NCBI GenBank assembly: GCA_050124655.1
Contig: JASFEV010000002.1
Coordinates: 1-51,791, forward strand
DNA length: 51,791 nt
DNA from: Desulfobacterales bacterium
GTDB taxonomy: Bacteria; Desulfobacterota; Desulfobacteria; Desulfobacterales; JAHEIW01
Direction: 5' to 3'
In this document: in pieces, positions 1-51,791 of the stretch
How positions within the stretch are numbered: the first letter of the stretch is position 1
How the letters are laid out: every line of letters begins with the position of its first letter
Translations under genes and position numbers: made by a program
The notes under the pieces: generated by a model
What the model saw: only the letters and a program-made list of their open reading frames with translations
Told to the model about the DNA's origin: nothing
The model's database searches: none

Positions 1-1305
1 CGCCTGAGGCGCGCTGATTGCAAAAAGTGATTGCTGGCCCAAAAGGGCTGCTCGATCATCGTCCTTAAAGATTTGAACCCGACCATATTGCCCGTCAAAT
101 CCGGGAATGACGTTAATTTCCCGCTGCCGCATGCGCCGAACAGCTTCAGCCAGCAAGGGGATACCGGCCTGCTCGATCACATCGGTTGCCAGCGTGTGTA
201 AAATGTTAAATTCCGAACCCAGTTTTTCCAGAAGGCTTTGATACGCCCGGGTGACCTTTTTGGATTTAGGACCGACCTGCATCACCTCAGACAGAAGGTC
301 CGCTAGTTGAATGACGCTGTGGTAAGGCGCATGGCGGGTCGGTTTGCGACCCTCTTTATGATCGGCCAATTCTTCAACACGATGCAATACGCCCAGTGTC
401 AGGGGTTTGCTGCAAACTGGGCACAGCCCATTATGTTTGCTTGTCGTCGCGGGCCAGAAGGAAATGTTACAGGCGCGGTGACCATCGATATGGTATTTGC
501 CTTCTTCAGGATAAAATTCCAGAGTGCCGAGAAATTCTTCGGGATCACCGCTTTTCAGGGCTGTTTTTATGGCTGTATAGGAAAGCTCGGTGTTGAACAA
601 ATTGGCTTCGCGCCCCAGATTAAGCGGCGAATGTGCATCTGAGTTGGAAACCAGTGTGAAGGCATCCAGTGATGATACCCGCCAGTTCATCGCCGGATCA
701 GATGAAAGCCCGGTTTCAACTGCAAAAATTTGTGATGTTAAATCTTCGAAGCACTCGGCAATGGAATCAAATCCGGATTTTGATCCCAGCACGGAAAACC
801 AGGGGGTCCAGATGTGAGCTGGAATTAAAAAAGCCTCTTCTGAAGTGTCAAGCAATAACTCAAGCAGGTCTCGCGCATCCAAGCCCAGGATCGGCCGGCC
901 GTCGGACCGTATGTTGCCTATTTTATCCAATCGCTGGCTGAATCGCCGGGCAACATCGACGTTGGGTGCGAATACAAGGTTGTGGTTTTTGCGGGTTTTG
1001 TCGTTCTTCTTATATATATTACTGATTTCAGTCACCAGCATAAAGCGCACCGGTCCCCGGCAGGCATCCGGCACCTGCTGGTCGCAATATCGCTCTAACT
1101 CCGCTTTGAGTTTATACAGTCCAGATTCAGCCTCAACCAGTTTATCTGAAATTTCTTCAAACCAGGCCGGATAGGTAAAATCACCGGTTCCGACAACGGT
1201 AATACCCTTAAGCTGAGCAGCAATGTATAAATTTTCCAAATCCAGGTTTTTCGCTGTTGCTCTTGAGTACTTTGAATGAACGTGTAAGTCGGCAATAAAT
1301 TTCAT
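1..1305 (-). CDS. Endonuclease Q (EndoQ)-like PHP-domain nuclease; N-terminal 435 codons only, ORF runs off the left edge
   Basis: Absent from the ORF track because it has no stop in the window. Reverse-strand ATG at 1305 opens an uninterrupted frame down to position 1: MKFIADLHVHSKYSRATAKNL, GTGDFTYPAW, IPAHIWTPWFSVLG, SNSDAHSPLNLGREANLF, GKYHIDGHRAC, CPVCSKPLTLGVLHRVEELAD, IPGFDGQYGRVQIF. These match the PHP metal-binding motifs, Zn finger and C-terminal G-x-x-G-x-YG motif I recall from EndoQ. The plus-strand ORFs at 307-1174 overlap it and look spurious. Confidence 0.75.
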   Translation of the reverse strand, partial: MKFIADLHVHSKYSRATAKNLDLENLYIAAQLKGITVVGTGDFTYPAWFEEISDKLVEAESGLYKLKAELERYCDQQVPDACRGPVRFMLVTEISNIYKKNDKTRKNHNLVFAPNVDVARRFSQRLDKIGNIRSDGRPILGLDARDLLELLLDTSEEAFLIPAHIWTPWFSVLGSKSGFDSIAECFEDLTSQIFAVETGLSSDPAMNWRVSSLDAFTLVSNSDAHSPLNLGREANLFNTELSYTAIKTALKSGDPEEFLGTLEFYPEEGKYHIDGHRACNISFWPATTSKHNGLCPVCSKPLTLGVLHRVEELADHKEGRKPTRHAPYHSVIQLADLLSEVMQVGPKSKKVTRAYQSLLEKLGSEFNILHTLATDVIEQAGIPLLAEAVRRMRQREINVIPGFDGQYGRVQIFKDDDRAALLGQQSLFAISAPQA

Positions 1306-1599
1306 GGAATTTTCTTCAAAATAATAGTGCCGTTTATATTATTTTCGGCGCCATGGAGGATAAATGATCGCGGTTATTCTGAATAGTAGATAACCGGCAA
1401 ACCTCATCTTCATACCACTTTTCGGGTCTTTTTTTAATCCTAAATTTAGCTTGAGCGTTTTTAACAAACACGTTATATACTTATCATATTTTATATTATA
1501 TACTATATATGGTGTTTTTTCCGCTTTTAATCAATATATTCCAAAATACGGAATCGTTCTCTGAAGGCTTAATGATATTAGAGGTATAATAATCAGAAT

Positions 1600-2214
1600 A
1601 TGAGTGCTTTGTCTAGCTCGGTTTCCATGACGCGCTACCAGGTTGATGGAAAACTTGAAACCCCCATTCTGGAAACAGTTGCCGCAGGTTTGAACAAACA
1701 TGCCATTGTTGAAATCGATGATCCGTCTTTGGAAAAAGTCGTGGGCTGGACATCTTTTGAAAAACCATATCATCCTGACTTTGGAGGATCTTCTTTTGTA
1801 TATGGAAAATTCCTTGTCTTTTCATTACGAATCGATCGCAAAACCATTGCTCCCAAATTGATTAAAAAACATATGGTACTTGAATCAGAAAGACGTCTGT
1901 CTGAAAGCGGCCGACCTTATTTGTCGCGAAGTGAAAAAGAGCATATTCGAGACCAGGTAATGGATCGCCTATTCGCAACGGTTCCGGCAACACCCCACAT
2001 TTATGATATCGTCTGGAATTATGAGGACGCCGCATTGTGGTTTTTTTCCAATCTCAAGGCGGCTAATGAAGTGTTGGAAACGCTATTTTTACAATCGTTT
2101 GATGTAACGCTGATTCGAATGATTCCCTATACGGCCGCCTTTTATGCCTCAGATTTGACGGATACTCAAAAAGATACGCTGCTTGAACTGACACAAACTC
2201 CATTTACAGGATAA
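1600..2214 (+). CDS. RdgC-like recombination-associated protein (resembles the N-terminal two thirds of RdgC)
   Basis: 204-aa ORF. The motif order GWTSFEKPY..., FVYGKFLVFSLRIDRKTIAPKLIKK, SRSEKEHIRDQVMDRLFATVPA, IVWNYEDAALWFFS, KAANEVLETLFLQSF parallels E. coli RdgC (GWVPP, [55 protein letters not shown]). Similarity judged by eye only. Confidence 0.5.
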   Translation: MSALSSSVSMTRYQVDGKLETPILETVAAGLNKHAIVEIDDPSLEKVVGWTSFEKPYHPDFGGSSFVYGKFLVFSLRIDRKTIAPKLIKKHMVLESERRLSESGRPYLSRSEKEHIRDQVMDRLFATVPATPHIYDIVWNYEDAALWFFSNLKAANEVLETLFLQSFDVTLIRMIPYTAAFYASDLTDTQKDTLLELTQTPFTG

Positions 2215-2226
2215 ACCATTATTAAA

Positions 2227-2757
2227 ATGCTGGATGTTGCTGTTGCATATAACCGTTATAAATTTTTAGGAGAAGAGTTTTTAACCTGGTTGTGGTTTTT
2301 GATCGATGAGCACCCGGCCATCCTAAGAAAGACCGATCCGGATTTAACATCATTGGAAATCGGCAACCGTATGGTCCTTTTAAAACGGCATAAAAAGGCG
2401 GTTGAAAAGATTACAGTTAGGGGGGAGAATGCCGGTCTTGAAGAAGCCATGCTGGCCTTACAAAAAGGCGCTCTGGTGGCAGAACTAAATCTGGTATATC
2501 GATCCGCCGAACTAAAATGGCAATTTACGTTGAAGGGAGAGAGCCTGAACCTGAGCAGTGTAAAAACACCGAAAATTGCGCCACCACAAGGTCCGGAAGA
2601 TATGGAAGGCCTTGTTTTAGAAAAAATCTTTCTTTATGATAAGATCTTGCAATTTTTAGAAAAATTATATAAAACCTTTATTAAAATAAGGTTATCTAAC
2701 CGCTGGCATAACCGTGAAACATCGTTGATGAAAAAATGGTTTCGCGCGGCACGCTAA
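2227..2757 (+). CDS. Hypothetical protein, possibly related to the RdgC C-terminal region
   Basis: 176-aa ORF 12 nt after the previous gene. EKITVRGENAGLEEAMLALQKGALVAELNLVYRSAELKWQFTLKGESLNLSSVK loosely parallels the RdgC C-terminus ([41 protein letters not shown]). Confidence 0.45.
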   Translation: MLDVAVAYNRYKFLGEEFLTWLWFLIDEHPAILRKTDPDLTSLEIGNRMVLLKRHKKAVEKITVRGENAGLEEAMLALQKGALVAELNLVYRSAELKWQFTLKGESLNLSSVKTPKIAPPQGPEDMEGLVLEKIFLYDKILQFLEKLYKTFIKIRLSNRWHNRETSLMKKWFRAAR

Positions 2758-3021
2758 ATTTAAAAATAGGATCCGCTTTAACTTTTAAACATCAGAGTGC
2801 CAATAAATGCTAATTTGTTTGTTGAAAAACGAACCGTTATCAACAATTATTTAATTCTGCTGATATTGACCCGTTTATGAGCCTTAAATTATAACGTTTT
2901 TCATCAATTATGTTTAAAATATTTTTTCAATATTTTAAGCTGTTAAAACGTTCTTAGCATAATTAACATTCTATTATTATTTTATCTTTTTATTTTAAGA
3001 TATATAATTAAGGAAACTGTT

Positions 3022-6593
<3,572 letters not shown>

Positions 6594-6766
6594 AAATTAT
6601 CTCAAAACTGCACTTCTGTCTATAAAATCCATATACTGGGCAATGGAAAAAACAGTGTTAATAGCAAAACCCAAAATCCTGAACCTTTGAACCCGCTAAC
6701 CAACCCCAAGACAATTTGACTAACGGTAATGTAGCAAAATATAACATTGTCAATAGAAGGAAGGAT

Positions 6767-7558
6767 ATGAATATCCACACCATTCACGCCCGGGACTTGC
6801 CGGATCTATGGTTTCAGGCGGTTCATGATATACTGGATCATGGCAAGCGTTTTGTCATCGACCGTGGATCTTATGCGGGGCAAACCCGTCTGGAATACGA
6901 TTATTTTACGGGTCATGTGAAATACCCCGGAACACAACCGTTGATCCCGGACATTCCACCGGCCTGCGGCATTCCCAACCCGGTGGAACACGATTATATT
7001 TACGGGGGCCCAGGTTATGACAGGGCCTATATTGAGTATTTGATGTCGGCCCGCAAGGAACCCGGCGAGTCTTATACCTATGGTGAACGATTGACACGGG
7101 TGCCGCTGTCCGGCGATAAACTCCTCTGGTGGCAAACATCGAATAGCGAAATTATCGACAAACGCGAAACTGACGGGAAAATTGTTTTTGAGGAAAATGG
7201 CCGGTTATATCTAAACCAGATTGAATGGGTGATTGATACTTATCGCAAGTTCGGCGAGCGCAACAATCAACTGGTCCTTCAAGTGGCCCACCCGTCCGAT
7301 CTGACCTTGCTGGATCCGCCTTGCCTGCGGTCCATTGACACCCGTATTCAGAATAACAGCCTTAGCTTTTTTGTTTATTTTCGCTCATGGGACCTATGGA
7401 ATGGTTTTCCGGCCAACTTGGCCGCCATTCAAAATCTAAAAGAGTACATGGCCGCCGAAATCGGCGTCGAGGACGGCCAAATAGTTGTTGAAAGCAAAGG
7501 GCTGCACCTCTACGGCTATGCGGAAGATCTGGCAAACCTGCGCTGTTTGCGAACCTAA
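6767..7558 (+). CDS. Thymidylate synthase (ThyA) family protein, divergent archaeal-like type
   Basis: ATG at 6767 is preceded by AGGAAGGA; the track start at 6716 is less likely. DPPCLRSIDTRIQNNSLSFFVYFRSWDLWNGFPANLAAIQNLKEYMAAEIG and GLHLYGY correspond to the ThyA catalytic PC(H) Cys, the YxRSxD and PxN(I/L)A motifs, and the terminal HxY. Confidence 0.7.
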   Translation: MNIHTIHARDLPDLWFQAVHDILDHGKRFVIDRGSYAGQTRLEYDYFTGHVKYPGTQPLIPDIPPACGIPNPVEHDYIYGGPGYDRAYIEYLMSARKEPGESYTYGERLTRVPLSGDKLLWWQTSNSEIIDKRETDGKIVFEENGRLYLNQIEWVIDTYRKFGERNNQLVLQVAHPSDLTLLDPPCLRSIDTRIQNNSLSFFVYFRSWDLWNGFPANLAAIQNLKEYMAAEIGVEDGQIVVESKGLHLYGYAEDLANLRCLRT

Positions 7559-7802
7559 TCTCACATCGTTGCCAACCAAACTGTGTCATCATCGGCAGAA
7601 CATCACATATTGTTCATTTGGTTTTTTCAATCGCGACACAACCTGCAGACAATTAAACCTGCCTAAAAATGACGGTTCCATCCATCATTCGTCTTTTTGA
7701 TGTTCAAATGGTTTGAATATCACATCATATTCGACTATATTCATAAACTAGTGATATAATATTATTGGCAGTGACTATAATTAATCATCATTGAGGTTCA
7801 GC

Positions 7803-9017
7803 ATGTCGCCATCAAGTCTAGCTCATTTATATTCAAAAAGCGCCTGTTGTGCGGTACCATCGGCCATCCGTGAAATTAATAAGCTCATCGATTCGCCGGG
7901 CATGAAATCATTGGCCGGTGGTTGGCCGGATCCGGCCGTTTTTCCGGGTGAGGATATTATTCGCATTACCAGCGCGTTGCTTAAAGATAAGGCGGATCGG
8001 GTCCTGCAATACGGCACCACCGAGGGGTTGACCGAGTTGCGAGAAGAGCTGATCCACCTGGCCGCAGATCGCTATGGTATTGGCTGCAGCCCGGATGACA
8101 TTGTCGTCACAGCCGGTTCGGCCCAGGGAATGGATCTGGCCTGCCGCGTGATCATAAATCCTGAAGACGCTGTTTTCGTGGGCCTGCCGACCTATTTTGG
8201 CGGGACCGGCGCAATCATGGCTGCTTGCGGCGAGCTGCTGGGGGTGGTCGTCGATGATAAGGGCATGGACACCCTACAGTTGGAGGCGCAACTGCGACGG
8301 CTAAAAAAAGGGGGTCAGCGCGCCAAAGGGGTTTATGTCATACCCAACTTTCAAAACCCCACTGGGACCACGTTATCACTTGAGCGTCGCCAACACCTCG
8401 TAGAACTGGCTGAGCGCTACGATCTGGTTATTTTCGAAGATGATCCCTACGGCGATTTACAATTTGAGGGTGAGCGTCTTCCCCCGATCATATCGCTGGA
8501 TACCTATGGTCGCGTCGTCCATATGCGCTCGATGTCCAAAACTTTTGCACCGGGGCTACGCGTGGCCTGGACCATTGGTGCGCCTGAATTGATACGCAAG
8601 ATGGTGGTCGCCAAGCAGTTTGTCGATGTCGCCACCAATAGCCTGGCCCAGTATATTCTGCTGGAATTTATCCGAAGCGGGTTGTGGGAAAAGCGCGTTC
8701 AACTGAATAATCAGTATTATAAAGGCAAACGGGATTTTATGCTCCAGCAATTAGCAGCCCATTTTCCCGAAGAGGTTCGCTGGAATCGACCCCATGGGGG
8801 ATTTTTCATATTTGTTCGATTGCCCAAAAATATAGATGCTTCAGCGCTTTTAACCGAAGCCATTGAAAATAATGTGGCTTTTGTGGCCGGGGAACCTTTT
8901 TTTATCGACGGCAGCGGAACCCACACCTTTCGGTTGTCCTACTCTCAATCCAGTGAATCGGTGATTGCAGCCGCAGTGGCCGAACTGGGAAAGCTGATTA
9001 AAAAAAGGTTGGTCTAG
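7803..9017 (+). CDS. PLP-dependent aminotransferase, class I/II (ARO8/LysN-like)
   Basis: ATG at 7803 with GAGG 6 nt upstream. Fold-type I hallmarks: PNFQNPTG, FEDDPYGDL, and SMSKTFAPGLRVAW containing the PLP lysine. Confidence 0.85.
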   Translation: MSPSSLAHLYSKSACCAVPSAIREINKLIDSPGMKSLAGGWPDPAVFPGEDIIRITSALLKDKADRVLQYGTTEGLTELREELIHLAADRYGIGCSPDDIVVTAGSAQGMDLACRVIINPEDAVFVGLPTYFGGTGAIMAACGELLGVVVDDKGMDTLQLEAQLRRLKKGGQRAKGVYVIPNFQNPTGTTLSLERRQHLVELAERYDLVIFEDDPYGDLQFEGERLPPIISLDTYGRVVHMRSMSKTFAPGLRVAWTIGAPELIRKMVVAKQFVDVATNSLAQYILLEFIRSGLWEKRVQLNNQYYKGKRDFMLQQLAAHFPEEVRWNRPHGGFFIFVRLPKNIDASALLTEAIENNVAFVAGEPFFIDGSGTHTFRLSYSQSSESVIAAAVAELGKLIKKRLV

Positions 9018-9063
9018 GAGCTCATCCAAACAAAAAATAATAAGTTAGGTTATTAGAAGTCAT

Positions 9064-9080
9064 ATCAAAAGACGCTTTTG
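9064..9080. terminator. Small hairpin between convergent genes
   Basis: TCAAAAG-ACG-CTTTTGA, a 7-bp stem, between the aminotransferase stop (9017) and the lipoprotein stop (9093). Confidence 0.35.
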
Positions 9081-9092
9081 AGATGGCTTCTA

Positions 9093-9563
9093 TTAAGGTG
9101 CATCGATTCTTTGTGGCGAGTAATAAATACGCATCGTATTGCGGTCGAGGATTCTGAGCGCTACCAGATCATTTGGGTCGTGGACCAAAAAGCCGAATAA
9201 CTGTTCATCAGGTCCGATGACTTTGAGAAAGCCGCTGGTGGCCCCCATCCAGACGCTGAAAGCACTGTCCGAGGTCTGGGTGTTTTCCTGTAAGATGTCG
9301 ATCCAGGCCTTTTTTGCCCCATCACCCACCCGGGTCCAACGTCCGCTCACCTTCAAGGTGTTATTGTCATTTTTCGGATCAAATAAAACGGCGTGTTGTG
9401 GAATGTAGTAAATAATATATTGAGACCAGTTGTTCTCCAAATCCTGCTGGATCTGCTGTTGCTCCTTAGCCCTCAAACTGTGAAAGCGCGGTCCGGAATC
9501 GGTGACGCAGGATACCATGCCAATAACTACAAGAACAACCAGGCCGGCCCATTTTAACCGCAT
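9093..9563 (-). CDS. Hypothetical lipoprotein
   Basis: ATG at 9563 is preceded by AAAAGGAG. MRLKWAGLVVLVVIGMVSC is a signal peptide with a lipobox-like Cys. No recognisable domain. Confidence 0.6.
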   Translation of the reverse strand: MRLKWAGLVVLVVIGMVSCVTDSGPRFHSLRAKEQQQIQQDLENNWSQYIIYYIPQHAVLFDPKNDNNTLKVSGRWTRVGDGAKKAWIDILQENTQTSDSAFSVWMGATSGFLKVIGPDEQLFGFLVHDPNDLVALRILDRNTMRIYYSPQRIDAP

Positions 9564-9586
9564 GTTGCCGCTCCTTTTTCGCATTA

Positions 9587-9811
9587 ATTTTCATGCAAGA
9601 TTCAGGTATGACCTGAATTTTGCACGCGTCGGAAGCTTTCATATGCAAGGCACTTCAGGGTGAAGCTATAGTGAACTATGCTTCGCCCTGAATAACGCCG
9701 CAGATGGAAGCTTCCGGCTCGCCCAACGGGTGAAAATAGATGAGAAATAAATGGATTATCATCCAATAATAGAAATATATTCTCATCTATTTTCATGCAA
9801 GATTCAGGTAT
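9587..9811. repeat. Perfect 23-nt direct repeat (two copies, 202 bp apart) enclosing a 16-bp inverted repeat
   Basis: ATTTTCATGCAAGATTCAGGTAT occurs at 9587-9609 and 9789-9811. The inverted repeat is TGAAAATAGATGAGAA (9731-9746) and TTCTCATCTATTTTCA (9780-9795). Confidence 0.9.
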
Positions 9812-9901
9812 TAGCAAAATACGGGTATTACAACAAGAAAAAGCGGTAGCTCAAAATAGTGGCAGCTAAAATAGAAGACAGAAATGGGCGATAAAAAGGG
9901 A

Positions 9902-10270
9902 TTAGGCAATCGGTCCGGCAACTTTTCTCAATTCAACACCATCGATCACCATGAACCAGTCATCGCCATCCATGTAAGGTGGTTTATGCACGTCAAAGGT
10001 TGTGGTAAAAAACAACACACCAATAATAAAGTCGTCACCCTCAAAATTCTTCAGGGGACCGGAGACCTTGGTTGAACGTTTACCATTTACCCGGCGGTAA
10101 TTCACGCTGCCATTGTCGTCTATGGTCAGTTGAAATCCGACACCTTCCCAAGTTCCGATATAAGATCTTTTGTCTTCCGGCACTGGTATCGAGTTGCAGC
10201 CGCCAATCAGGCCGGCAAAACCGACCACGACCAGTATCAAAACGAAACGGTAGAGAGATTTGCGCATCAT
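9902..10270 (-). CDS. Hypothetical small lipoprotein
   Basis: MMRKSLYRFVLILVVVGFAGLIGGC is a signal peptide plus lipobox. 122 aa, no recognisable domain. Confidence 0.6.
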   Translation of the reverse strand: MMRKSLYRFVLILVVVGFAGLIGGCNSIPVPEDKRSYIGTWEGVGFQLTIDDNGSVNYRRVNGKRSTKVSGPLKNFEGDDFIIGVLFFTTTFDVHKPPYMDGDDWFMVIDGVELRKVAGPIA

Positions 10271-10451
10271 GGCCCCCCAATGCTTGACAATATTAAATGG
10301 ATCGATTGTCTGACCGCTGGGAGGATCATTTGATACGAAGAAAATTGTGATTTTACGATCGGCATTTCAGCGCTGTAAAATCATAATCCCCCCGATATTA
10401 TTATCTGCCATAATGCGATTAACTTTAGTATTTTTTCGCTGAGCAATAATT

Positions 10452-10934
10452 TTATTTACCGGGTTTTATTTTCAATAGGCAGCAACCTTTCTGCCCCGCT
10501 CTCCAGGTTTCCATAGAAAAGACAAAACCGGCACCCTCAAAGGTGCCCTTGTCAACAATGGCGGCAATATCACACATGTGCGCAATATCGCTGTCTGTCA
10601 ATCCTGCTTCTTGCCAAGCTTCTTTCAGGGGGCAACGACGCATCTTGATTTCCAGGCCGTTGTCATCGCATCTGCGCACTTCAGGATCAAACATCTTGCC
10701 GCCGTCTGGAATAAACGCCAAGAATGCATCTTTTAACCCCGTGAGATCAGCAGGCGCGAATTTTTTAAAGGGTTTGCCGATTTCCAACCCGCGGTTATAA
10801 ATGCCGCGCTTGATGATTTCAGCCGCTTTGGGTTCTCCGATTTCGTTTTTGAGCGTCGCATAAATATGCCAGTACATCATGGCGCGGTTTTTAAAAGCGG
10901 CATATAATTGTTTACGCAAATCTTCTGCAGACAT
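10452..10934 (-). CDS. Probable L-2-amino-thiazoline-4-carboxylic acid hydrolase (ATC hydrolase) family protein
   Basis: 160 aa with Cys-containing motifs (RRCDDNGLEIKMRRCPL, HMCDIAAIVDKG, GCCLLKI) that I associate with this small family. Recognition by memory only. Confidence 0.45.
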   Translation of the reverse strand: MSAEDLRKQLYAAFKNRAMMYWHIYATLKNEIGEPKAAEIIKRGIYNRGLEIGKPFKKFAPADLTGLKDAFLAFIPDGGKMFDPEVRRCDDNGLEIKMRRCPLKEAWQEAGLTDSDIAHMCDIAAIVDKGTFEGAGFVFSMETWRAGQKGCCLLKIKPGK

Positions 10935-10948
10935 GATCTTCTCCTATT

Positions 10949-11076
10949 GGGTTTTCCCGTTGAGTCCGCCTCCGGCGGATTAGGCCCGTTAAGAAAGGAA
11001 AAAGTCTCATTTTATTCTTTAACCGGCAAACGGGCTAATCCACCAGAGGCGGACAAGCGGGTAACGGGCTCAACCC
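10949..11076. repeat. Imperfect palindromic element built from CCCGTT/AACGGG words
   Basis: The left arm is 10949-10990 (GGGTTTTCCCGTTGAGTCCGCCTCCGGCGGATTAGGCCCGTT). The right arm is 11021-11076 (AACCGGCAAACGGGCTAATCCACCAGAGGCGGACAAGCGGGTAACGGGCTCAACCC). The arms are mutually reverse-complementary with a few mismatches. Confidence 0.8.
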
Positions 11077-11107
11077 AAGAACCTTAAATGCATTTTTAAG
11101 ACGGGTT

Positions 11108-12016
11108 CTATTCATACGATAAAGTGATCTGGGGTGTCGGCGGATGGATGATTTTCATCTTGTCTTTGGCCTGCTGATGCCGGTTGAGCACATCGTCCAC
11201 CACAGTTGCTACCGCGTCGAACTTTGCAATGCCGAAAACGGATTGATAGTGTTGGATTTGTTTTTCAATCAATGGAACGATTTGGGGGTGCTTCATCAAT
11301 TCTTCTCTGGAAAATCCCTGCGCCAGGCCTTCGGTGACCCGTTCGACCACATCGTAATCATATCCCAGGTCTTTAAAATCACTCTGGCCCGGTTCCAGAC
11401 CGGCTGTCGGCTCGCGCTGGATAATTTTTTTGTCCAGACCCAGGAAAGCGGCCATTTCGCGCACCAGCCGTTTGGGTAAACCGGCAATCGGGCTGAAGTG
11501 CACAGCCCCGTCCCCAAAGAGGGTATAATAGCCAATACCGAAATCTTCATCGCGGTTTCCGGTTCCGGCCACGGTTTTGTTTTCCGTTGCTGCTTTGGTT
11601 GACAACACATTGGCGCGGATTCTGGAGATCATATTGCCTTTATGAAATTTATTTTCAAAGGCTTCCGGGTTGGTCGATTTGAACGATTCCACCAGCGCCT
11701 CGATGCTGTGGATTTCGTAGCGCAGCCCCAGATGTTTGGCAACAAATACGGCATCGGTTTCGTCCATCGACACGTTGACGCGCGACGGCAAAATATAGCC
11801 CACCAGCTCTAGCGCCTGCTCATCTCTGGTGCTTTTGGCATTATAGCGATCAAAGCTGGTTTTAATCAGTGCCGCTGCCGTGCTCGAATCCACTCCACCG
11901 GATAAGCCGATCACACATCCACTGGAAGCTGCCTGTTGCACCACATCGATGACAAAATCACCGATTTCCGCACAGACTTTTTTACAACCCATGGTTGCCA
12001 GTTTAATAGGTCGCAT
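11108..12016 (-). CDS. nadE: NH3-dependent NAD+ synthetase
   Basis: 302 aa. PP-loop motif GLSGGVDSS plus NadE-like YYTLFGDG. Confidence 0.9.
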   Translation of the reverse strand: MRPIKLATMGCKKVCAEIGDFVIDVVQQAASSGCVIGLSGGVDSSTAAALIKTSFDRYNAKSTRDEQALELVGYILPSRVNVSMDETDAVFVAKHLGLRYEIHSIEALVESFKSTNPEAFENKFHKGNMISRIRANVLSTKAATENKTVAGTGNRDEDFGIGYYTLFGDGAVHFSPIAGLPKRLVREMAAFLGLDKKIIQREPTAGLEPGQSDFKDLGYDYDVVERVTEGLAQGFSREELMKHPQIVPLIEKQIQHYQSVFGIAKFDAVATVVDDVLNRHQQAKDKMKIIHPPTPQITLSYE

Positions 12017-12328
12017 TATAAATCTCCAGCTGAAGGTATCTTTTCGATATGGTTACGGTCAATCGGTTTAAAGTTGACGATTGACATGGCTTTCATTTCT
12101 GGGGTTGTCATTCAATATTCCGGGCCTATTTTCTTAATGTAGTATGGGTTTTGTGGTTTATAGGCTCCTACGCCATTTATGGGAAAGGAGAACAAAACAT
12201 GAAATCTAAATATATGACCGCTATGACAATTTGTCTATTCATGTGTATTTTGAAAAAGACGGCATCGTTCGAAAAGTCAGCAAGAGCAAGGTTTCCGGCG
12301 GTAGCAGTTTTATCAACTAGCAGTCCTT

Positions 12329-13699
12329 TCAAAACTTCTTTTCCGCTGATTTGCGATAATCGGCTGCTTTGATACCGTATTTTTTGAGTAAATTATAGAG
12401 ATCGGCCCTGTATTTGCCGGCCAGTTTGGCGGCCTGACTGACATTTCCGCCCGTGAGTTCAATCAGTTGGATCAGATAATTTTTCTCAAAATTCTTTTTG
12501 GCATCTTTCAGGGATTGCAGCCCCCTTTGGGCAGTGTCCTGACCGGGTAAGATCAACGTTTCCGAGATGACATTCTGGGTGACCAGCGCCACTGCACATT
12601 CAACCGTATTTTCCAACTCGCGCACATTTCCCGGCCAATCGTGTAACATCAGTTTCTGCAATGCAGAAGGCGTAAAGCCGGTGATCTCTTTTTGCGTCTG
12701 CCGGGCGTATTTGTTTAAAAAATAATTAGCCAGCAAGGGGATGTCATCTTTGCGCTGGCGCAACGGCGGTAGCTGTAGAACAATGACATGGATTCGGTAA
12801 AATAGGTCGTCCCGGAACAATCCTTTCTTGACCTCCGCTTCCAGGTTTTTATTTGAACTGGCGATAAAGCGGGTATCCACTTTGACTGTCTTTTGGGCGC
12901 CGACGGGATAAAATTCTTTTTCCTGCAGCACACGCAAAAATTTGGCCTGCATCGATAAAGCCATTTCCGAAATTTCATCCAGAAAGAAAGCACCCTGGTC
13001 GGCTTGCAAAAACAGCCCTTTCTTATGGTTGGCGGCATCGGTAAAAGCGCCTTTTTGGTAACCGAAAAGCTCACTTTCCAGCAGCGTTTCCGGTATGGCG
13101 GCACAATTGATGGCCACGAAGGGCCCGTCTTTGCGCGAGCTGGCCAAATGCAGGGTTCGGGCAATCAATTCTTTGCCGGTGCCGCTTTCGCCTTCAATGT
13201 ATACGTTTGCGTCTGATTCTGCCGCATGGGCGACCTGGTCCAGGACCGTTTCCATTTTTTCGCTTTTGGTAATAATGTTTTCAAAGCCGTAGCGTTCTTT
13301 GACGATTTTTTTTAGATTTTTGACTTCCTTGGTCAGTCCGCTGCGTTCGAGGCAATTTTGCGTTTGCAGCAAAAGTTCTTCGTGATCAAAGGGTTTGGTT
13401 AAATAACTATAGGCCCCCTTTTTCATGGCCGCTACGGCACTTTTGATCGAACCGTAAGCGGTCAGGATAATGACCGGTATCTCAGGGTTGAGTTGATGCA
13501 AATCTTCCATCAGCTCGATGCCGTCTTTGCCATTGAGCTTCAGATCGAGCAGCGCCATATCAAACATATTTTCGGCTGCCAGCGCGATGGCCTTTTGAGC
13601 GTCGATGGCGGTGACAACCTGATAACCCTGGGCCTCTAACCGCATGCGAATCACTTTGAGAATGCTGGGATCGTCATCAACGACCAGAATTTTTTTCAT
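12329..13699 (-). CDS. Sigma-54-dependent response regulator (NtrC/Fis family enhancer-binding protein)
   Basis: REC domain (MKKILVVDDDP, DLKL), AAA+ sigma-54 interaction domain (GESGTGKE, ESELFGYQKGAFTDA) and C-terminal Fis-type HTH (GNVSQAAKLAGKYRADLYNLLKKYGI). Confidence 0.92.
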   Translation of the reverse strand: MKKILVVDDDPSILKVIRMRLEAQGYQVVTAIDAQKAIALAAENMFDMALLDLKLNGKDGIELMEDLHQLNPEIPVIILTAYGSIKSAVAAMKKGAYSYLTKPFDHEELLLQTQNCLERSGLTKEVKNLKKIVKERYGFENIITKSEKMETVLDQVAHAAESDANVYIEGESGTGKELIARTLHLASSRKDGPFVAINCAAIPETLLESELFGYQKGAFTDAANHKKGLFLQADQGAFFLDEISEMALSMQAKFLRVLQEKEFYPVGAQKTVKVDTRFIASSNKNLEAEVKKGLFRDDLFYRIHVIVLQLPPLRQRKDDIPLLANYFLNKYARQTQKEITGFTPSALQKLMLHDWPGNVRELENTVECAVALVTQNVISETLILPGQDTAQRGLQSLKDAKKNFEKNYLIQLIELTGGNVSQAAKLAGKYRADLYNLLKKYGIKAADYRKSAEKKF

Positions 13700-14271
13700 T
13701 TCTTTTTTTCCTGTAGTTCTTCTGACCGGGGGATGGCGTTGCGTTTTTTTTCTTCCATCTTGATGTCGATGCGTTTGAATTTCTCCAGCTGTTCCCGCAG
13801 CTGGTTTATTTTTTGCTTTTGAATTTTTACTATTTTTTCCAAAGGTGCGTTGCGTTGCCTTAAATCCCGGATCTGATCTTCTTGTGCGCGGAGGTTACCC
13901 AGCACCACCAACCACAATTCGGCCTCCGGGCGCAGCTGACTGGCGGGATAGCGATCGATGATAACTTGAAAAGCTTCAGCCGCATTTTGGACATCACAGT
14001 CCGGATTGGCCGGATGGGCATAGATCAGGCCAAGCTGAAACAACGCCTGATCCGCCAGATTTTCCGAATACTGCCTTAAAACGCGCTGGTTTATCGCAAG
14101 AGCGCTGCGGTAATCGCCCCTGGCCATAAACTGTCTGGCCTCGAGCAACTGTTGATCCCCCTGTGGCGGTGGCGGCCCATGCAGACATCCCATGACGATT
14201 ACAGATAAGATCACCCAACAGGCAGGGTAAAGAAAAATGTGCTGCCCTGTCCGGGTTCGCTTTGCACCCAT
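13696..14271 (-). CDS. TPR-like lipoprotein with C-terminal coiled coil
   Basis: Signal and lipobox (VILSVIVMGC), a TPR-like stretch (ARQFMARGDYRSALAINQRVL, ADQALFQLGLIY) and a KQKINQLREQLEKFKR coiled coil. Its stop overlaps the regulator start (ATGA). The N-terminus overlaps the kinase 3-prime end, so the start is uncertain. Confidence 0.6.
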   Translation of the reverse strand: MGAKRTRTGQHIFLYPACWVILSVIVMGCLHGPPPPQGDQQLLEARQFMARGDYRSALAINQRVLRQYSENLADQALFQLGLIYAHPANPDCDVQNAAEAFQVIIDRYPASQLRPEAELWLVVLGNLRAQEDQIRDLRQRNAPLEKIVKIQKQKINQLREQLEKFKRIDIKMEEKKRNAIPRSEELQEKKK

Positions 14272-14948
14272 ATCTTTCCTCCGTGGTCGGCGATGATGTG
14301 TTTGGCAATCGATAACCCCAATCCCGTTCCCAGGGGGGTTTTTCGTCCACCCTCGATACGCTGAAAACGATCAAATATTCTTCCCAGATTTTCGTGTGTA
14401 ATACCGCAGCCCCTGTCCGCCACACAAACCTCAATCCAGTGGCTGAGTTTGTTTTTCAGAGTTGCTTCAATGACCACCTTGCCGCCGGCAGCGCTGAATT
14501 TTAAGGCATTGCCGAGCAGGTTCTCCATGACCTGGGCGATGCGTTCTTCATCCATTTTGACTAGCGGTAAATTGCGTGACGGTTTTAATTCAAGATCAAT
14601 TTTTTTGTGCTGGGCAATCGGCGCCAGCTTTAAAATTGTTTGTTGAATAATCGCAAACACCTGCCCCGGTTTGAGTTGATAATCCATCATTTTGGCTTCC
14701 ATGCGCGACAGATCCAGGATGCGATTGACCGAATCGATCAAGCGTTGACATTCTTTATGGGTAATGGCCAGCAGTTCGTTTTGCTTAGCGGGAATAGCGG
14801 CATAGGTCCCGTCCATTAGCATGCGACTGGCTTCTTTCATGGCGGTCAACGGCGTTCGCAGTGTATGGGAAACATGGCTGATAAAATCCTTTTTCATCTC
14901 ATCTAATTCTCTAAGACGCTCGCACATGCGATTAAAATCGTCGGACAA
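14211..14948 (-). CDS. Histidine kinase core (partial HAMP, HisKA, HATPase_c) lacking any sensor or TM region; probably 5-prime truncated
   Basis: H box FISHVSHTLRTPLTAM, N box NLLGNALKF, G1 DRGCGI, G2 GTGLGLSI. The frame opens only 14 codons upstream of a TTG start (NEIDTISSPPEIKK-LSDDFNRMCERL), which is the second helix of a HAMP domain, right after a TAA at 14991-14993. Confidence 0.8.
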   Translation of the reverse strand: MSDDFNRMCERLRELDEMKKDFISHVSHTLRTPLTAMKEASRMLMDGTYAAIPAKQNELLAITHKECQRLIDSVNRILDLSRMEAKMMDYQLKPGQVFAIIQQTILKLAPIAQHKKIDLELKPSRNLPLVKMDEERIAQVMENLLGNALKFSAAGGKVVIEATLKNKLSHWIEVCVADRGCGITHENLGRIFDRFQRIEGGRKTPLGTGLGLSIAKHIIADHGGKIWVQSEPGQGSTFFFTLPVG

Positions 14949-14998
14949 TTTTTTGATTTCCGGTGGTGAAGAAATGGTATCAATTTCATTTTATCTTC

Positions 14999-15054
14999 AA
15001 CCGGAAAAACGGGTCAATCCACCAGAGGCGGACAAGCAGGTAACGGGCTCAACC
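14999..15054. repeat. Solo copy of the right arm of the 10949-11076 element
   Basis: AACCGGAAAAACGGGTCAATCCACCAGAGGCGGACAAGCAGGTAACGGGCTCAACC matches 11021-11076 at about 52 of 56 positions. No inverted partner nearby. Confidence 0.85.
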
Positions 15055-15126
15055 GATGGATGTAGGTACTGGGACGGATCCGAGAAGGGGAGTGGGGTCA
15101 AGCGAGCCAAAGGCGCGCCGGCATAG

Positions 15127-15161
15127 GGATAAAAGGGGCAACAGGTGTGCCCCTTTTATCC
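15127..15161. terminator. Strong 14-bp perfect hairpin downstream of the small secreted-protein gene
   Basis: GGATAAAAGGGGCA-ACAGGTG-TGCCCCTTTTATCC. There is no clear U-run on either strand, so the terminator role is uncertain. Confidence 0.45.
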
Positions 15162-15181
15162 TGTTCAAAGAAGACCTTTGG

Positions 15182-15478
15182 CTAGCCTTCTTTGTTGATG
15201 GATTGAATATTTTTGTCTTTGTCGTATTCTATCATTACCTGATCACCTTTTTGCAGGGTTTTCAAGTCTTCGATTTGCGGGCCGGCGTTGAGCATAATGG
15301 TTTTACCCTCTGGACTCATCACTTCAAGCATACCGGTATCGGGGTCCACCGAAACCACCTCGCCTTTAATGGCCTGAGCGGGGCCGGCGGCCTGGGAAGC
15401 GCTAACAGCTGCGAATGAAATGGCAATCAGGGTAATGATCAACATTGAAATGGGCTTGTTTAATGTTAATTGGCGCAT
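15182..15478 (-). CDS. Small secreted protein of unknown function
   Basis: ATG at 15478 is preceded by AAAAGGAG. Signal peptide MRQLTLNKPISMLIITLIAISFAAVSASQA, followed by a beta-rich about 65-aa domain (KGEVVSVDPDTGMLEVMSPEGKTIMLN, LQKGDQVMIEYDKD). Confidence 0.6.
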   Translation of the reverse strand: MRQLTLNKPISMLIITLIAISFAAVSASQAAGPAQAIKGEVVSVDPDTGMLEVMSPEGKTIMLNAGPQIEDLKTLQKGDQVMIEYDKDKNIQSINKEG

Positions 15479-15695
15479 TGGTTTTCTCCTTTTTGTGTAT
15501 AATTGAATCATTCTGATTCAATATGATGTTTGTTTTAGAAAGGTTCCACCCGCGAATTTTACCTCCTTTCGGTTCGGGTTGATTTGCCGTGTGTCAGCCC
15601 ACTTCAAACATCAGCGCCGATGCGATACCAGGTGAGCCTGGCTTTACCGGACTGAACGATATCATCGGATCCTTCCGATACCGCTTTTTGAAAGA

Positions 15696-15710
15696 GCAAG
15701 GGCTGTGCCA
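15696..15710 (-). promoter_or_regulatory. Candidate sigma-54 (-24/-12) promoter
   Basis: The reverse strand reads TGGCAC-AGCCC-TTGC(T), an exact match to the TGGCAC-N5-TTGCW consensus. It points at the 15478 start about 215 nt downstream. Confidence 0.6.
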
Positions 15711-16381
15711 GACGGCGTTTATATGCTTATCTAATTGATATAATTTTATTTTTCTTATTTTAAAGCCTTCACTAGGCATTGAGTTGTATATATTTTATGA
15801 CAGTCCGGGACAGCATAATGGCTTTTAATGGTGCAATTCATAAAAATATCAATTGCTTATTTGCGTATCTTTTTTTGGGCCCGCTTGTATCCATTTGTTC
15901 TCAATGCTGCAGCCGACGGTTCGCCATGGCGCCTTTCGCTTGCAGGCGAACCCTGCTTTGAAATCTTCTGATGGATAGGATTTTTTAGAACAAAATAGCC
16001 ATCTCCTTTATCTTTACCGACTATAAAAGCAAGGCGAATGCCAAAGTGCTAAGAAAGTTATAAACAACTGTTTTTAATTACTATTTTAACTATGCCCGTT
16101 CGATCATTGAGTGGGCCGGGTGTATGGTTTTGCCTTCACCACCAACTCAGAACAATGCTTTCCGTACGCTTAACTGAACGTAAATACACTTTTTTATTGT
16201 GAGTGATGATTTCCTTCACCTGACAACTTTTTTTATTCACTTTTCAAAATAGGACTGCACGAATCATGGATGGGTATATACATTGAAGCATAGCGGTTGG
16301 TGATGCTTTTGAATCAAGGTTGGGTGCAAGAAAGAAAAGCAGACGGCTGCTGAATGGTTATTGATCTAATGCTCGAAAGTT

Positions 16382-16672
16382 TTAGTCTCCGCGTAAAAAG
16401 CGGTCGAGCTCGGTTTTTAGGGTACGCCAGCCGCGACCGACTTTAATGGCCCGGATGCGGCCTTCAGCGATGTATTTGAGATAAGTGGGGCGCGAAATTT
16501 TAAGATATTCACAGGCCTCTTTGGTGGTATAAACATTTTCCTCGCTGGCTTCATCAAATCCGTTGGCAAAATTTCCGTTTCGCCGGTCAAAACCACTGCG
16601 CCTGTCGCTTTTTTTGCGTCGATCTTCGCCGCTTCTGCGCTGTAAGATGTGATCATTAATCATAAAAATCAC
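16382..16672 (-). CDS. Helix-turn-helix DNA-binding protein (excisionase/MerR-like HTH_17) with an Arg/Asp-rich N-terminal tail
   Basis: C-terminal YTTKEACEYLKISRPTYLKYIAEGRIRAIKVGRGWRTLKTELDRFL is a typical excisionase-family HTH. The N-terminus has RRSGEDRRKKSDRRSGFDRRNG (DRR repeats). The start is either GTG at 16672 or ATG at 16663. Confidence 0.7.
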   Translation of the reverse strand: MIFMINDHILQRRSGEDRRKKSDRRSGFDRRNGNFANGFDEASEENVYTTKEACEYLKISRPTYLKYIAEGRIRAIKVGRGWRTLKTELDRFLRGD

Positions 16673-16847
16673 CCGATGTCTTTAATTAGTCGCAATCTAC
16701 CCCTGGCGATTTGCCTAAACTATTATCGGTAAATCACTTGTTATTCTTTATGTTTTTTTCGAGAAAACCCAAACGAATACCCTTAAACGTAAGCTTTAAA
16801 TGATAAATGCGTCTGTGTGAAGTACTTTTTTTAAATTCATCCATAAC

Positions 16848-16890
16848 CTGTCAAATGCTGTCAAATGCTGTCAAATGCTGTAAACATTTG
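16848..16890. repeat. Tandem 10-mer array CTGTCAAATG x3 plus a degenerate fourth unit
   Basis: CTGTCAAATGCTGTCAAATGCTGTCAAATGCTGTAAACATTTG. The last part forms the inverted pair CAAATG...CATTTG. It lies about 180 bp upstream of the HTH gene start. Confidence 0.9.
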
Positions 16891-17880
16891 ATAATAAATC
16901 ATTTTTTTTATTGAAATTCAGACCTTCGTCTGTTAAGGTGGCTGTGTCCATGCTGAAATGGCTGTTTTAGCGCCTCCCATATCATTGTTTTACAATTCGG
17001 AAGTGCGGCATAATTGGTCTTCGCTTTCAGCTTCGGCCCAACACGGTGTTTGTAGAAAAAAGTGATTGAATATCGGAACGTTTTTTTAACAACCACTAAA
17101 AGCGACGAGCACTTATCATCGCATTATCTTGATAAGGCGTTTAAAGCAGCATCAAACAGCATGCAGTCCTCAGGGGGGATACACTTTACCGGATAGAGGA
17201 AGGTTTATTAAAGGAAGCCGACGCCTAATAAACAAGTTCTTTGCCAATTCTGCTTTTGTCCCTGGATCGGGTTAAGTTATTCCCCTTTGCCCCTTTACAT
17301 CTTTTCTGCCTCGTGCCCCTTTTGCTCCATACTGCCCGGAAAAAGGGCTAACAACCGATAACGAATCTGTTTCCGGACGACGCGTTTTTTCGAAGGAATG
17401 GTGAAGGCTTTGTTTCTGCTCAGTAACATTGCGGTTGTTTTTGGCGATCATCTGAACATCGCTACAAAAACAAAACGGCATTCTTATGGAAGGCGCCATT
17501 TGTTTGCGCTGGTTGACCAGCCATATCCTCACTGGTTAACCAGTCCTTATATAATACATGACTAGTCATTTTTTACTACATTTGTCTCTTCTTCTTCATT
17601 ATGCAGGCCGTTGAGACAATTTCAAATGTTAGGCGTACGCGTGCGGATCATCGGGGGACCTATCCGGGCGCTACCCATGGACGGATCAGTCTTGGCGCTT
17701 CAAAAGCACCTTTATCAACCGGGACCGTCGCCTTGTTTTTTGGGTAGGTGCATCTGCCACCAGTAAATCCAGCTACGGCTTGTACACCCCAGTGCTTTCT
17801 GAATGAAAGCGGGGCAGATTAAAAAAGGGGTGTTGCTGGGGTGTACTTGCCGTAATTAAAAAGGATTACGCGAAAAAAGA

Positions 17881-17911
17881 AAAAGCGGGACCCAGCGGTC
17901 CCGCTTTTTTT
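17881..17911. terminator. Bidirectional rho-independent terminator
   Basis: AAAA-GCGGGACC-CAGC-GGTCCCGC-TTTTTTT. The A-run and T-run flank an 8-bp GC-rich stem, 24 nt beyond the stop of the 760-aa lipoprotein gene. Confidence 0.8.
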
Positions 17912-17934
17912 ATTGATACAGGTGAGCGTGCGTT

Positions 17935-20145
17935 TTAATCCACCAACTCTCCCTTGATGACTTCCAGTTCTGCCGCCGGAACCGCTCCTATAAGATCGGT
18001 TTTCGACGCATCATATACCAGCGACGGCGCCGGTATGGTTGTATCAAGGATCAGGCCGTCAGCCGCCGACGGGTCAGCCGCCAACTGCATCATAACACCG
18101 ATTTCCGTGCCTTTAACGACATATTGGGAGCTCTCATGGGTGAGGAGCGTGCCGTCTTTGAGATTAATGACCGGTTGCCACTCTTCTTCTTCCGGATCAA
18201 AATTCCAGGGCACGCGCAGCTCAAAGCCATCATACTCGAGGCTAAACTTTTGCCCGTCGTAAGTGTCATCACCGTTGAGATCGTTTGCCTGCGTATGGGT
18301 ATAGGCAAAATGCAAGGGCGGATCAAAGGTCATAAAATTTTGGTTAGCATCGATAATAGTGGTAAACTGCTGCCAACTGTCAGGGCCGGTGGTCCAGGAG
18401 TAATAGACATCCTGATCATAAGCGGTCCACATTTCCGCCTGATCTAAAGAGGTCAGGGTTAGCGGGCTGATGGTGGTACCCGTTTCGCTTATGGTATCTA
18501 AAATCGGCTGGCTAACTTCATCGATTAAGACCATGCTCAGCGCATCAAAGCTGTATATTTTTTCCGTCACAGTACCGCCCCAGTAGTCATCATGTGTCGT
18601 ACCCAAAGGCGGGCCCCAGTAATAAAGGGTTAGATTTGCGGCACTTTCTGGATCAATGGTTTCTTCGGCATGGTAGGATATGACCGTAGCATTAGTGGGA
18701 GTCGGGTAACGCCCCAGGGTCAAATAGGCATTTAAGGCCTGACACCACGCTCCGCTCCATTCATCTGGAAAAACAAAGGCAACCGGCGTATCCAAATAAT
18801 CGATTTGACCGGTTTGGGTATTTCTTACGCCCAGCTTCAGAAACGCTATGCCATCCCAGGCGATGACATAATCCGTACAGGACCCAGCGCATTCATAGTA
18901 AGACATCTCCACGTCCGTCAGTTCACCTAATGTGATGGATGATTTTGTATGCTTTCTGAGCTTGCCGGCCACCTGAAACACCTCATAGGAGTTGCCGTCC
19001 ATATCGGTTACGGTATCGCCGTCTTGAACCTCAACACCGTGTTCGATCCACAAGCCGTAATAACCGATGTATCCGTAATCATCGTTGGCGGTTTGAATGG
19101 GAAATCCGGAACTCAATTCAATTGCGTTGCCGGTCTCCGCATCAAACAGCTTATAGCGATAGACCTTGTGAAATAGATTATCTTTGTCGAAGGTTTCTTC
19201 TGGATCGGTCCCTTCTTTTTCCTTGAAAAAATCGGCATTAAAGGCCACATAGCCTTCATAGTTTTCTTCATCTACGCCAAAGCCATCGGTCCAATATTCA
19301 TATTCGGAAAAATAGGCTCGGCCCACCGATAGATCGACATTGGCAATTAAGTTCAGCTGATTATCCCAGCGTTCCTCCATGGGACCGACGGTTATCTCGC
19401 CGATATCGACGGATTCAACCGTAACATTACCGTCTACATCGGCATCGACTCTGAGTGCCATGGTAAATACGGGGTCGCCCGGGATTTCGTCCCCATTATC
19501 ATCCAGCAGGTTGGCCTTGAAGTGGGCCTCCATGCGACCCAGCGGATAGGTGTCGCTGACGCCTTCATACACTTCAAAATACCCTCTGATTCTCTGAGCC
19601 GGTGCTCCGTCTCCATCTCCAGGCTCGTCGACCCAGACCTTTACAATCATCGGAGACGCGTTGTCTTCCCGGCTGACGTCCACAGTGATTTCCATCAGAC
19701 TTTCGGTCGTTGAGGATGTCGAGGATGAACCGCTCTGGGTTTCTACCGAATCATCCACTTTTCTGACCAGCGCTTTGTAAGGGCCGGCGTTCAGAAACTG
19801 ATCATAGGCGGTATCGGATACGACGCCTAAGATATCATTGATTAAATTCAAGGCATCGGTATCTTCCACCCAGGTATCTTTGTTTTGTTCGGAATAGTCG
19901 CTGCCGGGGTCATCGTAAGCATCAATGCCGATCCTAAATGGATCGGCCGCCGCATTGACTGAGCCTGCGCCCGCGCCTGCATCCTCAACCTGAGTCATGG
20001 TAATGCGATTAGGCATAGAAAGGGCGTCCACGGAGCCCGAGTTATTGCTACCGCTGCTGCCGTCGCCGGAACAAGCACTCAAAAGGGCTAAGCCCATAAA
20101 GGCAGCCACCATTAAACTTATAACGCCATTTTTAGAAAAACACAT
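17935..20145 (-). CDS. Large acidic lipoprotein of unknown function
   Basis: The ORF extends to 20217, but ATG at 20145 (MCFSKNGVISLMVAAFMGLALLSAC) gives a classical lipobox LSAC followed by a Gly/Ser linker. About 736 aa, rich in D/E/Y/W/T, with no motif I recognise. Confidence 0.7.
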   Translation of the reverse strand: MCFSKNGVISLMVAAFMGLALLSACSGDGSSGSNNSGSVDALSMPNRITMTQVEDAGAGAGSVNAAADPFRIGIDAYDDPGSDYSEQNKDTWVEDTDALNLINDILGVVSDTAYDQFLNAGPYKALVRKVDDSVETQSGSSSTSSTTESLMEITVDVSREDNASPMIVKVWVDEPGDGDGAPAQRIRGYFEVYEGVSDTYPLGRMEAHFKANLLDDNGDEIPGDPVFTMALRVDADVDGNVTVESVDIGEITVGPMEERWDNQLNLIANVDLSVGRAYFSEYEYWTDGFGVDEENYEGYVAFNADFFKEKEGTDPEETFDKDNLFHKVYRYKLFDAETGNAIELSSGFPIQTANDDYGYIGYYGLWIEHGVEVQDGDTVTDMDGNSYEVFQVAGKLRKHTKSSITLGELTDVEMSYYECAGSCTDYVIAWDGIAFLKLGVRNTQTGQIDYLDTPVAFVFPDEWSGAWCQALNAYLTLGRYPTPTNATVISYHAEETIDPESAANLTLYYWGPPLGTTHDDYWGGTVTEKIYSFDALSMVLIDEVSQPILDTISETGTTISPLTLTSLDQAEMWTAYDQDVYYSWTTGPDSWQQFTTIIDANQNFMTFDPPLHFAYTHTQANDLNGDDTYDGQKFSLEYDGFELRVPWNFDPEEEEWQPVINLKDGTLLTHESSQYVVKGTEIGVMMQLAADPSAADGLILDTTIPAPSLVYDASKTDLIGAVPAAELEVIKGELVD

Positions 20146-20673
20146 CGTTCCCTTACCTACTGATGTTGATCGGTACCGCGCTGCAAAACGTCGTAACCTA
20201 GCGTGCATCATTGTCAAACCTCCTGTTCGATTTTATGTCACAAATGAGACCGGCATTTTTTGCGGCCTAAATTTCAAAGTCTAATGAGCTGAAGGAAAGA
20301 AGACATAACGGGCAGTATTTGCCGTCAGCCTCGAAAAAGAATCTGGAAAAAGTGACTTCAGACAATGGGGTCGCCTGAAACTGGAAGCTCTGTCTGCAGG
20401 GTTCATGCCAAAAAGAATAAAAAACAAATATCTATAAAATTAAGAAAGTTATATGGCAACAAGCTGGATTTGATGACGGTTTGGATGCAAAAATTTCCTA
20501 CCAGTAACATCGAATGGGATATTGCGAGCAACAGAGATGAAAATTATGAGAGGTAAAAAGCCAATCTGGCAGTTTTAATGGGAGGGTTTATGTATAACCG
20601 TGTACAGACTGCTTGACCGTCAGTTAGTTTATTTCTGAAATGGGATCAGCCCTCGTGTTTTATCCGGATCATG

Positions 20674-23040
20674 CTATCCGGTCAGGGGCCAGAAAAAGGG
20701 TAAAATAAAAACGATGATCAGTAAAATAACCAGGGTCAGCAGGCCGCCGACCTTGATATAGTCCAGGAACCGATAACCCCCCGGTCCCATGACCAATATG
20801 TTGGCCGGATGTGATATCGGGGTCATAAAACTGGCCGAGGCCGCCATGGCCACCCCCATCAGCAGCGCCTGCGGTGAAAGCCCCACGTTGGCTGCGGTAT
20901 TTAACACGATGGGCGCCATCAGAACCACCAGGGCGGCGGTGGGCACAAAACAGGTGGCTGCAAAAGTCAGGGCCACCAAACCGAACATCACCGCCGTGGG
21001 CCCGTATGGCCCCACCAGCGCCACCACCCCCTCGGCAATCATCCGGGCGGCGCCGGTTTGATCCAGAGCCGTTCCCAGGGGCAGCATGCCGGCGATCAGA
21101 AAAACGGCCTTCCATTCAATTTGCCGGTAGGCTTCTTCCATGGTCAGACAGCCGCACAGAACCATCAAAGCGGCCCCCACCACCGCAGCAATGTAAATGG
21201 GCACCCAGCCCATGATGACCGGAAAAAGAACCGCCGCCATGATCATCAGAGAGATTTTCATCTTTTCCAGGTGCACCTCGCGTTGCGCCATTTCCGTTAA
21301 GACCACAAAATCCGGCTCACGGCCCAGCAGCTGGAGCTTTTCACGCGGTCCCAGCAGCAGGATGGCATCCCCAAAGCGCAGGTCCATGTCCCGCAAATCG
21401 GAGCGATAAGCCTTGCCGCCGCGCCAGATGGCCAGAACATTCAAACCGAATTTTTCACGAAAATTCAGCTGGCGCAGCGTTTTTCCCGCCAGGGTGGTCT
21501 GAGGCGAAAGGATGGCCTCCACCAGACCGACATTGCCGGTGACCAGCGATTGGATGTCCGGCCGCGTGCGCCGTTCAATTTGCAGATTTTCAAGATCAGC
21601 CAATTCTTTAAAATCCCGCAGGCGGCCTTCAACCGCCAGCCGATCTCCGGCCTGCAGGATTTCGGAGGGTTCGGGCATGACGATGGGATCGTTGCCGCGC
21701 ATGATTCCCAATACCCGGCTGCCGAGCGCATCTCCCAGTCGACTTTCTTTGAGCGATTTTCCGGCCAGCGGCGAGTCCGGCGGCACCTGCATGACCATCA
21801 GGCGTTCATGTAAATGATACACATCGATCAGTTCCTGCCGTGGAACAAAACGAAATTGCTCGAATCCGGTTTTTTCCTTGAGGGCCGCTAAGTGCTCCTC
21901 ATGGCCGGCCAGCAGCAGCCGATCCTGGGGCTGCAAGGGTTCATCCGACAGATGGGTGCGTTTGGTGCTGCCGTTGCGCTGGATGGCCAGCACATTGGCG
22001 CCGAATTGATTACGAAAACCAATGACATTTAACGTTTTGCCAATATAGGGGGAGGCGGGTGGCAGGCGCACTTCGCCGATTTTAATCTCATCTGAATAGG
22101 GTGCGGTGATATCGATTTTTTTATCTTCCACAATCAGCTGCTGCCAGTTTTTCATTTCGTCTAAATTTTCGATGCGGCCCTCAACGGTCAATAGATCATC
22201 GGCCTGTAACCGATCAGAAGGTCCGGGCGCTAAAATGGTGCTTTCATGGCGGGTAATACCGATCACATTCCAGCCCAGGACCGATCCCATGCGGCTGTCC
22301 GCCAGGGTTTTGTTGATGAGGTTCGAAGCCGCCGGGATACGAACCTTAAACAACTGCTCGCCCTGATCATCCTGGGACGCCCAGTCAACGCCTTTGGCAC
22401 GCGATGATTCTTTGGCCACATCGCGTTGCGGCAGCAGGTATCGGCCGATAAAGGTCATGACAGCGATGCCGCCCAACATGATGACCAGACCGATGGGTGT
22501 AAAATCAAAAAAGGAATAGGATGGGAGTCCGGCATCGCGCAGGGCATTGGTGACCAGAATGTTGGGCGGGGTGCCGATCTGGGTGGTCAGGCCGCCCAGC
22601 AGCGAACCGTATGCCAGGGGCATCAACAGCCGGGAGGGCGGACTGCCGGTGTGGCGGGCTATGTCCATGACCACCGGCAACATCAGGGCGGCCACTGCTA
22701 CGTTGTTCATAATGGCCGACATCACCCCGGCGGTGATCATGATGACGATGACCATGAACGTTTGGCTGTCACCGGCCAGGCGCAGCACAAAACGACCGAT
22801 AACATTGGCAACCCCGGTGCGGGTCAAACCGCCGCTTAGGATAAACACCGCCCACACCGTAATCACAGCCGGGTTGCTGAATCCGGCCAGCGCTTCAACC
22901 GGGCTGACCAGACCCGTTAAGGCCACAGCGCCCAGTGCCAGCAGGGCGGTGACCTCCATCGGGATCCATTCGCTGATCAAAAACACGATCGCGACTGCTA
23001 AAATCGACAATACCAGGATAATATCCGGTGTCACGCTCAT
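20674..23040 (-). CDS. SLC13/DASS-type anion permease with four central TrkA-C (RCK_C) domains
   Basis: 788 aa. Hydrophobic N- and C-terminal halves flank four repeats of the pattern (V/I)xxPxxSxxxGKTLxxxxxxxxxGxxVLxIxR...LxxGDxLxxxG. Confidence 0.85.
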   Translation of the reverse strand: MSVTPDIILVLSILAVAIVFLISEWIPMEVTALLALGAVALTGLVSPVEALAGFSNPAVITVWAVFILSGGLTRTGVANVIGRFVLRLAGDSQTFMVIVIMITAGVMSAIMNNVAVAALMLPVVMDIARHTGSPPSRLLMPLAYGSLLGGLTTQIGTPPNILVTNALRDAGLPSYSFFDFTPIGLVIMLGGIAVMTFIGRYLLPQRDVAKESSRAKGVDWASQDDQGEQLFKVRIPAASNLINKTLADSRMGSVLGWNVIGITRHESTILAPGPSDRLQADDLLTVEGRIENLDEMKNWQQLIVEDKKIDITAPYSDEIKIGEVRLPPASPYIGKTLNVIGFRNQFGANVLAIQRNGSTKRTHLSDEPLQPQDRLLLAGHEEHLAALKEKTGFEQFRFVPRQELIDVYHLHERLMVMQVPPDSPLAGKSLKESRLGDALGSRVLGIMRGNDPIVMPEPSEILQAGDRLAVEGRLRDFKELADLENLQIERRTRPDIQSLVTGNVGLVEAILSPQTTLAGKTLRQLNFREKFGLNVLAIWRGGKAYRSDLRDMDLRFGDAILLLGPREKLQLLGREPDFVVLTEMAQREVHLEKMKISLMIMAAVLFPVIMGWVPIYIAAVVGAALMVLCGCLTMEEAYRQIEWKAVFLIAGMLPLGTALDQTGAARMIAEGVVALVGPYGPTAVMFGLVALTFAATCFVPTAALVVLMAPIVLNTAANVGLSPQALLMGVAMAASASFMTPISHPANILVMGPGGYRFLDYIKVGGLLTLVILLIIVFILPFFWPLTG

Positions 23041-23549
23041 AATCCTTTCAACTTAGATTGCACACATCGGGGGGTGCAGCCTGCACCCGAAGATTCGCCT
23101 GATTGATCAGTGAAAACCTTAAGCATCAATGTTGTCTCAGGCAAGCCTTTGCGCTGCAACAGGGTCATTGGCGATCAATACCCGACAGCCAGCGAATCGC
23201 TGTCCGGCGCTACATAAAAATCTTCTTTGGCGCTTCACATTGATGGATTTTGTTGCGCCAAAATCCTGACGTGGGGGATCGGAAGAAGGGTCTAGAATTT
23301 GACAGATTTTTCAATGCTTATCCAAAACGATCACACAGCATCGAAAATAGGGGGTGGAAATCGTTTTCTCATAAACGGAATAAATTTGCCCTCGATTGAG
23401 TGCTCAAACATCAAATCATGTATGACAGACAACCTTATGAAGACATAAGACCATATCATGATTAGCAAATACCTTACATAGCAAAAGCAGCTTCATTAGA
23501 AAGCGCACAAATGGTTACGCTCGGTCTGACCGCTAATTTGCAAAATGAA

Positions 23550-23565
23550 TGGCATATGATTTGCA
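23550..23565 (+). promoter_or_regulatory. Candidate sigma-54 promoter
   Basis: TGGCAT-ATGAT-TTGCA has one mismatch to TGGCAC-N5-TTGCW. It lies about 165 nt upstream of the ATG at 23729. Confidence 0.45.
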
Positions 23566-23728
23566 GCTTTAAATTCGTGCTTATCATATACCCCTAATAT
23601 TTTGGCTGGACTAAAACCGTTATCGCTCAAACATACCGCTGGACGGAATGCCATTATTCATTTGGCTAAAGGGTATAACCCATTTGGCCGATATATAAAC
23701 TGGTGTGGAAGTTTTAGGAGATAGGCCG

Positions 23729-24067
23729 ATGTTTGCTGAAATCATAAATGGAATTGGCAGTGTGTGCATAGCCCTGCTGGTGGGAATGGGACTGGCGGCC
23801 CTTTACAAGTTAAATGCCAGACAAATACAGAAGCATCAAAATTCAATGGAATTTTATCTGTATAAGATATCGCGCGTGACCGGACACAGCGAATATGATG
23901 TCTTCTGTAAATCAGCTGAGGACTGGCCGGTGGCCACCATTTCCAAAGATAAAATCGAGGCGGATTTTAAACAATATTTGAACCACTCGGTGGTTCCGCC
24001 GTATGTCCACCATTTTGTCAGGGAAAACAAGCACCATATTGACGAGCTGCACCTGCCGCGTTTCTAA
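23729..24067 (+). CDS. Small membrane protein of unknown function
   Basis: ATG at 23729 is preceded by AGGAGA. There is one N-terminal TM segment (MFAEIINGIGSVCIALLVGMGLAALY). 112 aa. Confidence 0.5.
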   Translation: MFAEIINGIGSVCIALLVGMGLAALYKLNARQIQKHQNSMEFYLYKISRVTGHSEYDVFCKSAEDWPVATISKDKIEADFKQYLNHSVVPPYVHHFVRENKHHIDELHLPRF

Positions 24068-24082
24068 GCTGCTGATGGGTTG

Positions 24083-24102
24083 AAAAAACCGGCTGCAAGC
24101 CG
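24083..24102 (-). terminator. Weak intrinsic terminator candidate downstream of the alpha-2-macroglobulin gene
   Basis: The reverse strand reads CGGCT-TGC-AGCCG followed by GTTTTTTC. The stem is only 5 bp. Confidence 0.35.
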
Positions 24103-24228
24103 AAGAGGTGACCTACATTCCGCTGAATCTTTGTTGCCGCCAACCCGTTGAAATCCTCCCCTGATGACTTCATTAAAACCGTTTACCATGGCCTTTATTT
24201 CCATCCGCCCCGCTCAGCCGGACGAACC

Positions 24229-27200
24229 TTACTCATCGCGGATCAACAGTTTAATTTCATCAGAATTGGCTTTCAGCTCTGGTGCATACATGGCGTAGGC
24301 TCTGGTGGGCAATGCGCTGAATTTTCCCGGGATCTCCGCCCGCAGGCGATAGCTGACACTGTGTTTGCCGCGTGCCAGGCGACGCACAAAGAAAGCGACC
24401 TTCTGATCCCGAAATTCAACATAGGCCCCCATGTCATTGCCGGTGTAGCCACTGCGCACCTCAATCGGCTCAAAGCCGGCAGCCTTCATGTCCTCAAAGA
24501 CCAGATATTCATAATCGTTTTTGCTATCGATGATCAACTCAACTTCTACCAGCTCACCGCTGTTTACAGTCGCCTGGTTTTGAAGTGGCTGGCGCTCATA
24601 TTTTTCCACCCGGCGGTCGACCACCTGCCCACGCGAACCGGCATCTTTCATTTTCGTGTCGATTTCTGTTATGCGGAATAAACGCCGCTGGACCTTGATC
24701 TCCAAACCTTCTTTGGTGATAAAATCTTCCAGTGAAAAATAATCCAGATAGGCGTTAAAATAAATCCGACCCCGACCGGATTTTTTAAGCGTCACCGAAT
24801 GGGCGCCGCCCGCAATCTGCTTGCCCTCCAGCACCCATTTATGGTCGAAGGTAAACAGGTTTTGGGCATTCATCCGAATGGTTTTCACCTTTTGGTCATT
24901 AAAAAAGACGTCCAGGGTGAGATCCGGTGCGGCTTCACCACTGGCTGCCAGATAATCGGCAAAGGCTTCCACGATCACCGCCGTATCCCGGGTGCTGTTC
25001 CAGTAGGTGGCATGCTTGCGATTGTTGAGCAGATATTTGATCAGACCGGGCGCTTTTTCACTGGCCGGATCAGTGCGCGTCAATAACTTAAGGTAATAGG
25101 CGTGTGCTTCGTACTCGGAGCCGTACCAGTACCACCAATAATCGTTGTTGGGCAGATTCAGGTGGGCGGTCTGGTTTTCATCATCGACCACCAGAAATTG
25201 TTCAATATTTTGAATGATCATGGCCAGTTTTTCATTGTCCTCAACGTTGACCAGTGCCAGGCCGAACATCGCCTTGGCATAAACCGCTAGCCGGTTGCGA
25301 TCACGGTACAAATAGGCGCGCATCTTTTCGTTTTCCAACCCTTCATCGGTCAGTACCATATACACAAAGGCATCCAGATTGTCGGCCTGGCCTTTACCCT
25401 TCTTTTGGGTGCGGTCCCAGAGCATCAGGCGGTCAATTTCTTTGGCCTGATATTCTCTGAGCCACTGTACACCCCTGGCGAGCACGTCGCCGGGAATGGT
25501 GACGCCATTTTCGCGGGCAATCTGCAGCCCATGGATAACCAGAGCGGTGGTGTGTGGATAGGACTGCTCGCCATAGCCACTAAACCAGCCCCAGCCGCCG
25601 TCGGACAGCTGCATGGCAACCAGCCGCCGGACGCCGGCAGCCACCATGGATGCCACTTCGTCTTCGTCAAACACCGGGTTGTGGTCATAGCGTCGCCACT
25701 GGGCCGCACGTCGGGCGTCATCACCGATTTCCTGGGCGTTTAAATGGGTGCGTTTGTTTTGTACGTCAGCCAGATCGATACCCATGCGTTTTAAGGTTTG
25801 CTGGGTGATCACAGTGGGCAAAAATCGGTTTAAGGTCTGTTCGGTGCAGCCATATGGATAGCTGACCAGGTACGGCAGGGCATCCACCATGGCGCCGGCC
25901 AATGTCGGTGAATAGCGCAGCTCCAGGCGGGATTGGTCCACCCGCCGATCAGCGGGCACCTGAAACTGGATCTGGGCTCGGGTCTGGTCGGTGTGCATGA
26001 CACCGCTTTTGGGCACCTGTTTGACCATGCCGTGCACGTAAACCGGAAAGCGCATTTGCACAGCGTCGGACTCCTCATCGGTCAGCGCCTGTATGCGCAC
26101 CACAGCCTCGCCTTCTTTGATGACGCTAACGCGCCAGTCCACCCGGGTTTCACCGTTGGCGTCAACGGAGACCGATCGGGTTTGTTGTTGGCCTTTAACC
26201 AGGACCAGGCTGCCGCCCTCCAGTTCCAGTGAGACTTTAGCGACCTTGCTGTCCTTTAAATAATTATGAACGTTGGCCGACAGCACCACCTCATCGGTTT
26301 CCACAAAAAATCGAGGGGCCTGCAGGCGCACAATCAAATCCTTGCGCGTCACCAGTTCAGCTTGTCCCTGGCCGACTTTGGTGCCGTGCCCCATGGCCCA
26401 GATTTTCGCCTGCCATCCGGTCAGGTTTTCAGGCATTGTAAAGCGGACTTCCGCCATTCCCCGGGCGTCGGTGGTAATGTTGCCTGACCAGAAGGCGGTA
26501 TCGGCAAATTGGGTGCGCACCGTGGGTTGCTCAAGATCCCCGGCAGCCGGTGCTTCTTTGTCGGCCAACCGGCCGGGTTCGTCTGCTTTTCGCTCAAGCA
26601 TGGCGTCGGCCTCACCGGCCGCGGACGGCGCAGGCGCCCCCATTGCGCCGCTCTGGGCAGCGACCTTTGAGCGGGCCTTCTTATGCCCAGCCCGCGATTC
26701 TTTTGCGGCCGGCTCGGCCATGATAAGATTGCCAAAGACCCCGATAGGTTTCATGGAGGGTTCATTTTTTTTGAGCAGATTGGCGAACCACCGCGCCAGA
26801 CTGGACTCCTGGTAAGATCGATGGTGCCGCCGCCATTTCCAGAAGAATGAGCGAATTTCCGGCACATTGGAGCCACCGGAGATATATTCCACGGCGCGGT
26901 CATAAACGCTGATGACGGCCGTGCCCTGAAAGGGCTCACCATCATAATCGGTTAACTGAACATTGAGCGTGGCCGTTTGGCCGGGCCGATAGTCTTTTTG
27001 GGCAGGTACAACGGTTACATTGAGCACCCGTTTTTCAGGCGGCACTGCGATTTCACGGACCTCCGTGTGCACTTTGCCGCCGTAGACCGTGAAAGCTTCC
27101 ACAAAGAAGTTGGGCATGTCGTTTTTTGAAATGCGAATCGTCTGCTGGACGCTTTTGCCGGCCGGGGTAATGACCTTGGGCGCCAAATAGATGCCGTTGA

Positions 27201-30200
27201 CCGGGCGCACAAACAATACCACGGTGGCCCCCGGGCGATCGGTGTTGATTTGCAGCTGTAACCTGTCTCCGGGCGCATATTCGGCTTTATCGGCGATCAG
27301 TTCGATCTTGGCAAAGCGGTAACCGGTACCGTCATCTCCCTCGCCGCGCACGGTAAAGATATAGCCGCCTTCAATGGAATGGCCTTTGGCATCGCTAACG
27401 GTATAGGACAACCGGTATTGGCCGGAACGGGACGCCTGAATCTGCAAAGCGGCATTGCCCTGGTCGTCCGTGTTCAGGGCCCAGCGGGCCACTTCGGTCT
27501 CCCGGGGCTGGTTGTCTTGATAGGTAATGCGCAGCAGTTTGAGCCGGCCCTGGCCGGCAACCGGATCATTGTCGAGGGTTTGGGCTTTAAAACGGGCCAG
27601 GATGGTGTCGCCGACGCGGTAATGGCCGCGATCCAGCCAGGTATATACCTTGAAGGGTTTGCGGGCCACCAGTACTTGACCTTGACCGATAATGGTCCGC
27701 CGGGACTGATCCCGCACCTCGGCTTTGATGGTATAGCGGTGGTCGCTGTCGCCGTGAATCAATTTGGCCAGTGTGGTATCGATGGGGATCTTAACGCTGC
27801 CGTCGGGGCCGATGTCAACTTCACCGTCGGCTACGATTTCCGGCGGTTGTTGTGGCCATTGTGGCCACCAGCGCCGGATGGGTCTAAGGCAGCCCCAGTC
27901 TTGCCAGCCCGGGTACCAGGCATAATCATAGACATACCACCAATAACCCGGTCCATAAAGCCAGTCCCAGTAAAATTGGGGATACCAGCGGCTGTCGTGT
28001 TCGCTGCGCAGTATCTTGTATTTGACACGGGCTTCAGTGACCGGGGAGCCGAAGTAATAGGCGGCTTTAATCGTAGCGGTGATCTTTTCGCCCAGCATGA
28101 CCGGCTCGGTGGGGGCTTCCACGCCGACCTCAAATTCGGGTTTTTTGTATTCTTCCACTCGAAAGGTCTGGCCGCCATATACGCTGCTGCGGTTATGGGA
28201 GATGCGATATACACCCAAGGGCGCCTCTGCCGGGATTTGAAATTCGCCCTCAATACCGCCATAGGCATCGGCCGTCAGGCGTTGAGAATACATTTGCTCG
28301 TTTTTGGGATTGTGAATGCGAAAATTAAACTGCTGGCCGGCAAAGGCAGACGTGTCGTCTTTATCATAGCGGGTGTGCCGCACCCAGGCCTTGAATTTAA
28401 CCGTCTGGGCCGGCCGATACACCGGCCGGTCGGTCATGATCAGGGTTTTGGTCTGGCTGTATTCGCTGTCATCATAATTCGGATACCAGACATTGGAAAA
28501 ACCTAAAAAAGCCAGACGTCCTTCCCGAGCGGATGCGGTCGCCAGCCAGGACATATTTGAAGGCATTTGGGCCGGCGCTACGATCACCAGGCCGTTTGGG
28601 TCGGTTTTTGTGTTTAATTCCCGGTGAACGATGCGATAGCGATTGGTGTCTTTGATAGGGCGGGTGCGGTAGCCGAAAAATTCAAGATCGACACCGGGCA
28701 AGGCCTGGCCGCTGACCGCATCGGCGACATAGTAGAGCATTTGCTGTTTGAGCGGCTTTTTAACGATGACCGTGTCGGCCACCCAGATAATGATGCGGGC
28801 GATGTTGCCGTCTTGCATGCGGGCAGTGACGAAATACGCCCCAGCGGCTTTGAGGGCATCGGGAAATTGAACGCTTACGTGGCGGTCCCAGTGTCGCTCG
28901 TCAGGGTCCAGATTCAGCTGCCAATTGGCCACTTGCTGGCCGACGTACCGGCTCTGGTTTTGATTGACAATGCGCCAGCCGATATTGTTGAGGTTGATGC
29001 GATGCCAGTCCAACCGCCGGTTTTCAGAGCGGATATAGTCCTTTACATCGTCAAGCAGCCGCTTGACCCGGATACGCCGGGCGCTAAACATCACCTTGCG
29101 GCCATTGCGATAGCGATACTCCACCTGGGGCGTTGTATCGGCCGGCTGAATCCCGGCGGGTTCAAACGCGCCCCAGTTTTTGGTGATTTGATCCATATGC
29201 TGCTGGGCGACGGAGCGATTATACGGTTTATACAGCTGCCAATAATGGAGGGCACGATCGTATTGCCGCCGGTTTTCGTAAATCTGCGCCAGTGAGCGGG
29301 CGGCATTTCCGGCGTGACTGCTGTTAGGGGTTTCAAGGATTTTTTTAAAAACTTCGATGAAACTAAATTCAGCGGGTAGATCAAAACGCCGGACCCCCAC
29401 CGCCAGGCGGGCGATGGTTTCCCGATCGGTTAAGGTATGCACCGCATAGACCCCGCTGTCATCTTTTTGGTCCGTTTCTTTATCCATGGGGCGCCCGCGG
29501 CCGAAGAGCATACCGTATTCCGCCAGCGTTTGAACGCCGAATTTCTGATGTAAAAAGGTGGCCCAGGTGTAATCGACGCCGGCCTCCAGCGTCGGATCAA
29601 GTGCTACGGCCCTGGCCAGCAGCCAGCGCCAGCGCTCACCGTCGGAGACCGCAGTCGTATAGTCTTCCGGAATTTGATGATATACCGGCCGGCCCTGCGC
29701 ATCCACCGGGGCATAACGGGTGCGGCTGCCATAGGGATGGCCGTATCCAGGCTCAACATCCGGCAAGCGGGTAAGATCGGTCAGATATTGCAGGCGCCAG
29801 GCCTGGGCGGTTCCGCGATGTTGCTGCAGGATTCCGGCAAACGCCATGTAAAACTGGGCCACTTCGGCTTTTTGCGGATCCGATTCGGCCGGCGCCATAG
29901 CCTGTTGCAGCAGTTGCAACGCGCGCACGCGATCGCGGGCCAGAGCGTTGACATATTTTCCGCCCCCCCGATGATGGCCGCGTTGAAATTCACCGGCGAT
30001 CATATAGCCCCAATGGGTGTTTTGGCTGTAACTGCGGGCCGCAGCCAGCAGCAATCGCCAGTTGGCTGCATGTTGTTCAATGACCGCCTCACGGAAATCA
30101 TCCAGCTGATGCAACTGGTTAAGCTGGCGCAGGCACTGCCAGGCCTGGGTAAAATCCGAGGGAACCATTTTCGGATCCGTTCTGGGATTCAGACTCAGTT

Positions 30201-30357
30201 GGCGATATAGATCAAAGGCATCCTGCCAGTTGCCATCGGTGTAGGCCTTTTGGGCCTGTTTGCGAATTTGATGATGGGCTGCGTCTTCAGCCCCGGCAGG
30301 TGCGGCTATGAATAACACCGTCGTTATGAAAAGAAGGATAATTTTTGTTTTCATCAT
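24229..30357 (-). CDS. Bacterial alpha-2-macroglobulin family protein (thioester-containing), 2042 aa
   Basis: Signal peptide MMKTKIILLFITTVLFIAAPAGA. Thioester motif GCTEQ, with CTEQ codons at 25837-25848 (about residue 1504), in the context YLVSYPYGCTEQTLNRF. Ala/Glu/Lys-rich low-complexity segment (AAKESRAGHKKARSKVAAQSGAMGAPAPSAAGEADAMLERKADEPGRLADKEAPAAGD) in a bait-region-like position. GGAGA ribosome-binding site before the ATG at 30357. Confidence 0.9.
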   Translation of the reverse strand: MMKTKIILLFITTVLFIAAPAGAEDAAHHQIRKQAQKAYTDGNWQDAFDLYRQLSLNPRTDPKMVPSDFTQAWQCLRQLNQLHQLDDFREAVIEQHAANWRLLLAAARSYSQNTHWGYMIAGEFQRGHHRGGGKYVNALARDRVRALQLLQQAMAPAESDPQKAEVAQFYMAFAGILQQHRGTAQAWRLQYLTDLTRLPDVEPGYGHPYGSRTRYAPVDAQGRPVYHQIPEDYTTAVSDGERWRWLLARAVALDPTLEAGVDYTWATFLHQKFGVQTLAEYGMLFGRGRPMDKETDQKDDSGVYAVHTLTDRETIARLAVGVRRFDLPAEFSFIEVFKKILETPNSSHAGNAARSLAQIYENRRQYDRALHYWQLYKPYNRSVAQQHMDQITKNWGAFEPAGIQPADTTPQVEYRYRNGRKVMFSARRIRVKRLLDDVKDYIRSENRRLDWHRINLNNIGWRIVNQNQSRYVGQQVANWQLNLDPDERHWDRHVSVQFPDALKAAGAYFVTARMQDGNIARIIIWVADTVIVKKPLKQQMLYYVADAVSGQALPGVDLEFFGYRTRPIKDTNRYRIVHRELNTKTDPNGLVIVAPAQMPSNMSWLATASAREGRLAFLGFSNVWYPNYDDSEYSQTKTLIMTDRPVYRPAQTVKFKAWVRHTRYDKDDTSAFAGQQFNFRIHNPKNEQMYSQRLTADAYGGIEGEFQIPAEAPLGVYRISHNRSSVYGGQTFRVEEYKKPEFEVGVEAPTEPVMLGEKITATIKAAYYFGSPVTEARVKYKILRSEHDSRWYPQFYWDWLYGPGYWWYVYDYAWYPGWQDWGCLRPIRRWWPQWPQQPPEIVADGEVDIGPDGSVKIPIDTTLAKLIHGDSDHRYTIKAEVRDQSRRTIIGQGQVLVARKPFKVYTWLDRGHYRVGDTILARFKAQTLDNDPVAGQGRLKLLRITYQDNQPRETEVARWALNTDDQGNAALQIQASRSGQYRLSYTVSDAKGHSIEGGYIFTVRGEGDDGTGYRFAKIELIADKAEYAPGDRLQLQINTDRPGATVVLFVRPVNGIYLAPKVITPAGKSVQQTIRISKNDMPNFFVEAFTVYGGKVHTEVREIAVPPEKRVLNVTVVPAQKDYRPGQTATLNVQLTDYDGEPFQGTAVISVYDRAVEYISGGSNVPEIRSFFWKWRRHHRSYQESSLARWFANLLKKNEPSMKPIGVFGNLIMAEPAAKESRAGHKKARSKVAAQSGAMGAPAPSAAGEADAMLERKADEPGRLADKEAPAAGDLEQPTVRTQFADTAFWSGNITTDARGMAEVRFTMPENLTGWQAKIWAMGHGTKVGQGQAELVTRKDLIVRLQAPRFFVETDEVVLSANVHNYLKDSKVAKVSLELEGGSLVLVKGQQQTRSVSVDANGETRVDWRVSVIKEGEAVVRIQALTDEESDAVQMRFPVYVHGMVKQVPKSGVMHTDQTRAQIQFQVPADRRVDQSRLELRYSPTLAGAMVDALPYLVSYPYGCTEQTLNRFLPTVITQQTLKRMGIDLADVQNKRTHLNAQEIGDDARRAAQWRRYDHNPVFDEDEVASMVAAGVRRLVAMQLSDGGWGWFSGYGEQSYPHTTALVIHGLQIARENGVTIPGDVLARGVQWLREYQAKEIDRLMLWDRTQKKGKGQADNLDAFVYMVLTDEGLENEKMRAYLYRDRNRLAVYAKAMFGLALVNVEDNEKLAMIIQNIEQFLVVDDENQTAHLNLPNNDYWWYWYGSEYEAHAYYLKLLTRTDPASEKAPGLIKYLLNNRKHATYWNSTRDTAVIVEAFADYLAASGEAAPDLTLDVFFNDQKVKTIRMNAQNLFTFDHKWVLEGKQIAGGAHSVTLKKSGRGRIYFNAYLDYFSLEDFITKEGLEIKVQRRLFRITEIDTKMKDAGSRGQVVDRRVEKYERQPLQNQATVNSGELVEVELIIDSKNDYEYLVFEDMKAAGFEPIEVRSGYTGNDMGAYVEFRDQKVAFFVRRLARGKHSVSYRLRAEIPGKFSALPTRAYAMYAPELKANSDEIKLLIRDE

Positions 30358-30414
30358 TGGTGTCTCCGGCTGCAGCGGTGATCGATTAGAGTCGATTCTT
30401 ACTCGGATGGTAAA

Positions 30415-30443
30415 ATTCTACAAACACTAAACCTGACAGTCAA
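30415..30443 (-). promoter_or_regulatory. Sigma-70-type promoter candidate for the alpha-2-macroglobulin gene
   Basis: The reverse strand reads TTGACT (30443-30438), a 17-nt spacer, then TAGAAT (30420-15), about 55 nt upstream of the start codon. Confidence 0.55.
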
Positions 30444-30486
30444 TATGGGTGGGGTACCTTTTACACAACTTTTACCTAAACTGATC

Positions 30487-30975
30487 GTTTCAAAATAAAA
30501 AAAGGAATACTTTTCTAAGGAATTCTATCGTTTTTAATATTTTTATTTTGAAACCCTTAGGGCTTGTCGATCTCACTGCATCTACTGTGTTAGATGCCGT
30601 TCCGCATAGTACACTATAGCGGAACGACATCTGCCTTGTAGCTGCAGCAATCTCGACAAGCGATCAGCTTAGTTCCCAAAGTTGAGTGTTTTAAATTTTA
30701 AAAAATCTAATTAAAGTTAAAGGAATTCTGTCTTTTTAATTTTTAAAATTTAAAACCCCCAAGGGGCTTATCGATCTCACTGCATCTACTGTGTTAGATG
30801 CCGTCCCGCATAGTACACTATAGCGGAACGGCATCTGCCTTGTAGCTGCAGCAACCTCGATAAGCGCTCAATTTAAGTATTACCTAATCCGAGCGTTTCA
30901 AAATAAAAATATGGGAATATTTTCGTTAAGGAATTCTATCGATTTTAAAATTATTTATCGTTAACAACGAAAAAT
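30487..30975. repeat. Tandem array of about 200-bp structured units (two full, one degenerate)
   Basis: Each full unit starts with an AT-rich hairpin. In unit 1 it pairs 30487-30501 with 30540-30554. In unit 2 it pairs 30688-30704 with 30740-30756. The hairpin loop carries AAGGAATTCT(A/G)TC. A short CCC..GGG hairpin follows. The unit ends in a 98-nt near-perfect palindrome at 30563-30660 (unit 1) and 30767-30864 (unit 2). The third unit (30893-30975) keeps the loop motif in an 8-bp stem. Confidence 0.9.
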
Positions 30976-30996
30976 TGTTTTCAAACTTAATAATAT

Positions 30997-31143
30997 AAAA
31001 ACCGGTCTTAAAAATAGTAGATTACGCTCAAGGGCAAGGCGAAAATCGATTCAAAAGTGGAGCATACACATCAGTATTCGAGCATTTTGAATCGGTTTTC
31101 AACGCAGCCCTTGGGCGTTAGATGCATTTTTAAGACCGGTTTT
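30997..31143. repeat. About 147-nt imperfect palindrome overlapping the stop codon of the upstream gene
   Basis: There are three nested pairings: AAAACCGGTCTTAAAAAT with ATTTTTAAGACCGGTTTT, ACGCTCAAGGGC with GCCCTTGGGCGT, and AAAATCGATTCAAAA with TTTTGAATCGGTTTT. Confidence 0.85.
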
Positions 31144-31633
31144 AGATGTTGTGTTTGAGGAAGTTGATGATCTCCTGCAGTTTAACACCGATAATCGGCC
31201 AGAGCTGCCAGGTTAAATAGCCGAGTGACAGGATGAGCAGGATAAGGACCAGCATCAGGGTTAACCGGCGGGCCCCATTTTTTTTAGGTTTCACATGCAT
31301 GGGCGGCTTGGCTTCTTCAGCGGCGGATAGTGATTCAAAAGAAAATTTCGGCGGCTTTTCAACCGGGGTAAACTTTTCAACATCGGGTTTTACCGCTTCA
31401 TGGGCTATGAACACGGCTGTTGCCCCACATTTTTGAAATGCCTGGACAAACACGGCCGCTTTTTCCGCCTCAATATCATTGCTGAGTGTATAAGGCGTAT
31501 TTCTAACCTTTTCGGCCAACGCATCAGCGGAAGCCGTTTTTGCAAATCTTAAAAGCAGTAGAACGACTTTCTTTGCAGCGTCTTCAGTCGGCACTGTTTT
31601 TAGAACCAGTTTTCCGCGCGGGATGTTGTCCAT
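31142..31633 (-). CDS. Hypothetical protein with C-terminal membrane anchor
   Basis: The ORF extends to a TTG at 31678; ATG at 31633 (MDNIPRGKLVLK...) is more plausible. Soluble N-terminal domain, Pro/Lys linker, then a C-terminal TM segment (RRLTLMLVLILLILSLGYLTWQLW). Confidence 0.55.
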   Translation of the reverse strand: MDNIPRGKLVLKTVPTEDAAKKVVLLLLRFAKTASADALAEKVRNTPYTLSNDIEAEKAAVFVQAFQKCGATAVFIAHEAVKPDVEKFTPVEKPPKFSFESLSAAEEAKPPMHVKPKKNGARRLTLMLVLILLILSLGYLTWQLWPIIGVKLQEIINFLKHNI

Positions 31634-31761
31634 TACAACTCGCCTTTCTTGCAACTGAGTTTTGATTTCTTCAAACAAAAATCGGCCATCTTGACGCCGA
31701 ATTCAAATACAGCGTTCATATATTATAGCTTTAATTCTTTAAGCAAGTCAAACCCTTACAA

Positions 31762-31805
31762 GAAAAGACGACGATTGAAATATTCAACCGCCGTCTGTTT
31801 TGTTG
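31762..31805. terminator. Bidirectional terminator-like hairpin downstream of asnS
   Basis: AAAAGACGACG-(15-nt loop)-CGCCGTCTGTTTTG. The stem pairs 7 of 8 positions and is flanked by an A-run and a T-run. Confidence 0.5.
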
Positions 31806-31828
31806 ATATTTTCAGATGTTGCCCCTGG

Positions 31829-33211
31829 TCAAAATTCGATGTTCTGTGGTGTGCGCGGAAAAGGGATCACATCTCTGATGTTGCGGATGCCGGTGATCAT
31901 CATCAGGAATCGCTCAAAGCCCAGGCCGAAGCCACTGTGAGGCACGCTGCCGTAGCGACGGGCATCCAAATACCACCACAGGGGCGCTTTGTCCATTTGC
32001 ATTTCATCCATACGCGCTTCCAGCACCTCCAAGCGTTCCTCACGCTGACTGCCACCGATGATCTCACCGATACGCGGCACCAGGACATCCATCGCGCCGA
32101 CCGTCTCCTGATCGTCATTAACCCGCATATAAAAAGGCTTGATGGATTTGGGATAGTCATAGACGATAACAGGCTTCTTAAAGTGTTCTTCGGTCAGAAA
32201 ACGCTCGTGTTCGGTCTGAAGATCATGGCCGAACCCCACCGGATATTCGAATTTTTTGCCGGATTGACTTAGAATATCCACTGCCTCGCGGTAGGGCAGA
32301 CGAATATAATCGGATTGGGCGATGTTTTCCAGCGTGGCCAACAGCGTTTTATCCACCCAGCGGGCAAAAAGTTCTAAGTCGTCACCGCAGGTCTCAATGG
32401 CGTAGGTGGTCAGCTCGCGAATGAGTGCCTCTCCCAGGTCCATGTTACCGTCCAGATCGCAAAAGGCCATCTCCGGCTCCACCATCCAAAACTCGGCGGC
32501 ATGGCGGCGGGTGTTTGAATTTTCCGCGCGAAAGGTGGGTCCGAAGGTGTAGACGTCTCCCAGGGCCAGGGCAAACATTTCGGCCGATAACTGTCCTGAA
32601 ACTGTCAAATTGGCTTCCTTGCCGAAAAAATCCTGCTCGTAGTCTGTTTCGCCATCTTTTTGGGGGGGATTTTTCAGATTCAGGGTTGTCACGCGAAACA
32701 GTTCCCCGGCCCCTTCACAATCCGAGCCGGTCAGAATCGGTGAATGCAAGTACCGAAAGCCGCGTTCGCGAAAAAATTTGTGAATGCCGTAGGCCATTTC
32801 AGAGCGGATGCGAAAGGCCGCGCCATACTTGTTGGTGCGGGGTCTTAAATGCGAAATGGTTCTTAAAAATTCATCCGTATGGCGTTTTTTTTGGAGCGGA
32901 TAGTCTTCTGGTGCCAGCTGAATGATTTGTAAATCATTGGCCTGGATTTCCCAGCGCTGGCCGCCGCCCCGGGATGCCACCAAGCGACCACTAACGGCGA
33001 TGGCCGAGCCGGTGGTCAACTTTTTGATGTCCTGATAATTGGGCAATTTTTCATCGGCCACAACCTGAATGTTTTTTAGGCTGGAGCCGTCATTGACCTC
33101 GATGAAGGAAAATCCTTTTGAATCACGCCGGGTACGCACCCAGCCTTTTATCAGCACCTGCTCTAGAGGGTTATCGGATTTCAAGAGTTTAAATATTTTG
33201 GTGCGTTCCAT
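31829..33211 (-). CDS. asnS: Asparagine--tRNA ligase
   Basis: 460 aa. N-terminal OB fold (IKGWVRTRRDSKGFSFIEVNDGSS) and class II motifs (FRAENSNTRRHAAEFWMVEPE, GGSQREER, GFGLGFERF). Confidence 0.92.
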   Translation of the reverse strand: MERTKIFKLLKSDNPLEQVLIKGWVRTRRDSKGFSFIEVNDGSSLKNIQVVADEKLPNYQDIKKLTTGSAIAVSGRLVASRGGGQRWEIQANDLQIIQLAPEDYPLQKKRHTDEFLRTISHLRPRTNKYGAAFRIRSEMAYGIHKFFRERGFRYLHSPILTGSDCEGAGELFRVTTLNLKNPPQKDGETDYEQDFFGKEANLTVSGQLSAEMFALALGDVYTFGPTFRAENSNTRRHAAEFWMVEPEMAFCDLDGNMDLGEALIRELTTYAIETCGDDLELFARWVDKTLLATLENIAQSDYIRLPYREAVDILSQSGKKFEYPVGFGHDLQTEHERFLTEEHFKKPVIVYDYPKSIKPFYMRVNDDQETVGAMDVLVPRIGEIIGGSQREERLEVLEARMDEMQMDKAPLWWYLDARRYGSVPHSGFGLGFERFLMMITGIRNIRDVIPFPRTPQNIEF

Positions 33212-33230
33212 GGGAACTCTCCTATGATCG

Positions 33231-33268
33231 TTTGCCCGTTGTGCCCGTTTAGCCGGTTGCGCCGGCTA
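33231..33268. repeat. Four tandem degenerate 9-mers of the CCGTT/CCGGTT word family
   Basis: TTTGCCCGTT-GTGCCCGTT-TAGCCGGTT-GCGCCGGCT, directly upstream of the asnS start. Confidence 0.8.
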
Positions 33269-33352
33269 TTTCTGTATTTTTCTCATTCTATTTATAGCAT
33301 TGTCATATTGACTCGGCAAGATCTACTCTTGAAAGAAGGGGTCTGGCGCTAT

Positions 33353-33588
33353 AATCTACCTGGAAGATGAGCTGCCCAATGCCTGGGGCATATTCGGTAT
33401 CGTGATTATATGTGTGGGCGGCTACATTAACCAAAGCGGCATATATGATCTCTGTTAAACGACTTAGCGTTATTATCGGGCTCATCTACGGCGGGGTTAT
33501 TTTCAGGGAGAAAAACCTGATGGTGCGGACTATCGGCACGCTGCTGATGGTGAGTGGTGCAGTGATCATTACCATATGGGGAGGATAA
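33353..33588 (+). pseudogene. Possible remnant of a DMT/EamA- or SMR-like small transporter gene (two frames)
   Basis: One frame reads IYLEDELPNAWGIFGIVIICVGGYI then a stop. A second frame reads AAYMISVKRLSVIIGLIYGGVIFREKNLMVRTIGTLLMVSGAVIITIWGG then a stop. Both resemble C-terminal ends of EamA-type repeats. There is no intact ORF of plausible length. Confidence 0.35.
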
Positions 33589-33591
33589 GTT

Positions 33592-33688
33592 TCAGATATC
33601 AGAAGTCAGACGACAGATGTCAGAGGTCAGAAGATGGACAGGGTGCATCAACGGCTGTATTTACCTATCTGTCATCTGTCTTCTGATA
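33592..33688. repeat. Imperfect palindrome built from CAGA/GTCAGA words
   Basis: The left arm is TCAGATATCAGAAGTCAGACGACAGATGTCAGAGGTCAGAAGATGGACAG. The right arm, CTATCTGTCATCTGTCTTCTGATA, is its approximate reverse complement. Confidence 0.75.
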
Positions 33689-34051
33689 GAACCAACGTAA
33701 AAAGCTGGGCCGTCTTTGTCCAACAACCCAGCTTTTCAGCCTCCCCAGGCAACCCGGCCATCCACCTCCGGCGGACCCGTTGGCTTTCCGTCCCCTGATT
33801 ACTCAGAGTTTGGCATTTCCGTGAGAAACTTTTTTACAATTTGTTCAAAGAGAAGGCCGGAATCATTACGTTTTCGGCCTCATGGCGATCCAATATGGAT
33901 ATCGGTTCATTGCAAAAAGAACTTTAGCTAATTTTTACTTGATTTTAAGGGCTTAGGGCTAAAAATAAATAAACGCGGTTATCTGGGAAACGCCAGTTGG
34001 ATACATCTGATACAGCCCTTATAATTGAAATATTGTAATATGGAATTAGGA

Positions 34052-35464
34052 TTACATTCTGACCGTAATATAGTACCCTTGATCCCCCCTCTGCAGCAGG
34101 ATCACCACGGATGGTTTCTGTCGATATTTGACGACGGCTTTTTTAAAATCTTTTTTGTTTGCAATCGTCATGTCGTCAATCTGGCGGATAAGGTCGCCGG
34201 GACGCGCACCAATACGGTCCAGATAGCTGCCACGCGCAATTTCGGAAATGACGACGCCCTCACGGGCCAGGATACGATAAGCGTTGCGATTTTTTGAGGT
34301 GATATCATCGACCCGAACACCGATGATGCGAAAGGCTAAATCTTCGGCGCGCTCCATGGGAAAAACGCGGGATTTGATCGATATGGTTTTGACTTTGTTG
34401 TCGCGCCAGATGCGAGTTTTGAGTGAATCTCCGGCGGCATATGTTTTCTTAATCGACCAGTATTCCTGGGGTGAATCTATTTTTTTTGAGCCGATCGCTA
34501 AAATGATATCGCCTTCTTGCAGACCGGCTTTGGAAGCCGGACTGTCGGTCTCCACGGCTTTGACGACGACACCCTTTTTGTCGGGAACATTCAGGTAGCC
34601 GGCCAACTTCTGATCCAGCTTTTGGACATTGATGCCGATCCAGGCCTGGACCACCTCGCCGAATTGTATTAAATCGGCGATAATTTTTTTGGCTTTGTTG
34701 ATGGGAATCGCAAAACCAATGCCTTGGGCTTTGGCATAAATGGCGGTGTTAATGCCAATCAGATCGCCGTTGATGTTTAGCAATGGTCCACCGCTGTTTC
34801 CGGGGTTGATGGAGGCGTCTATCTGAATAAAGTCATGAAAAATCATGTCTTCACTGCGAACGCTGCGATTGAGGGCACTGATGACGCCCGTGGTCACTGT
34901 ATGTGAAAAGCCAAAAGGATTGCCGATGGCAATAACGGTTTCACCGATCATCAAATCATCGCTGCTGCCCATATCAATGGACGGTAGCTGGTTTTGAGCG
35001 TCGATTTGCAACACCGCTAGGTCCGAATCCGGATCGGCGCCAACGATCTTAGCATCAAAATCGCGTTCATCCTCCAACACGACCTTTATTTTACTGGCCT
35101 TTTCGATTACGTGGGCGTTGGTGAGGATTAAACCTCTTTTTCCGTCGATGATCACGCCGGAGCCCAGGCTGGCGCGTTCCTGACGGCTTTCGAAGCGCGG
35201 GTCGAAGAAATCTTTGAAAAAATCTTCAAAAAACGGATCCAAACCAAATCCGGAAAAGGGGTTAGCACGCTTGCGGACGGCATAGGAGGAGCTTATGTTA
35301 ACGACAGCCGGGCTGACTTTGCGGACGGCTTGTACAATCGGGCTTTCGCGCTCACTTTGCAGGCTCCTGCCAGGTTGGGGTAAAAGCAAAATCGAAAACA
35401 TGAAAAGCGAAGCAAAAAGGATGGAAACGAGTTTATTTTCTGTTTGCATGCGGTGACGTTGCAT
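34052..35464 (-). CDS. Periplasmic serine endoprotease DegP/HtrA (trypsin-like domain plus two PDZ)
   Basis: Catalytic motifs TNAHV, DLAVL and GNSGGPLLN, with two PDZ-like regions. ATG at 35464 is preceded by GGAAGG; the track start at 35545 is less likely. Confidence 0.9.
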   Translation of the reverse strand: MQRHRMQTENKLVSILFASLFMFSILLLPQPGRSLQSERESPIVQAVRKVSPAVVNISSSYAVRKRANPFSGFGLDPFFEDFFKDFFDPRFESRQERASLGSGVIIDGKRGLILTNAHVIEKASKIKVVLEDERDFDAKIVGADPDSDLAVLQIDAQNQLPSIDMGSSDDLMIGETVIAIGNPFGFSHTVTTGVISALNRSVRSEDMIFHDFIQIDASINPGNSGGPLLNINGDLIGINTAIYAKAQGIGFAIPINKAKKIIADLIQFGEVVQAWIGINVQKLDQKLAGYLNVPDKKGVVVKAVETDSPASKAGLQEGDIILAIGSKKIDSPQEYWSIKKTYAAGDSLKTRIWRDNKVKTISIKSRVFPMERAEDLAFRIIGVRVDDITSKNRNAYRILAREGVVISEIARGSYLDRIGARPGDLIRQIDDMTIANKKDFKKAVVKYRQKPSVVILLQRGDQGYYITVRM

Positions 35465-35604
35465 AGATGACCTTCCGACCAAGCCGCTTGTCTTGATTTG
35501 AGATCGGCACTGTTTTCGGCTGCTAAAATATAAACATCGTGTCATGAAAATAAAGACGACTTCTTCTATTATTTAGGCGAATCTGGTAATATGAGCCCAT
35601 AAAT

Positions 35605-35643
35605 CCGTTATGCCCGTTGAGCCCGTTGTCCCGTTAGCCGGTA
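35605..35643. repeat. Tandem CCCGTT-word repeat
   Basis: CCGTTA-TGCCCGTTGA-GCCCGTTGT-CCCGTTAG-CCGGTAG, in the divergent region between htrA and the radical-SAM gene. Confidence 0.8.
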
Positions 35644-35725
35644 GAAAAATACAGAATCAAGTATCTTTCCGATTTTTCCGGACTCAACCGGTCTGAAATG
35701 GTGCAACGCTCCATAAGCGAAATCC

Positions 35726-38233
35726 ATGAACATTAAAACCATCGAAGATATACTCGCTCTGGTTGAAAAACCCAGTCGCTATCTGGGAGGAGAAATTAAC
35801 CAGATCAAAAAAGATCCGGCCAGCGTCAAACTTCGTTTTGCGCTCGCCTTCCCGGATCTATATGAAATCGGCACATCTCATTTCGGAATGCAGATTCTGT
35901 ATCATATCCTCAATGCGCATGCCGACATTGCCGCTGAGCGTGTGTTTGCACCCGGAGTGGACATGGACCACCACCTGAGAAAAGCCGGTCTGCGATTATT
36001 TTCATTAGAAACCCGGCAGCCCCTTGACCGCTTTGATATTATCGGATTCAGTTTGCTTTACGAATTAAACTACACCAATATATTAACGATTTTAGATTTG
36101 TCCGGCATTCCGTTTTATGCCGCCCAGCGGGACAATACGTTTCCGTTGATTATTGCCGGAGGCCCGTGTACGTGCAACCCGGAGCCGGTGGCTGATTTTT
36201 TTGATGCCATGGTTATTGGCGATGGTGAAAGCGTCATTTTGCAGCTGGCCGAAAGCTGGTTGGAATGGAAAGAGAATGTCAACGGCGATAAAGAAACCCT
36301 GCTAAAGCAGTGGTCCCAGATTGAAGGTGTCTATATTCCTTCATTTTTTAAGCCGAACTATGACGATTGTGATTTTCAAAAGCTAAAGCCATATCATTCA
36401 GATTATACGCATGTAACCCGAACCATAGTCGCTGATCTGGATCAGGTGCCTTTTCCGGAAAAACCGATCATTCCTTTCGGCAAACCCGTGCATGATCGAC
36501 TACGGTTGGAGGTCGCCCGAGGCTGCACCCGAGGCTGTCGGTTTTGCCAGGCGGGTATGATTTACCGGCCGGTGCGGGAGCGATCGCCCGAATCACTGCT
36601 GGCGCTTTGCGATCAATCTGTCCGCAATACCGGATATGAAGATATTTCTTTGCTGTCGTTAAGCACCGGTGATTACGGTTGTATTGTGCCGCTAATGGAG
36701 CGATTAATGTCGCGCTATGCAACCCAGAATGTGGCGGTGTCGCTGCCGTCGCTGCGGGTCGGAACACTGACACCCGAGCTAATGAAGCTGATTAAAACGG
36801 TGCGCAAAACCGGCTTTACCATTGCGCCTGAAGCCGGCAGCCAGCGGTTACGCGATATCATCAACAAAAATATCAGCGCAAGCGAAATTCAGGAGACGGT
36901 TAAAGATGCTTTTGATCTGGGCTGGCAGGTCATCAAACTGTATTTCATGATCGGACTGCCGACTGAAACCGAAGCGGATCTGGAGGCCCTGGTGGAATTG
37001 GTCAAATCCCTGCGACCAACCCAAAAAGCTGCCGGGCGCTGGGGTAAAATCAATGTCAGTGTAGCCACCTTTATCCCCAAACCGCATACTCCTTTTCAAT
37101 GGGCGCCTCAGTTGTCGCTGGCTGATTCTGAAGACCGCATCGGTCGGCTTCAAAGGCGATTGAAATGGCGCGGCATCCAATTCAAATGGCAGAGTCCGCA
37201 AGTCAGCTGGCTGGAAGGGGTATGGGCCCGCGGCAATCGGAAGCTGAGCCACTTGCTGGTCGCCGCTTATCAAAAAGGCTGCCGATTTGATGGCTGGAGC
37301 GATCATTTTCGATATGATTTGTGGCAAGCGGCTTTTGAGGAGCAAGGCGTGGATCCGAATTTTTTTACTACCCGTGAGCGAGACGTATGTGAGCCGCTGC
37401 CCTGGGATCACATTAACACCCAAGTGACCAAGGCGTATCTGGCCGCAGAATGGGAGAATGCCCTCAAAGGCGCCTATACAGCGGATTGCCGCGTGGATGA
37501 CTGTAACCAGTGTGGTGTCTGCGATTTTGAACAAATCGAGCCCATAACCCGTGACCGCTTAACGAACAAAGTCCCTGGTGTTCAGCGGCCCGGGTCCCCG
37601 AAGCCGACGGCCTTTAAAAAACTCGCTATTTTTTACACCAAGCGGGATCGAGCCCGGTATTTCGGGCATCTTGAACTGGTCAACATTTTTCAACGCGCTT
37701 TAAAACGGGCCGGAATTGCGGTTCGATTTACGGAGGGATTTCACCCCAAACCCAAAATCGCCTTTGCGGATCCGTTGCCGGTGGGAATCGAAAGTCAGCA
37801 GGAACACTTTGTCATATCTGCACCGGATGATATCCGCCCCCAGACAGTCAAAGACTTGCTAAACGCACATTTGCCGGCCGGGCTTGAGATTAATGATTGC
37901 CGATTAGCTTCCCGGAAACCGCCGACAAATAGGCGGCGCCAAATTCGTTACCGAGTTGCCTTGTCAGAAGGTCAGTTCGACAAAACGCTGCTGAGGGATT
38001 TTAACGCACAGCCGGATTTTCACATCACACTGACCGGTCGAAAAGGAAAGTTGAAAAAGATAGATTTAAAGGATATTGTTATCAATAGCGAGTTGCGCAA
38101 TTCAAATCATCTAGAGCTGACCCTTCAATCCGAGCCGGGAAAGACGGTACGGCCATTTGATGTCCTGCGCCATATATTCAAATTAAGCGATACGCAGGTC
38201 AAACAGGCCACTATATTAAAGCTAAGCGCATAA
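35726..38233 (+). CDS. B12-binding-domain radical SAM protein fused to a DUF2344-like C-terminal domain
   Basis: 835 aa. Radical SAM cluster motif ARGCTRGCRFCQAG. The C-terminal about 220 aa (YTKRDRARYFGHLELVNIFQRALKRAGI, EGFHPKPKIAF) looks like the TIGR03936/DUF2344 family, which is usually encoded next to Rne/Rng ribonucleases. Confidence 0.85.
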   Translation: MNIKTIEDILALVEKPSRYLGGEINQIKKDPASVKLRFALAFPDLYEIGTSHFGMQILYHILNAHADIAAERVFAPGVDMDHHLRKAGLRLFSLETRQPLDRFDIIGFSLLYELNYTNILTILDLSGIPFYAAQRDNTFPLIIAGGPCTCNPEPVADFFDAMVIGDGESVILQLAESWLEWKENVNGDKETLLKQWSQIEGVYIPSFFKPNYDDCDFQKLKPYHSDYTHVTRTIVADLDQVPFPEKPIIPFGKPVHDRLRLEVARGCTRGCRFCQAGMIYRPVRERSPESLLALCDQSVRNTGYEDISLLSLSTGDYGCIVPLMERLMSRYATQNVAVSLPSLRVGTLTPELMKLIKTVRKTGFTIAPEAGSQRLRDIINKNISASEIQETVKDAFDLGWQVIKLYFMIGLPTETEADLEALVELVKSLRPTQKAAGRWGKINVSVATFIPKPHTPFQWAPQLSLADSEDRIGRLQRRLKWRGIQFKWQSPQVSWLEGVWARGNRKLSHLLVAAYQKGCRFDGWSDHFRYDLWQAAFEEQGVDPNFFTTRERDVCEPLPWDHINTQVTKAYLAAEWENALKGAYTADCRVDDCNQCGVCDFEQIEPITRDRLTNKVPGVQRPGSPKPTAFKKLAIFYTKRDRARYFGHLELVNIFQRALKRAGIAVRFTEGFHPKPKIAFADPLPVGIESQQEHFVISAPDDIRPQTVKDLLNAHLPAGLEINDCRLASRKPPTNRRRQIRYRVALSEGQFDKTLLRDFNAQPDFHITLTGRKGKLKKIDLKDIVINSELRNSNHLELTLQSEPGKTVRPFDVLRHIFKLSDTQVKQATILKLSA

Positions 38234-38240
38234 CCACTTA

Positions 38241-38382
38241 GCGCGCATAGCGCATCGTTTTTGGCATAGGGCAAAGGGCATGGCGCAAAGAGTGACTGTT
38301 ATGAGACTTAAAAGGATAAATCTAAGTATCGACCCTATACTCTCTGCTCTCTGCGCTATGCGATGTGCCCTTTGCGCTTTGC
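38241..38382. repeat. Inverted-repeat element built from CGCATAG / GCAAAGGGCA / GCGCAAAG words
   Basis: Left arm 38241-38291 (GCGCGCATAGCGCATCG...GGCATAGGGCAAAGGGCATGGCGCAAAGAG). Right arm 38340-38382 (CTCTCTGCTCTCTGCGCTATGCGATGTGCCCTTTGCGCTTTGC). Confidence 0.75.
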
Positions 38383-38404
38383 ACAAAAGCGGAGCTTTTG
38401 CAGT

Positions 38405-39943
38405 ATGTATAAGCAACTGATCATTAATGTGCTGGATCATGAAACCCGTGTCGCCCTTTTGGAAGATGGCACCATTGTCGAATTATATGTGGATCGCGGG
38501 GATGATTCGGATGTGGCCGGCAATATCTATAAAGGCAAGGTATTGCGCGTATTACCCGGAATGCAAGCGGCTTTCGTCGATATCGGGCTGAACCAGGCCG
38601 CTTTTATTTATGTGGACGATGTTTATACCTCTGATATCAAAGAATACGAACGCCTCTTTCAAATTGATTCCGAGGAGCTCGAAGCTGAAACTGAAATGGA
38701 TCTGAATCCCCCATCAATTGACAACCGACGCAACCAGCAAATTGAAGAGCTGATTTCAGAGGGCCAGGAAATAATGGCCCAGGTAGCCAAATCGCCGATG
38801 GGTACTAAAGGCGCCCGAATATCTTCCTACATCTCTTTGCCCGGTCGCTTTTTGGTGCTGATGCCTTCATCCGATCACATCGGTATTTCGCGCAGAATTG
38901 AAGACGAAGCCGAGCGCGAACGTTTGCGGCAAGCTGTTGTGGATTTACGCACCAATGATCATGGCTATATTGTGCGCACAGCTGCGGAAGGCGAGCAAGA
39001 AGAAAAACTGGCGTCTGAGATGGCCTTTTTAAACAACCTGTGGGCCAATATCCAGCGGAAATATGAAAAAGCCCCGGCTCCATCCATTTTACATCACGAA
39101 ATATCAGTGAGTCTGCGCGCGGTGCGGGATTTGCTGATCCATGAGGTCGAGAAACTGGTGATTGACCACAAATCGACCTATAATTCGGTGTTGTCTTTTT
39201 TAGACACCTACATGCCCACTTTAAAGGATCATGTGGTGCTTTATGAAGGCGCTGAGCCCGTCTTTGATGCCTATAATTTGGAAGGCGATATATCACGGGC
39301 GCTGAAGCGTAAGGTCTGGCTAAAATCCGGTGGATATATCACCATCGAGCATACCGAGGCACTGGTTGCCATCGATGTCAACACCGGCCGCTATGTCGGC
39401 AAGCACAATTTGGAAGAGACGATATTAAAAACCAATTTGGAGGCCGTCAAAGAGATTGCCTATCAAATCCGACTGCGGGATATCGGCGGTATTATCATCA
39501 TCGATTTTATTGATATGGACAAAAAGTCCAACCGCGAGAAAGTTTACACCGCCTTGAAGGAGGCCTTGTTGAAGGACAAGAGCAAAACCCATGTGTTGCC
39601 GATGTCAGATATGGGACTTATTCAGATGACCCGCAAACGCACGCGTGAGCCGCTGACACGAATTCTGTGCGAGCCCTGTTACTACTGTGACGGTGAGGGT
39701 TATATTGTATCCAAGCAGACCATTTGTTACACGATCTTTCGCGATATTCTACGGGAATCCCAGGATATGAACGGCGCCCGACTGACATTAAGGGTAAACC
39801 CGCAGATCGCCGAGTTGCTGCACGACGAAGAAAATTCCCTGATTGCTGCACTTGAAAAAACCATCGGCAAGCAAATTGTCATATACCCCAACACCACCTA
39901 TCACCTGGAGGAGTTCGATATATTTGAAATTCACCAGGAATAA
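38405..39943 (+). CDS. rng: Ribonuclease G / RNase E-G family (Rne/Rng)
   Basis: ATG at 38405 (MYKQLIINV). S1 domain (GNIYKGKVLRVLPGMQAAFVDIG), catalytic core (ALVAIDVNTG, GGIIIIDFIDM) and a CxxC Zn-link (CEPCYYCDGEG). Confidence 0.88.
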   Translation: MYKQLIINVLDHETRVALLEDGTIVELYVDRGDDSDVAGNIYKGKVLRVLPGMQAAFVDIGLNQAAFIYVDDVYTSDIKEYERLFQIDSEELEAETEMDLNPPSIDNRRNQQIEELISEGQEIMAQVAKSPMGTKGARISSYISLPGRFLVLMPSSDHIGISRRIEDEAERERLRQAVVDLRTNDHGYIVRTAAEGEQEEKLASEMAFLNNLWANIQRKYEKAPAPSILHHEISVSLRAVRDLLIHEVEKLVIDHKSTYNSVLSFLDTYMPTLKDHVVLYEGAEPVFDAYNLEGDISRALKRKVWLKSGGYITIEHTEALVAIDVNTGRYVGKHNLEETILKTNLEAVKEIAYQIRLRDIGGIIIIDFIDMDKKSNREKVYTALKEALLKDKSKTHVLPMSDMGLIQMTRKRTREPLTRILCEPCYYCDGEGYIVSKQTICYTIFRDILRESQDMNGARLTLRVNPQIAELLHDEENSLIAALEKTIGKQIVIYPNTTYHLEEFDIFEIHQE

Positions 39944-40078
39944 TCATTTAATCTTGACATGGTTTCAAGCTTGTGATTTATATCATAAATTTCGGGCTAC
40001 GCCCACTGAGGTCTTATAAAACAAGTATTAACACCGCACGAATATTAAATATAAGTAATAATATAAGGAAGTTATAAA

Positions 40079-40213
40079 ATGAAGCGTACTTTTCAACCCA
40101 GCCGGATAAGACGGGCCAGAAACCATGGATTCCGCAAACGGATGTCCACTAAAGCGGGTCGCAGGATAATCAATCGACGTCGGGCCAAAGGTCGAGCAAG
40201 ACTTGCCGCTTAA
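40079..40213 (+). CDS. rpmH: 50S ribosomal protein L34
   Basis: Not in the ORF track because it is below the length cut-off. ATG at 40079 gives [44 protein letters not shown], 44 aa with TAA at 40211-40213. It sits in the classical position before rnpA. Confidence 0.95.
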
Positions 40214-40248
40214 AACGACCTGGCCATCAAATCGGGTGATAGATCACG

Positions 40249-40599
40249 ATGCGCTTTTCCTTTAAAAAGGAAGATCGAATCCTTAAGCGGTCGGAATTCC
40301 TCGAACTCACCCGATCCGGACGCAAGGTACAAAACGACTGCTTTATTGCATTATTTAAACCGGGCCGACTCGATCATTCCAGACTGGGTATTACGGTTAC
40401 GCGAAAGGTCGCCAAAGCTGCATCTCGAAACAAAATCAAACGGTTGGTACGCGAATATTTTCGATTAAACAGGCAGCAGCTAAATCAAAACTGGGATATC
40501 AACATTGTAGCCAAAAAAAAGGCCGCAGACCTTTCAGCTGAGAAGGTATATTCATCCCTTCAAGATTTGTTTGAACAGATTGTGAATAATGTTGATTAA
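40249..40599 (+). CDS. rnpA: Ribonuclease P protein component
   Basis: 116 aa, basic, with [25 protein letters not shown] (RNR-type motif). Synteny rpmH-rnpA-yidD-yidC. Confidence 0.9.
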
Positions 40600-40858
40600 A
40601 AAGATCATATCGATATTGATGCTCACATCAATCAGGGCTTACCAATATACACTGTCACCCATATTGGGCCCCTGTTGTCGTTTTTATCCAACCTGTTCGA
40701 ATTATGCCCATCAAGCAATCCAACAGCACGGTCCGTTTTATGGCCTCATTCTGGCATCCAAACGCCTACTACGATGTCATCCCTTTCATCCTGGTGGTGT
40801 TGATCCGGTTCCCCAATCTGCGCGTAACAAAACGATGCGAACGCCTTTTGCTGGATAA
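40589..40858 (+). CDS. yidD: Membrane protein insertion efficiency factor YidD
   Basis: [43 protein letters not shown]. Confidence 0.9.
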
Positions 40859-40988
40859 AGGGTAAATCGTTTAAGGCGCAGTTCCTGCTCCTCTTGCGAA
40901 GACCCCGGACGATAAACCTGTTTGATTGGCGCCTTATGCGGCAATGGAAAAGGACGGTAATTTCACAACCTGCTCGTAGGAGAAAACT

Positions 40989-42674
40989 ATGGAACAATCG
41001 CGACTGTTAATAGCCATCGTCCTCTGTCTGGTCATATTTCTGGCATGGCAGTTTTTTTTCGCACCCCCCCCGCCCCCTCAACAGAAGCCGCAGGAGCCGA
41101 GCCAAAAAGCTGAGGCACCTGTGGGGGAAAAGCAGCAAGCGGTTCAAGAAAAGGATCAGGCCAAGCCGTATTCGCCCGAAAGCGATCAAAAAGGCGTCAG
41201 CACACCGTCGGACGCTACAGCTGCCGCACCTTCTACGGTCAGGATTATTACCGTGCAGACCCCGCTCTATGAAGCTCAAATTTCTGAGAACGAGGCTGCG
41301 ATTTTCAGTTTTCTGCTCAAAAATTATCGCGAACGGGTTGCAGCGGATTCACCTTTAAAGCAGGTGCTGCCAAACGATCAAGCCTATGGCCTCGGCCATC
41401 TGGGGTTTAGCGGTAAAAGCGTTCCCGGGCTGGATAAAGCCGCATTCAGCACCGATCTGATTGGTGACGCGCTCCAAGTCAATACGTCCAGCCACAATCT
41501 GACCTTTACCTGGCGTTCGCCTGAAGGTGTCGTGATCGAAAAAACATATCGTTTTAATTCGGATTCCTACGTTATCGGCCTTAATGTAACCATTAAAAAT
41601 GGATCTGGACGTATTATCCAGGACAGGCTTTTTGTAAGCATAAACGGAAAGACGCCCAGTGACAAACGAATGTACGCATTTCAAGGGCCTAGCGCTCTGA
41701 TCAATAATGAGCTCAAACAAATTAAGATCAAAAATCTGGAAGATCAGAATGCTTTTGATGGCCAAATCAAATGGCTTGCGATTCAAAGCCGCTATTTTAT
41801 GTCCGGGCTAATTCCTGACCAGCTTGAAGAGGCCCGAATGCATCTGGCCTTACCATCCGATAAAGTTGTGATGGCGCAATATCAGCAGCCGGAAAAATCC
41901 ATACCGCCCGGCAACCAGTACACTTACCCATATCGGTTGTACATCGGTCCCAAAAAAATAAGCTATCTGAAAAATGTCGGTAATGATTTGGAGAAGCTTG
42001 TCGATTTTGGCTGGTTTGATTTCATTGCCAGACCCTGCTTGTGGCTCCTGAACTTATTTTACAGCGTTATCCCCAATTACGGTATCGCCATTATTATTTT
42101 AACCATTCTGGTTAAAGTACTGCTGTGGCCCCTGGGACAAAAAAGCTACAAATCCATGAGCGAAATGAAAAAGCTGCAGCCTTTGATGAAGGAGATCCGT
42201 GAAAAATACAAAGACGACAAACAGCGCATGAACCAGGAGGTCATGGGGCTGTATAAAACATACAAAATCAATCCACTGGGCGGGTGTTTGCCGATGGTTG
42301 TTCAGCTACCGGTATTTTTTGCGCTTTACCGCATGCTTTACCAAGCCATTGAACTGCGGCATGCGCCCTTTTTTCTCTGGATTGATGACCTGTCGGCACC
42401 GGACCGGTTATTCCGTTTTGGCTTTTCAATACCATTTATGGAGCCTCCTTACGGTATACCGGTCCTGACCGTTATTATGGGCGCCAGCATGCTACTCCAG
42501 CAAAAGATGTCGCCACCCATGGGAGACGCCACACAGGCCAAAATGATGATGTTCATGCCCATTATCTTTACGGTCATTTTCATTAATTTTTCATCCGGCC
42601 TCGTTCTATACTGGCTGGTGAACAACATTCTATCGATTGCGCAGCAATATTATACTCAGAAGAAATACGCCTGA
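40989..42674 (+). CDS. yidC: Membrane protein insertase YidC
   Basis: 561 aa. N-terminal TM segment, Pro/Gln-rich linker, periplasmic domain, and a conserved C-terminal core (NYGIAIIILTILVKVLLWPL, GGCLPMVVQLPVFFALY, SGLVLYWLVNNILSIAQQ). Confidence 0.93.
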   Translation: MEQSRLLIAIVLCLVIFLAWQFFFAPPPPPQQKPQEPSQKAEAPVGEKQQAVQEKDQAKPYSPESDQKGVSTPSDATAAAPSTVRIITVQTPLYEAQISENEAAIFSFLLKNYRERVAADSPLKQVLPNDQAYGLGHLGFSGKSVPGLDKAAFSTDLIGDALQVNTSSHNLTFTWRSPEGVVIEKTYRFNSDSYVIGLNVTIKNGSGRIIQDRLFVSINGKTPSDKRMYAFQGPSALINNELKQIKIKNLEDQNAFDGQIKWLAIQSRYFMSGLIPDQLEEARMHLALPSDKVVMAQYQQPEKSIPPGNQYTYPYRLYIGPKKISYLKNVGNDLEKLVDFGWFDFIARPCLWLLNLFYSVIPNYGIAIIILTILVKVLLWPLGQKSYKSMSEMKKLQPLMKEIREKYKDDKQRMNQEVMGLYKTYKINPLGGCLPMVVQLPVFFALYRMLYQAIELRHAPFFLWIDDLSAPDRLFRFGFSIPFMEPPYGIPVLTVIMGASMLLQQKMSPPMGDATQAKMMMFMPIIFTVIFINFSSGLVLYWLVNNILSIAQQYYTQKKYA

Positions 42675-42690
42675 TGACGGAGGTTTACAT

Positions 42691-43494
42691 ATGTCAGAGA
42701 AGTTGGAATTCACGGCCAAAAATGTTGACAAAGCGGTCGAACGGGCCAGTGCAGAACTCAACCTGCCGAAAAATGAGCTAAAATACGAAGTGCTTTCTTA
42801 CGGTTCTAGCGGCATATTCGGTTTATCCCGAACCAAAAAGGCCAAAATTCGGGTCCGGCTGCCGGAAGATACGCTGGCATCAGCGCCAAAGGCTGAATCC
42901 GTTGACGATGTAAGCACTTACACCGGCGACATCAGCGCGTCTGATGATTCAGCTGCCATGGGTGCGGTCAAAGCGGAAAACGATTTGGCCGCCAACCCGG
43001 GCGATCAGGAACTGTATTCGTTTCCTGACGATCCCGCCGAAATGGGACGGCTGGTTTTACAGCGTATCGTCGATTCCATTACGTCGGATGCTAAAATTTC
43101 GGTTGAAAAGGATGAAGAAAGGCTTTTTTTCAATGTCAATGGCGGCAACGCCGGGATTTTGATCGGCAAGCGCGGCCAAACCCTGGATGCCATTCAGACG
43201 ATCGTCAATAAAGTTGTTAACAAGTACAATCAAAACCGAACACGGGTTTTAGTGGATATCGAGGGTTATCTGGAAACCCGTAAAGAGAATTTGGAAAAAA
43301 TGGCCATGCGGTTGGCCGAAAAATCCAAAAAAATCGGCAAACCGATGACTCTCGGGCCCATGAATGCATATGACCGTAGAATTGTTCATCTTGCCTTGCA
43401 AGATTTTTCCGCTGTTCAAACCCGCAGCCGGGGAGAAGGCCCTCTCAGAAAACTGGTGATTTTTCCTAAAAAAAGGAATGCCGCGCGACGATAG
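42691..43494 (+). CDS. jag: Jag/KhpB RNA-binding protein (Jag_N, KH, R3H)
   Basis: ATG at 42691 is preceded by GGAGG. KH-like GILIGKRGQTLDAIQ and R3H-like MNAYDRRIVHLAL. Located between yidC and mnmE. Confidence 0.85.
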   Translation: MSEKLEFTAKNVDKAVERASAELNLPKNELKYEVLSYGSSGIFGLSRTKKAKIRVRLPEDTLASAPKAESVDDVSTYTGDISASDDSAAMGAVKAENDLAANPGDQELYSFPDDPAEMGRLVLQRIVDSITSDAKISVEKDEERLFFNVNGGNAGILIGKRGQTLDAIQTIVNKVVNKYNQNRTRVLVDIEGYLETRKENLEKMAMRLAEKSKKIGKPMTLGPMNAYDRRIVHLALQDFSAVQTRSRGEGPLRKLVIFPKKRNAARR

Positions 43495-43511
43495 CGATGG
43501 GTTAAAAATTA

Positions 43512-44945
43512 ATGGTCACAGATTCAGATACCATTGCCGCCATTGCCACACCCGGCGGTCGGGGTGGAATTGGCATTGTTAAAATATCCGGTTCTGATGC
43601 ATTTGGAATCGCACAGGCCATTTTCAGGCCGCTAAAAAACCGCCCGGATGCGATTGGTGCCAAAATCCGACAAGGCACCCATGTTCGACCCGTCGAATTT
43701 GAGACCCATCGCCTTTACTATGGGCATATTATTGATCCGGACGGCGGTCAAATTATAGACGAAGTCTTATTATCAGCCATGCGGGCGCCGCGCACTTACA
43801 CCCGCGAAGATGTCGTCGAAATTAACGCCCACGGCGGAGCCATGGTCTTGCATGCCATCCTGAAGTTGGTGATCACAAGGGGTGCTCGGCTGGCTGAACC
43901 GGGTGAGTTCACCCGCAGGGCTTTTCTCAACGGTCGCATCGATCTTACCCAGGCCGAAGCGGTTATTGATGTTATCAATGCCCGGACGCAAAAAAATTTA
44001 GCACTGGCGGCGGCCCAGTTGAGTGGAAAGTTAAAGGAGCAAATAGCGCTTGCCAGAAACCATTTGGTCGGGCTTCTGACCCATGTTGAAGCCGTCATCG
44101 ATTTTCCGGAAGAAGTTGAAGATCTTATCCACCTCCAAAATACCATCAATTCCATTCAAAAAGGGGTTTTGGTTCCGCTTAAAGGTCTGGTCCAAAATTA
44201 CATTGACGCCCATGTTTTCAGAGACGGTATTTCTGTGGCGGTGGTCGGACGTCCCAACGTAGGCAAATCCAGTCTTTTGAACCAACTGGTTAAAAAAGAT
44301 CGTGCGATTGTGACGGATATACCGGGAACCACCCGCGATATTATTGAAGAAACGCTCAATATCCAGGGCATACCGGTCATCGTCAGCGATACAGCTGGTG
44401 TGCAGCCAACTGATAATCCGATCGAAAAAATGGGAATTGAAAAGACCCTATCGCATGTTAACGGGTCGGATCTCGTTCTTTTTATGATTGAAGCCCATTG
44501 CGCGTTACATCCGGATGATCACCTTATTTATGAAAAGATCAACTCTAAGCGCATCATCATGGTCCTCAATAAAATTGATCTGGTTCAAAAAGACGAGACA
44601 ACACGCCTACCGGACACATGGCAATATGATGGCCGGGTGCCTGTTTCCGCCTTGTATGACCGTGGAATTGATCAGCTCAAAGACAAGATCATTTCACTGG
44701 CTGGCGGGAAAATCCCTCTTGATTCGGACGCCATGATCGTTCCCAACTTAAGGCATAAAATGCTGCTTGAAACCAGTCTCGTTGCTGCCGAAGCGGTAAT
44801 TGAATCGCTGCAAAATGGGACCTCCAGTGAGCTGGTGGCCATTCATTTACAAGAAGCCATCGATGCGCTGGGGGTTATCAGTGGCGATAACGTTAAGGTG
44901 GATGTGCTGGATCAGATTTTCAGCCGCTTTTGTGTGGGAAAGTAA
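43512..44945 (+). CDS. mnmE: tRNA uridine-5-carboxymethylaminomethyl modification GTPase MnmE
   Basis: 477 aa. N-terminal DTIAAIATPGGRGGIGIVKISG, G domain GRPNVGKSSLLN and DTAG, C-terminal FCVGK. Confidence 0.95.
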   Translation: MVTDSDTIAAIATPGGRGGIGIVKISGSDAFGIAQAIFRPLKNRPDAIGAKIRQGTHVRPVEFETHRLYYGHIIDPDGGQIIDEVLLSAMRAPRTYTREDVVEINAHGGAMVLHAILKLVITRGARLAEPGEFTRRAFLNGRIDLTQAEAVIDVINARTQKNLALAAAQLSGKLKEQIALARNHLVGLLTHVEAVIDFPEEVEDLIHLQNTINSIQKGVLVPLKGLVQNYIDAHVFRDGISVAVVGRPNVGKSSLLNQLVKKDRAIVTDIPGTTRDIIEETLNIQGIPVIVSDTAGVQPTDNPIEKMGIEKTLSHVNGSDLVLFMIEAHCALHPDDHLIYEKINSKRIIMVLNKIDLVQKDETTRLPDTWQYDGRVPVSALYDRGIDQLKDKIISLAGGKIPLDSDAMIVPNLRHKMLLETSLVAAEAVIESLQNGTSSELVAIHLQEAIDALGVISGDNVKVDVLDQIFSRFCVGK

Positions 44946-44949
44946 TTAA

Positions 44950-44965
44950 TGTTTCACGTGAAACA
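44950..44965. promoter_or_regulatory. Perfect 16-bp palindrome TGTTTCACGTGAAACA (copy 1 of 2)
   Basis: Read directly, 5 nt after the mnmE stop. The core GTTTCACGTGAAAC recurs at 49249-49262. Confidence 0.5.
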
Positions 44966-45038
44966 ATTCAAACTGGCTTTAAAACGCCCATTTTTTACTT
45001 GATGATTGTGTTGTGATTTACTTCAAAATGCTCAGATG

Positions 45039-45143
45039 AAACGGGTTGAGCCGGTTGGCCCGTTAACCCGTTGACCGGTTTTGTTTAAATTGATAGGATT
45101 CCTTGCTTAACGGGCAAACCGGCTAACCGGAAACGGGCTAACC
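45039..45143. repeat. Hairpin element of the CCGTT/CCGGTT word family
   Basis: Left arm AAACGGGTTGAGCCGGTTGGCCCGTTAACCCGTTGACCGGTT. Right arm CTTAACGGGCAAACCGGCTAACCGGAAACGGGCTAACC in inverted orientation. Confidence 0.8.
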
Positions 45144-45218
45144 TGATAGTTTATTAAAAAACATAGCAAATTGACTATCAGTTAACTATCTGACAAACAT
45201 AAGGAAAATGGTTTAACT

Positions 45219-45920
45219 ATGGATTTTGATTTCACACCTTATTTTAATCAGTATGAGGCACTGGTTTCCAAAAGCGATGAAGCATTTGAACGCGTCAGAC
45301 AAGCCTATTCAGAATGTGTAAAATGCGAGGAAAAATGTGCGGATTGCTGTTATGCGCTTTTCGACTTAACCTTGATTGAAGCCCTTTACATCAACTATAA
45401 ATTCAACGAGAAACTCAAGGGAAGTCAAAAAGCCGAGCTATTGGAAAAAGCAAACCAGGCCGATCGCAGGGTTCATAAACTCAAGCGCCAGGCATACAAA
45501 GATCTGCAGGCCGGCAAGAGCGAAGACGAGATTTTAGCCGGATTGGCTCGGGAGCGGGTTCGATGCCCGCTTTTAAACGAAGCGGATCTGTGCGATCTTT
45601 ACGACAACCGCCCGCTGACCTGTCGCTTTTATGGCATACCCACCGCCATCGGGGGGCAGGGGCATACCTGCGGCCAATCAGATTTTAAAGAAGGTGAGCA
45701 GTATCCAACCGTAAACCTGGATGTCATTAACAATCAGCTCCAGAAGCTATCAGCGGAATTAATTCGGGATCTTAAATCCAGGTATGTAAAACTGGCGGAC
45801 ATGCTGGTACCGCTGTCGATGGCCTTGCTCACAGTTTATGATGAGGATCATCTGGGAATTGGAGAGGAGAAAATCGAAGAGCCCCCACCCCGAAAAAAAC
45901 GTAAAAGGAGAACCCTATGA
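45219..45920 (+). CDS. YkgJ-family Cys-cluster (putative Zn/Fe-chelating, UPF0153) protein
   Basis: CVKCEEKCADCC, RCPLLNEADLCDLYDNRPLTCRFYG and a basic C-terminal tail (PPPRKKRKRRTL). Confidence 0.7.
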   Translation: MDFDFTPYFNQYEALVSKSDEAFERVRQAYSECVKCEEKCADCCYALFDLTLIEALYINYKFNEKLKGSQKAELLEKANQADRRVHKLKRQAYKDLQAGKSEDEILAGLARERVRCPLLNEADLCDLYDNRPLTCRFYGIPTAIGGQGHTCGQSDFKEGEQYPTVNLDVINNQLQKLSAELIRDLKSRYVKLADMLVPLSMALLTVYDEDHLGIGEEKIEEPPPRKKRKRRTL

Positions 45921-46264
45921 GCGAATTTTCTCCTGAAGAGGCCGAAAAAAGAAAGCGAGCTGTTTTTGAAAGCATGTCGCCTCGGCGCCAGAAGCACATA
46001 TTAAAAAAGGGTTATGATCGGTGGGATCCGTTTGAAGAACCCAAAGATCCGATCGACATTCGCAAAGATCCCACCAATCGGACCACCCAGATGCTTGTCA
46101 GAGAGTTCTTGCAATCACGCAAATCTGAAGAATACAGTAATTCGTACGGTCGCGGGGTACTGGACCTTGCCCTTGGTATTGTTAACAAAGACGATTATTT
46201 TCAGGGTATGTTCGAATTTTCCTGCTGGTACCGGGAGCTACTGGACAAAGAAGGACCATCCTAA
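45917..46264 (+). CDS. Hypothetical protein (115 aa)
   Basis: Start overlaps the stop of the preceding gene (ATGA), suggesting translational coupling. No recognisable motif. Confidence 0.55.
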   Translation: MSEFSPEEAEKRKRAVFESMSPRRQKHILKKGYDRWDPFEEPKDPIDIRKDPTNRTTQMLVREFLQSRKSEEYSNSYGRGVLDLALGIVNKDDYFQGMFEFSCWYRELLDKEGPS

Positions 46265-46273
46265 AAAGTATCC

Positions 46274-46373
46274 CCGCATGGGGCAAAGGGCACAGCGCAT
46301 AGGGTAAAAGATTGCTCTGACCGTTCGGATAATGCGCTTTTTCCCCGATGCGCTTTGCGCTCTGCTCTATGCC
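46274..46373. repeat. Second copy of the GCAAAGGGCA/CGCATAG word-type inverted repeat
   Basis: Left arm CCGCATGGGGCAAAGGGCACAGCGCATAGGGTAAAAG. Right arm AATGCGCTTTTTCCCCGATGCGCTTTGCGCTCTGCTCTATGCC. Confidence 0.7.
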
Positions 46374-46440
46374 ATAGATTATTCGCCATAAATTTGTTTT
46401 GCCACAGGATTCCAATAGATGTTGGTTTGGACCCATTGAG

Positions 46441-47193
46441 ATGGAAACCCGTTGGAACATAATGGAAATGTTGGGTGACGGTTCTTTACCCGAAACCCTC
46501 ATCGCTCCAATTGACGGTGCCGAGATGGTACGGGTCCCTGCCGGGGATTTTACTAAAGGAATAACCGAAGAAGAATTGGCCCAGATATTTTTGCTGGACA
46601 AGCAAGAGAACCCGATTTTTGCCTCCGAAGTTCCCGCCCGCAGTCTTTATTTAAAAGACTTCTACATTGACCGTTATCCGGTCACCAACTTCCAATACCA
46701 AAATTTTATCAAGGCAACCGGTCATCGTGAGCCGATGCTGCTGAAACATCCCCTATGGGGACAGGCGATGAGACCGGTTGTATTTGTGGGATGGGATGAT
46801 GCCCGCAGGTACGCCGAGTGGGCCGGAAAATCCCTGCCGACTGAAGAACAGTGGGAAAAGGCCGGCCGCGGTAACGATGGCCGCTGGTGGTCCTGGGGGC
46901 ATGAGTTTTTACCCGAACGCTGCAATTCGAATGAATACGGTCTGGGTCACACATCTAAAATCGGCATCTTTGACCAGGGTATCAGCCCTTATGGGTGCTA
47001 TGATATGTGCGGCAACGTCTGGGAAATGTGCGAAGGCCGTTGGCTGGAAGACTATCTGCCCATGCGCGGTGGATGCTTTCTAGGTTCGGTTACTTTTGTA
47101 CGCATCACCTGCCGTTGGACACCGGAAGATCCGGTCAACGGCGCCCACTGGATGGGATTCCGCTGCGTCAAAGAGATCCCCACCCAGCAGTAA
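46441..47193 (+). CDS. Formylglycine-generating-enzyme (SUMF1/EgtB/PvdO) family protein
   Basis: RVPAGDFTKG, YPVTNFQYQNFIKATGH, WDDARRYAEWAGKSLPTEEQWEKAGRG, YGCYDMCGNVWEMC, RGGCF. The start is uncertain (46399 TTG, 46441 or 46462 ATG). Confidence 0.8.
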   Translation: METRWNIMEMLGDGSLPETLIAPIDGAEMVRVPAGDFTKGITEEELAQIFLLDKQENPIFASEVPARSLYLKDFYIDRYPVTNFQYQNFIKATGHREPMLLKHPLWGQAMRPVVFVGWDDARRYAEWAGKSLPTEEQWEKAGRGNDGRWWSWGHEFLPERCNSNEYGLGHTSKIGIFDQGISPYGCYDMCGNVWEMCEGRWLEDYLPMRGGCFLGSVTFVRITCRWTPEDPVNGAHWMGFRCVKEIPTQQ

Positions 47194-47204
47194 ATTGATT
47201 TAAT

Positions 47205-47459
47205 CTCACCGCAGAGGCGCAAAGCCCGCAGAGAGATTTATCCTTTAGTTTTCCGCTGAGACGGCGAAAAACTAAAAAAAGCTCTGCCCAATGGACAAGC
47301 TTTTTCCTGTGTAAAAGCTAGATCGTCTTAAAACTATGACTATATTAATTGTGATTAATAATTGTTTTGCCGAAGGCAGATTGTTTGGTCTGATTATTCC
47401 TCTCAAATAATCAGACCAAGAAAAACTATTCTCTGCGATCTCTGCGTCTTTGCGGTGAG
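47205..47459. repeat. Pair of inverted arms built from CGCAGAG/CGCAAAG words flanking about 195 bp
   Basis: Left arm 47205-47235 CTCACCGCAGAGGCGCAAAGCCCGCAGAGAG. Right arm 47431-47459 CTCTGCGATCTCTGCGTCTTTGCGGTGAG. Internal 12-bp perfect hairpin GGTCTGATTATT (47387-47398) with AATAATCAGACC (47406-47417). Confidence 0.7.
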
Positions 47460-47476
47460 TAACGCAGACCATCACA

Positions 47477-48604
47477 TCAAATAAAGAAGCTCCACAGAAT
47501 ACCGGCGCAAATGGCCGATCCAATGACACCCGATGAATTGCATGCCATCCCATGCATCAGTAAAAAGTTGTTCGGATCCTCTTTGAGACCCATCAAATGG
47601 ACTTCACGGGCGGAACCCGGCACCGCGGACACACCGGCTGCGCCCAATAGCGGATTAATCTTTTCTTTTAAAAACAGATTCATAATTTTGGCAAAAATTA
47701 AGCCTGATGCAGTAGCAATTGAAAATGCCACTGCGCCGAGAAAGAATATGCCAAGGGATTTTGGCGTCAGAAAAACATCGGCCTGGGTGCTGCAGCCCAC
47801 CGTAAAACCCAAAAAGATTGTAGCGGTATCGATGATGGCTGATTGAGCGGTGTTGGCCAGCCGATTAACCACACCACATTCTTTTAAAAAATTTCCCAAA
47901 AACAGCATCCCCAGTAACGGCAGGGCCGTCGGCGCCAGAAAGCAGCACAGCAGGACGCCCGCAACCGGAAATATCATGAGTTCTTTTTTAGAGACCGCTC
48001 TGGCCGGCGGCATTTTGATCAGCCTTTCTTTTTTGGTGGTCAACAATCGCATGATCGGCGGCTGAATAACGGGTATCAAGGCCATATATGAATACGCTGC
48101 GATGGCGATAGGACCAATCAGGTGCGGTGCCAGTTTTGCCGTTAAAAAGATGGATGTCGGCCCATCGGCCCCACCGATAATCGCAATTGAAGCCGCTTCC
48201 TTGGGCGCAAATCCAAAAAACAGGGCGCCCAGCAGAGTAAAATAGATGCCCATCTGGGCCGCTGCGCCCAGAAGCATTAATTTGGGCTGGGCCAGTAACG
48301 ATGAAAAATCGGTCATGGCGCCCAAACCCATAAACACGATCGACGGATATACACCGGTGGTGACGCCAAAATAAAGGTAATGCAAAACACTGTTCGGCTC
48401 ATAGATGCCGATACCAAAGCCTTTGAAAAAGGGGATATTTCCCACCAATATGCCAAAGCCAATGGGAACCAGCAGCAGCGGCTCGTATTTTTTGGCGGTT
48501 CCCAGATATAGAAATATGCAGCCCACCACCAGCATGATGTAATTTCGATAGTCGGCCAGATAATATCCCGTGTTTACCAGAAATTGAAATAATAGATCGA
48601 ACAT
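47477..48604 (-). CDS. Sodium ion-translocating decarboxylase beta subunit (OadB/GcdB/MmdB family)
   Basis: 375 aa polytopic membrane protein. The N-terminus YIMLVVGCIFLYLGTAKKYEPLLLVPIGFGILVGNIP and IIGGADGPTSIF are characteristic of this family. Confidence 0.88.
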   Translation of the reverse strand: MFDLLFQFLVNTGYYLADYRNYIMLVVGCIFLYLGTAKKYEPLLLVPIGFGILVGNIPFFKGFGIGIYEPNSVLHYLYFGVTTGVYPSIVFMGLGAMTDFSSLLAQPKLMLLGAAAQMGIYFTLLGALFFGFAPKEAASIAIIGGADGPTSIFLTAKLAPHLIGPIAIAAYSYMALIPVIQPPIMRLLTTKKERLIKMPPARAVSKKELMIFPVAGVLLCCFLAPTALPLLGMLFLGNFLKECGVVNRLANTAQSAIIDTATIFLGFTVGCSTQADVFLTPKSLGIFFLGAVAFSIATASGLIFAKIMNLFLKEKINPLLGAAGVSAVPGSAREVHLMGLKEDPNNFLLMHGMACNSSGVIGSAICAGILWSFFI

Positions 48605-48624
48605 GGCTTAACCCTTATTTATCA

Positions 48625-49047
48625 TTAATATTCATTCCAGGTGAACGTGCCATCCCCTTGAGCCGCTAATATGCCTGCTTCCTGCAAGCGTTGAATTGAC
48701 AGATGCGGATGCGGCATGTCATTTTTATTAGCAATTTCGAACACTTGAGAAAGTTTAAATGGTTCTTCCAGTTCCTCAATCAGCGGTTTGTACGCCTCAA
48801 CGAGTTTCTCTACCGACGGAAGTCGTTGCTCGCCGTATTTCATTTCCACTGTTTCTTGCGGCTCAACGGCAGCGGGCTGTTGCTTGAATCGGCTGATAAC
48901 CCTTTGTCGATCCTCCCATATTTGAAGCAGTCGGTGAATCTGGGATATAACAAATGACAGTACAACCAGGCCCGAAAAGACGATCGATGCGCCTGCCGCC
49001 GCAATGGCCCATCCATTATTGTTCGTTATGTTTTCTAAGCCAAACAC
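48625..49047 (-). CDS. OadG-like small membrane subunit with an extra about 90-aa C-terminal soluble domain
   Basis: It has a single N-terminal TM segment (GWAIAAAGASIVFSGLVVLSFVISQI) and sits directly upstream of the beta subunit. The OadG assignment rests on position and topology. Confidence 0.45.
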   Translation of the reverse strand: MFGLENITNNNGWAIAAAGASIVFSGLVVLSFVISQIHRLLQIWEDRQRVISRFKQQPAAVEPQETVEMKYGEQRLPSVEKLVEAYKPLIEELEEPFKLSQVFEIANKNDMPHPHLSIQRLQEAGILAAQGDGTFTWNEY

Positions 49048-49248
49048 TTTATGCCTCCATGTTCAATATGTGTATCCTGGTGAACTTTTTCTCCCGCGGA
49101 AAGTAGACCGATCAGGCAAGATATGAAAGATAAGAGATGGTTCCGCTATTGGGTAGTAAACGATTTAATTGGTCACACATCATTAGAGATGTCAATAAAA
49201 AACCTCCAATCCAATTCAAATTTAAATAGAGCGAAGCCAGTGCGAATT

Positions 49249-49262
49249 GTTTCACGTGAAAC
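49249..49262. promoter_or_regulatory. Perfect 14-bp palindrome GTTTCACGTGAAAC (copy 2 of 2)
   Basis: Read directly, in the 594-bp divergent region between the OadG-like gene and the BMP-family gene. Confidence 0.5.
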
Positions 49263-49641
49263 CTCGTTCAATAGGCTCTGGCATAAAGGAACAGATAACT
49301 TGATAAAAGCTGATATGCGCTTTGTTATTAATATCATTGAAGATATCGCTTTACAACATTTTACACATTCTAACCATTTGAAATGTATATAAATAAATTT
49401 TTATGATTTTGAAATTCAGACTTGACCACAGGCAATTTTTTTATTTATAAAGGCAAGATCCTTTAAAGCATGTGTGTCGCGCACTAGCGCATCTTGTGAT
49501 CCCTATTGATAGAGCAAAGGATCCTTCTGGGGGGATCGGATATCATCGGATCAAAGTAGCAGACGCTTTAAGGAATTATATCGTTTCTCCCGCCGGTGAC
49601 GATACGTGTTTCTCATTACACCTTAAGAAGGAGGACAATTC

Positions 49642-50835
49642 ATGACAAAAAAAATATTTCCCGGTTTCGCAACCATCTGTCTTGTTTTTGCCTTCATATT
49701 GGCCGGCGCTGGTTTGGTAGCGGCGGAACAAAAGCCCAACGTCTTCGGGTTGCTTCTCGTCGGGCCATACAACGACCATGGCTGGAGTCAGGCCCATTAT
49801 GAGGGCGGCAAGTATGTCGAGAAAATGGTGCCGGGCACCAAGATGATTTACATTGACAAAGTGAATCCGGCCGATCGCCAGGGAGTCACAATTCCGCAAC
49901 TCGTTGACGATATGGTCGAAAAAGGCGCCAAGCTGATCATTGCCAACTCTGACGACATGAAAGACGGCACGCGCGAAGCAGCGGCCATGCATCCGGATGT
50001 CTACTTTATTCATATCTCCGGAGACGATGTACTGACCGGCAAGGCTCCCAAGAATTTGAGCAATTTAATGGGGCGCATGGAATACGGCAAGATGATGGCC
50101 GGTTTTGCGGCTGCTCTTACCACCAAGACCGGAAAAATTGGCTATCTGGGACCCCTCATCAACGAAGAGACGCGCCGACTGGCTGCTTGCGCCTACCTGG
50201 GTGCTAAATATGCCTGGGCGAATGTGCTTAAAAAAGACCCCAAAGAGCTGAAGTTTCAGGTCACCTGGATCGGCTTCTGGTTCAACATCCCCGGTGTAAC
50301 GGCTGACCCGACCCAGGTGGCGCAAAATTTCTTCAACACCGGCTTTGATGTGTTGATATCCGGTATCGACACGACCGAAGCGGTGGTGGTCGCCAAACAG
50401 AAAAAACAGGAAGGCAAAGCCGTCTGGGCTATCCCGTATGACTACATCGGTGCCTGTGAAGGCGCGGATGACGTCTGCCTGGGCGTACCGTATTTTAACT
50501 GGGGGCCGGGTTATGTGGACTTTGTCAAAGCGGCTTTCTCCGGCAAATGGCAATCCAAGTGGATTTGGCTGGGGCCGGACTGGAAAGATATCAACAATCC
50601 TGACACCAGCACCATCGGCTTTACCAAAGGACCGGCGCTTGCAGCGGATGCCCAAAAACATCTGGCAGGTTTTATCAAGGGCTTAGGCTCCAAAAAGATC
50701 AACCTGTTCAAAGGGCCTTTGAACTATCAGGACGGCAGCCCGTTTGTTAAAGCCGGCCAGAAGGCCAGCGACAAGCAGATCTGGTATATGGAGCAGTTGT
50801 TGGAGGGGATGGAGGGGGCCAGTAGCGCCAAGTAA
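49642..50835 (+). CDS. BMP-family (PnrA/TmpC-like) ABC transporter substrate-binding protein
   Basis: 397 aa. Signal peptide, then LLLVGPYNDHGWSQAHYEG and GYLGPLINEETRR typical of PF02608 proteins. GGAGG ribosome-binding site upstream. Followed by an ABC ATPase. Confidence 0.88.
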   Translation: MTKKIFPGFATICLVFAFILAGAGLVAAEQKPNVFGLLLVGPYNDHGWSQAHYEGGKYVEKMVPGTKMIYIDKVNPADRQGVTIPQLVDDMVEKGAKLIIANSDDMKDGTREAAAMHPDVYFIHISGDDVLTGKAPKNLSNLMGRMEYGKMMAGFAAALTTKTGKIGYLGPLINEETRRLAACAYLGAKYAWANVLKKDPKELKFQVTWIGFWFNIPGVTADPTQVAQNFFNTGFDVLISGIDTTEAVVVAKQKKQEGKAVWAIPYDYIGACEGADDVCLGVPYFNWGPGYVDFVKAAFSGKWQSKWIWLGPDWKDINNPDTSTIGFTKGPALAADAQKHLAGFIKGLGSKKINLFKGPLNYQDGSPFVKAGQKASDKQIWYMEQLLEGMEGASSAK

Positions 50836-50863
50836 TTTTTAATTTCTAAAAGGGTCTTTTTCC

Positions 50864-50948
50864 GATGAGCGTTGTTCTCCGCGGATTTCAGCCTTCGACG
50901 TACGACCAGTACGCCGAAGGCTAAAATCCTTGTGCGGCCGCGCTCATC
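50864..50948. repeat. About 85-nt nested palindrome in the transporter operon spacer
   Basis: Three nested pairings: GATGAGCG with CGCTCATC, CCGCGGATTTCAGCCTTCG with CGAAGGCTAAAATCC..GCGG, and CGTAC with GTACG. Confidence 0.8.
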
Positions 50949-51064
50949 AAAAAAATCCCTAATTAATAAATTAAAAATAGTTTTTTCTATTTATTCTCAG
51001 TTAGTGAATCCTTATACTCGATATAATCCACCACAATATTTCAGTAAGTTCTTACCGAGATGAT

Positions 51065-51106
51065 AAAGTGCAGAAGAATGTGCATTCTTTCTGCACTTTT
51101 TGTTTT
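51065..51106 (+). terminator. Rho-independent terminator
   Basis: AAAGTGCAGAAGAATG-TG-CATTCTTTCTGCACTTT followed by TTTGTTTT. Confidence 0.7.
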
Positions 51107-51128
51107 CTGCTTTCAATTGCGCATTTCC

Positions 51129-51160
51129 ATTACTCCATTACTCCACCACTCCAGTACTCC
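51129..51160. repeat. Four tandem 8-mers ATTACTCC-ATTACTCC-ACCACTCC-AGTACTCC
   Basis: Read directly. No inverted partner seen nearby. Confidence 0.9.
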
Positions 51161-51230
51161 AAGGTAAAAAAAATCCCTTTGTACTCTCCGTTGAAATACG
51201 TTAATAGCTCTGATGTGGAGGAAGGGATGG

Positions 51231-51791
51231 ATGATGCAAATTGAGCTGCAGGATATCCACAAATATTATGGGCCCGTTAAAGCCAACAACGGCGTTGATT
51301 TAAAGGTGCTGCCCGGTGAGATCCACGGCATTCTGGGCGAAAACGGTGCCGGCAAAAGTACCTTGATGAAAATCCTGGCGGGGTTCAGTCTGCCGACCCG
51401 GGGCACGATTATGGCTGACGATGTTGAGGTTGATTACCGCAATCCGGCCCGGGCCGCCGATCTGGGTATCGGCATGCTCTATCAGGATCCGCTCGATTTT
51501 CCGTTGTTGACCGTGCTGGACAATTTTATGCTCGGCCAGACCGAAGGCCTCAACCCGCAGCGTAAAAGCTTTCGCCGGCGGTTTGCCGATCTTTCGGACG
51601 CCCTGCATTTTGATTTAAAGTCGGATGCGGCCTTAAACTCGCTGACCATCGGCGAGCGCCAGCAACTTGAGATCATTCGGCTCATGTCGCTGGGTATTCA
51701 GGTGCTGATCCTGGATGAGCCGACCACCGGCATTTCCAGCACACAGAAGGCGGTTCTGTTTGAGGCCCTCGAGAAACTGGCCACCGAGGGC
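51231..51791 (+). CDS. ABC transporter ATP-binding protein (sugar/nucleoside type), N-terminal 187 codons; runs off the right edge
   Basis: Not in the ORF track because it has no stop in the window. GGAGGAAGGG ribosome-binding site, then ATGATG at 51231. MQIELQDIHKYYGPVKANNGVDLKV, Walker A GENGAGKST, signature-like LTIGERQQLEI and Walker B LILDEPT. Confidence 0.9.
   Translation, partial: MMQIELQDIHKYYGPVKANNGVDLKVLPGEIHGILGENGAGKSTLMKILAGFSLPTRGTIMADDVEVDYRNPARAADLGIGMLYQDPLDFPLLTVLDNFMLGQTEGLNPQRKSFRRRFADLSDALHFDLKSDAALNSLTIGERQQLEIIRLMSLGIQVLILDEPTTGISSTQKAVLFEALEKLATEG

Follow-up and report, generated by a model that had tools for sequence, protein, structure and literature searches.

Foldbacks and arrays of short degenerate words in intergenic spacers of an uncultured Desulfobacterales bacterium

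Do intergenic elements that share one architecture, and are built of different short words at different loci, represent one kind of repeat, and how do they arise and spread? The question is raised by 51,791 nt of DNA of an uncultured Desulfobacterales bacterium (GCA_050124655.1, JASFEV010000002.1, forward strand; hereafter the window), made up of 9.0 kb of spacers and 42.9 kb of coding sequence. The elements consist of tandem, degenerate words of 7–10 nt, often in two arms that mirror each other across a variable loop. A preliminary description listed 12 such stretches, and all of them have the letters given there. The shared architecture with differing words is real and extends much wider than the window.

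Word-built arrays in the window

The 12 stretches are spread over 10 separate spacers. TRF (period 6–10, score at least 30) detected 13 arrays in the spacers and five in the coding sequence of the window, and the window arrays have periods of 7–10 and 2–5 copies. Dinucleotide-preserving shuffles of the spacers (n = 200) gave 1.3 ± 1.2 arrays, with a maximum of 7; short-period arrays are about 10 times commoner in the window spacers than in shuffled spacers. In the spacers of all loci 127 stems were found, compared with 5 in one shuffle. The statement that at least 10 spacers carry word elements is largely borne out, the exception being the stretch at 17281–17335, which is not supported as an element: it does not fold, contains no TRF array, has no matches in relatives and shows no significant periodicity.

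Word periodicity was tested site by site, with 1000 shuffles each, and was significant (P ≤ 0.003) at 8 of the 12 sites. These are 16848–16890, the single arrays 33231–33268, 35605–35643 and 51126–51161 (each P 0.001), the left arm of 33592–33688 (P 0.001), and both arms of 45039–45143 and 38241–38388 (P 0.001) and of 46274–46373 (P 0.001–0.003). It was marginal only at 10949–11076 (P 0.05–0.07) and not significant at 14999–15054 (P 0.12), 17281–17335 (P 0.14) or in the arms of 47205–47459 (P 0.85 and 0.12), in the last case because word length is mixed. Recurrence of exact 5-mers was not significant for most spacers, a test that is too weak for most sites because the words are degenerate.

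Six of the 12 sites fold as long hairpins, far better than shuffled sequences (z about −3.3 to −10). The values, + strand first where two are given, are −5.8 and −8.1 for 10949–11076, −3.4 and −3.3 for 45039–45143, −3.8 and −4.8 for 38241–38388, −5.0 and −3.9 for 46274–46373, −3.8 and −5.2 for 33592–33688, and −10.2 for 47205–47459. The inverted pairs (n = 6) have loops of 40–195 nt and arms of 18–34 nt, and the whole elements measure 97–255 nt. The other six sites are single arrays without folding excess over shuffles, so the two inverted arms that the preliminary description called usual are present at half of the sites.

There are two main word families in the window, CCSGTT (five loci) and SGCAWAG (three loci, leaving out the unsupported 17281–17335), besides three families with one locus each in the window. 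Related loci are referred to below by L numbers. The CCSGTT element in the nadE / ATC_hydrolase gene spacer (10949–11076), detected as an inverted repeat, is a foldback whose arms each contain a small REP-like hairpin (10964–10982 and 11038–11056) with a few words on its flanks. A single-arm half copy lies upstream of a histidine kinase gene (14999–15054): the right half of the first element is 84% identical to this region over 90 nt, loop sequence included. Both carry the hairpin GTCCGCC-TCYGG-YGGAT, with the same ATCCACCAGAGGCGGAC hairpin at 14999–15054, and judging from their sequences the two are conventional paralogues. A single array at 33231–33268 (TRF period 9) precedes the start of a class II (Asp/Asn/Lys-type) tRNA synthetase gene by about 20 nt and has no hairpin beyond a short local stem; its spacer has matching sequence in L080, L013 and L024. 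Another (35605–35643, TRF period 8) occupies the divergent htrA / radical-SAM spacer, a junction that carries AAAGTGCCT-family hairpins in relatives, and some metagenome contigs skip positions 35604–35723. The foldback at 45039–45143, downstream of mnmE and parS, has CCSGTT arms that are 94% complementary. It has an orthologue in L083 (84%). At the same mnmE junction, L015–L020, L040 and L080 have AAAATGCCT-family elements, and L026, L032, L033 and L043 have none.

The SGCAWAG foldback at 38241–38388 fills the radical-SAM to RNase G junction, and the stop codon of the upstream gene sits inside its first word. In L015 the element is inverted (89.5% over 105 nt, minus strand), which supports the inversion suggested earlier. 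Four species have no element at this junction, and the others have one of three different families there. A second foldback of heptamer arms, at 46274–46373 upstream of an FGE-sulfatase gene, is kept with its loop in L080, L015, L020 and L018, with hardly any compensatory changes. The largest (47205–47459) fills the spacer of two convergent genes and has 30-nt CGCAGAG/CGCAAAG arms, 83% complementary, around a loop of 195 nt that encloses two other hairpins. In metagenome contigs without it, position 47200 is joined to 47483, and in relatives this spacer carries other families. Its separate listing as a word set of its own was mistaken: the words CTCTGCG/CTTTGCG are common to all three foldbacks, and the window therefore has two main families.

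The three families with one locus in the window comprise one foldback and two arrays. At 33592–33688, between a c-di-GMP riboswitch and the class II tRNA synthetase gene, TCAGAAG-type heptamers form arms that are 91% complementary, and homology with relatives ends at the edge of the element. Four to five (N)NNACTCC octamers make up the single array 51126–51161 (TRF score 51). L011 and L016 have the same array at other junctions, and L024 and L031 have related ones of ACTCC type; in DNA metagenomes, depth over this ATTACTCC array is raised 5–8 times and tens of different sequences flank it. The third (16848–16890) is a perfect CTGTCAAATG tandem repeat of 3.4 copies (a VNTR, 100% matches by TRF) without a hairpin; alignments with several near-identical strains are interrupted and overlap at exactly this repeat. 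A related array, ATTTGACAGC, occurs at another locus in L020.

Slippage, dispersal and turnover

Near-identical strains (99.2–99.9% identity) differ by a 7-nt word indel at 38338, by an 8-nt word indel at 51126, and in the copy number of the CTGTCAAATG array at 16848. The indel at 38338 is one of only four differences over 13.8 kb from L095, and is polymorphic in both DNA and RNA runs. Arrays gain and lose whole words between strains, as slipped-strand mispairing would do, in agreement with the slippage-based amplification put forward in the preliminary description. Paired arms are mirror copies of each other, in register: their mean complementarity of 0.88 drops to 0.59 after a shift of one word and to 0.19 out of phase. 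Similar arrays no more than 300 nt apart are inverted in 10 cases and direct in one.

The spacers of 80 related Desulfobacterales loci contain 157 arrays and about 38 hairpins with word-built arms, in which about a dozen word families were distinguished by eye; array density in relatives is 0.99 per kb of spacer versus 0.19 per kb of coding sequence. Each family is found at several non-orthologous junctions and in many genomes of related uncultured Desulfobacterales, and these are therefore ordinary multi-copy dispersed families, an outcome foreseen in the preliminary description as one that would overturn its view of words private to a locus. What stands of its claim that words differ by locus is that different words share the architecture; two families predominate in the window, and their words recur at non-orthologous junctions. 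Comparison of orthologous spacers, which had been recommended, showed that a single gene junction may be empty or occupied by any of three families, depending on the relative, and the mnmE and FGE/OAD-beta junctions show turnover like that of the radical-SAM/RNase G junction. Further paralogues sharing loop sequence are present in L043, L054, L061 and L071, and in L018 one hairpin is nested inside another. The elements come and go at junctions, nest, flip between species and recur at unrelated sites.

Competing explanations

There is about an even chance that the elements are non-autonomous, DNA-level foldback repeats, analogous to REPINs and MITEs, with dispersal followed by changes of length through slippage. 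Arrays lengthen and shorten by whole words, as expected of slipped-strand mispairing, and new sites would be reached by a copy mechanism, either by a trans-acting enzyme that recognises the words or hairpins or through a single-stranded hairpin intermediate, as in REPINs. Persistence would then reflect tolerance in spacers and not a service of the hairpins to mRNA. Several observations count against this reading. No transposase, RAYT or other candidate enzyme was recognised among the scanned window ORFs (all but several small ones), and nothing transposase-like was seen on inspection of ORFs beside paired hairpin matches at three metagenome loci. Comparison of filled and empty sites revealed no clear target-site duplication, at most an ambiguous 2–3-nt repeat (CA or TAA), and the near-identical strains show word slippage only, with no insertion or excision event. 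The element at 46274–46373 is kept with its loop across five species, as a purely selfish element need not be, and each word has about five conserved core positions (by eye), as a protein-binding motif would.

It is very improbable that the hairpins act in RNA, as stem-loops in operon transcripts that block exonucleases, cause termination or attenuation, or are processed by RNase III/E, as do REP/BIME sequences of E. coli. Such a role would suit the strong folding of six sites, the position of many elements between co-directional genes, and the metatranscriptome contigs that span 38241–38388, 45039–45143 and 46274–46373. However, stem mismatches on the sense strand show no G-U bias (20 G-U against 23 A-C), and most (63) pair on neither strand. 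Sense and antisense folding energies are alike (sense more stable in 15 of 29, P 0.84), and only one of 39 pairs is compensatory in five orthologues of 46274–46373. Array density is also alike in co-directional, convergent and divergent spacers (1.3–1.7 per kb, with 27–29% of spacers occupied), half of the sites are single arms, and no Rfam family matches the elements. The classification as a structured cis-regulatory RNA, with G-U or compensatory pairing on the transcribed strand, was rejected. The mismatch, folding-energy and density data speak for action on DNA and not on RNA. RNA contigs can hold contaminating DNA, and one RNA contig spans a divergent promoter region.

If the arrays are instead cooperative binding sites for DNA-binding proteins, then each word family would have its own protein, and the role of the inverted pairs would be to loop or insulate the spacer between them. 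Candidates are nucleoid-associated proteins such as IHF/HU, as proposed for Geobacter metallireducens, or a ribbon-helix-helix-type protein with one 7–8-bp word per dimer. Heptads of 7 bp, in direct and inverted order, are bound by the omega repressor, tandem 8-bp boxes by MetJ, and ACTC boxes 8 bp apart by ParG; the last arrangement resembles 51126–51161. Each word has one to three free positions besides its conserved core, the same words recur across species, and the two members of a pair sit at the 3′ end of a gene and the 5′ end of its neighbour, an arrangement also present in G. metallireducens. Binding is nevertheless an unlikely explanation: one junction is empty or holds any of three families in close relatives, spacers that contain promoters are not preferred, a separate protein would be required for each of about a dozen families, and binding has never been demonstrated for such arrays. 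The in-register match of the arms (0.88 versus 0.59) also goes well beyond the word consensus, and binding sites need no such match. That arms are mirror copies, and that word-unit slippage is the only change between strains, would also be expected if the elements grew in place and never moved, with slippage multiplying any short seed, template switching (quasipalindrome correction) placing a copy on the opposite strand, and homogenisation of the result. Families would then be shared through convergence or through descent at orthologous sites, and words at the FGE/OAD-beta junction of different species do share a CAGAG / CAAAG core. Growth in place is nonetheless distinctly unlikely, as identical degenerate arrays and non-word loop sequence are common to non-orthologous sites, the ATTACTCC array has its many different flanks, and unrelated families replace each other at one junction. 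Near-identical array copies with their loop at unrelated sites, contrary to growth in place, have already been seen in part. Chance patterns or assembly artefacts, to which the 5-mer result and the four sites without significant word periodicity might point, are extremely improbable: given the roughly tenfold enrichment over shuffles and the recovery of the same sequences from independent MAGs, from JGI contigs and from Logan contigs of both DNA and RNA, this explanation is refuted for the whole set and holds only for 17281–17335.

Relation to known repeats

Integron attC sites likewise keep their structure and not their sequence, and lie at 3′ ends of genes, but they are not built of tandem words; the window elements have no integrase or cassettes, and their neighbours are core genes (nadE, mnmE, RNase G). 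Long inverted arms of degenerate, tandem short sub-repeats are found in eukaryotic foldback (FB) transposons and in the sub-terminal repeat arrays of Ac and En/Spm. There too, arms differ in length through the number of their repeats, an analogy of form only, since those elements are eukaryotic, far larger and mobilised by known transposases. Bacterial MITEs, such as Correia, Nezha and Chunjie, are 50–300 nt long with terminal inverted arms. With arms of 18–34 nt, the window elements fall within the 50–500 nt range of MITEs with terminal inverted repeats, and like them lie between operon genes without breaking the operon and vary in presence among relatives. MITE ends, however, are not tandem-word arrays, and we know of no parent insertion sequence with ends matching the window elements.

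REP/BIME/REPIN sequences (Bertels and Rainey 2011, PMC3116915) share with the window elements two inverted arms that form a long hairpin, an intergenic, non-autonomous nature and several sequence families per genome. IS110-family elements target them, as they do Geobacter arrays. A REP arm, however, is a single imperfect palindrome of 20–25 nt, in contrast to the tandem words seen here. A palindromic unit of REP/REPIN type (20–40 nt) is found only as the GTCCGCC-TCYGG-YGGAT hairpin of 10949–11076 and 14999–15054, where inspection revealed no adjacent GTAG or CGTC tag; all other arms are tandem words without an internal palindrome.

Cyanobacterial STRR heptamers were reportedly described by Mazel and colleagues in 1990. 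TAACTGA direct repeats occur in Beggiatoaceae, Cyanobacteria and Bacteroidetes, with 169 direct sets versus one inverted (MacGregor 2015, PMC4679880). Both resemble the window arrays in having tandem 7-nt words in 2–6 or more copies, nearly all intergenic and lineage-restricted, and often lie just upstream of start codons, as does 33231–33268. The single arrays 33231–33268, 35605–35643 and 51126–51161 fit this direct-heptamer pattern, with different words. The foldbacks do not, as inverted order dominates among paired arrays by 10 to 1 here, compared with 1 in 170 there, and STRR/TAACTGA use mostly one word rather than several families.

The closest precedent is in G. metallireducens, so that the elements do not constitute an undescribed repeat class, as had been thought. 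Aklujkar et al. (2009, PMC2700814) reported four classes of paired, opposite-strand sites at variable distance, with 3–5 tandem repeats of 5–9 nt, as ‘putative global regulator binding sites’ (tags Gmet_I1xx–I4xx A/B). Classes 1–3 have 7–9-nt repeats (GTTGCTYN, TCTCCGTS[Y] and MTYCTGA). A sites are found 3′ of a gene and B sites 5′ of the following gene, proB and proA being one such pair of genes; some sites are unpaired, and G. sulfurreducens lacks these classes (PMC2700814). The paper contains no evidence on slippage, inversion or turnover, and IHF/HU binding is a proposal (PMC2700814). IS110- and IS481-family insertion sequences lie at a fixed distance from class 1 sites (PMC2700814), a feature not seen here. 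The window shares with G. metallireducens the tandem 7–9-nt repeats, the opposite-strand pairs that bracket a spacer at variable distance, and several word classes in multiple copies (in 52 kb, two families with several copies and three with one). It differs in order (Desulfobacterales versus Geobacterales) and in most word families. Only class 3 matches in word, and only at 33592–33688, where the reverse-complement words, CTTCTGA, fit MTYCTGA, although a 7-mer match can be due to chance. The window repeats are an extension of this known kind, noted in 2009 without explanation.

Tandem-word elements in the window

All 12 intergenic stretches of tandem degenerate words, which are spread over 10 spacers, read as the preliminary description gave them, and word structure is commoner than in dinucleotide-shuffled window spacers (13 TRF arrays versus 1.3 ± 1.2). 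With periods of 6–10, these 13 arrays occur in 9.0 kb of spacers, compared to 5 in the coding sequence (42.9 kb). Degenerate words of variable length let most sites escape a strict lag-based array detector and a recurrence test for exact 5-mers, and TRF with shuffles took the place of both. Taken site by site (1000 shuffles each), word periodicity was significant at 8 of the 12, but not at 10949–11076, 14999–15054, 17281–17335 or in the arms of 47205–47459. The stretch at 17281–17335 is without support of any kind as an element. The two inverted arms described as usual are found at six sites, which form long hairpins (folding z −3.3 to −10); the remaining six, each a single array, fold no better than shuffles.

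The view that different loci use different words could not be maintained: the words of 47205–47459 are those of 38241–38388 and 46274–46373, so the window carries two main families, CCSGTT (units of 8–9 nt) and SGCAWAG (7 nt), plus three single families (16848–16890, 33592–33688 and 51126–51161). The sites 10949–11076 and 14999–15054 are plain paralogues, with 84% identity over 90 nt including the loop, and both carry a small REP-like hairpin. The earlier observation is thus borne out in part, and its interpretation is partly supported.

Other features lie among these spacers. A perfect palindrome of the ParB/Spo0J site (parS), TGTTTCACGTGAAACA, lies at 44950–44965 directly after mnmE, and 49248–49263 repeats it with a single mismatch; no such matches are expected by chance, and the first is kept at the mnmE junction in nearly all related loci. 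In the mnmE spacer of one relative (L013), a long hairpin that is not word-built follows parS. Of this hairpin, just the left half survives in the window (at 44966–45038) and in another relative (L083), with a CCSGTT foldback after it, making this spacer a stack of partial elements. A foldback element separates a c-di-GMP-I riboswitch aptamer (33745–33824, minus strand; 57.6 bits, gathering score 35) from the class II (Asp/Asn/Lys-type) tRNA synthetase gene about 530 nt downstream of it; the aptamer is conserved in the related loci L012–L025 and L080. The alpha-2-macroglobulin-like gene (24229–30357, minus strand, 2042 aa) lies in a stretch with a G+C content of 53–58%, compared to about 46% around it. 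Between this gene and the next ORF (30467–30955) are two to three tandem copies of a unit of about 204 nt, 93% identical between copies and each containing a 100-nt hairpin; the unit has no match in Rfam.

Distribution and turnover among relatives

The window derives from an uncultured Desulfobacterales population of wetland metagenomes, and near-identical MAG and JGI contigs match it at 99.2–99.9% identity. The replication origin is close by (dnaN, gyrB, rnpA, yidC, jag and mnmE are present), and the neighbours of the elements are core genes near the origin. Integron attC sites were ruled out by these core-gene neighbours and the lack of an integrase, DnaA-box clusters by a motif that does not fit, and decoy RNAs of the CsrA-type GGA kind by the complementary arms.

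A protein scan with RNase G recovered 80 orthologous loci in other Desulfobacterales species (1.25 Mb in total; protein identity to the window 93% down to 45%). Their spacers contain 157 arrays (0.99 per kb, compared to 0.19 per kb in coding sequence), with density highest in loci of at least 78% RNase G identity and sparse in more distant ones. Across this clade of sulfate-reducer relatives, widespread in sediments and wetlands, about a quarter of spacers of at least 30 nt are occupied by elements. Period 7 is the most frequent (59 arrays), then 8, 9 and 10. Roughly a dozen word families turn up in more than one species (AAAGTGCCT, CCTGAAA, ACAGAAG, CCAATAC, CATTACTC, GGAATAAT, CACGAAGG, GGTTGAGCC/CCCGTT, AGCGCAT/GGCAAAG, GGAATTTA, CGAAATT and ACGAGG), and each of the larger ones is found at several non-orthologous junctions. 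When the word units were clustered by single linkage, unrelated 7-mers were drawn into a single 46-member cluster; the result is silent on whether families are discrete or continuous. Spacer stems number 127 (5 in one shuffle), about 38 hairpins have word-built arms, and where two similar arrays lie no more than 300 nt apart, they are inverted in 10 cases and direct in 1.

Between strains, the elements change by whole words. Only four differences separate the window from strain L095 in 13.8 kb, one of them a word of 7 nt in the right-hand arm of 38241–38388, and each allele of this indel is frequent in DNA as well as RNA runs. Strain L091 is missing one 8-nt word of 51126–51161, and the CTGTCAAATG array is variable in copy number. 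The ATTACTCC array has a depth 5–8 times higher in metagenomes, with tens of distinct flanks. Directly past it, from 51183 on (51183–51791), seven strains and strain L091 among them (L091–L094, L096–L098) diverge at about 1 base in 7 after 16 kb at about 99.9% identity, which suggests a recombination boundary. Inside the TPR-like gene, an indel of about 100 nt (13745–13847) separates strains otherwise 99.9% identical.

Between species, whole elements turn over. The radical-SAM/RNase G junction is occupied by SGCAWAG hairpins in 11 species, GGAATTTA hairpins in 3 and CGAAAT hairpins in 3, and is nearly empty in four loci (L027, L032, L037 and L043); the upstream stop codon lies within the first word, or the frame extends into the array to a stop. 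Families are likewise replaced at the mnmE, htrA and FGE/OAD-beta junctions. The entire 38241–38388 element is inverted in L015, one hairpin sits within the loop of another in L018, and 47205–47459 is wholly absent from metagenome contigs of related populations. As a target-site duplication, filled and empty sites set side by side showed at most an ambiguous repeat of 2–3 nt (CA or TAA). Low-depth DNA metagenome contigs join same-family arrays in direct orientation at 33223/35607, omitting htrA and the riboswitch (2.4 kb), and at 46372/47487, omitting the FGE-sulfatase gene (1.1 kb). These joints are either inter-array recombination deletions in related populations or assembly-graph shortcuts.

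A metagenome scan with the 17-nt hairpin core of 10949–11076 gave mostly chance matches, since the pattern is short (by rough estimate, hundreds are expected). Only about 5 contexts belonged to the CCSGTT family, and about 15 more showed the same hairpin within arrays of other families. This hairpin, GTCCGCC-TCYGG-YGGAT, often then AAG, lies inside or beside arrays of many families (L195, L196, L198, L172, L191, L153, L127, L152 and others), with words such as GAATCCT, CAATATT, AAAGTGCCT, GTTCGAT, CTATGAA and AATTGAA. It resembles a very small, second-layer element that lands in arrays, recalling the small dispersed repeats within heptamer arrays of Nostoc. A double hairpin, ATCCGCCAGAGGCGGAC-GAGGGTTCGATTCCCCGCCCCTTGGGGCG, recurs in about 10 unrelated metagenome contigs (L154, L159, L175, L178, L187, L189, L192, L200, L201 and L219; also L040 at 2196); the second half of it is similar to the T-arm of a tRNA.

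Origin and maintenance of the elements

The two arms of a pair are mirror copies. In register they are complementary at 0.88, a somewhat inflated value since the best register was chosen; one word out of step the value is 0.59, and out of phase 0.19. Stem mismatches show no G-U bias on the transcribed strand (G-U 20, A-C 23, pairing on neither strand 63), antisense folds are as stable as sense folds, and only 1 of 39 pairs among five orthologues of 46274–46373 is compensatory. Array density is equal across co-directional, convergent and divergent spacers. Metatranscriptome contigs span three elements, so none of the three is an evident barrier to transcription, with the caveat that such contigs may include DNA. 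Rfam gave no match to any element, whether at the gathering threshold or at E ≤ 0.5. Together, the arm, mismatch, covariation, density, transcript and Rfam results argue that the elements arise and are maintained as DNA, and they argue against a selected RNA structure or a role tied to promoters or terminators. That the hairpins act as RNA, contradicted by the mismatch and covariation tests, is very improbable.

There is about an even chance that the elements are non-autonomous foldback repeats, which would spread into further spacers and afterwards lengthen and shorten by slippage. The analysis shows dispersal and turnover, slippage, inversion and mirror arms; the means of dispersal is inferred, as is the view that the elements are tolerated passengers and not functional parts. 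By inspection only, no RAYT-like ORFs were seen beside paired hairpin matches in three metagenome loci (L107, L115 and L124). Growth purely in place is contradicted by arrays and loops shared among unrelated sites, and is quite unlikely. The conserved word cores, and the proposal made for Geobacter, would fit arrays serving as protein-binding sites, but families turn over at junctions and the arms match in register, leaving this unlikely. A lineage-wide generator of foldbacks from arbitrary 7–10-nt seeds, whether a structure-specific, sequence-tolerant enzyme or a replication or repair peculiarity of part of Desulfobacterota, is a speculative idea and probably wrong; if true, word identity would be incidental and many families would be maintained at once by the same machinery. 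In a variant, each word family would be the address of one co-evolving member of a word-reading protein family.

Relationship to described repeats

A literature search on Desulfobacteraceae repeats returned nothing relevant. What is new here is the first evolutionary description of this kind of element (word slippage, mirror-copy arms, inversion, junction turnover and no RNA signature), its connection to forgotten sites of Geobacter, and its extent in Desulfobacterales. Through this connection, the question becomes accessible to testing in an organism amenable to genetics. In practice, the elements interrupt short-read assemblies, give rise to variable-number markers and can lead operon and terminator prediction astray. 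Their extent in the order, their dynamics and their mechanism make them worth further study.

The preliminary description knew of no repeat class with this behaviour, but the architecture had already been described in Geobacter metallireducens (Aklujkar et al. 2009, PMC2700814). Each site there consists of 3–5 tandem repeats of 5–9 nt, and most are paired on opposite strands at a variable distance, the A site lying beyond the 3′ end of one gene and the B site ahead of the 5′ end of its neighbour; such sites are missing from G. sulfurreducens (PMC2700814). In G. bemidjiensis, 12% of spacers carry multicopy sequences. The REPs of E. coli are targeted by IS110-family elements. Likewise, an IS110- or IS481-family element lies at a fixed distance from some class 1 sites of G. 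metallireducens (PMC2700814). The class 3 consensus, MTYCTGA (PMC2700814), fits the reverse-complement words of 33592–33688, a 7-mer agreement that chance could produce. Cyanobacterial STRR heptamers differ in being direct arrays. TAACTGA heptamers are direct arrays too, with only 1 inverted set in 170 (PMC4679880). REPINs have a similar two-arm hairpin form but do not share the tandem-word arms (PMC3116915). The window elements agree with the Geobacter kind in their short tandem repeats, their pairing on opposite strands at half of the sites and their several word classes. The palindromic unit of REPs and REPINs occurs only as the small hairpin of 10949–11076 and 14999–15054, with no GTAG or CGTC tag beside it. 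The elements are therefore assigned to the Geobacter kind: they are further members of an already described kind, and the architecture itself is not new.

Follow-up and report, generated by a model that had tools for sequence, protein, structure and literature searches.

What is the repeated, strongly folding DNA that lies between an alpha-2-macroglobulin gene and its upstream neighbour, and does it belong to that gene? In the window (the whole stretch of DNA that we analysed, 51,791 nt long), the gene for a 2042-aa alpha-2-macroglobulin occupies 24229-30357 on the minus strand, and a gene for a 163-aa protein of unassigned function lies upstream of it at 31142-31633, also on the minus strand. 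The spacer between the two genes is 784 nt long, and its folding is far above that of shuffled sequences on either strand (z = -14.7 and -16.2). An earlier note on this DNA had described two full units and one degenerate unit in the spacer and had implied that they form a local structured RNA or a cis-element of the alpha-2-macroglobulin gene. We found all three units where the note had placed them, as an array at 30475-30975 that consists of two full units of about 200 nt and a truncated third. The full units are larger than had been described, because each is bounded by 13-nt arms (30475-30673 and 30676-30877), and within each unit the order is left (L) arm, AT hairpin, GC mini-hairpin, 98-nt palindrome and right (R) arm. 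The degenerate unit is present as well, but it is a truncated left part (30883-30952) and not a separate stem variant. The features of the array are listed here in window coordinates; the orientation of the units is defined as plus, and the best-folding strand is the minus strand.

30475-30673, plus strand: unit 1, full copy (nhmmer match 30476-30672, model positions 2-204, 195.9 bits)
30475-30487, plus strand: L arm of unit 1, CCTAAACTGATCG, which pairs with the R arm CGATCAGCTTAGT at 30661-30673 (inverted repeat I11)
30487-30554, plus strand: AT-rich hairpin of unit 1, in which 30487-30501 pairs with 30540-30554 (15/15 complementary, inverted repeat I7); loop motif at 30517-30529
30554-30562, plus strand: GC mini-hairpin of unit 1, CCCTTAGGG (sequence reading and family column counts)
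30563-30660, plus strand: 98-nt imperfect palindrome of unit 1 (inverted repeats I3 and I13)
30676-30877, plus strand: unit 2, full copy in tandem, 3 nt past unit 1 (nhmmer match 30677-30875, model positions 2-203, 184.4 bits)
30688-30762, plus strand: AT-rich hairpin of unit 2, with complementary halves reported at 30682-30704 and 30740-30762 (23 nt, 91% complementary, inverted repeat I1); loop motif at 30720-30732
30756-30766, plus strand: GC mini-hairpin of unit 2, CCCCCAAGGGG (read by eye)
30767-30864, plus strand: 98-nt imperfect palindrome of unit 2 (inverted repeats I4 and I12)
30883-30975, plus strand: truncated third unit, or solo left part (nhmmer match 30884-30952, model positions 2-73; allele alignment)

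Units 1 and 2 form a direct repeat (D1) with 93% identity over 112 nt and a spacing of 204 nt. Tandem Repeats Finder did not report the 204-nt period in the array, because units 1 and 2 are only about 69% alike in their AT-hairpin halves. The stems of the AT-rich hairpins differ between the units while their pairing is kept, as the earlier note had claimed, with the complementarities given in the list above. The loop motif AAGGAATTCTRTC, which the note had written as AAGGAATTCT(A/G)TC and assigned to all three units, is exact at 30517, 30720 and 30928, and when one mismatch was tolerated we found 5 sites in the window as compared to 0.09 expected by chance. The third unit contains the L arm CCTAATCCGAGCG, the 5' half of the AT hairpin and the motif, and these are followed by a local stem, TTTTCGTT/AACGAAAA; remnants of the solo-left-part type also trail full copies in loci L026 and L011. 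The palindromes of units 1 and 2 differ at exactly 5 positions (4, 39, 65, 89 and 95), which is the number given before, and positions 4 and 95 are a double change from G-C to A-T, so that the proposed compensatory pair is real. The palindromes had also been called near-perfect, but they are imperfect: each matches its own ungapped reverse complement at only 54-56 of 98 positions, and the internal loops are conserved.

To establish whether this array accompanies the alpha-2-macroglobulin gene, we used its neighbour as the query. The 163-aa protein, taken from its ATG start, is encoded in identical form on 23 MAG contigs, whereas the longest ORF of 178 aa with a TTG start matched none, and we compared the spacer in ten loci. 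Six of the ten loci carry no full unit, one carries one unit and three carry two. The spacer without units measures 373 nt in the five loci that are fully spanned; the sixth, contig L010, is conspecific, has a shortened spacer that reads as a 0-unit allele and stops about 70 nt past the array position, within single-copy sequence. With one unit the spacer is 580 nt long (one locus), and with two units it is 781-784 nt long (three loci and the window). The alleles thus differ by exactly 0, 1 or 2 units and are nearly identical in the remaining sequence. The 0-unit allele retains only the L arm, half of the AT hairpin and the motif, and this remnant corresponds to the third unit of the window fused to the left part of unit 1, as would be expected after recombination between repeated left parts. 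Recombination between units suffices to account for the polymorphism at this locus, which is not proof of transposition.

Except for single bases that differ here and there, all alleles have the proximal 119 nt of the spacer in common. Between the array and the start of the alpha-2-macroglobulin gene there is a promoter-like TTGACT-17-TAGAAT (30443-30415 on the minus strand; a consensus match only, at 10 of 12 positions), and its sequence is the same in every allele. Since this site lies outside the array and is unchanged while the number of units goes from 0 to 2, the units are dispensable for the alpha-2-macroglobulin gene. The element is not a dedicated regulator of that gene.

To find where else the element occurs, we searched a set with one genome per species for a 21-mer of the palindrome, GCATCTACTGTGTTAGATGCC, and found it in 52 DNA stretches from 15 Desulfobacterales or 'Deltaproteobacteria' MAG assemblies; the richest assemblies, which are incomplete MAGs, have 16 matches (JAHEIW01) and 13 matches (CAZJHF01). 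The hosts are a lineage of uncultured Desulfobacterales, and they are described as marine and sediment organisms. Nearly all matches are flanked by the 13-nt inverted arms CCTAAATTGAGCG ... CGCTCAATTTAGG, and the modules co-occur between these arms. The family element is about 205 nt long and consists of the L arm CCTAAATTGAGCG, the AT hairpin with the loop AAGGAATTCTATCG, a CCC-loop-GGG mini-hairpin, the 98-nt palindrome and the R arm CGCTCAATTTAGG. With a family HMM of this unit we counted 58 copies above 100 bits. All of them are intergenic, and the only overlaps with long ORFs involve two ORF calls that are probably spurious. The earlier note had named two findings that would reduce the units to a selfish or neutral repeat, one of which was a high-copy palindrome at unrelated loci with target-site duplications. 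This one largely applies: together with the other modules, the palindrome is a multi-copy repeat at unrelated intergenic loci across the 15 assemblies, but no target-site duplications were seen. Tandem arrays are also found elsewhere (L042, with two copies 210 nt apart, L011 and L059), and inverted pairs of copies lie within 1-2 kb of each other in L023 and L029. This is a previously undescribed family of structured interspersed repeats.

The upstream ORF is co-oriented with the element in 29 cases and opposite in 21, and the downstream ORF is opposite in 29 cases and co-oriented in 23, so that the orientation of the element relative to genes is close to random. The left end hugs gene boundaries. 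When the upstream gene is co-oriented, the left arm begins a median of 1 nt from its stop codon (10 nt or less in 23 of 29), and when the neighbouring gene is divergent, the median distance to its start is 24 nt, with the arm 2-24 nt away, just outside the Shine-Dalgarno sequence, in 11 of 21. For the right end, the median distance to the next gene is 125 nt (p = 1e-5 for the left/right contrast). Such a placement of the left end is not expected of an element that is purely selfish and inserts at random. We also found the element at a shared site in different species, at the 3' end of greA, at the 3' end of a PilZ gene and in the spacer between the genes for cytochrome c3 and miaA, and the retention of several insertions across species is compatible with a host function as well.

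For the greA site we compared 80 metagenome loci that encode close GreA relatives. In several lineages the element lies directly 3' of the greA stop codon and in others of similar divergence it is missing; the site is occupied by a full element, by a 25-nt scar or by nothing. In L087 and L089, there is just CCTAAAATGA-GCGTT-TCAATTTAGG, or a close variant, where near relatives hold the full element, and in this short form the two arms, L and R, meet at a TCAA microhomology. Only 4 such 25-nt arm-to-arm forms were present as compared to about 50 full copies (0.79 Mb), and we therefore rejected the idea that the short hairpin is an abundant separate family of targets; the 25-nt forms are more likely deletion scars. 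The greA tree (465 nt) is poorly resolved and the presence of the element on it is patchy, which leaves one ancient gain with losses standing against repeated gains.

The element is also variable inside. Copies in L021, L039 and L053 are without the AT module, and at the orthologous site 3' of the PilZ gene the AT module is found in one species and missing in another (L039); the element is therefore modular. In L015 and L032, another hairpin module takes the place of the AT module. That replacement module is also present in the window, at 16990-17100. Several copies carry other mini-hairpins nested at fixed points, inside helices.

To quantify how well pairing is kept while the sequence changes, we folded 35 copies with RNAalifold and counted pairs on the predicted structure, with 500 shuffles and slid structures as controls. 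The prediction is a three-way junction of 65 pairs, 22 of which have changes on both sides. Of all cells in the alignment, 97.4% are paired, as compared to 34-43% in the slid controls, and none of the 500 shuffles reached any of the five measures. The claim that pairing is maintained while sequence changes, made before from the units of the array, thus extends to the family. Covariation is strongest in the stem of the AT hairpin, where single pairs are found as TA 17 / AU 14 or AU 16 / UA 16, and in the outer stem formed by the L and R arms, where 6 of 8 pairs have double changes and 95.2% of cells are paired. In helices 2 and 3 of the palindrome, 97.8% and 99.0% of cells are paired. The loop motif is about 90-100% conserved per position within an otherwise variable loop, and the loop of the mini-hairpin reads GAA, GCA or GTA on the minus strand in most copies listed. 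It had been argued that simple duplication would not produce such a pattern. This holds for unit 1 as compared to unit 2, but compensatory changes are also common in the hairpins of REPINs, which are mobile repeats (PMC3116915).

The two strands are not equivalent. Two wobble pairs in the palindrome are conserved on the minus strand, a U.G pair in 31 of 35 copies and a G.U pair in 34 of 35, and G.U cells number 131 on the minus strand of the element as compared to 14 on the plus strand, where the share of cells that can pair drops to 92.3%. The wobble asymmetry indicates that one single-stranded form, RNA or ssDNA, matters. Because the element is oriented randomly relative to genes, read-through mRNA is unlikely to be the carrier, and an ssDNA intermediate or a self-contained transcript would fit better.

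Between copies, the outer 7 nt of the arms differ wholesale with their complementarity kept; in L042, for example, the arms are CATCGGT/ACCGATG as compared to the consensus CCTAAAT/ATTTAGG. A wholesale swap of bases that nevertheless remain complementary speaks for a mechanism other than compensatory mutation in single steps. This mechanism may be palindrome-templated correction, a palindromic target or guide-like pairing. Palindrome-templated correction is reported to be able to yield compensatory change (PMC7202029, PMC8604942).

We then compared the element with known families and searched for an enzyme that could move it. A search of the whole window against Rfam at gathering score gave nothing relevant, and a search of 30300-31250 at E values up to 10 gave only chance matches to miRNAs and snoRNAs, all far below thresholds, in agreement with the earlier statement that the units belong to no named RNA family. 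A scan of viral contigs and of plasmid and phage collections gave no match to the element, and carriage by a phage, plasmid or virus was rejected. All-against-all clustering of the ORFs in the 52 fetched loci (about 0.4 Mb) revealed no recurrent transposase-like ORF and no integrase-like ORF that recurs near copies. The recurring neighbours that we recognised or checked are response regulators, PilZ, GGDEF, Usp, enoyl-CoA hydratase, ABC ATPase and cytochrome c3 families; these are housekeeping and signalling families with no transposases among them, and we rejected them as the mobilising enzyme. The genes between the inverted pairs of L023 and L029 are ordinary as well (an unannotated cysteine-rich ORF of 126 aa and, by its sequence, a tRNA dimethylallyltransferase look-alike), and a transposase between these pairs was likewise rejected. 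There is no transposase in the window, whose genes include dnaN, gyrB, yidC and mnmE, and the fetched loci contain no insertion sequence that shares the ends of the element and could be its parent. In the flanks of about 45 full copies we found no consistent direct repeat that would be a target-site duplication; many copies are followed by a partial tandem copy, either another left arm or a truncated unit, of 20-31 nt or more.

A consensus scan found no promoter inside the units. The AT module contains a -10-like TAGAAT, and the best -35-like hexamer, TTTCAA, is 19-20 nt away from it, so a sigma-70 promoter in the AT module was rejected. The G and the C that flank TAGAAT are invariant, and the pattern of conservation in this motif looks like that of a protein site. 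On the minus strand there is one terminator-like consensus match, at 30769-30753.

Taken together, these data make it probable that we are dealing with a hairpin-forming interspersed repeat, modular and non-coding, which is arranged here as a short tandem array and which resembles REPINs, BIMEs and MITEs in its general kind. Such an element would be copied in trans by an enzyme encoded elsewhere. The enzyme may read a folded single strand, namely the minus strand of the element and most likely as ssDNA, as in HUH/RAYT-type systems. Arrays would then grow and shrink through local duplication and through recombination among the repeated left parts, either unequal or slipped, and internal deletion would leave either a solo left part or a 25-nt hairpin of joined arms.

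Several other explanations share part of this evidence. The repeat, whatever its origin, may now be domesticated and serve its host as punctuation at gene boundaries, as others have suggested for REP/BIME, ERIC and Correia elements. On the minus strand, the palindrome together with the GC mini-hairpin and the TTTCAAATTT after it would act on the upstream transcript as a terminator or stabiliser, and the AT module with its conserved GATAGAATTCC would be a protein-binding or promoter-like site that faces the gene at the left end. The tight placement of the left arm at stops and divergent starts, with a loose right end, would suit such a role, and the same-site insertions retained across species, the single terminator-like match, the motif conserved in a variable loop and the restriction of wobble pairs almost entirely to one strand point the same way. 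However, with a near-random orientation the 'functional' strand would be untranscribed in about half of the cases, most conspecific genomes are missing the units at this locus with no other change, the spacing of TTTCAA and TAGAAT is too long for a sigma-70 promoter, and the mini-hairpin has just 3-4 base pairs. We consider domestication possible but doubtful. It is unlikely that the units are instead a family of small structured RNA genes, in which each unit would give its own minus-strand transcript folded as a three-way junction and the tandem units would be a small-RNA array. Strong covariation and the 131:14 distribution of G.U cells, including the two conserved wobbles, would suit such genes, as would an orientation that is independent of flanking genes (expected of autonomous genes) and the motif-bearing solo left part, which in arrays precedes the palindrome when the minus strand is read. 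Yet no promoter is common to all copies and many have no motif-bearing part upstream; the AT module is wholly missing in three loci; mini-hairpins nested in helices and frequent internal deletions fit junk or mobile DNA and not a conserved RNA gene; the alpha-2-macroglobulin locus can do without the units; and Rfam holds no relative.

The reading from which this locus came to attention, a locus-specific regulatory RNA or cruciform that controls the alpha-2-macroglobulin gene, draws on the position of the array between the upstream gene and the start codon and on its very stable predicted folding. It is contradicted by our data and is extremely improbable: most of the compared loci with the same 163-aa protein have no full unit, the proximal sequence with its promoter-like site is shared by all alleles, and the element adjoins dozens of unrelated genes in 15 assemblies. 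We also considered an integron-type array in which very small cassettes would have the palindromes as their attC sites. In attC sites the core sites are R'' RYYYAAC and R' GTTRRRY, and the arrays are same-oriented and usually near intI. Like attC sites, the element is an imperfect palindrome of suitable length with structure conserved over sequence, folds on one strand and begins right after stop codons. In contrast to attC sites, its arms have no near-invariant AAC/GTT core triplets (the consensus is CCTAAAT...ATTTAGG, with positions 6-7 variable), its copies are mostly single and dispersed and not in cassette arrays, both orientations occur within 1-2 kb (L023 and L029), and no integrase-like ORF recurs nearby. 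On core sites and context, we rejected an attC identity, to which we assign practically no probability.

A more speculative form of the interspersed-repeat reading concerns the arms. The folded minus strand would be read by the mechanism that moves or copies the element, and the outer arm bases specific to each copy would act as a guide that pairs with the target, so that the left end would come to lie exactly at a stop codon or a short way upstream of a ribosome-binding site. We regard this as very unlikely; it is compatible with arms that swap and still pair, with a median distance of 1 nt between the left end and stops, with the 131:14 distribution of wobbles and with the failure of our searches to detect a transposase or a target-site duplication. 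If it were true, insertion would be programmable and boundary-seeking, and the carrier of this property would be a small non-coding element or a family of structured RNAs.

Identification of the array as an interspersed repeat removes a false lead, since it is no riboregulator of the alpha-2-macroglobulin gene. Such repeats break MAG assemblies, and in covariation screens they may pass for riboswitches or small RNAs. The length polymorphisms that result from the number of units can be used for strain typing. Wobble pairs almost wholly on one strand and a left end almost exactly at gene boundaries would be of interest for research on REPIN/RAYT-type elements.

Among named systems, REPINs resemble the element in many respects; they are REP doublets mobilised by RAYT tyrosine/HUH transposases, and the cognate RAYT gene, usually present once, has the repeats on its flanks. 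They are long hairpins of inverted conserved halves, extragenic and clustered, which fold in ssDNA or mRNA and persist in a lineage (PMC3116915). The element described here likewise has an imperfect palindrome of about 100 nt made of two inverted conserved halves (97.8-99.0% of cells pair in 35 copies), occurs in tens of extragenic copies per genome and in clusters (the window, L042, L011 and L059), has compensatory changes in its hairpins (22 of 65 pairs, reached by 0 of 500 shuffles), is predicted to fold in ssDNA or mRNA, and is persistent and vertically inherited in a lineage. From a reading of the sequence, GTAG is present in both arms, as GTAGCTGCGG and GTAGATGCGG. In contrast to REPINs, the element is twice as long, apparently has no sequence similarity to known REPs, abuts gene boundaries with its left end, and has extra modules, namely the AT hairpin with its loop motif, the GC mini-hairpin and the arms that close the three-way junction. 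No RAYT gene was found near copies (52 loci, about 0.4 Mb) or in the window, and membership in the REPIN class is for this reason not established.

Small intergenic MITE-like elements with terminal inverted repeats include Correia/NEMIS in Neisseria, ERIC in enterobacteria and BOX/RUP in pneumococcus. The element shares with them a length of 100-200 nt, the lack of coding capacity, terminal inverted repeats (here the 13-nt arms, with 95.2% of cells paired), an intergenic position that is often at gene ends, and polymorphism for presence and absence (here 0, 1 or 2 units and the states of the greA site). Internal insertions at fixed positions are shared with ERIC, and the modular build is shared with BOX. 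The outer 7 nt of its arms, in contrast, vary from copy to copy and stay complementary, and it is not established as a classical MITE because neither a consistent target-site duplication, which in DDE-type MITEs is short and of fixed length, nor, in the fetched loci, a parental insertion sequence was detected.

BIMEs, which are built from enterobacterial REP sequences (palindromic units), are mosaics of palindromic modules and linkers that are extragenic and vary in tandem number, and some of their linkers carry an IHF site. Here too, palindromic modules and linkers follow each other in a fixed order, the tandem number varies and the copies are extragenic, and the protein-site-like motif of the linker is comparable to the IHF site of some BIMEs. 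Sequences and module sizes appear unrelated, complementary arms enclose the unit as a whole here, and the hosts are Desulfobacterota as compared to the enterobacteria that carry BIMEs. As it stands, the element fits the known category of bacterial interspersed structured repeats.

The 146-nt palindrome beside the tandem repeat array resembles a terminator, since it extends into the stop codon of the 163-aa gene and a T-rich run comes after it on the minus strand. All alleles of the array locus (0-, 1- or 2-unit versions in conspecific MAGs) have this palindrome. A relative is found at 4856-4950 of locus L026 (92% over 95 nt) and a partial relative in locus L059; judged by these sequence relatives elsewhere, the palindrome is a second repeat family, distinct from the ~205-nt main element. 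The features considered here, in window coordinates, are as follows.

16848-16881: 3.4 perfect tandem copies of CTGTCAAATG, within AT-rich intergenic sequence
16990-17100: third hairpin repeat, GCGGCATAA...GGTGTTTGTAGAAAA...TTTTTAACAACCACTAAA
30415-30443, minus strand: sigma-70-like site, TTGACT-17-TAGAAT, 10/12 consensus match
30998-31143: 146-nt palindrome outside the array, with an inner stem of 16 nt and perfect outer arms of 18 nt
33745-33824, minus strand: full-length match (57.6 bits) to the c-di-GMP-I riboswitch aptamer, RF01051

The third hairpin repeat recurs in two main-element loci (L015 and L032), where the module of 16990-17100 takes the place of the AT hairpin beside the 98-nt palindrome. 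A 30-nt mini-element, TTGGTCTTCGCTTTCAGCTTCGGCCCAACA, splits the window copy of this third repeat. The same mini-element is nested within main-element copies in L013, L029, L036 and L054. Among close relatives, the greA-rpoZ spacer is hypervariable (metagenome loci L065-L107, just 3' of greA), and other short tandem repeats are present there instead of the main element: (GATTGGTT)n, GGA-rich (CTGGAATG)n and (GGTTCAG)n.

At the array locus, the contig of one conspecific MAG (L010, JASFNP010000010.1) ends ~70 nt past the array position, in single-copy spacer; this end could be an assembly break from repeat copy-number variation in the sampled population.

The window holds both dnaN-gyrB and rnpA-yidD-yidC-jag-mnmE genes (1-7000 and 40000-45000). 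Its low-GC stretch at 1-4 kb (36-40%) may contain a replication origin; no dnaA ORF adjoining dnaN was recognised in the window.

On one side of the c-di-GMP-I aptamer is the HtrA-like protease gene at 34052-35545, and on the other a 47-aa ORF that was called in related MAGs. At other loci, many neighbours of main-element copies are c-di-GMP genes (PilZ, GGDEF), though this may be coincidence.

The sigma-70-like site lies on the stretch from the alpha-2-macroglobulin start codon to the repeat array and is identical in sequence across all alleles. By its match to the sigma-70 consensus only, it is likely the promoter of the alpha-2-macroglobulin gene.
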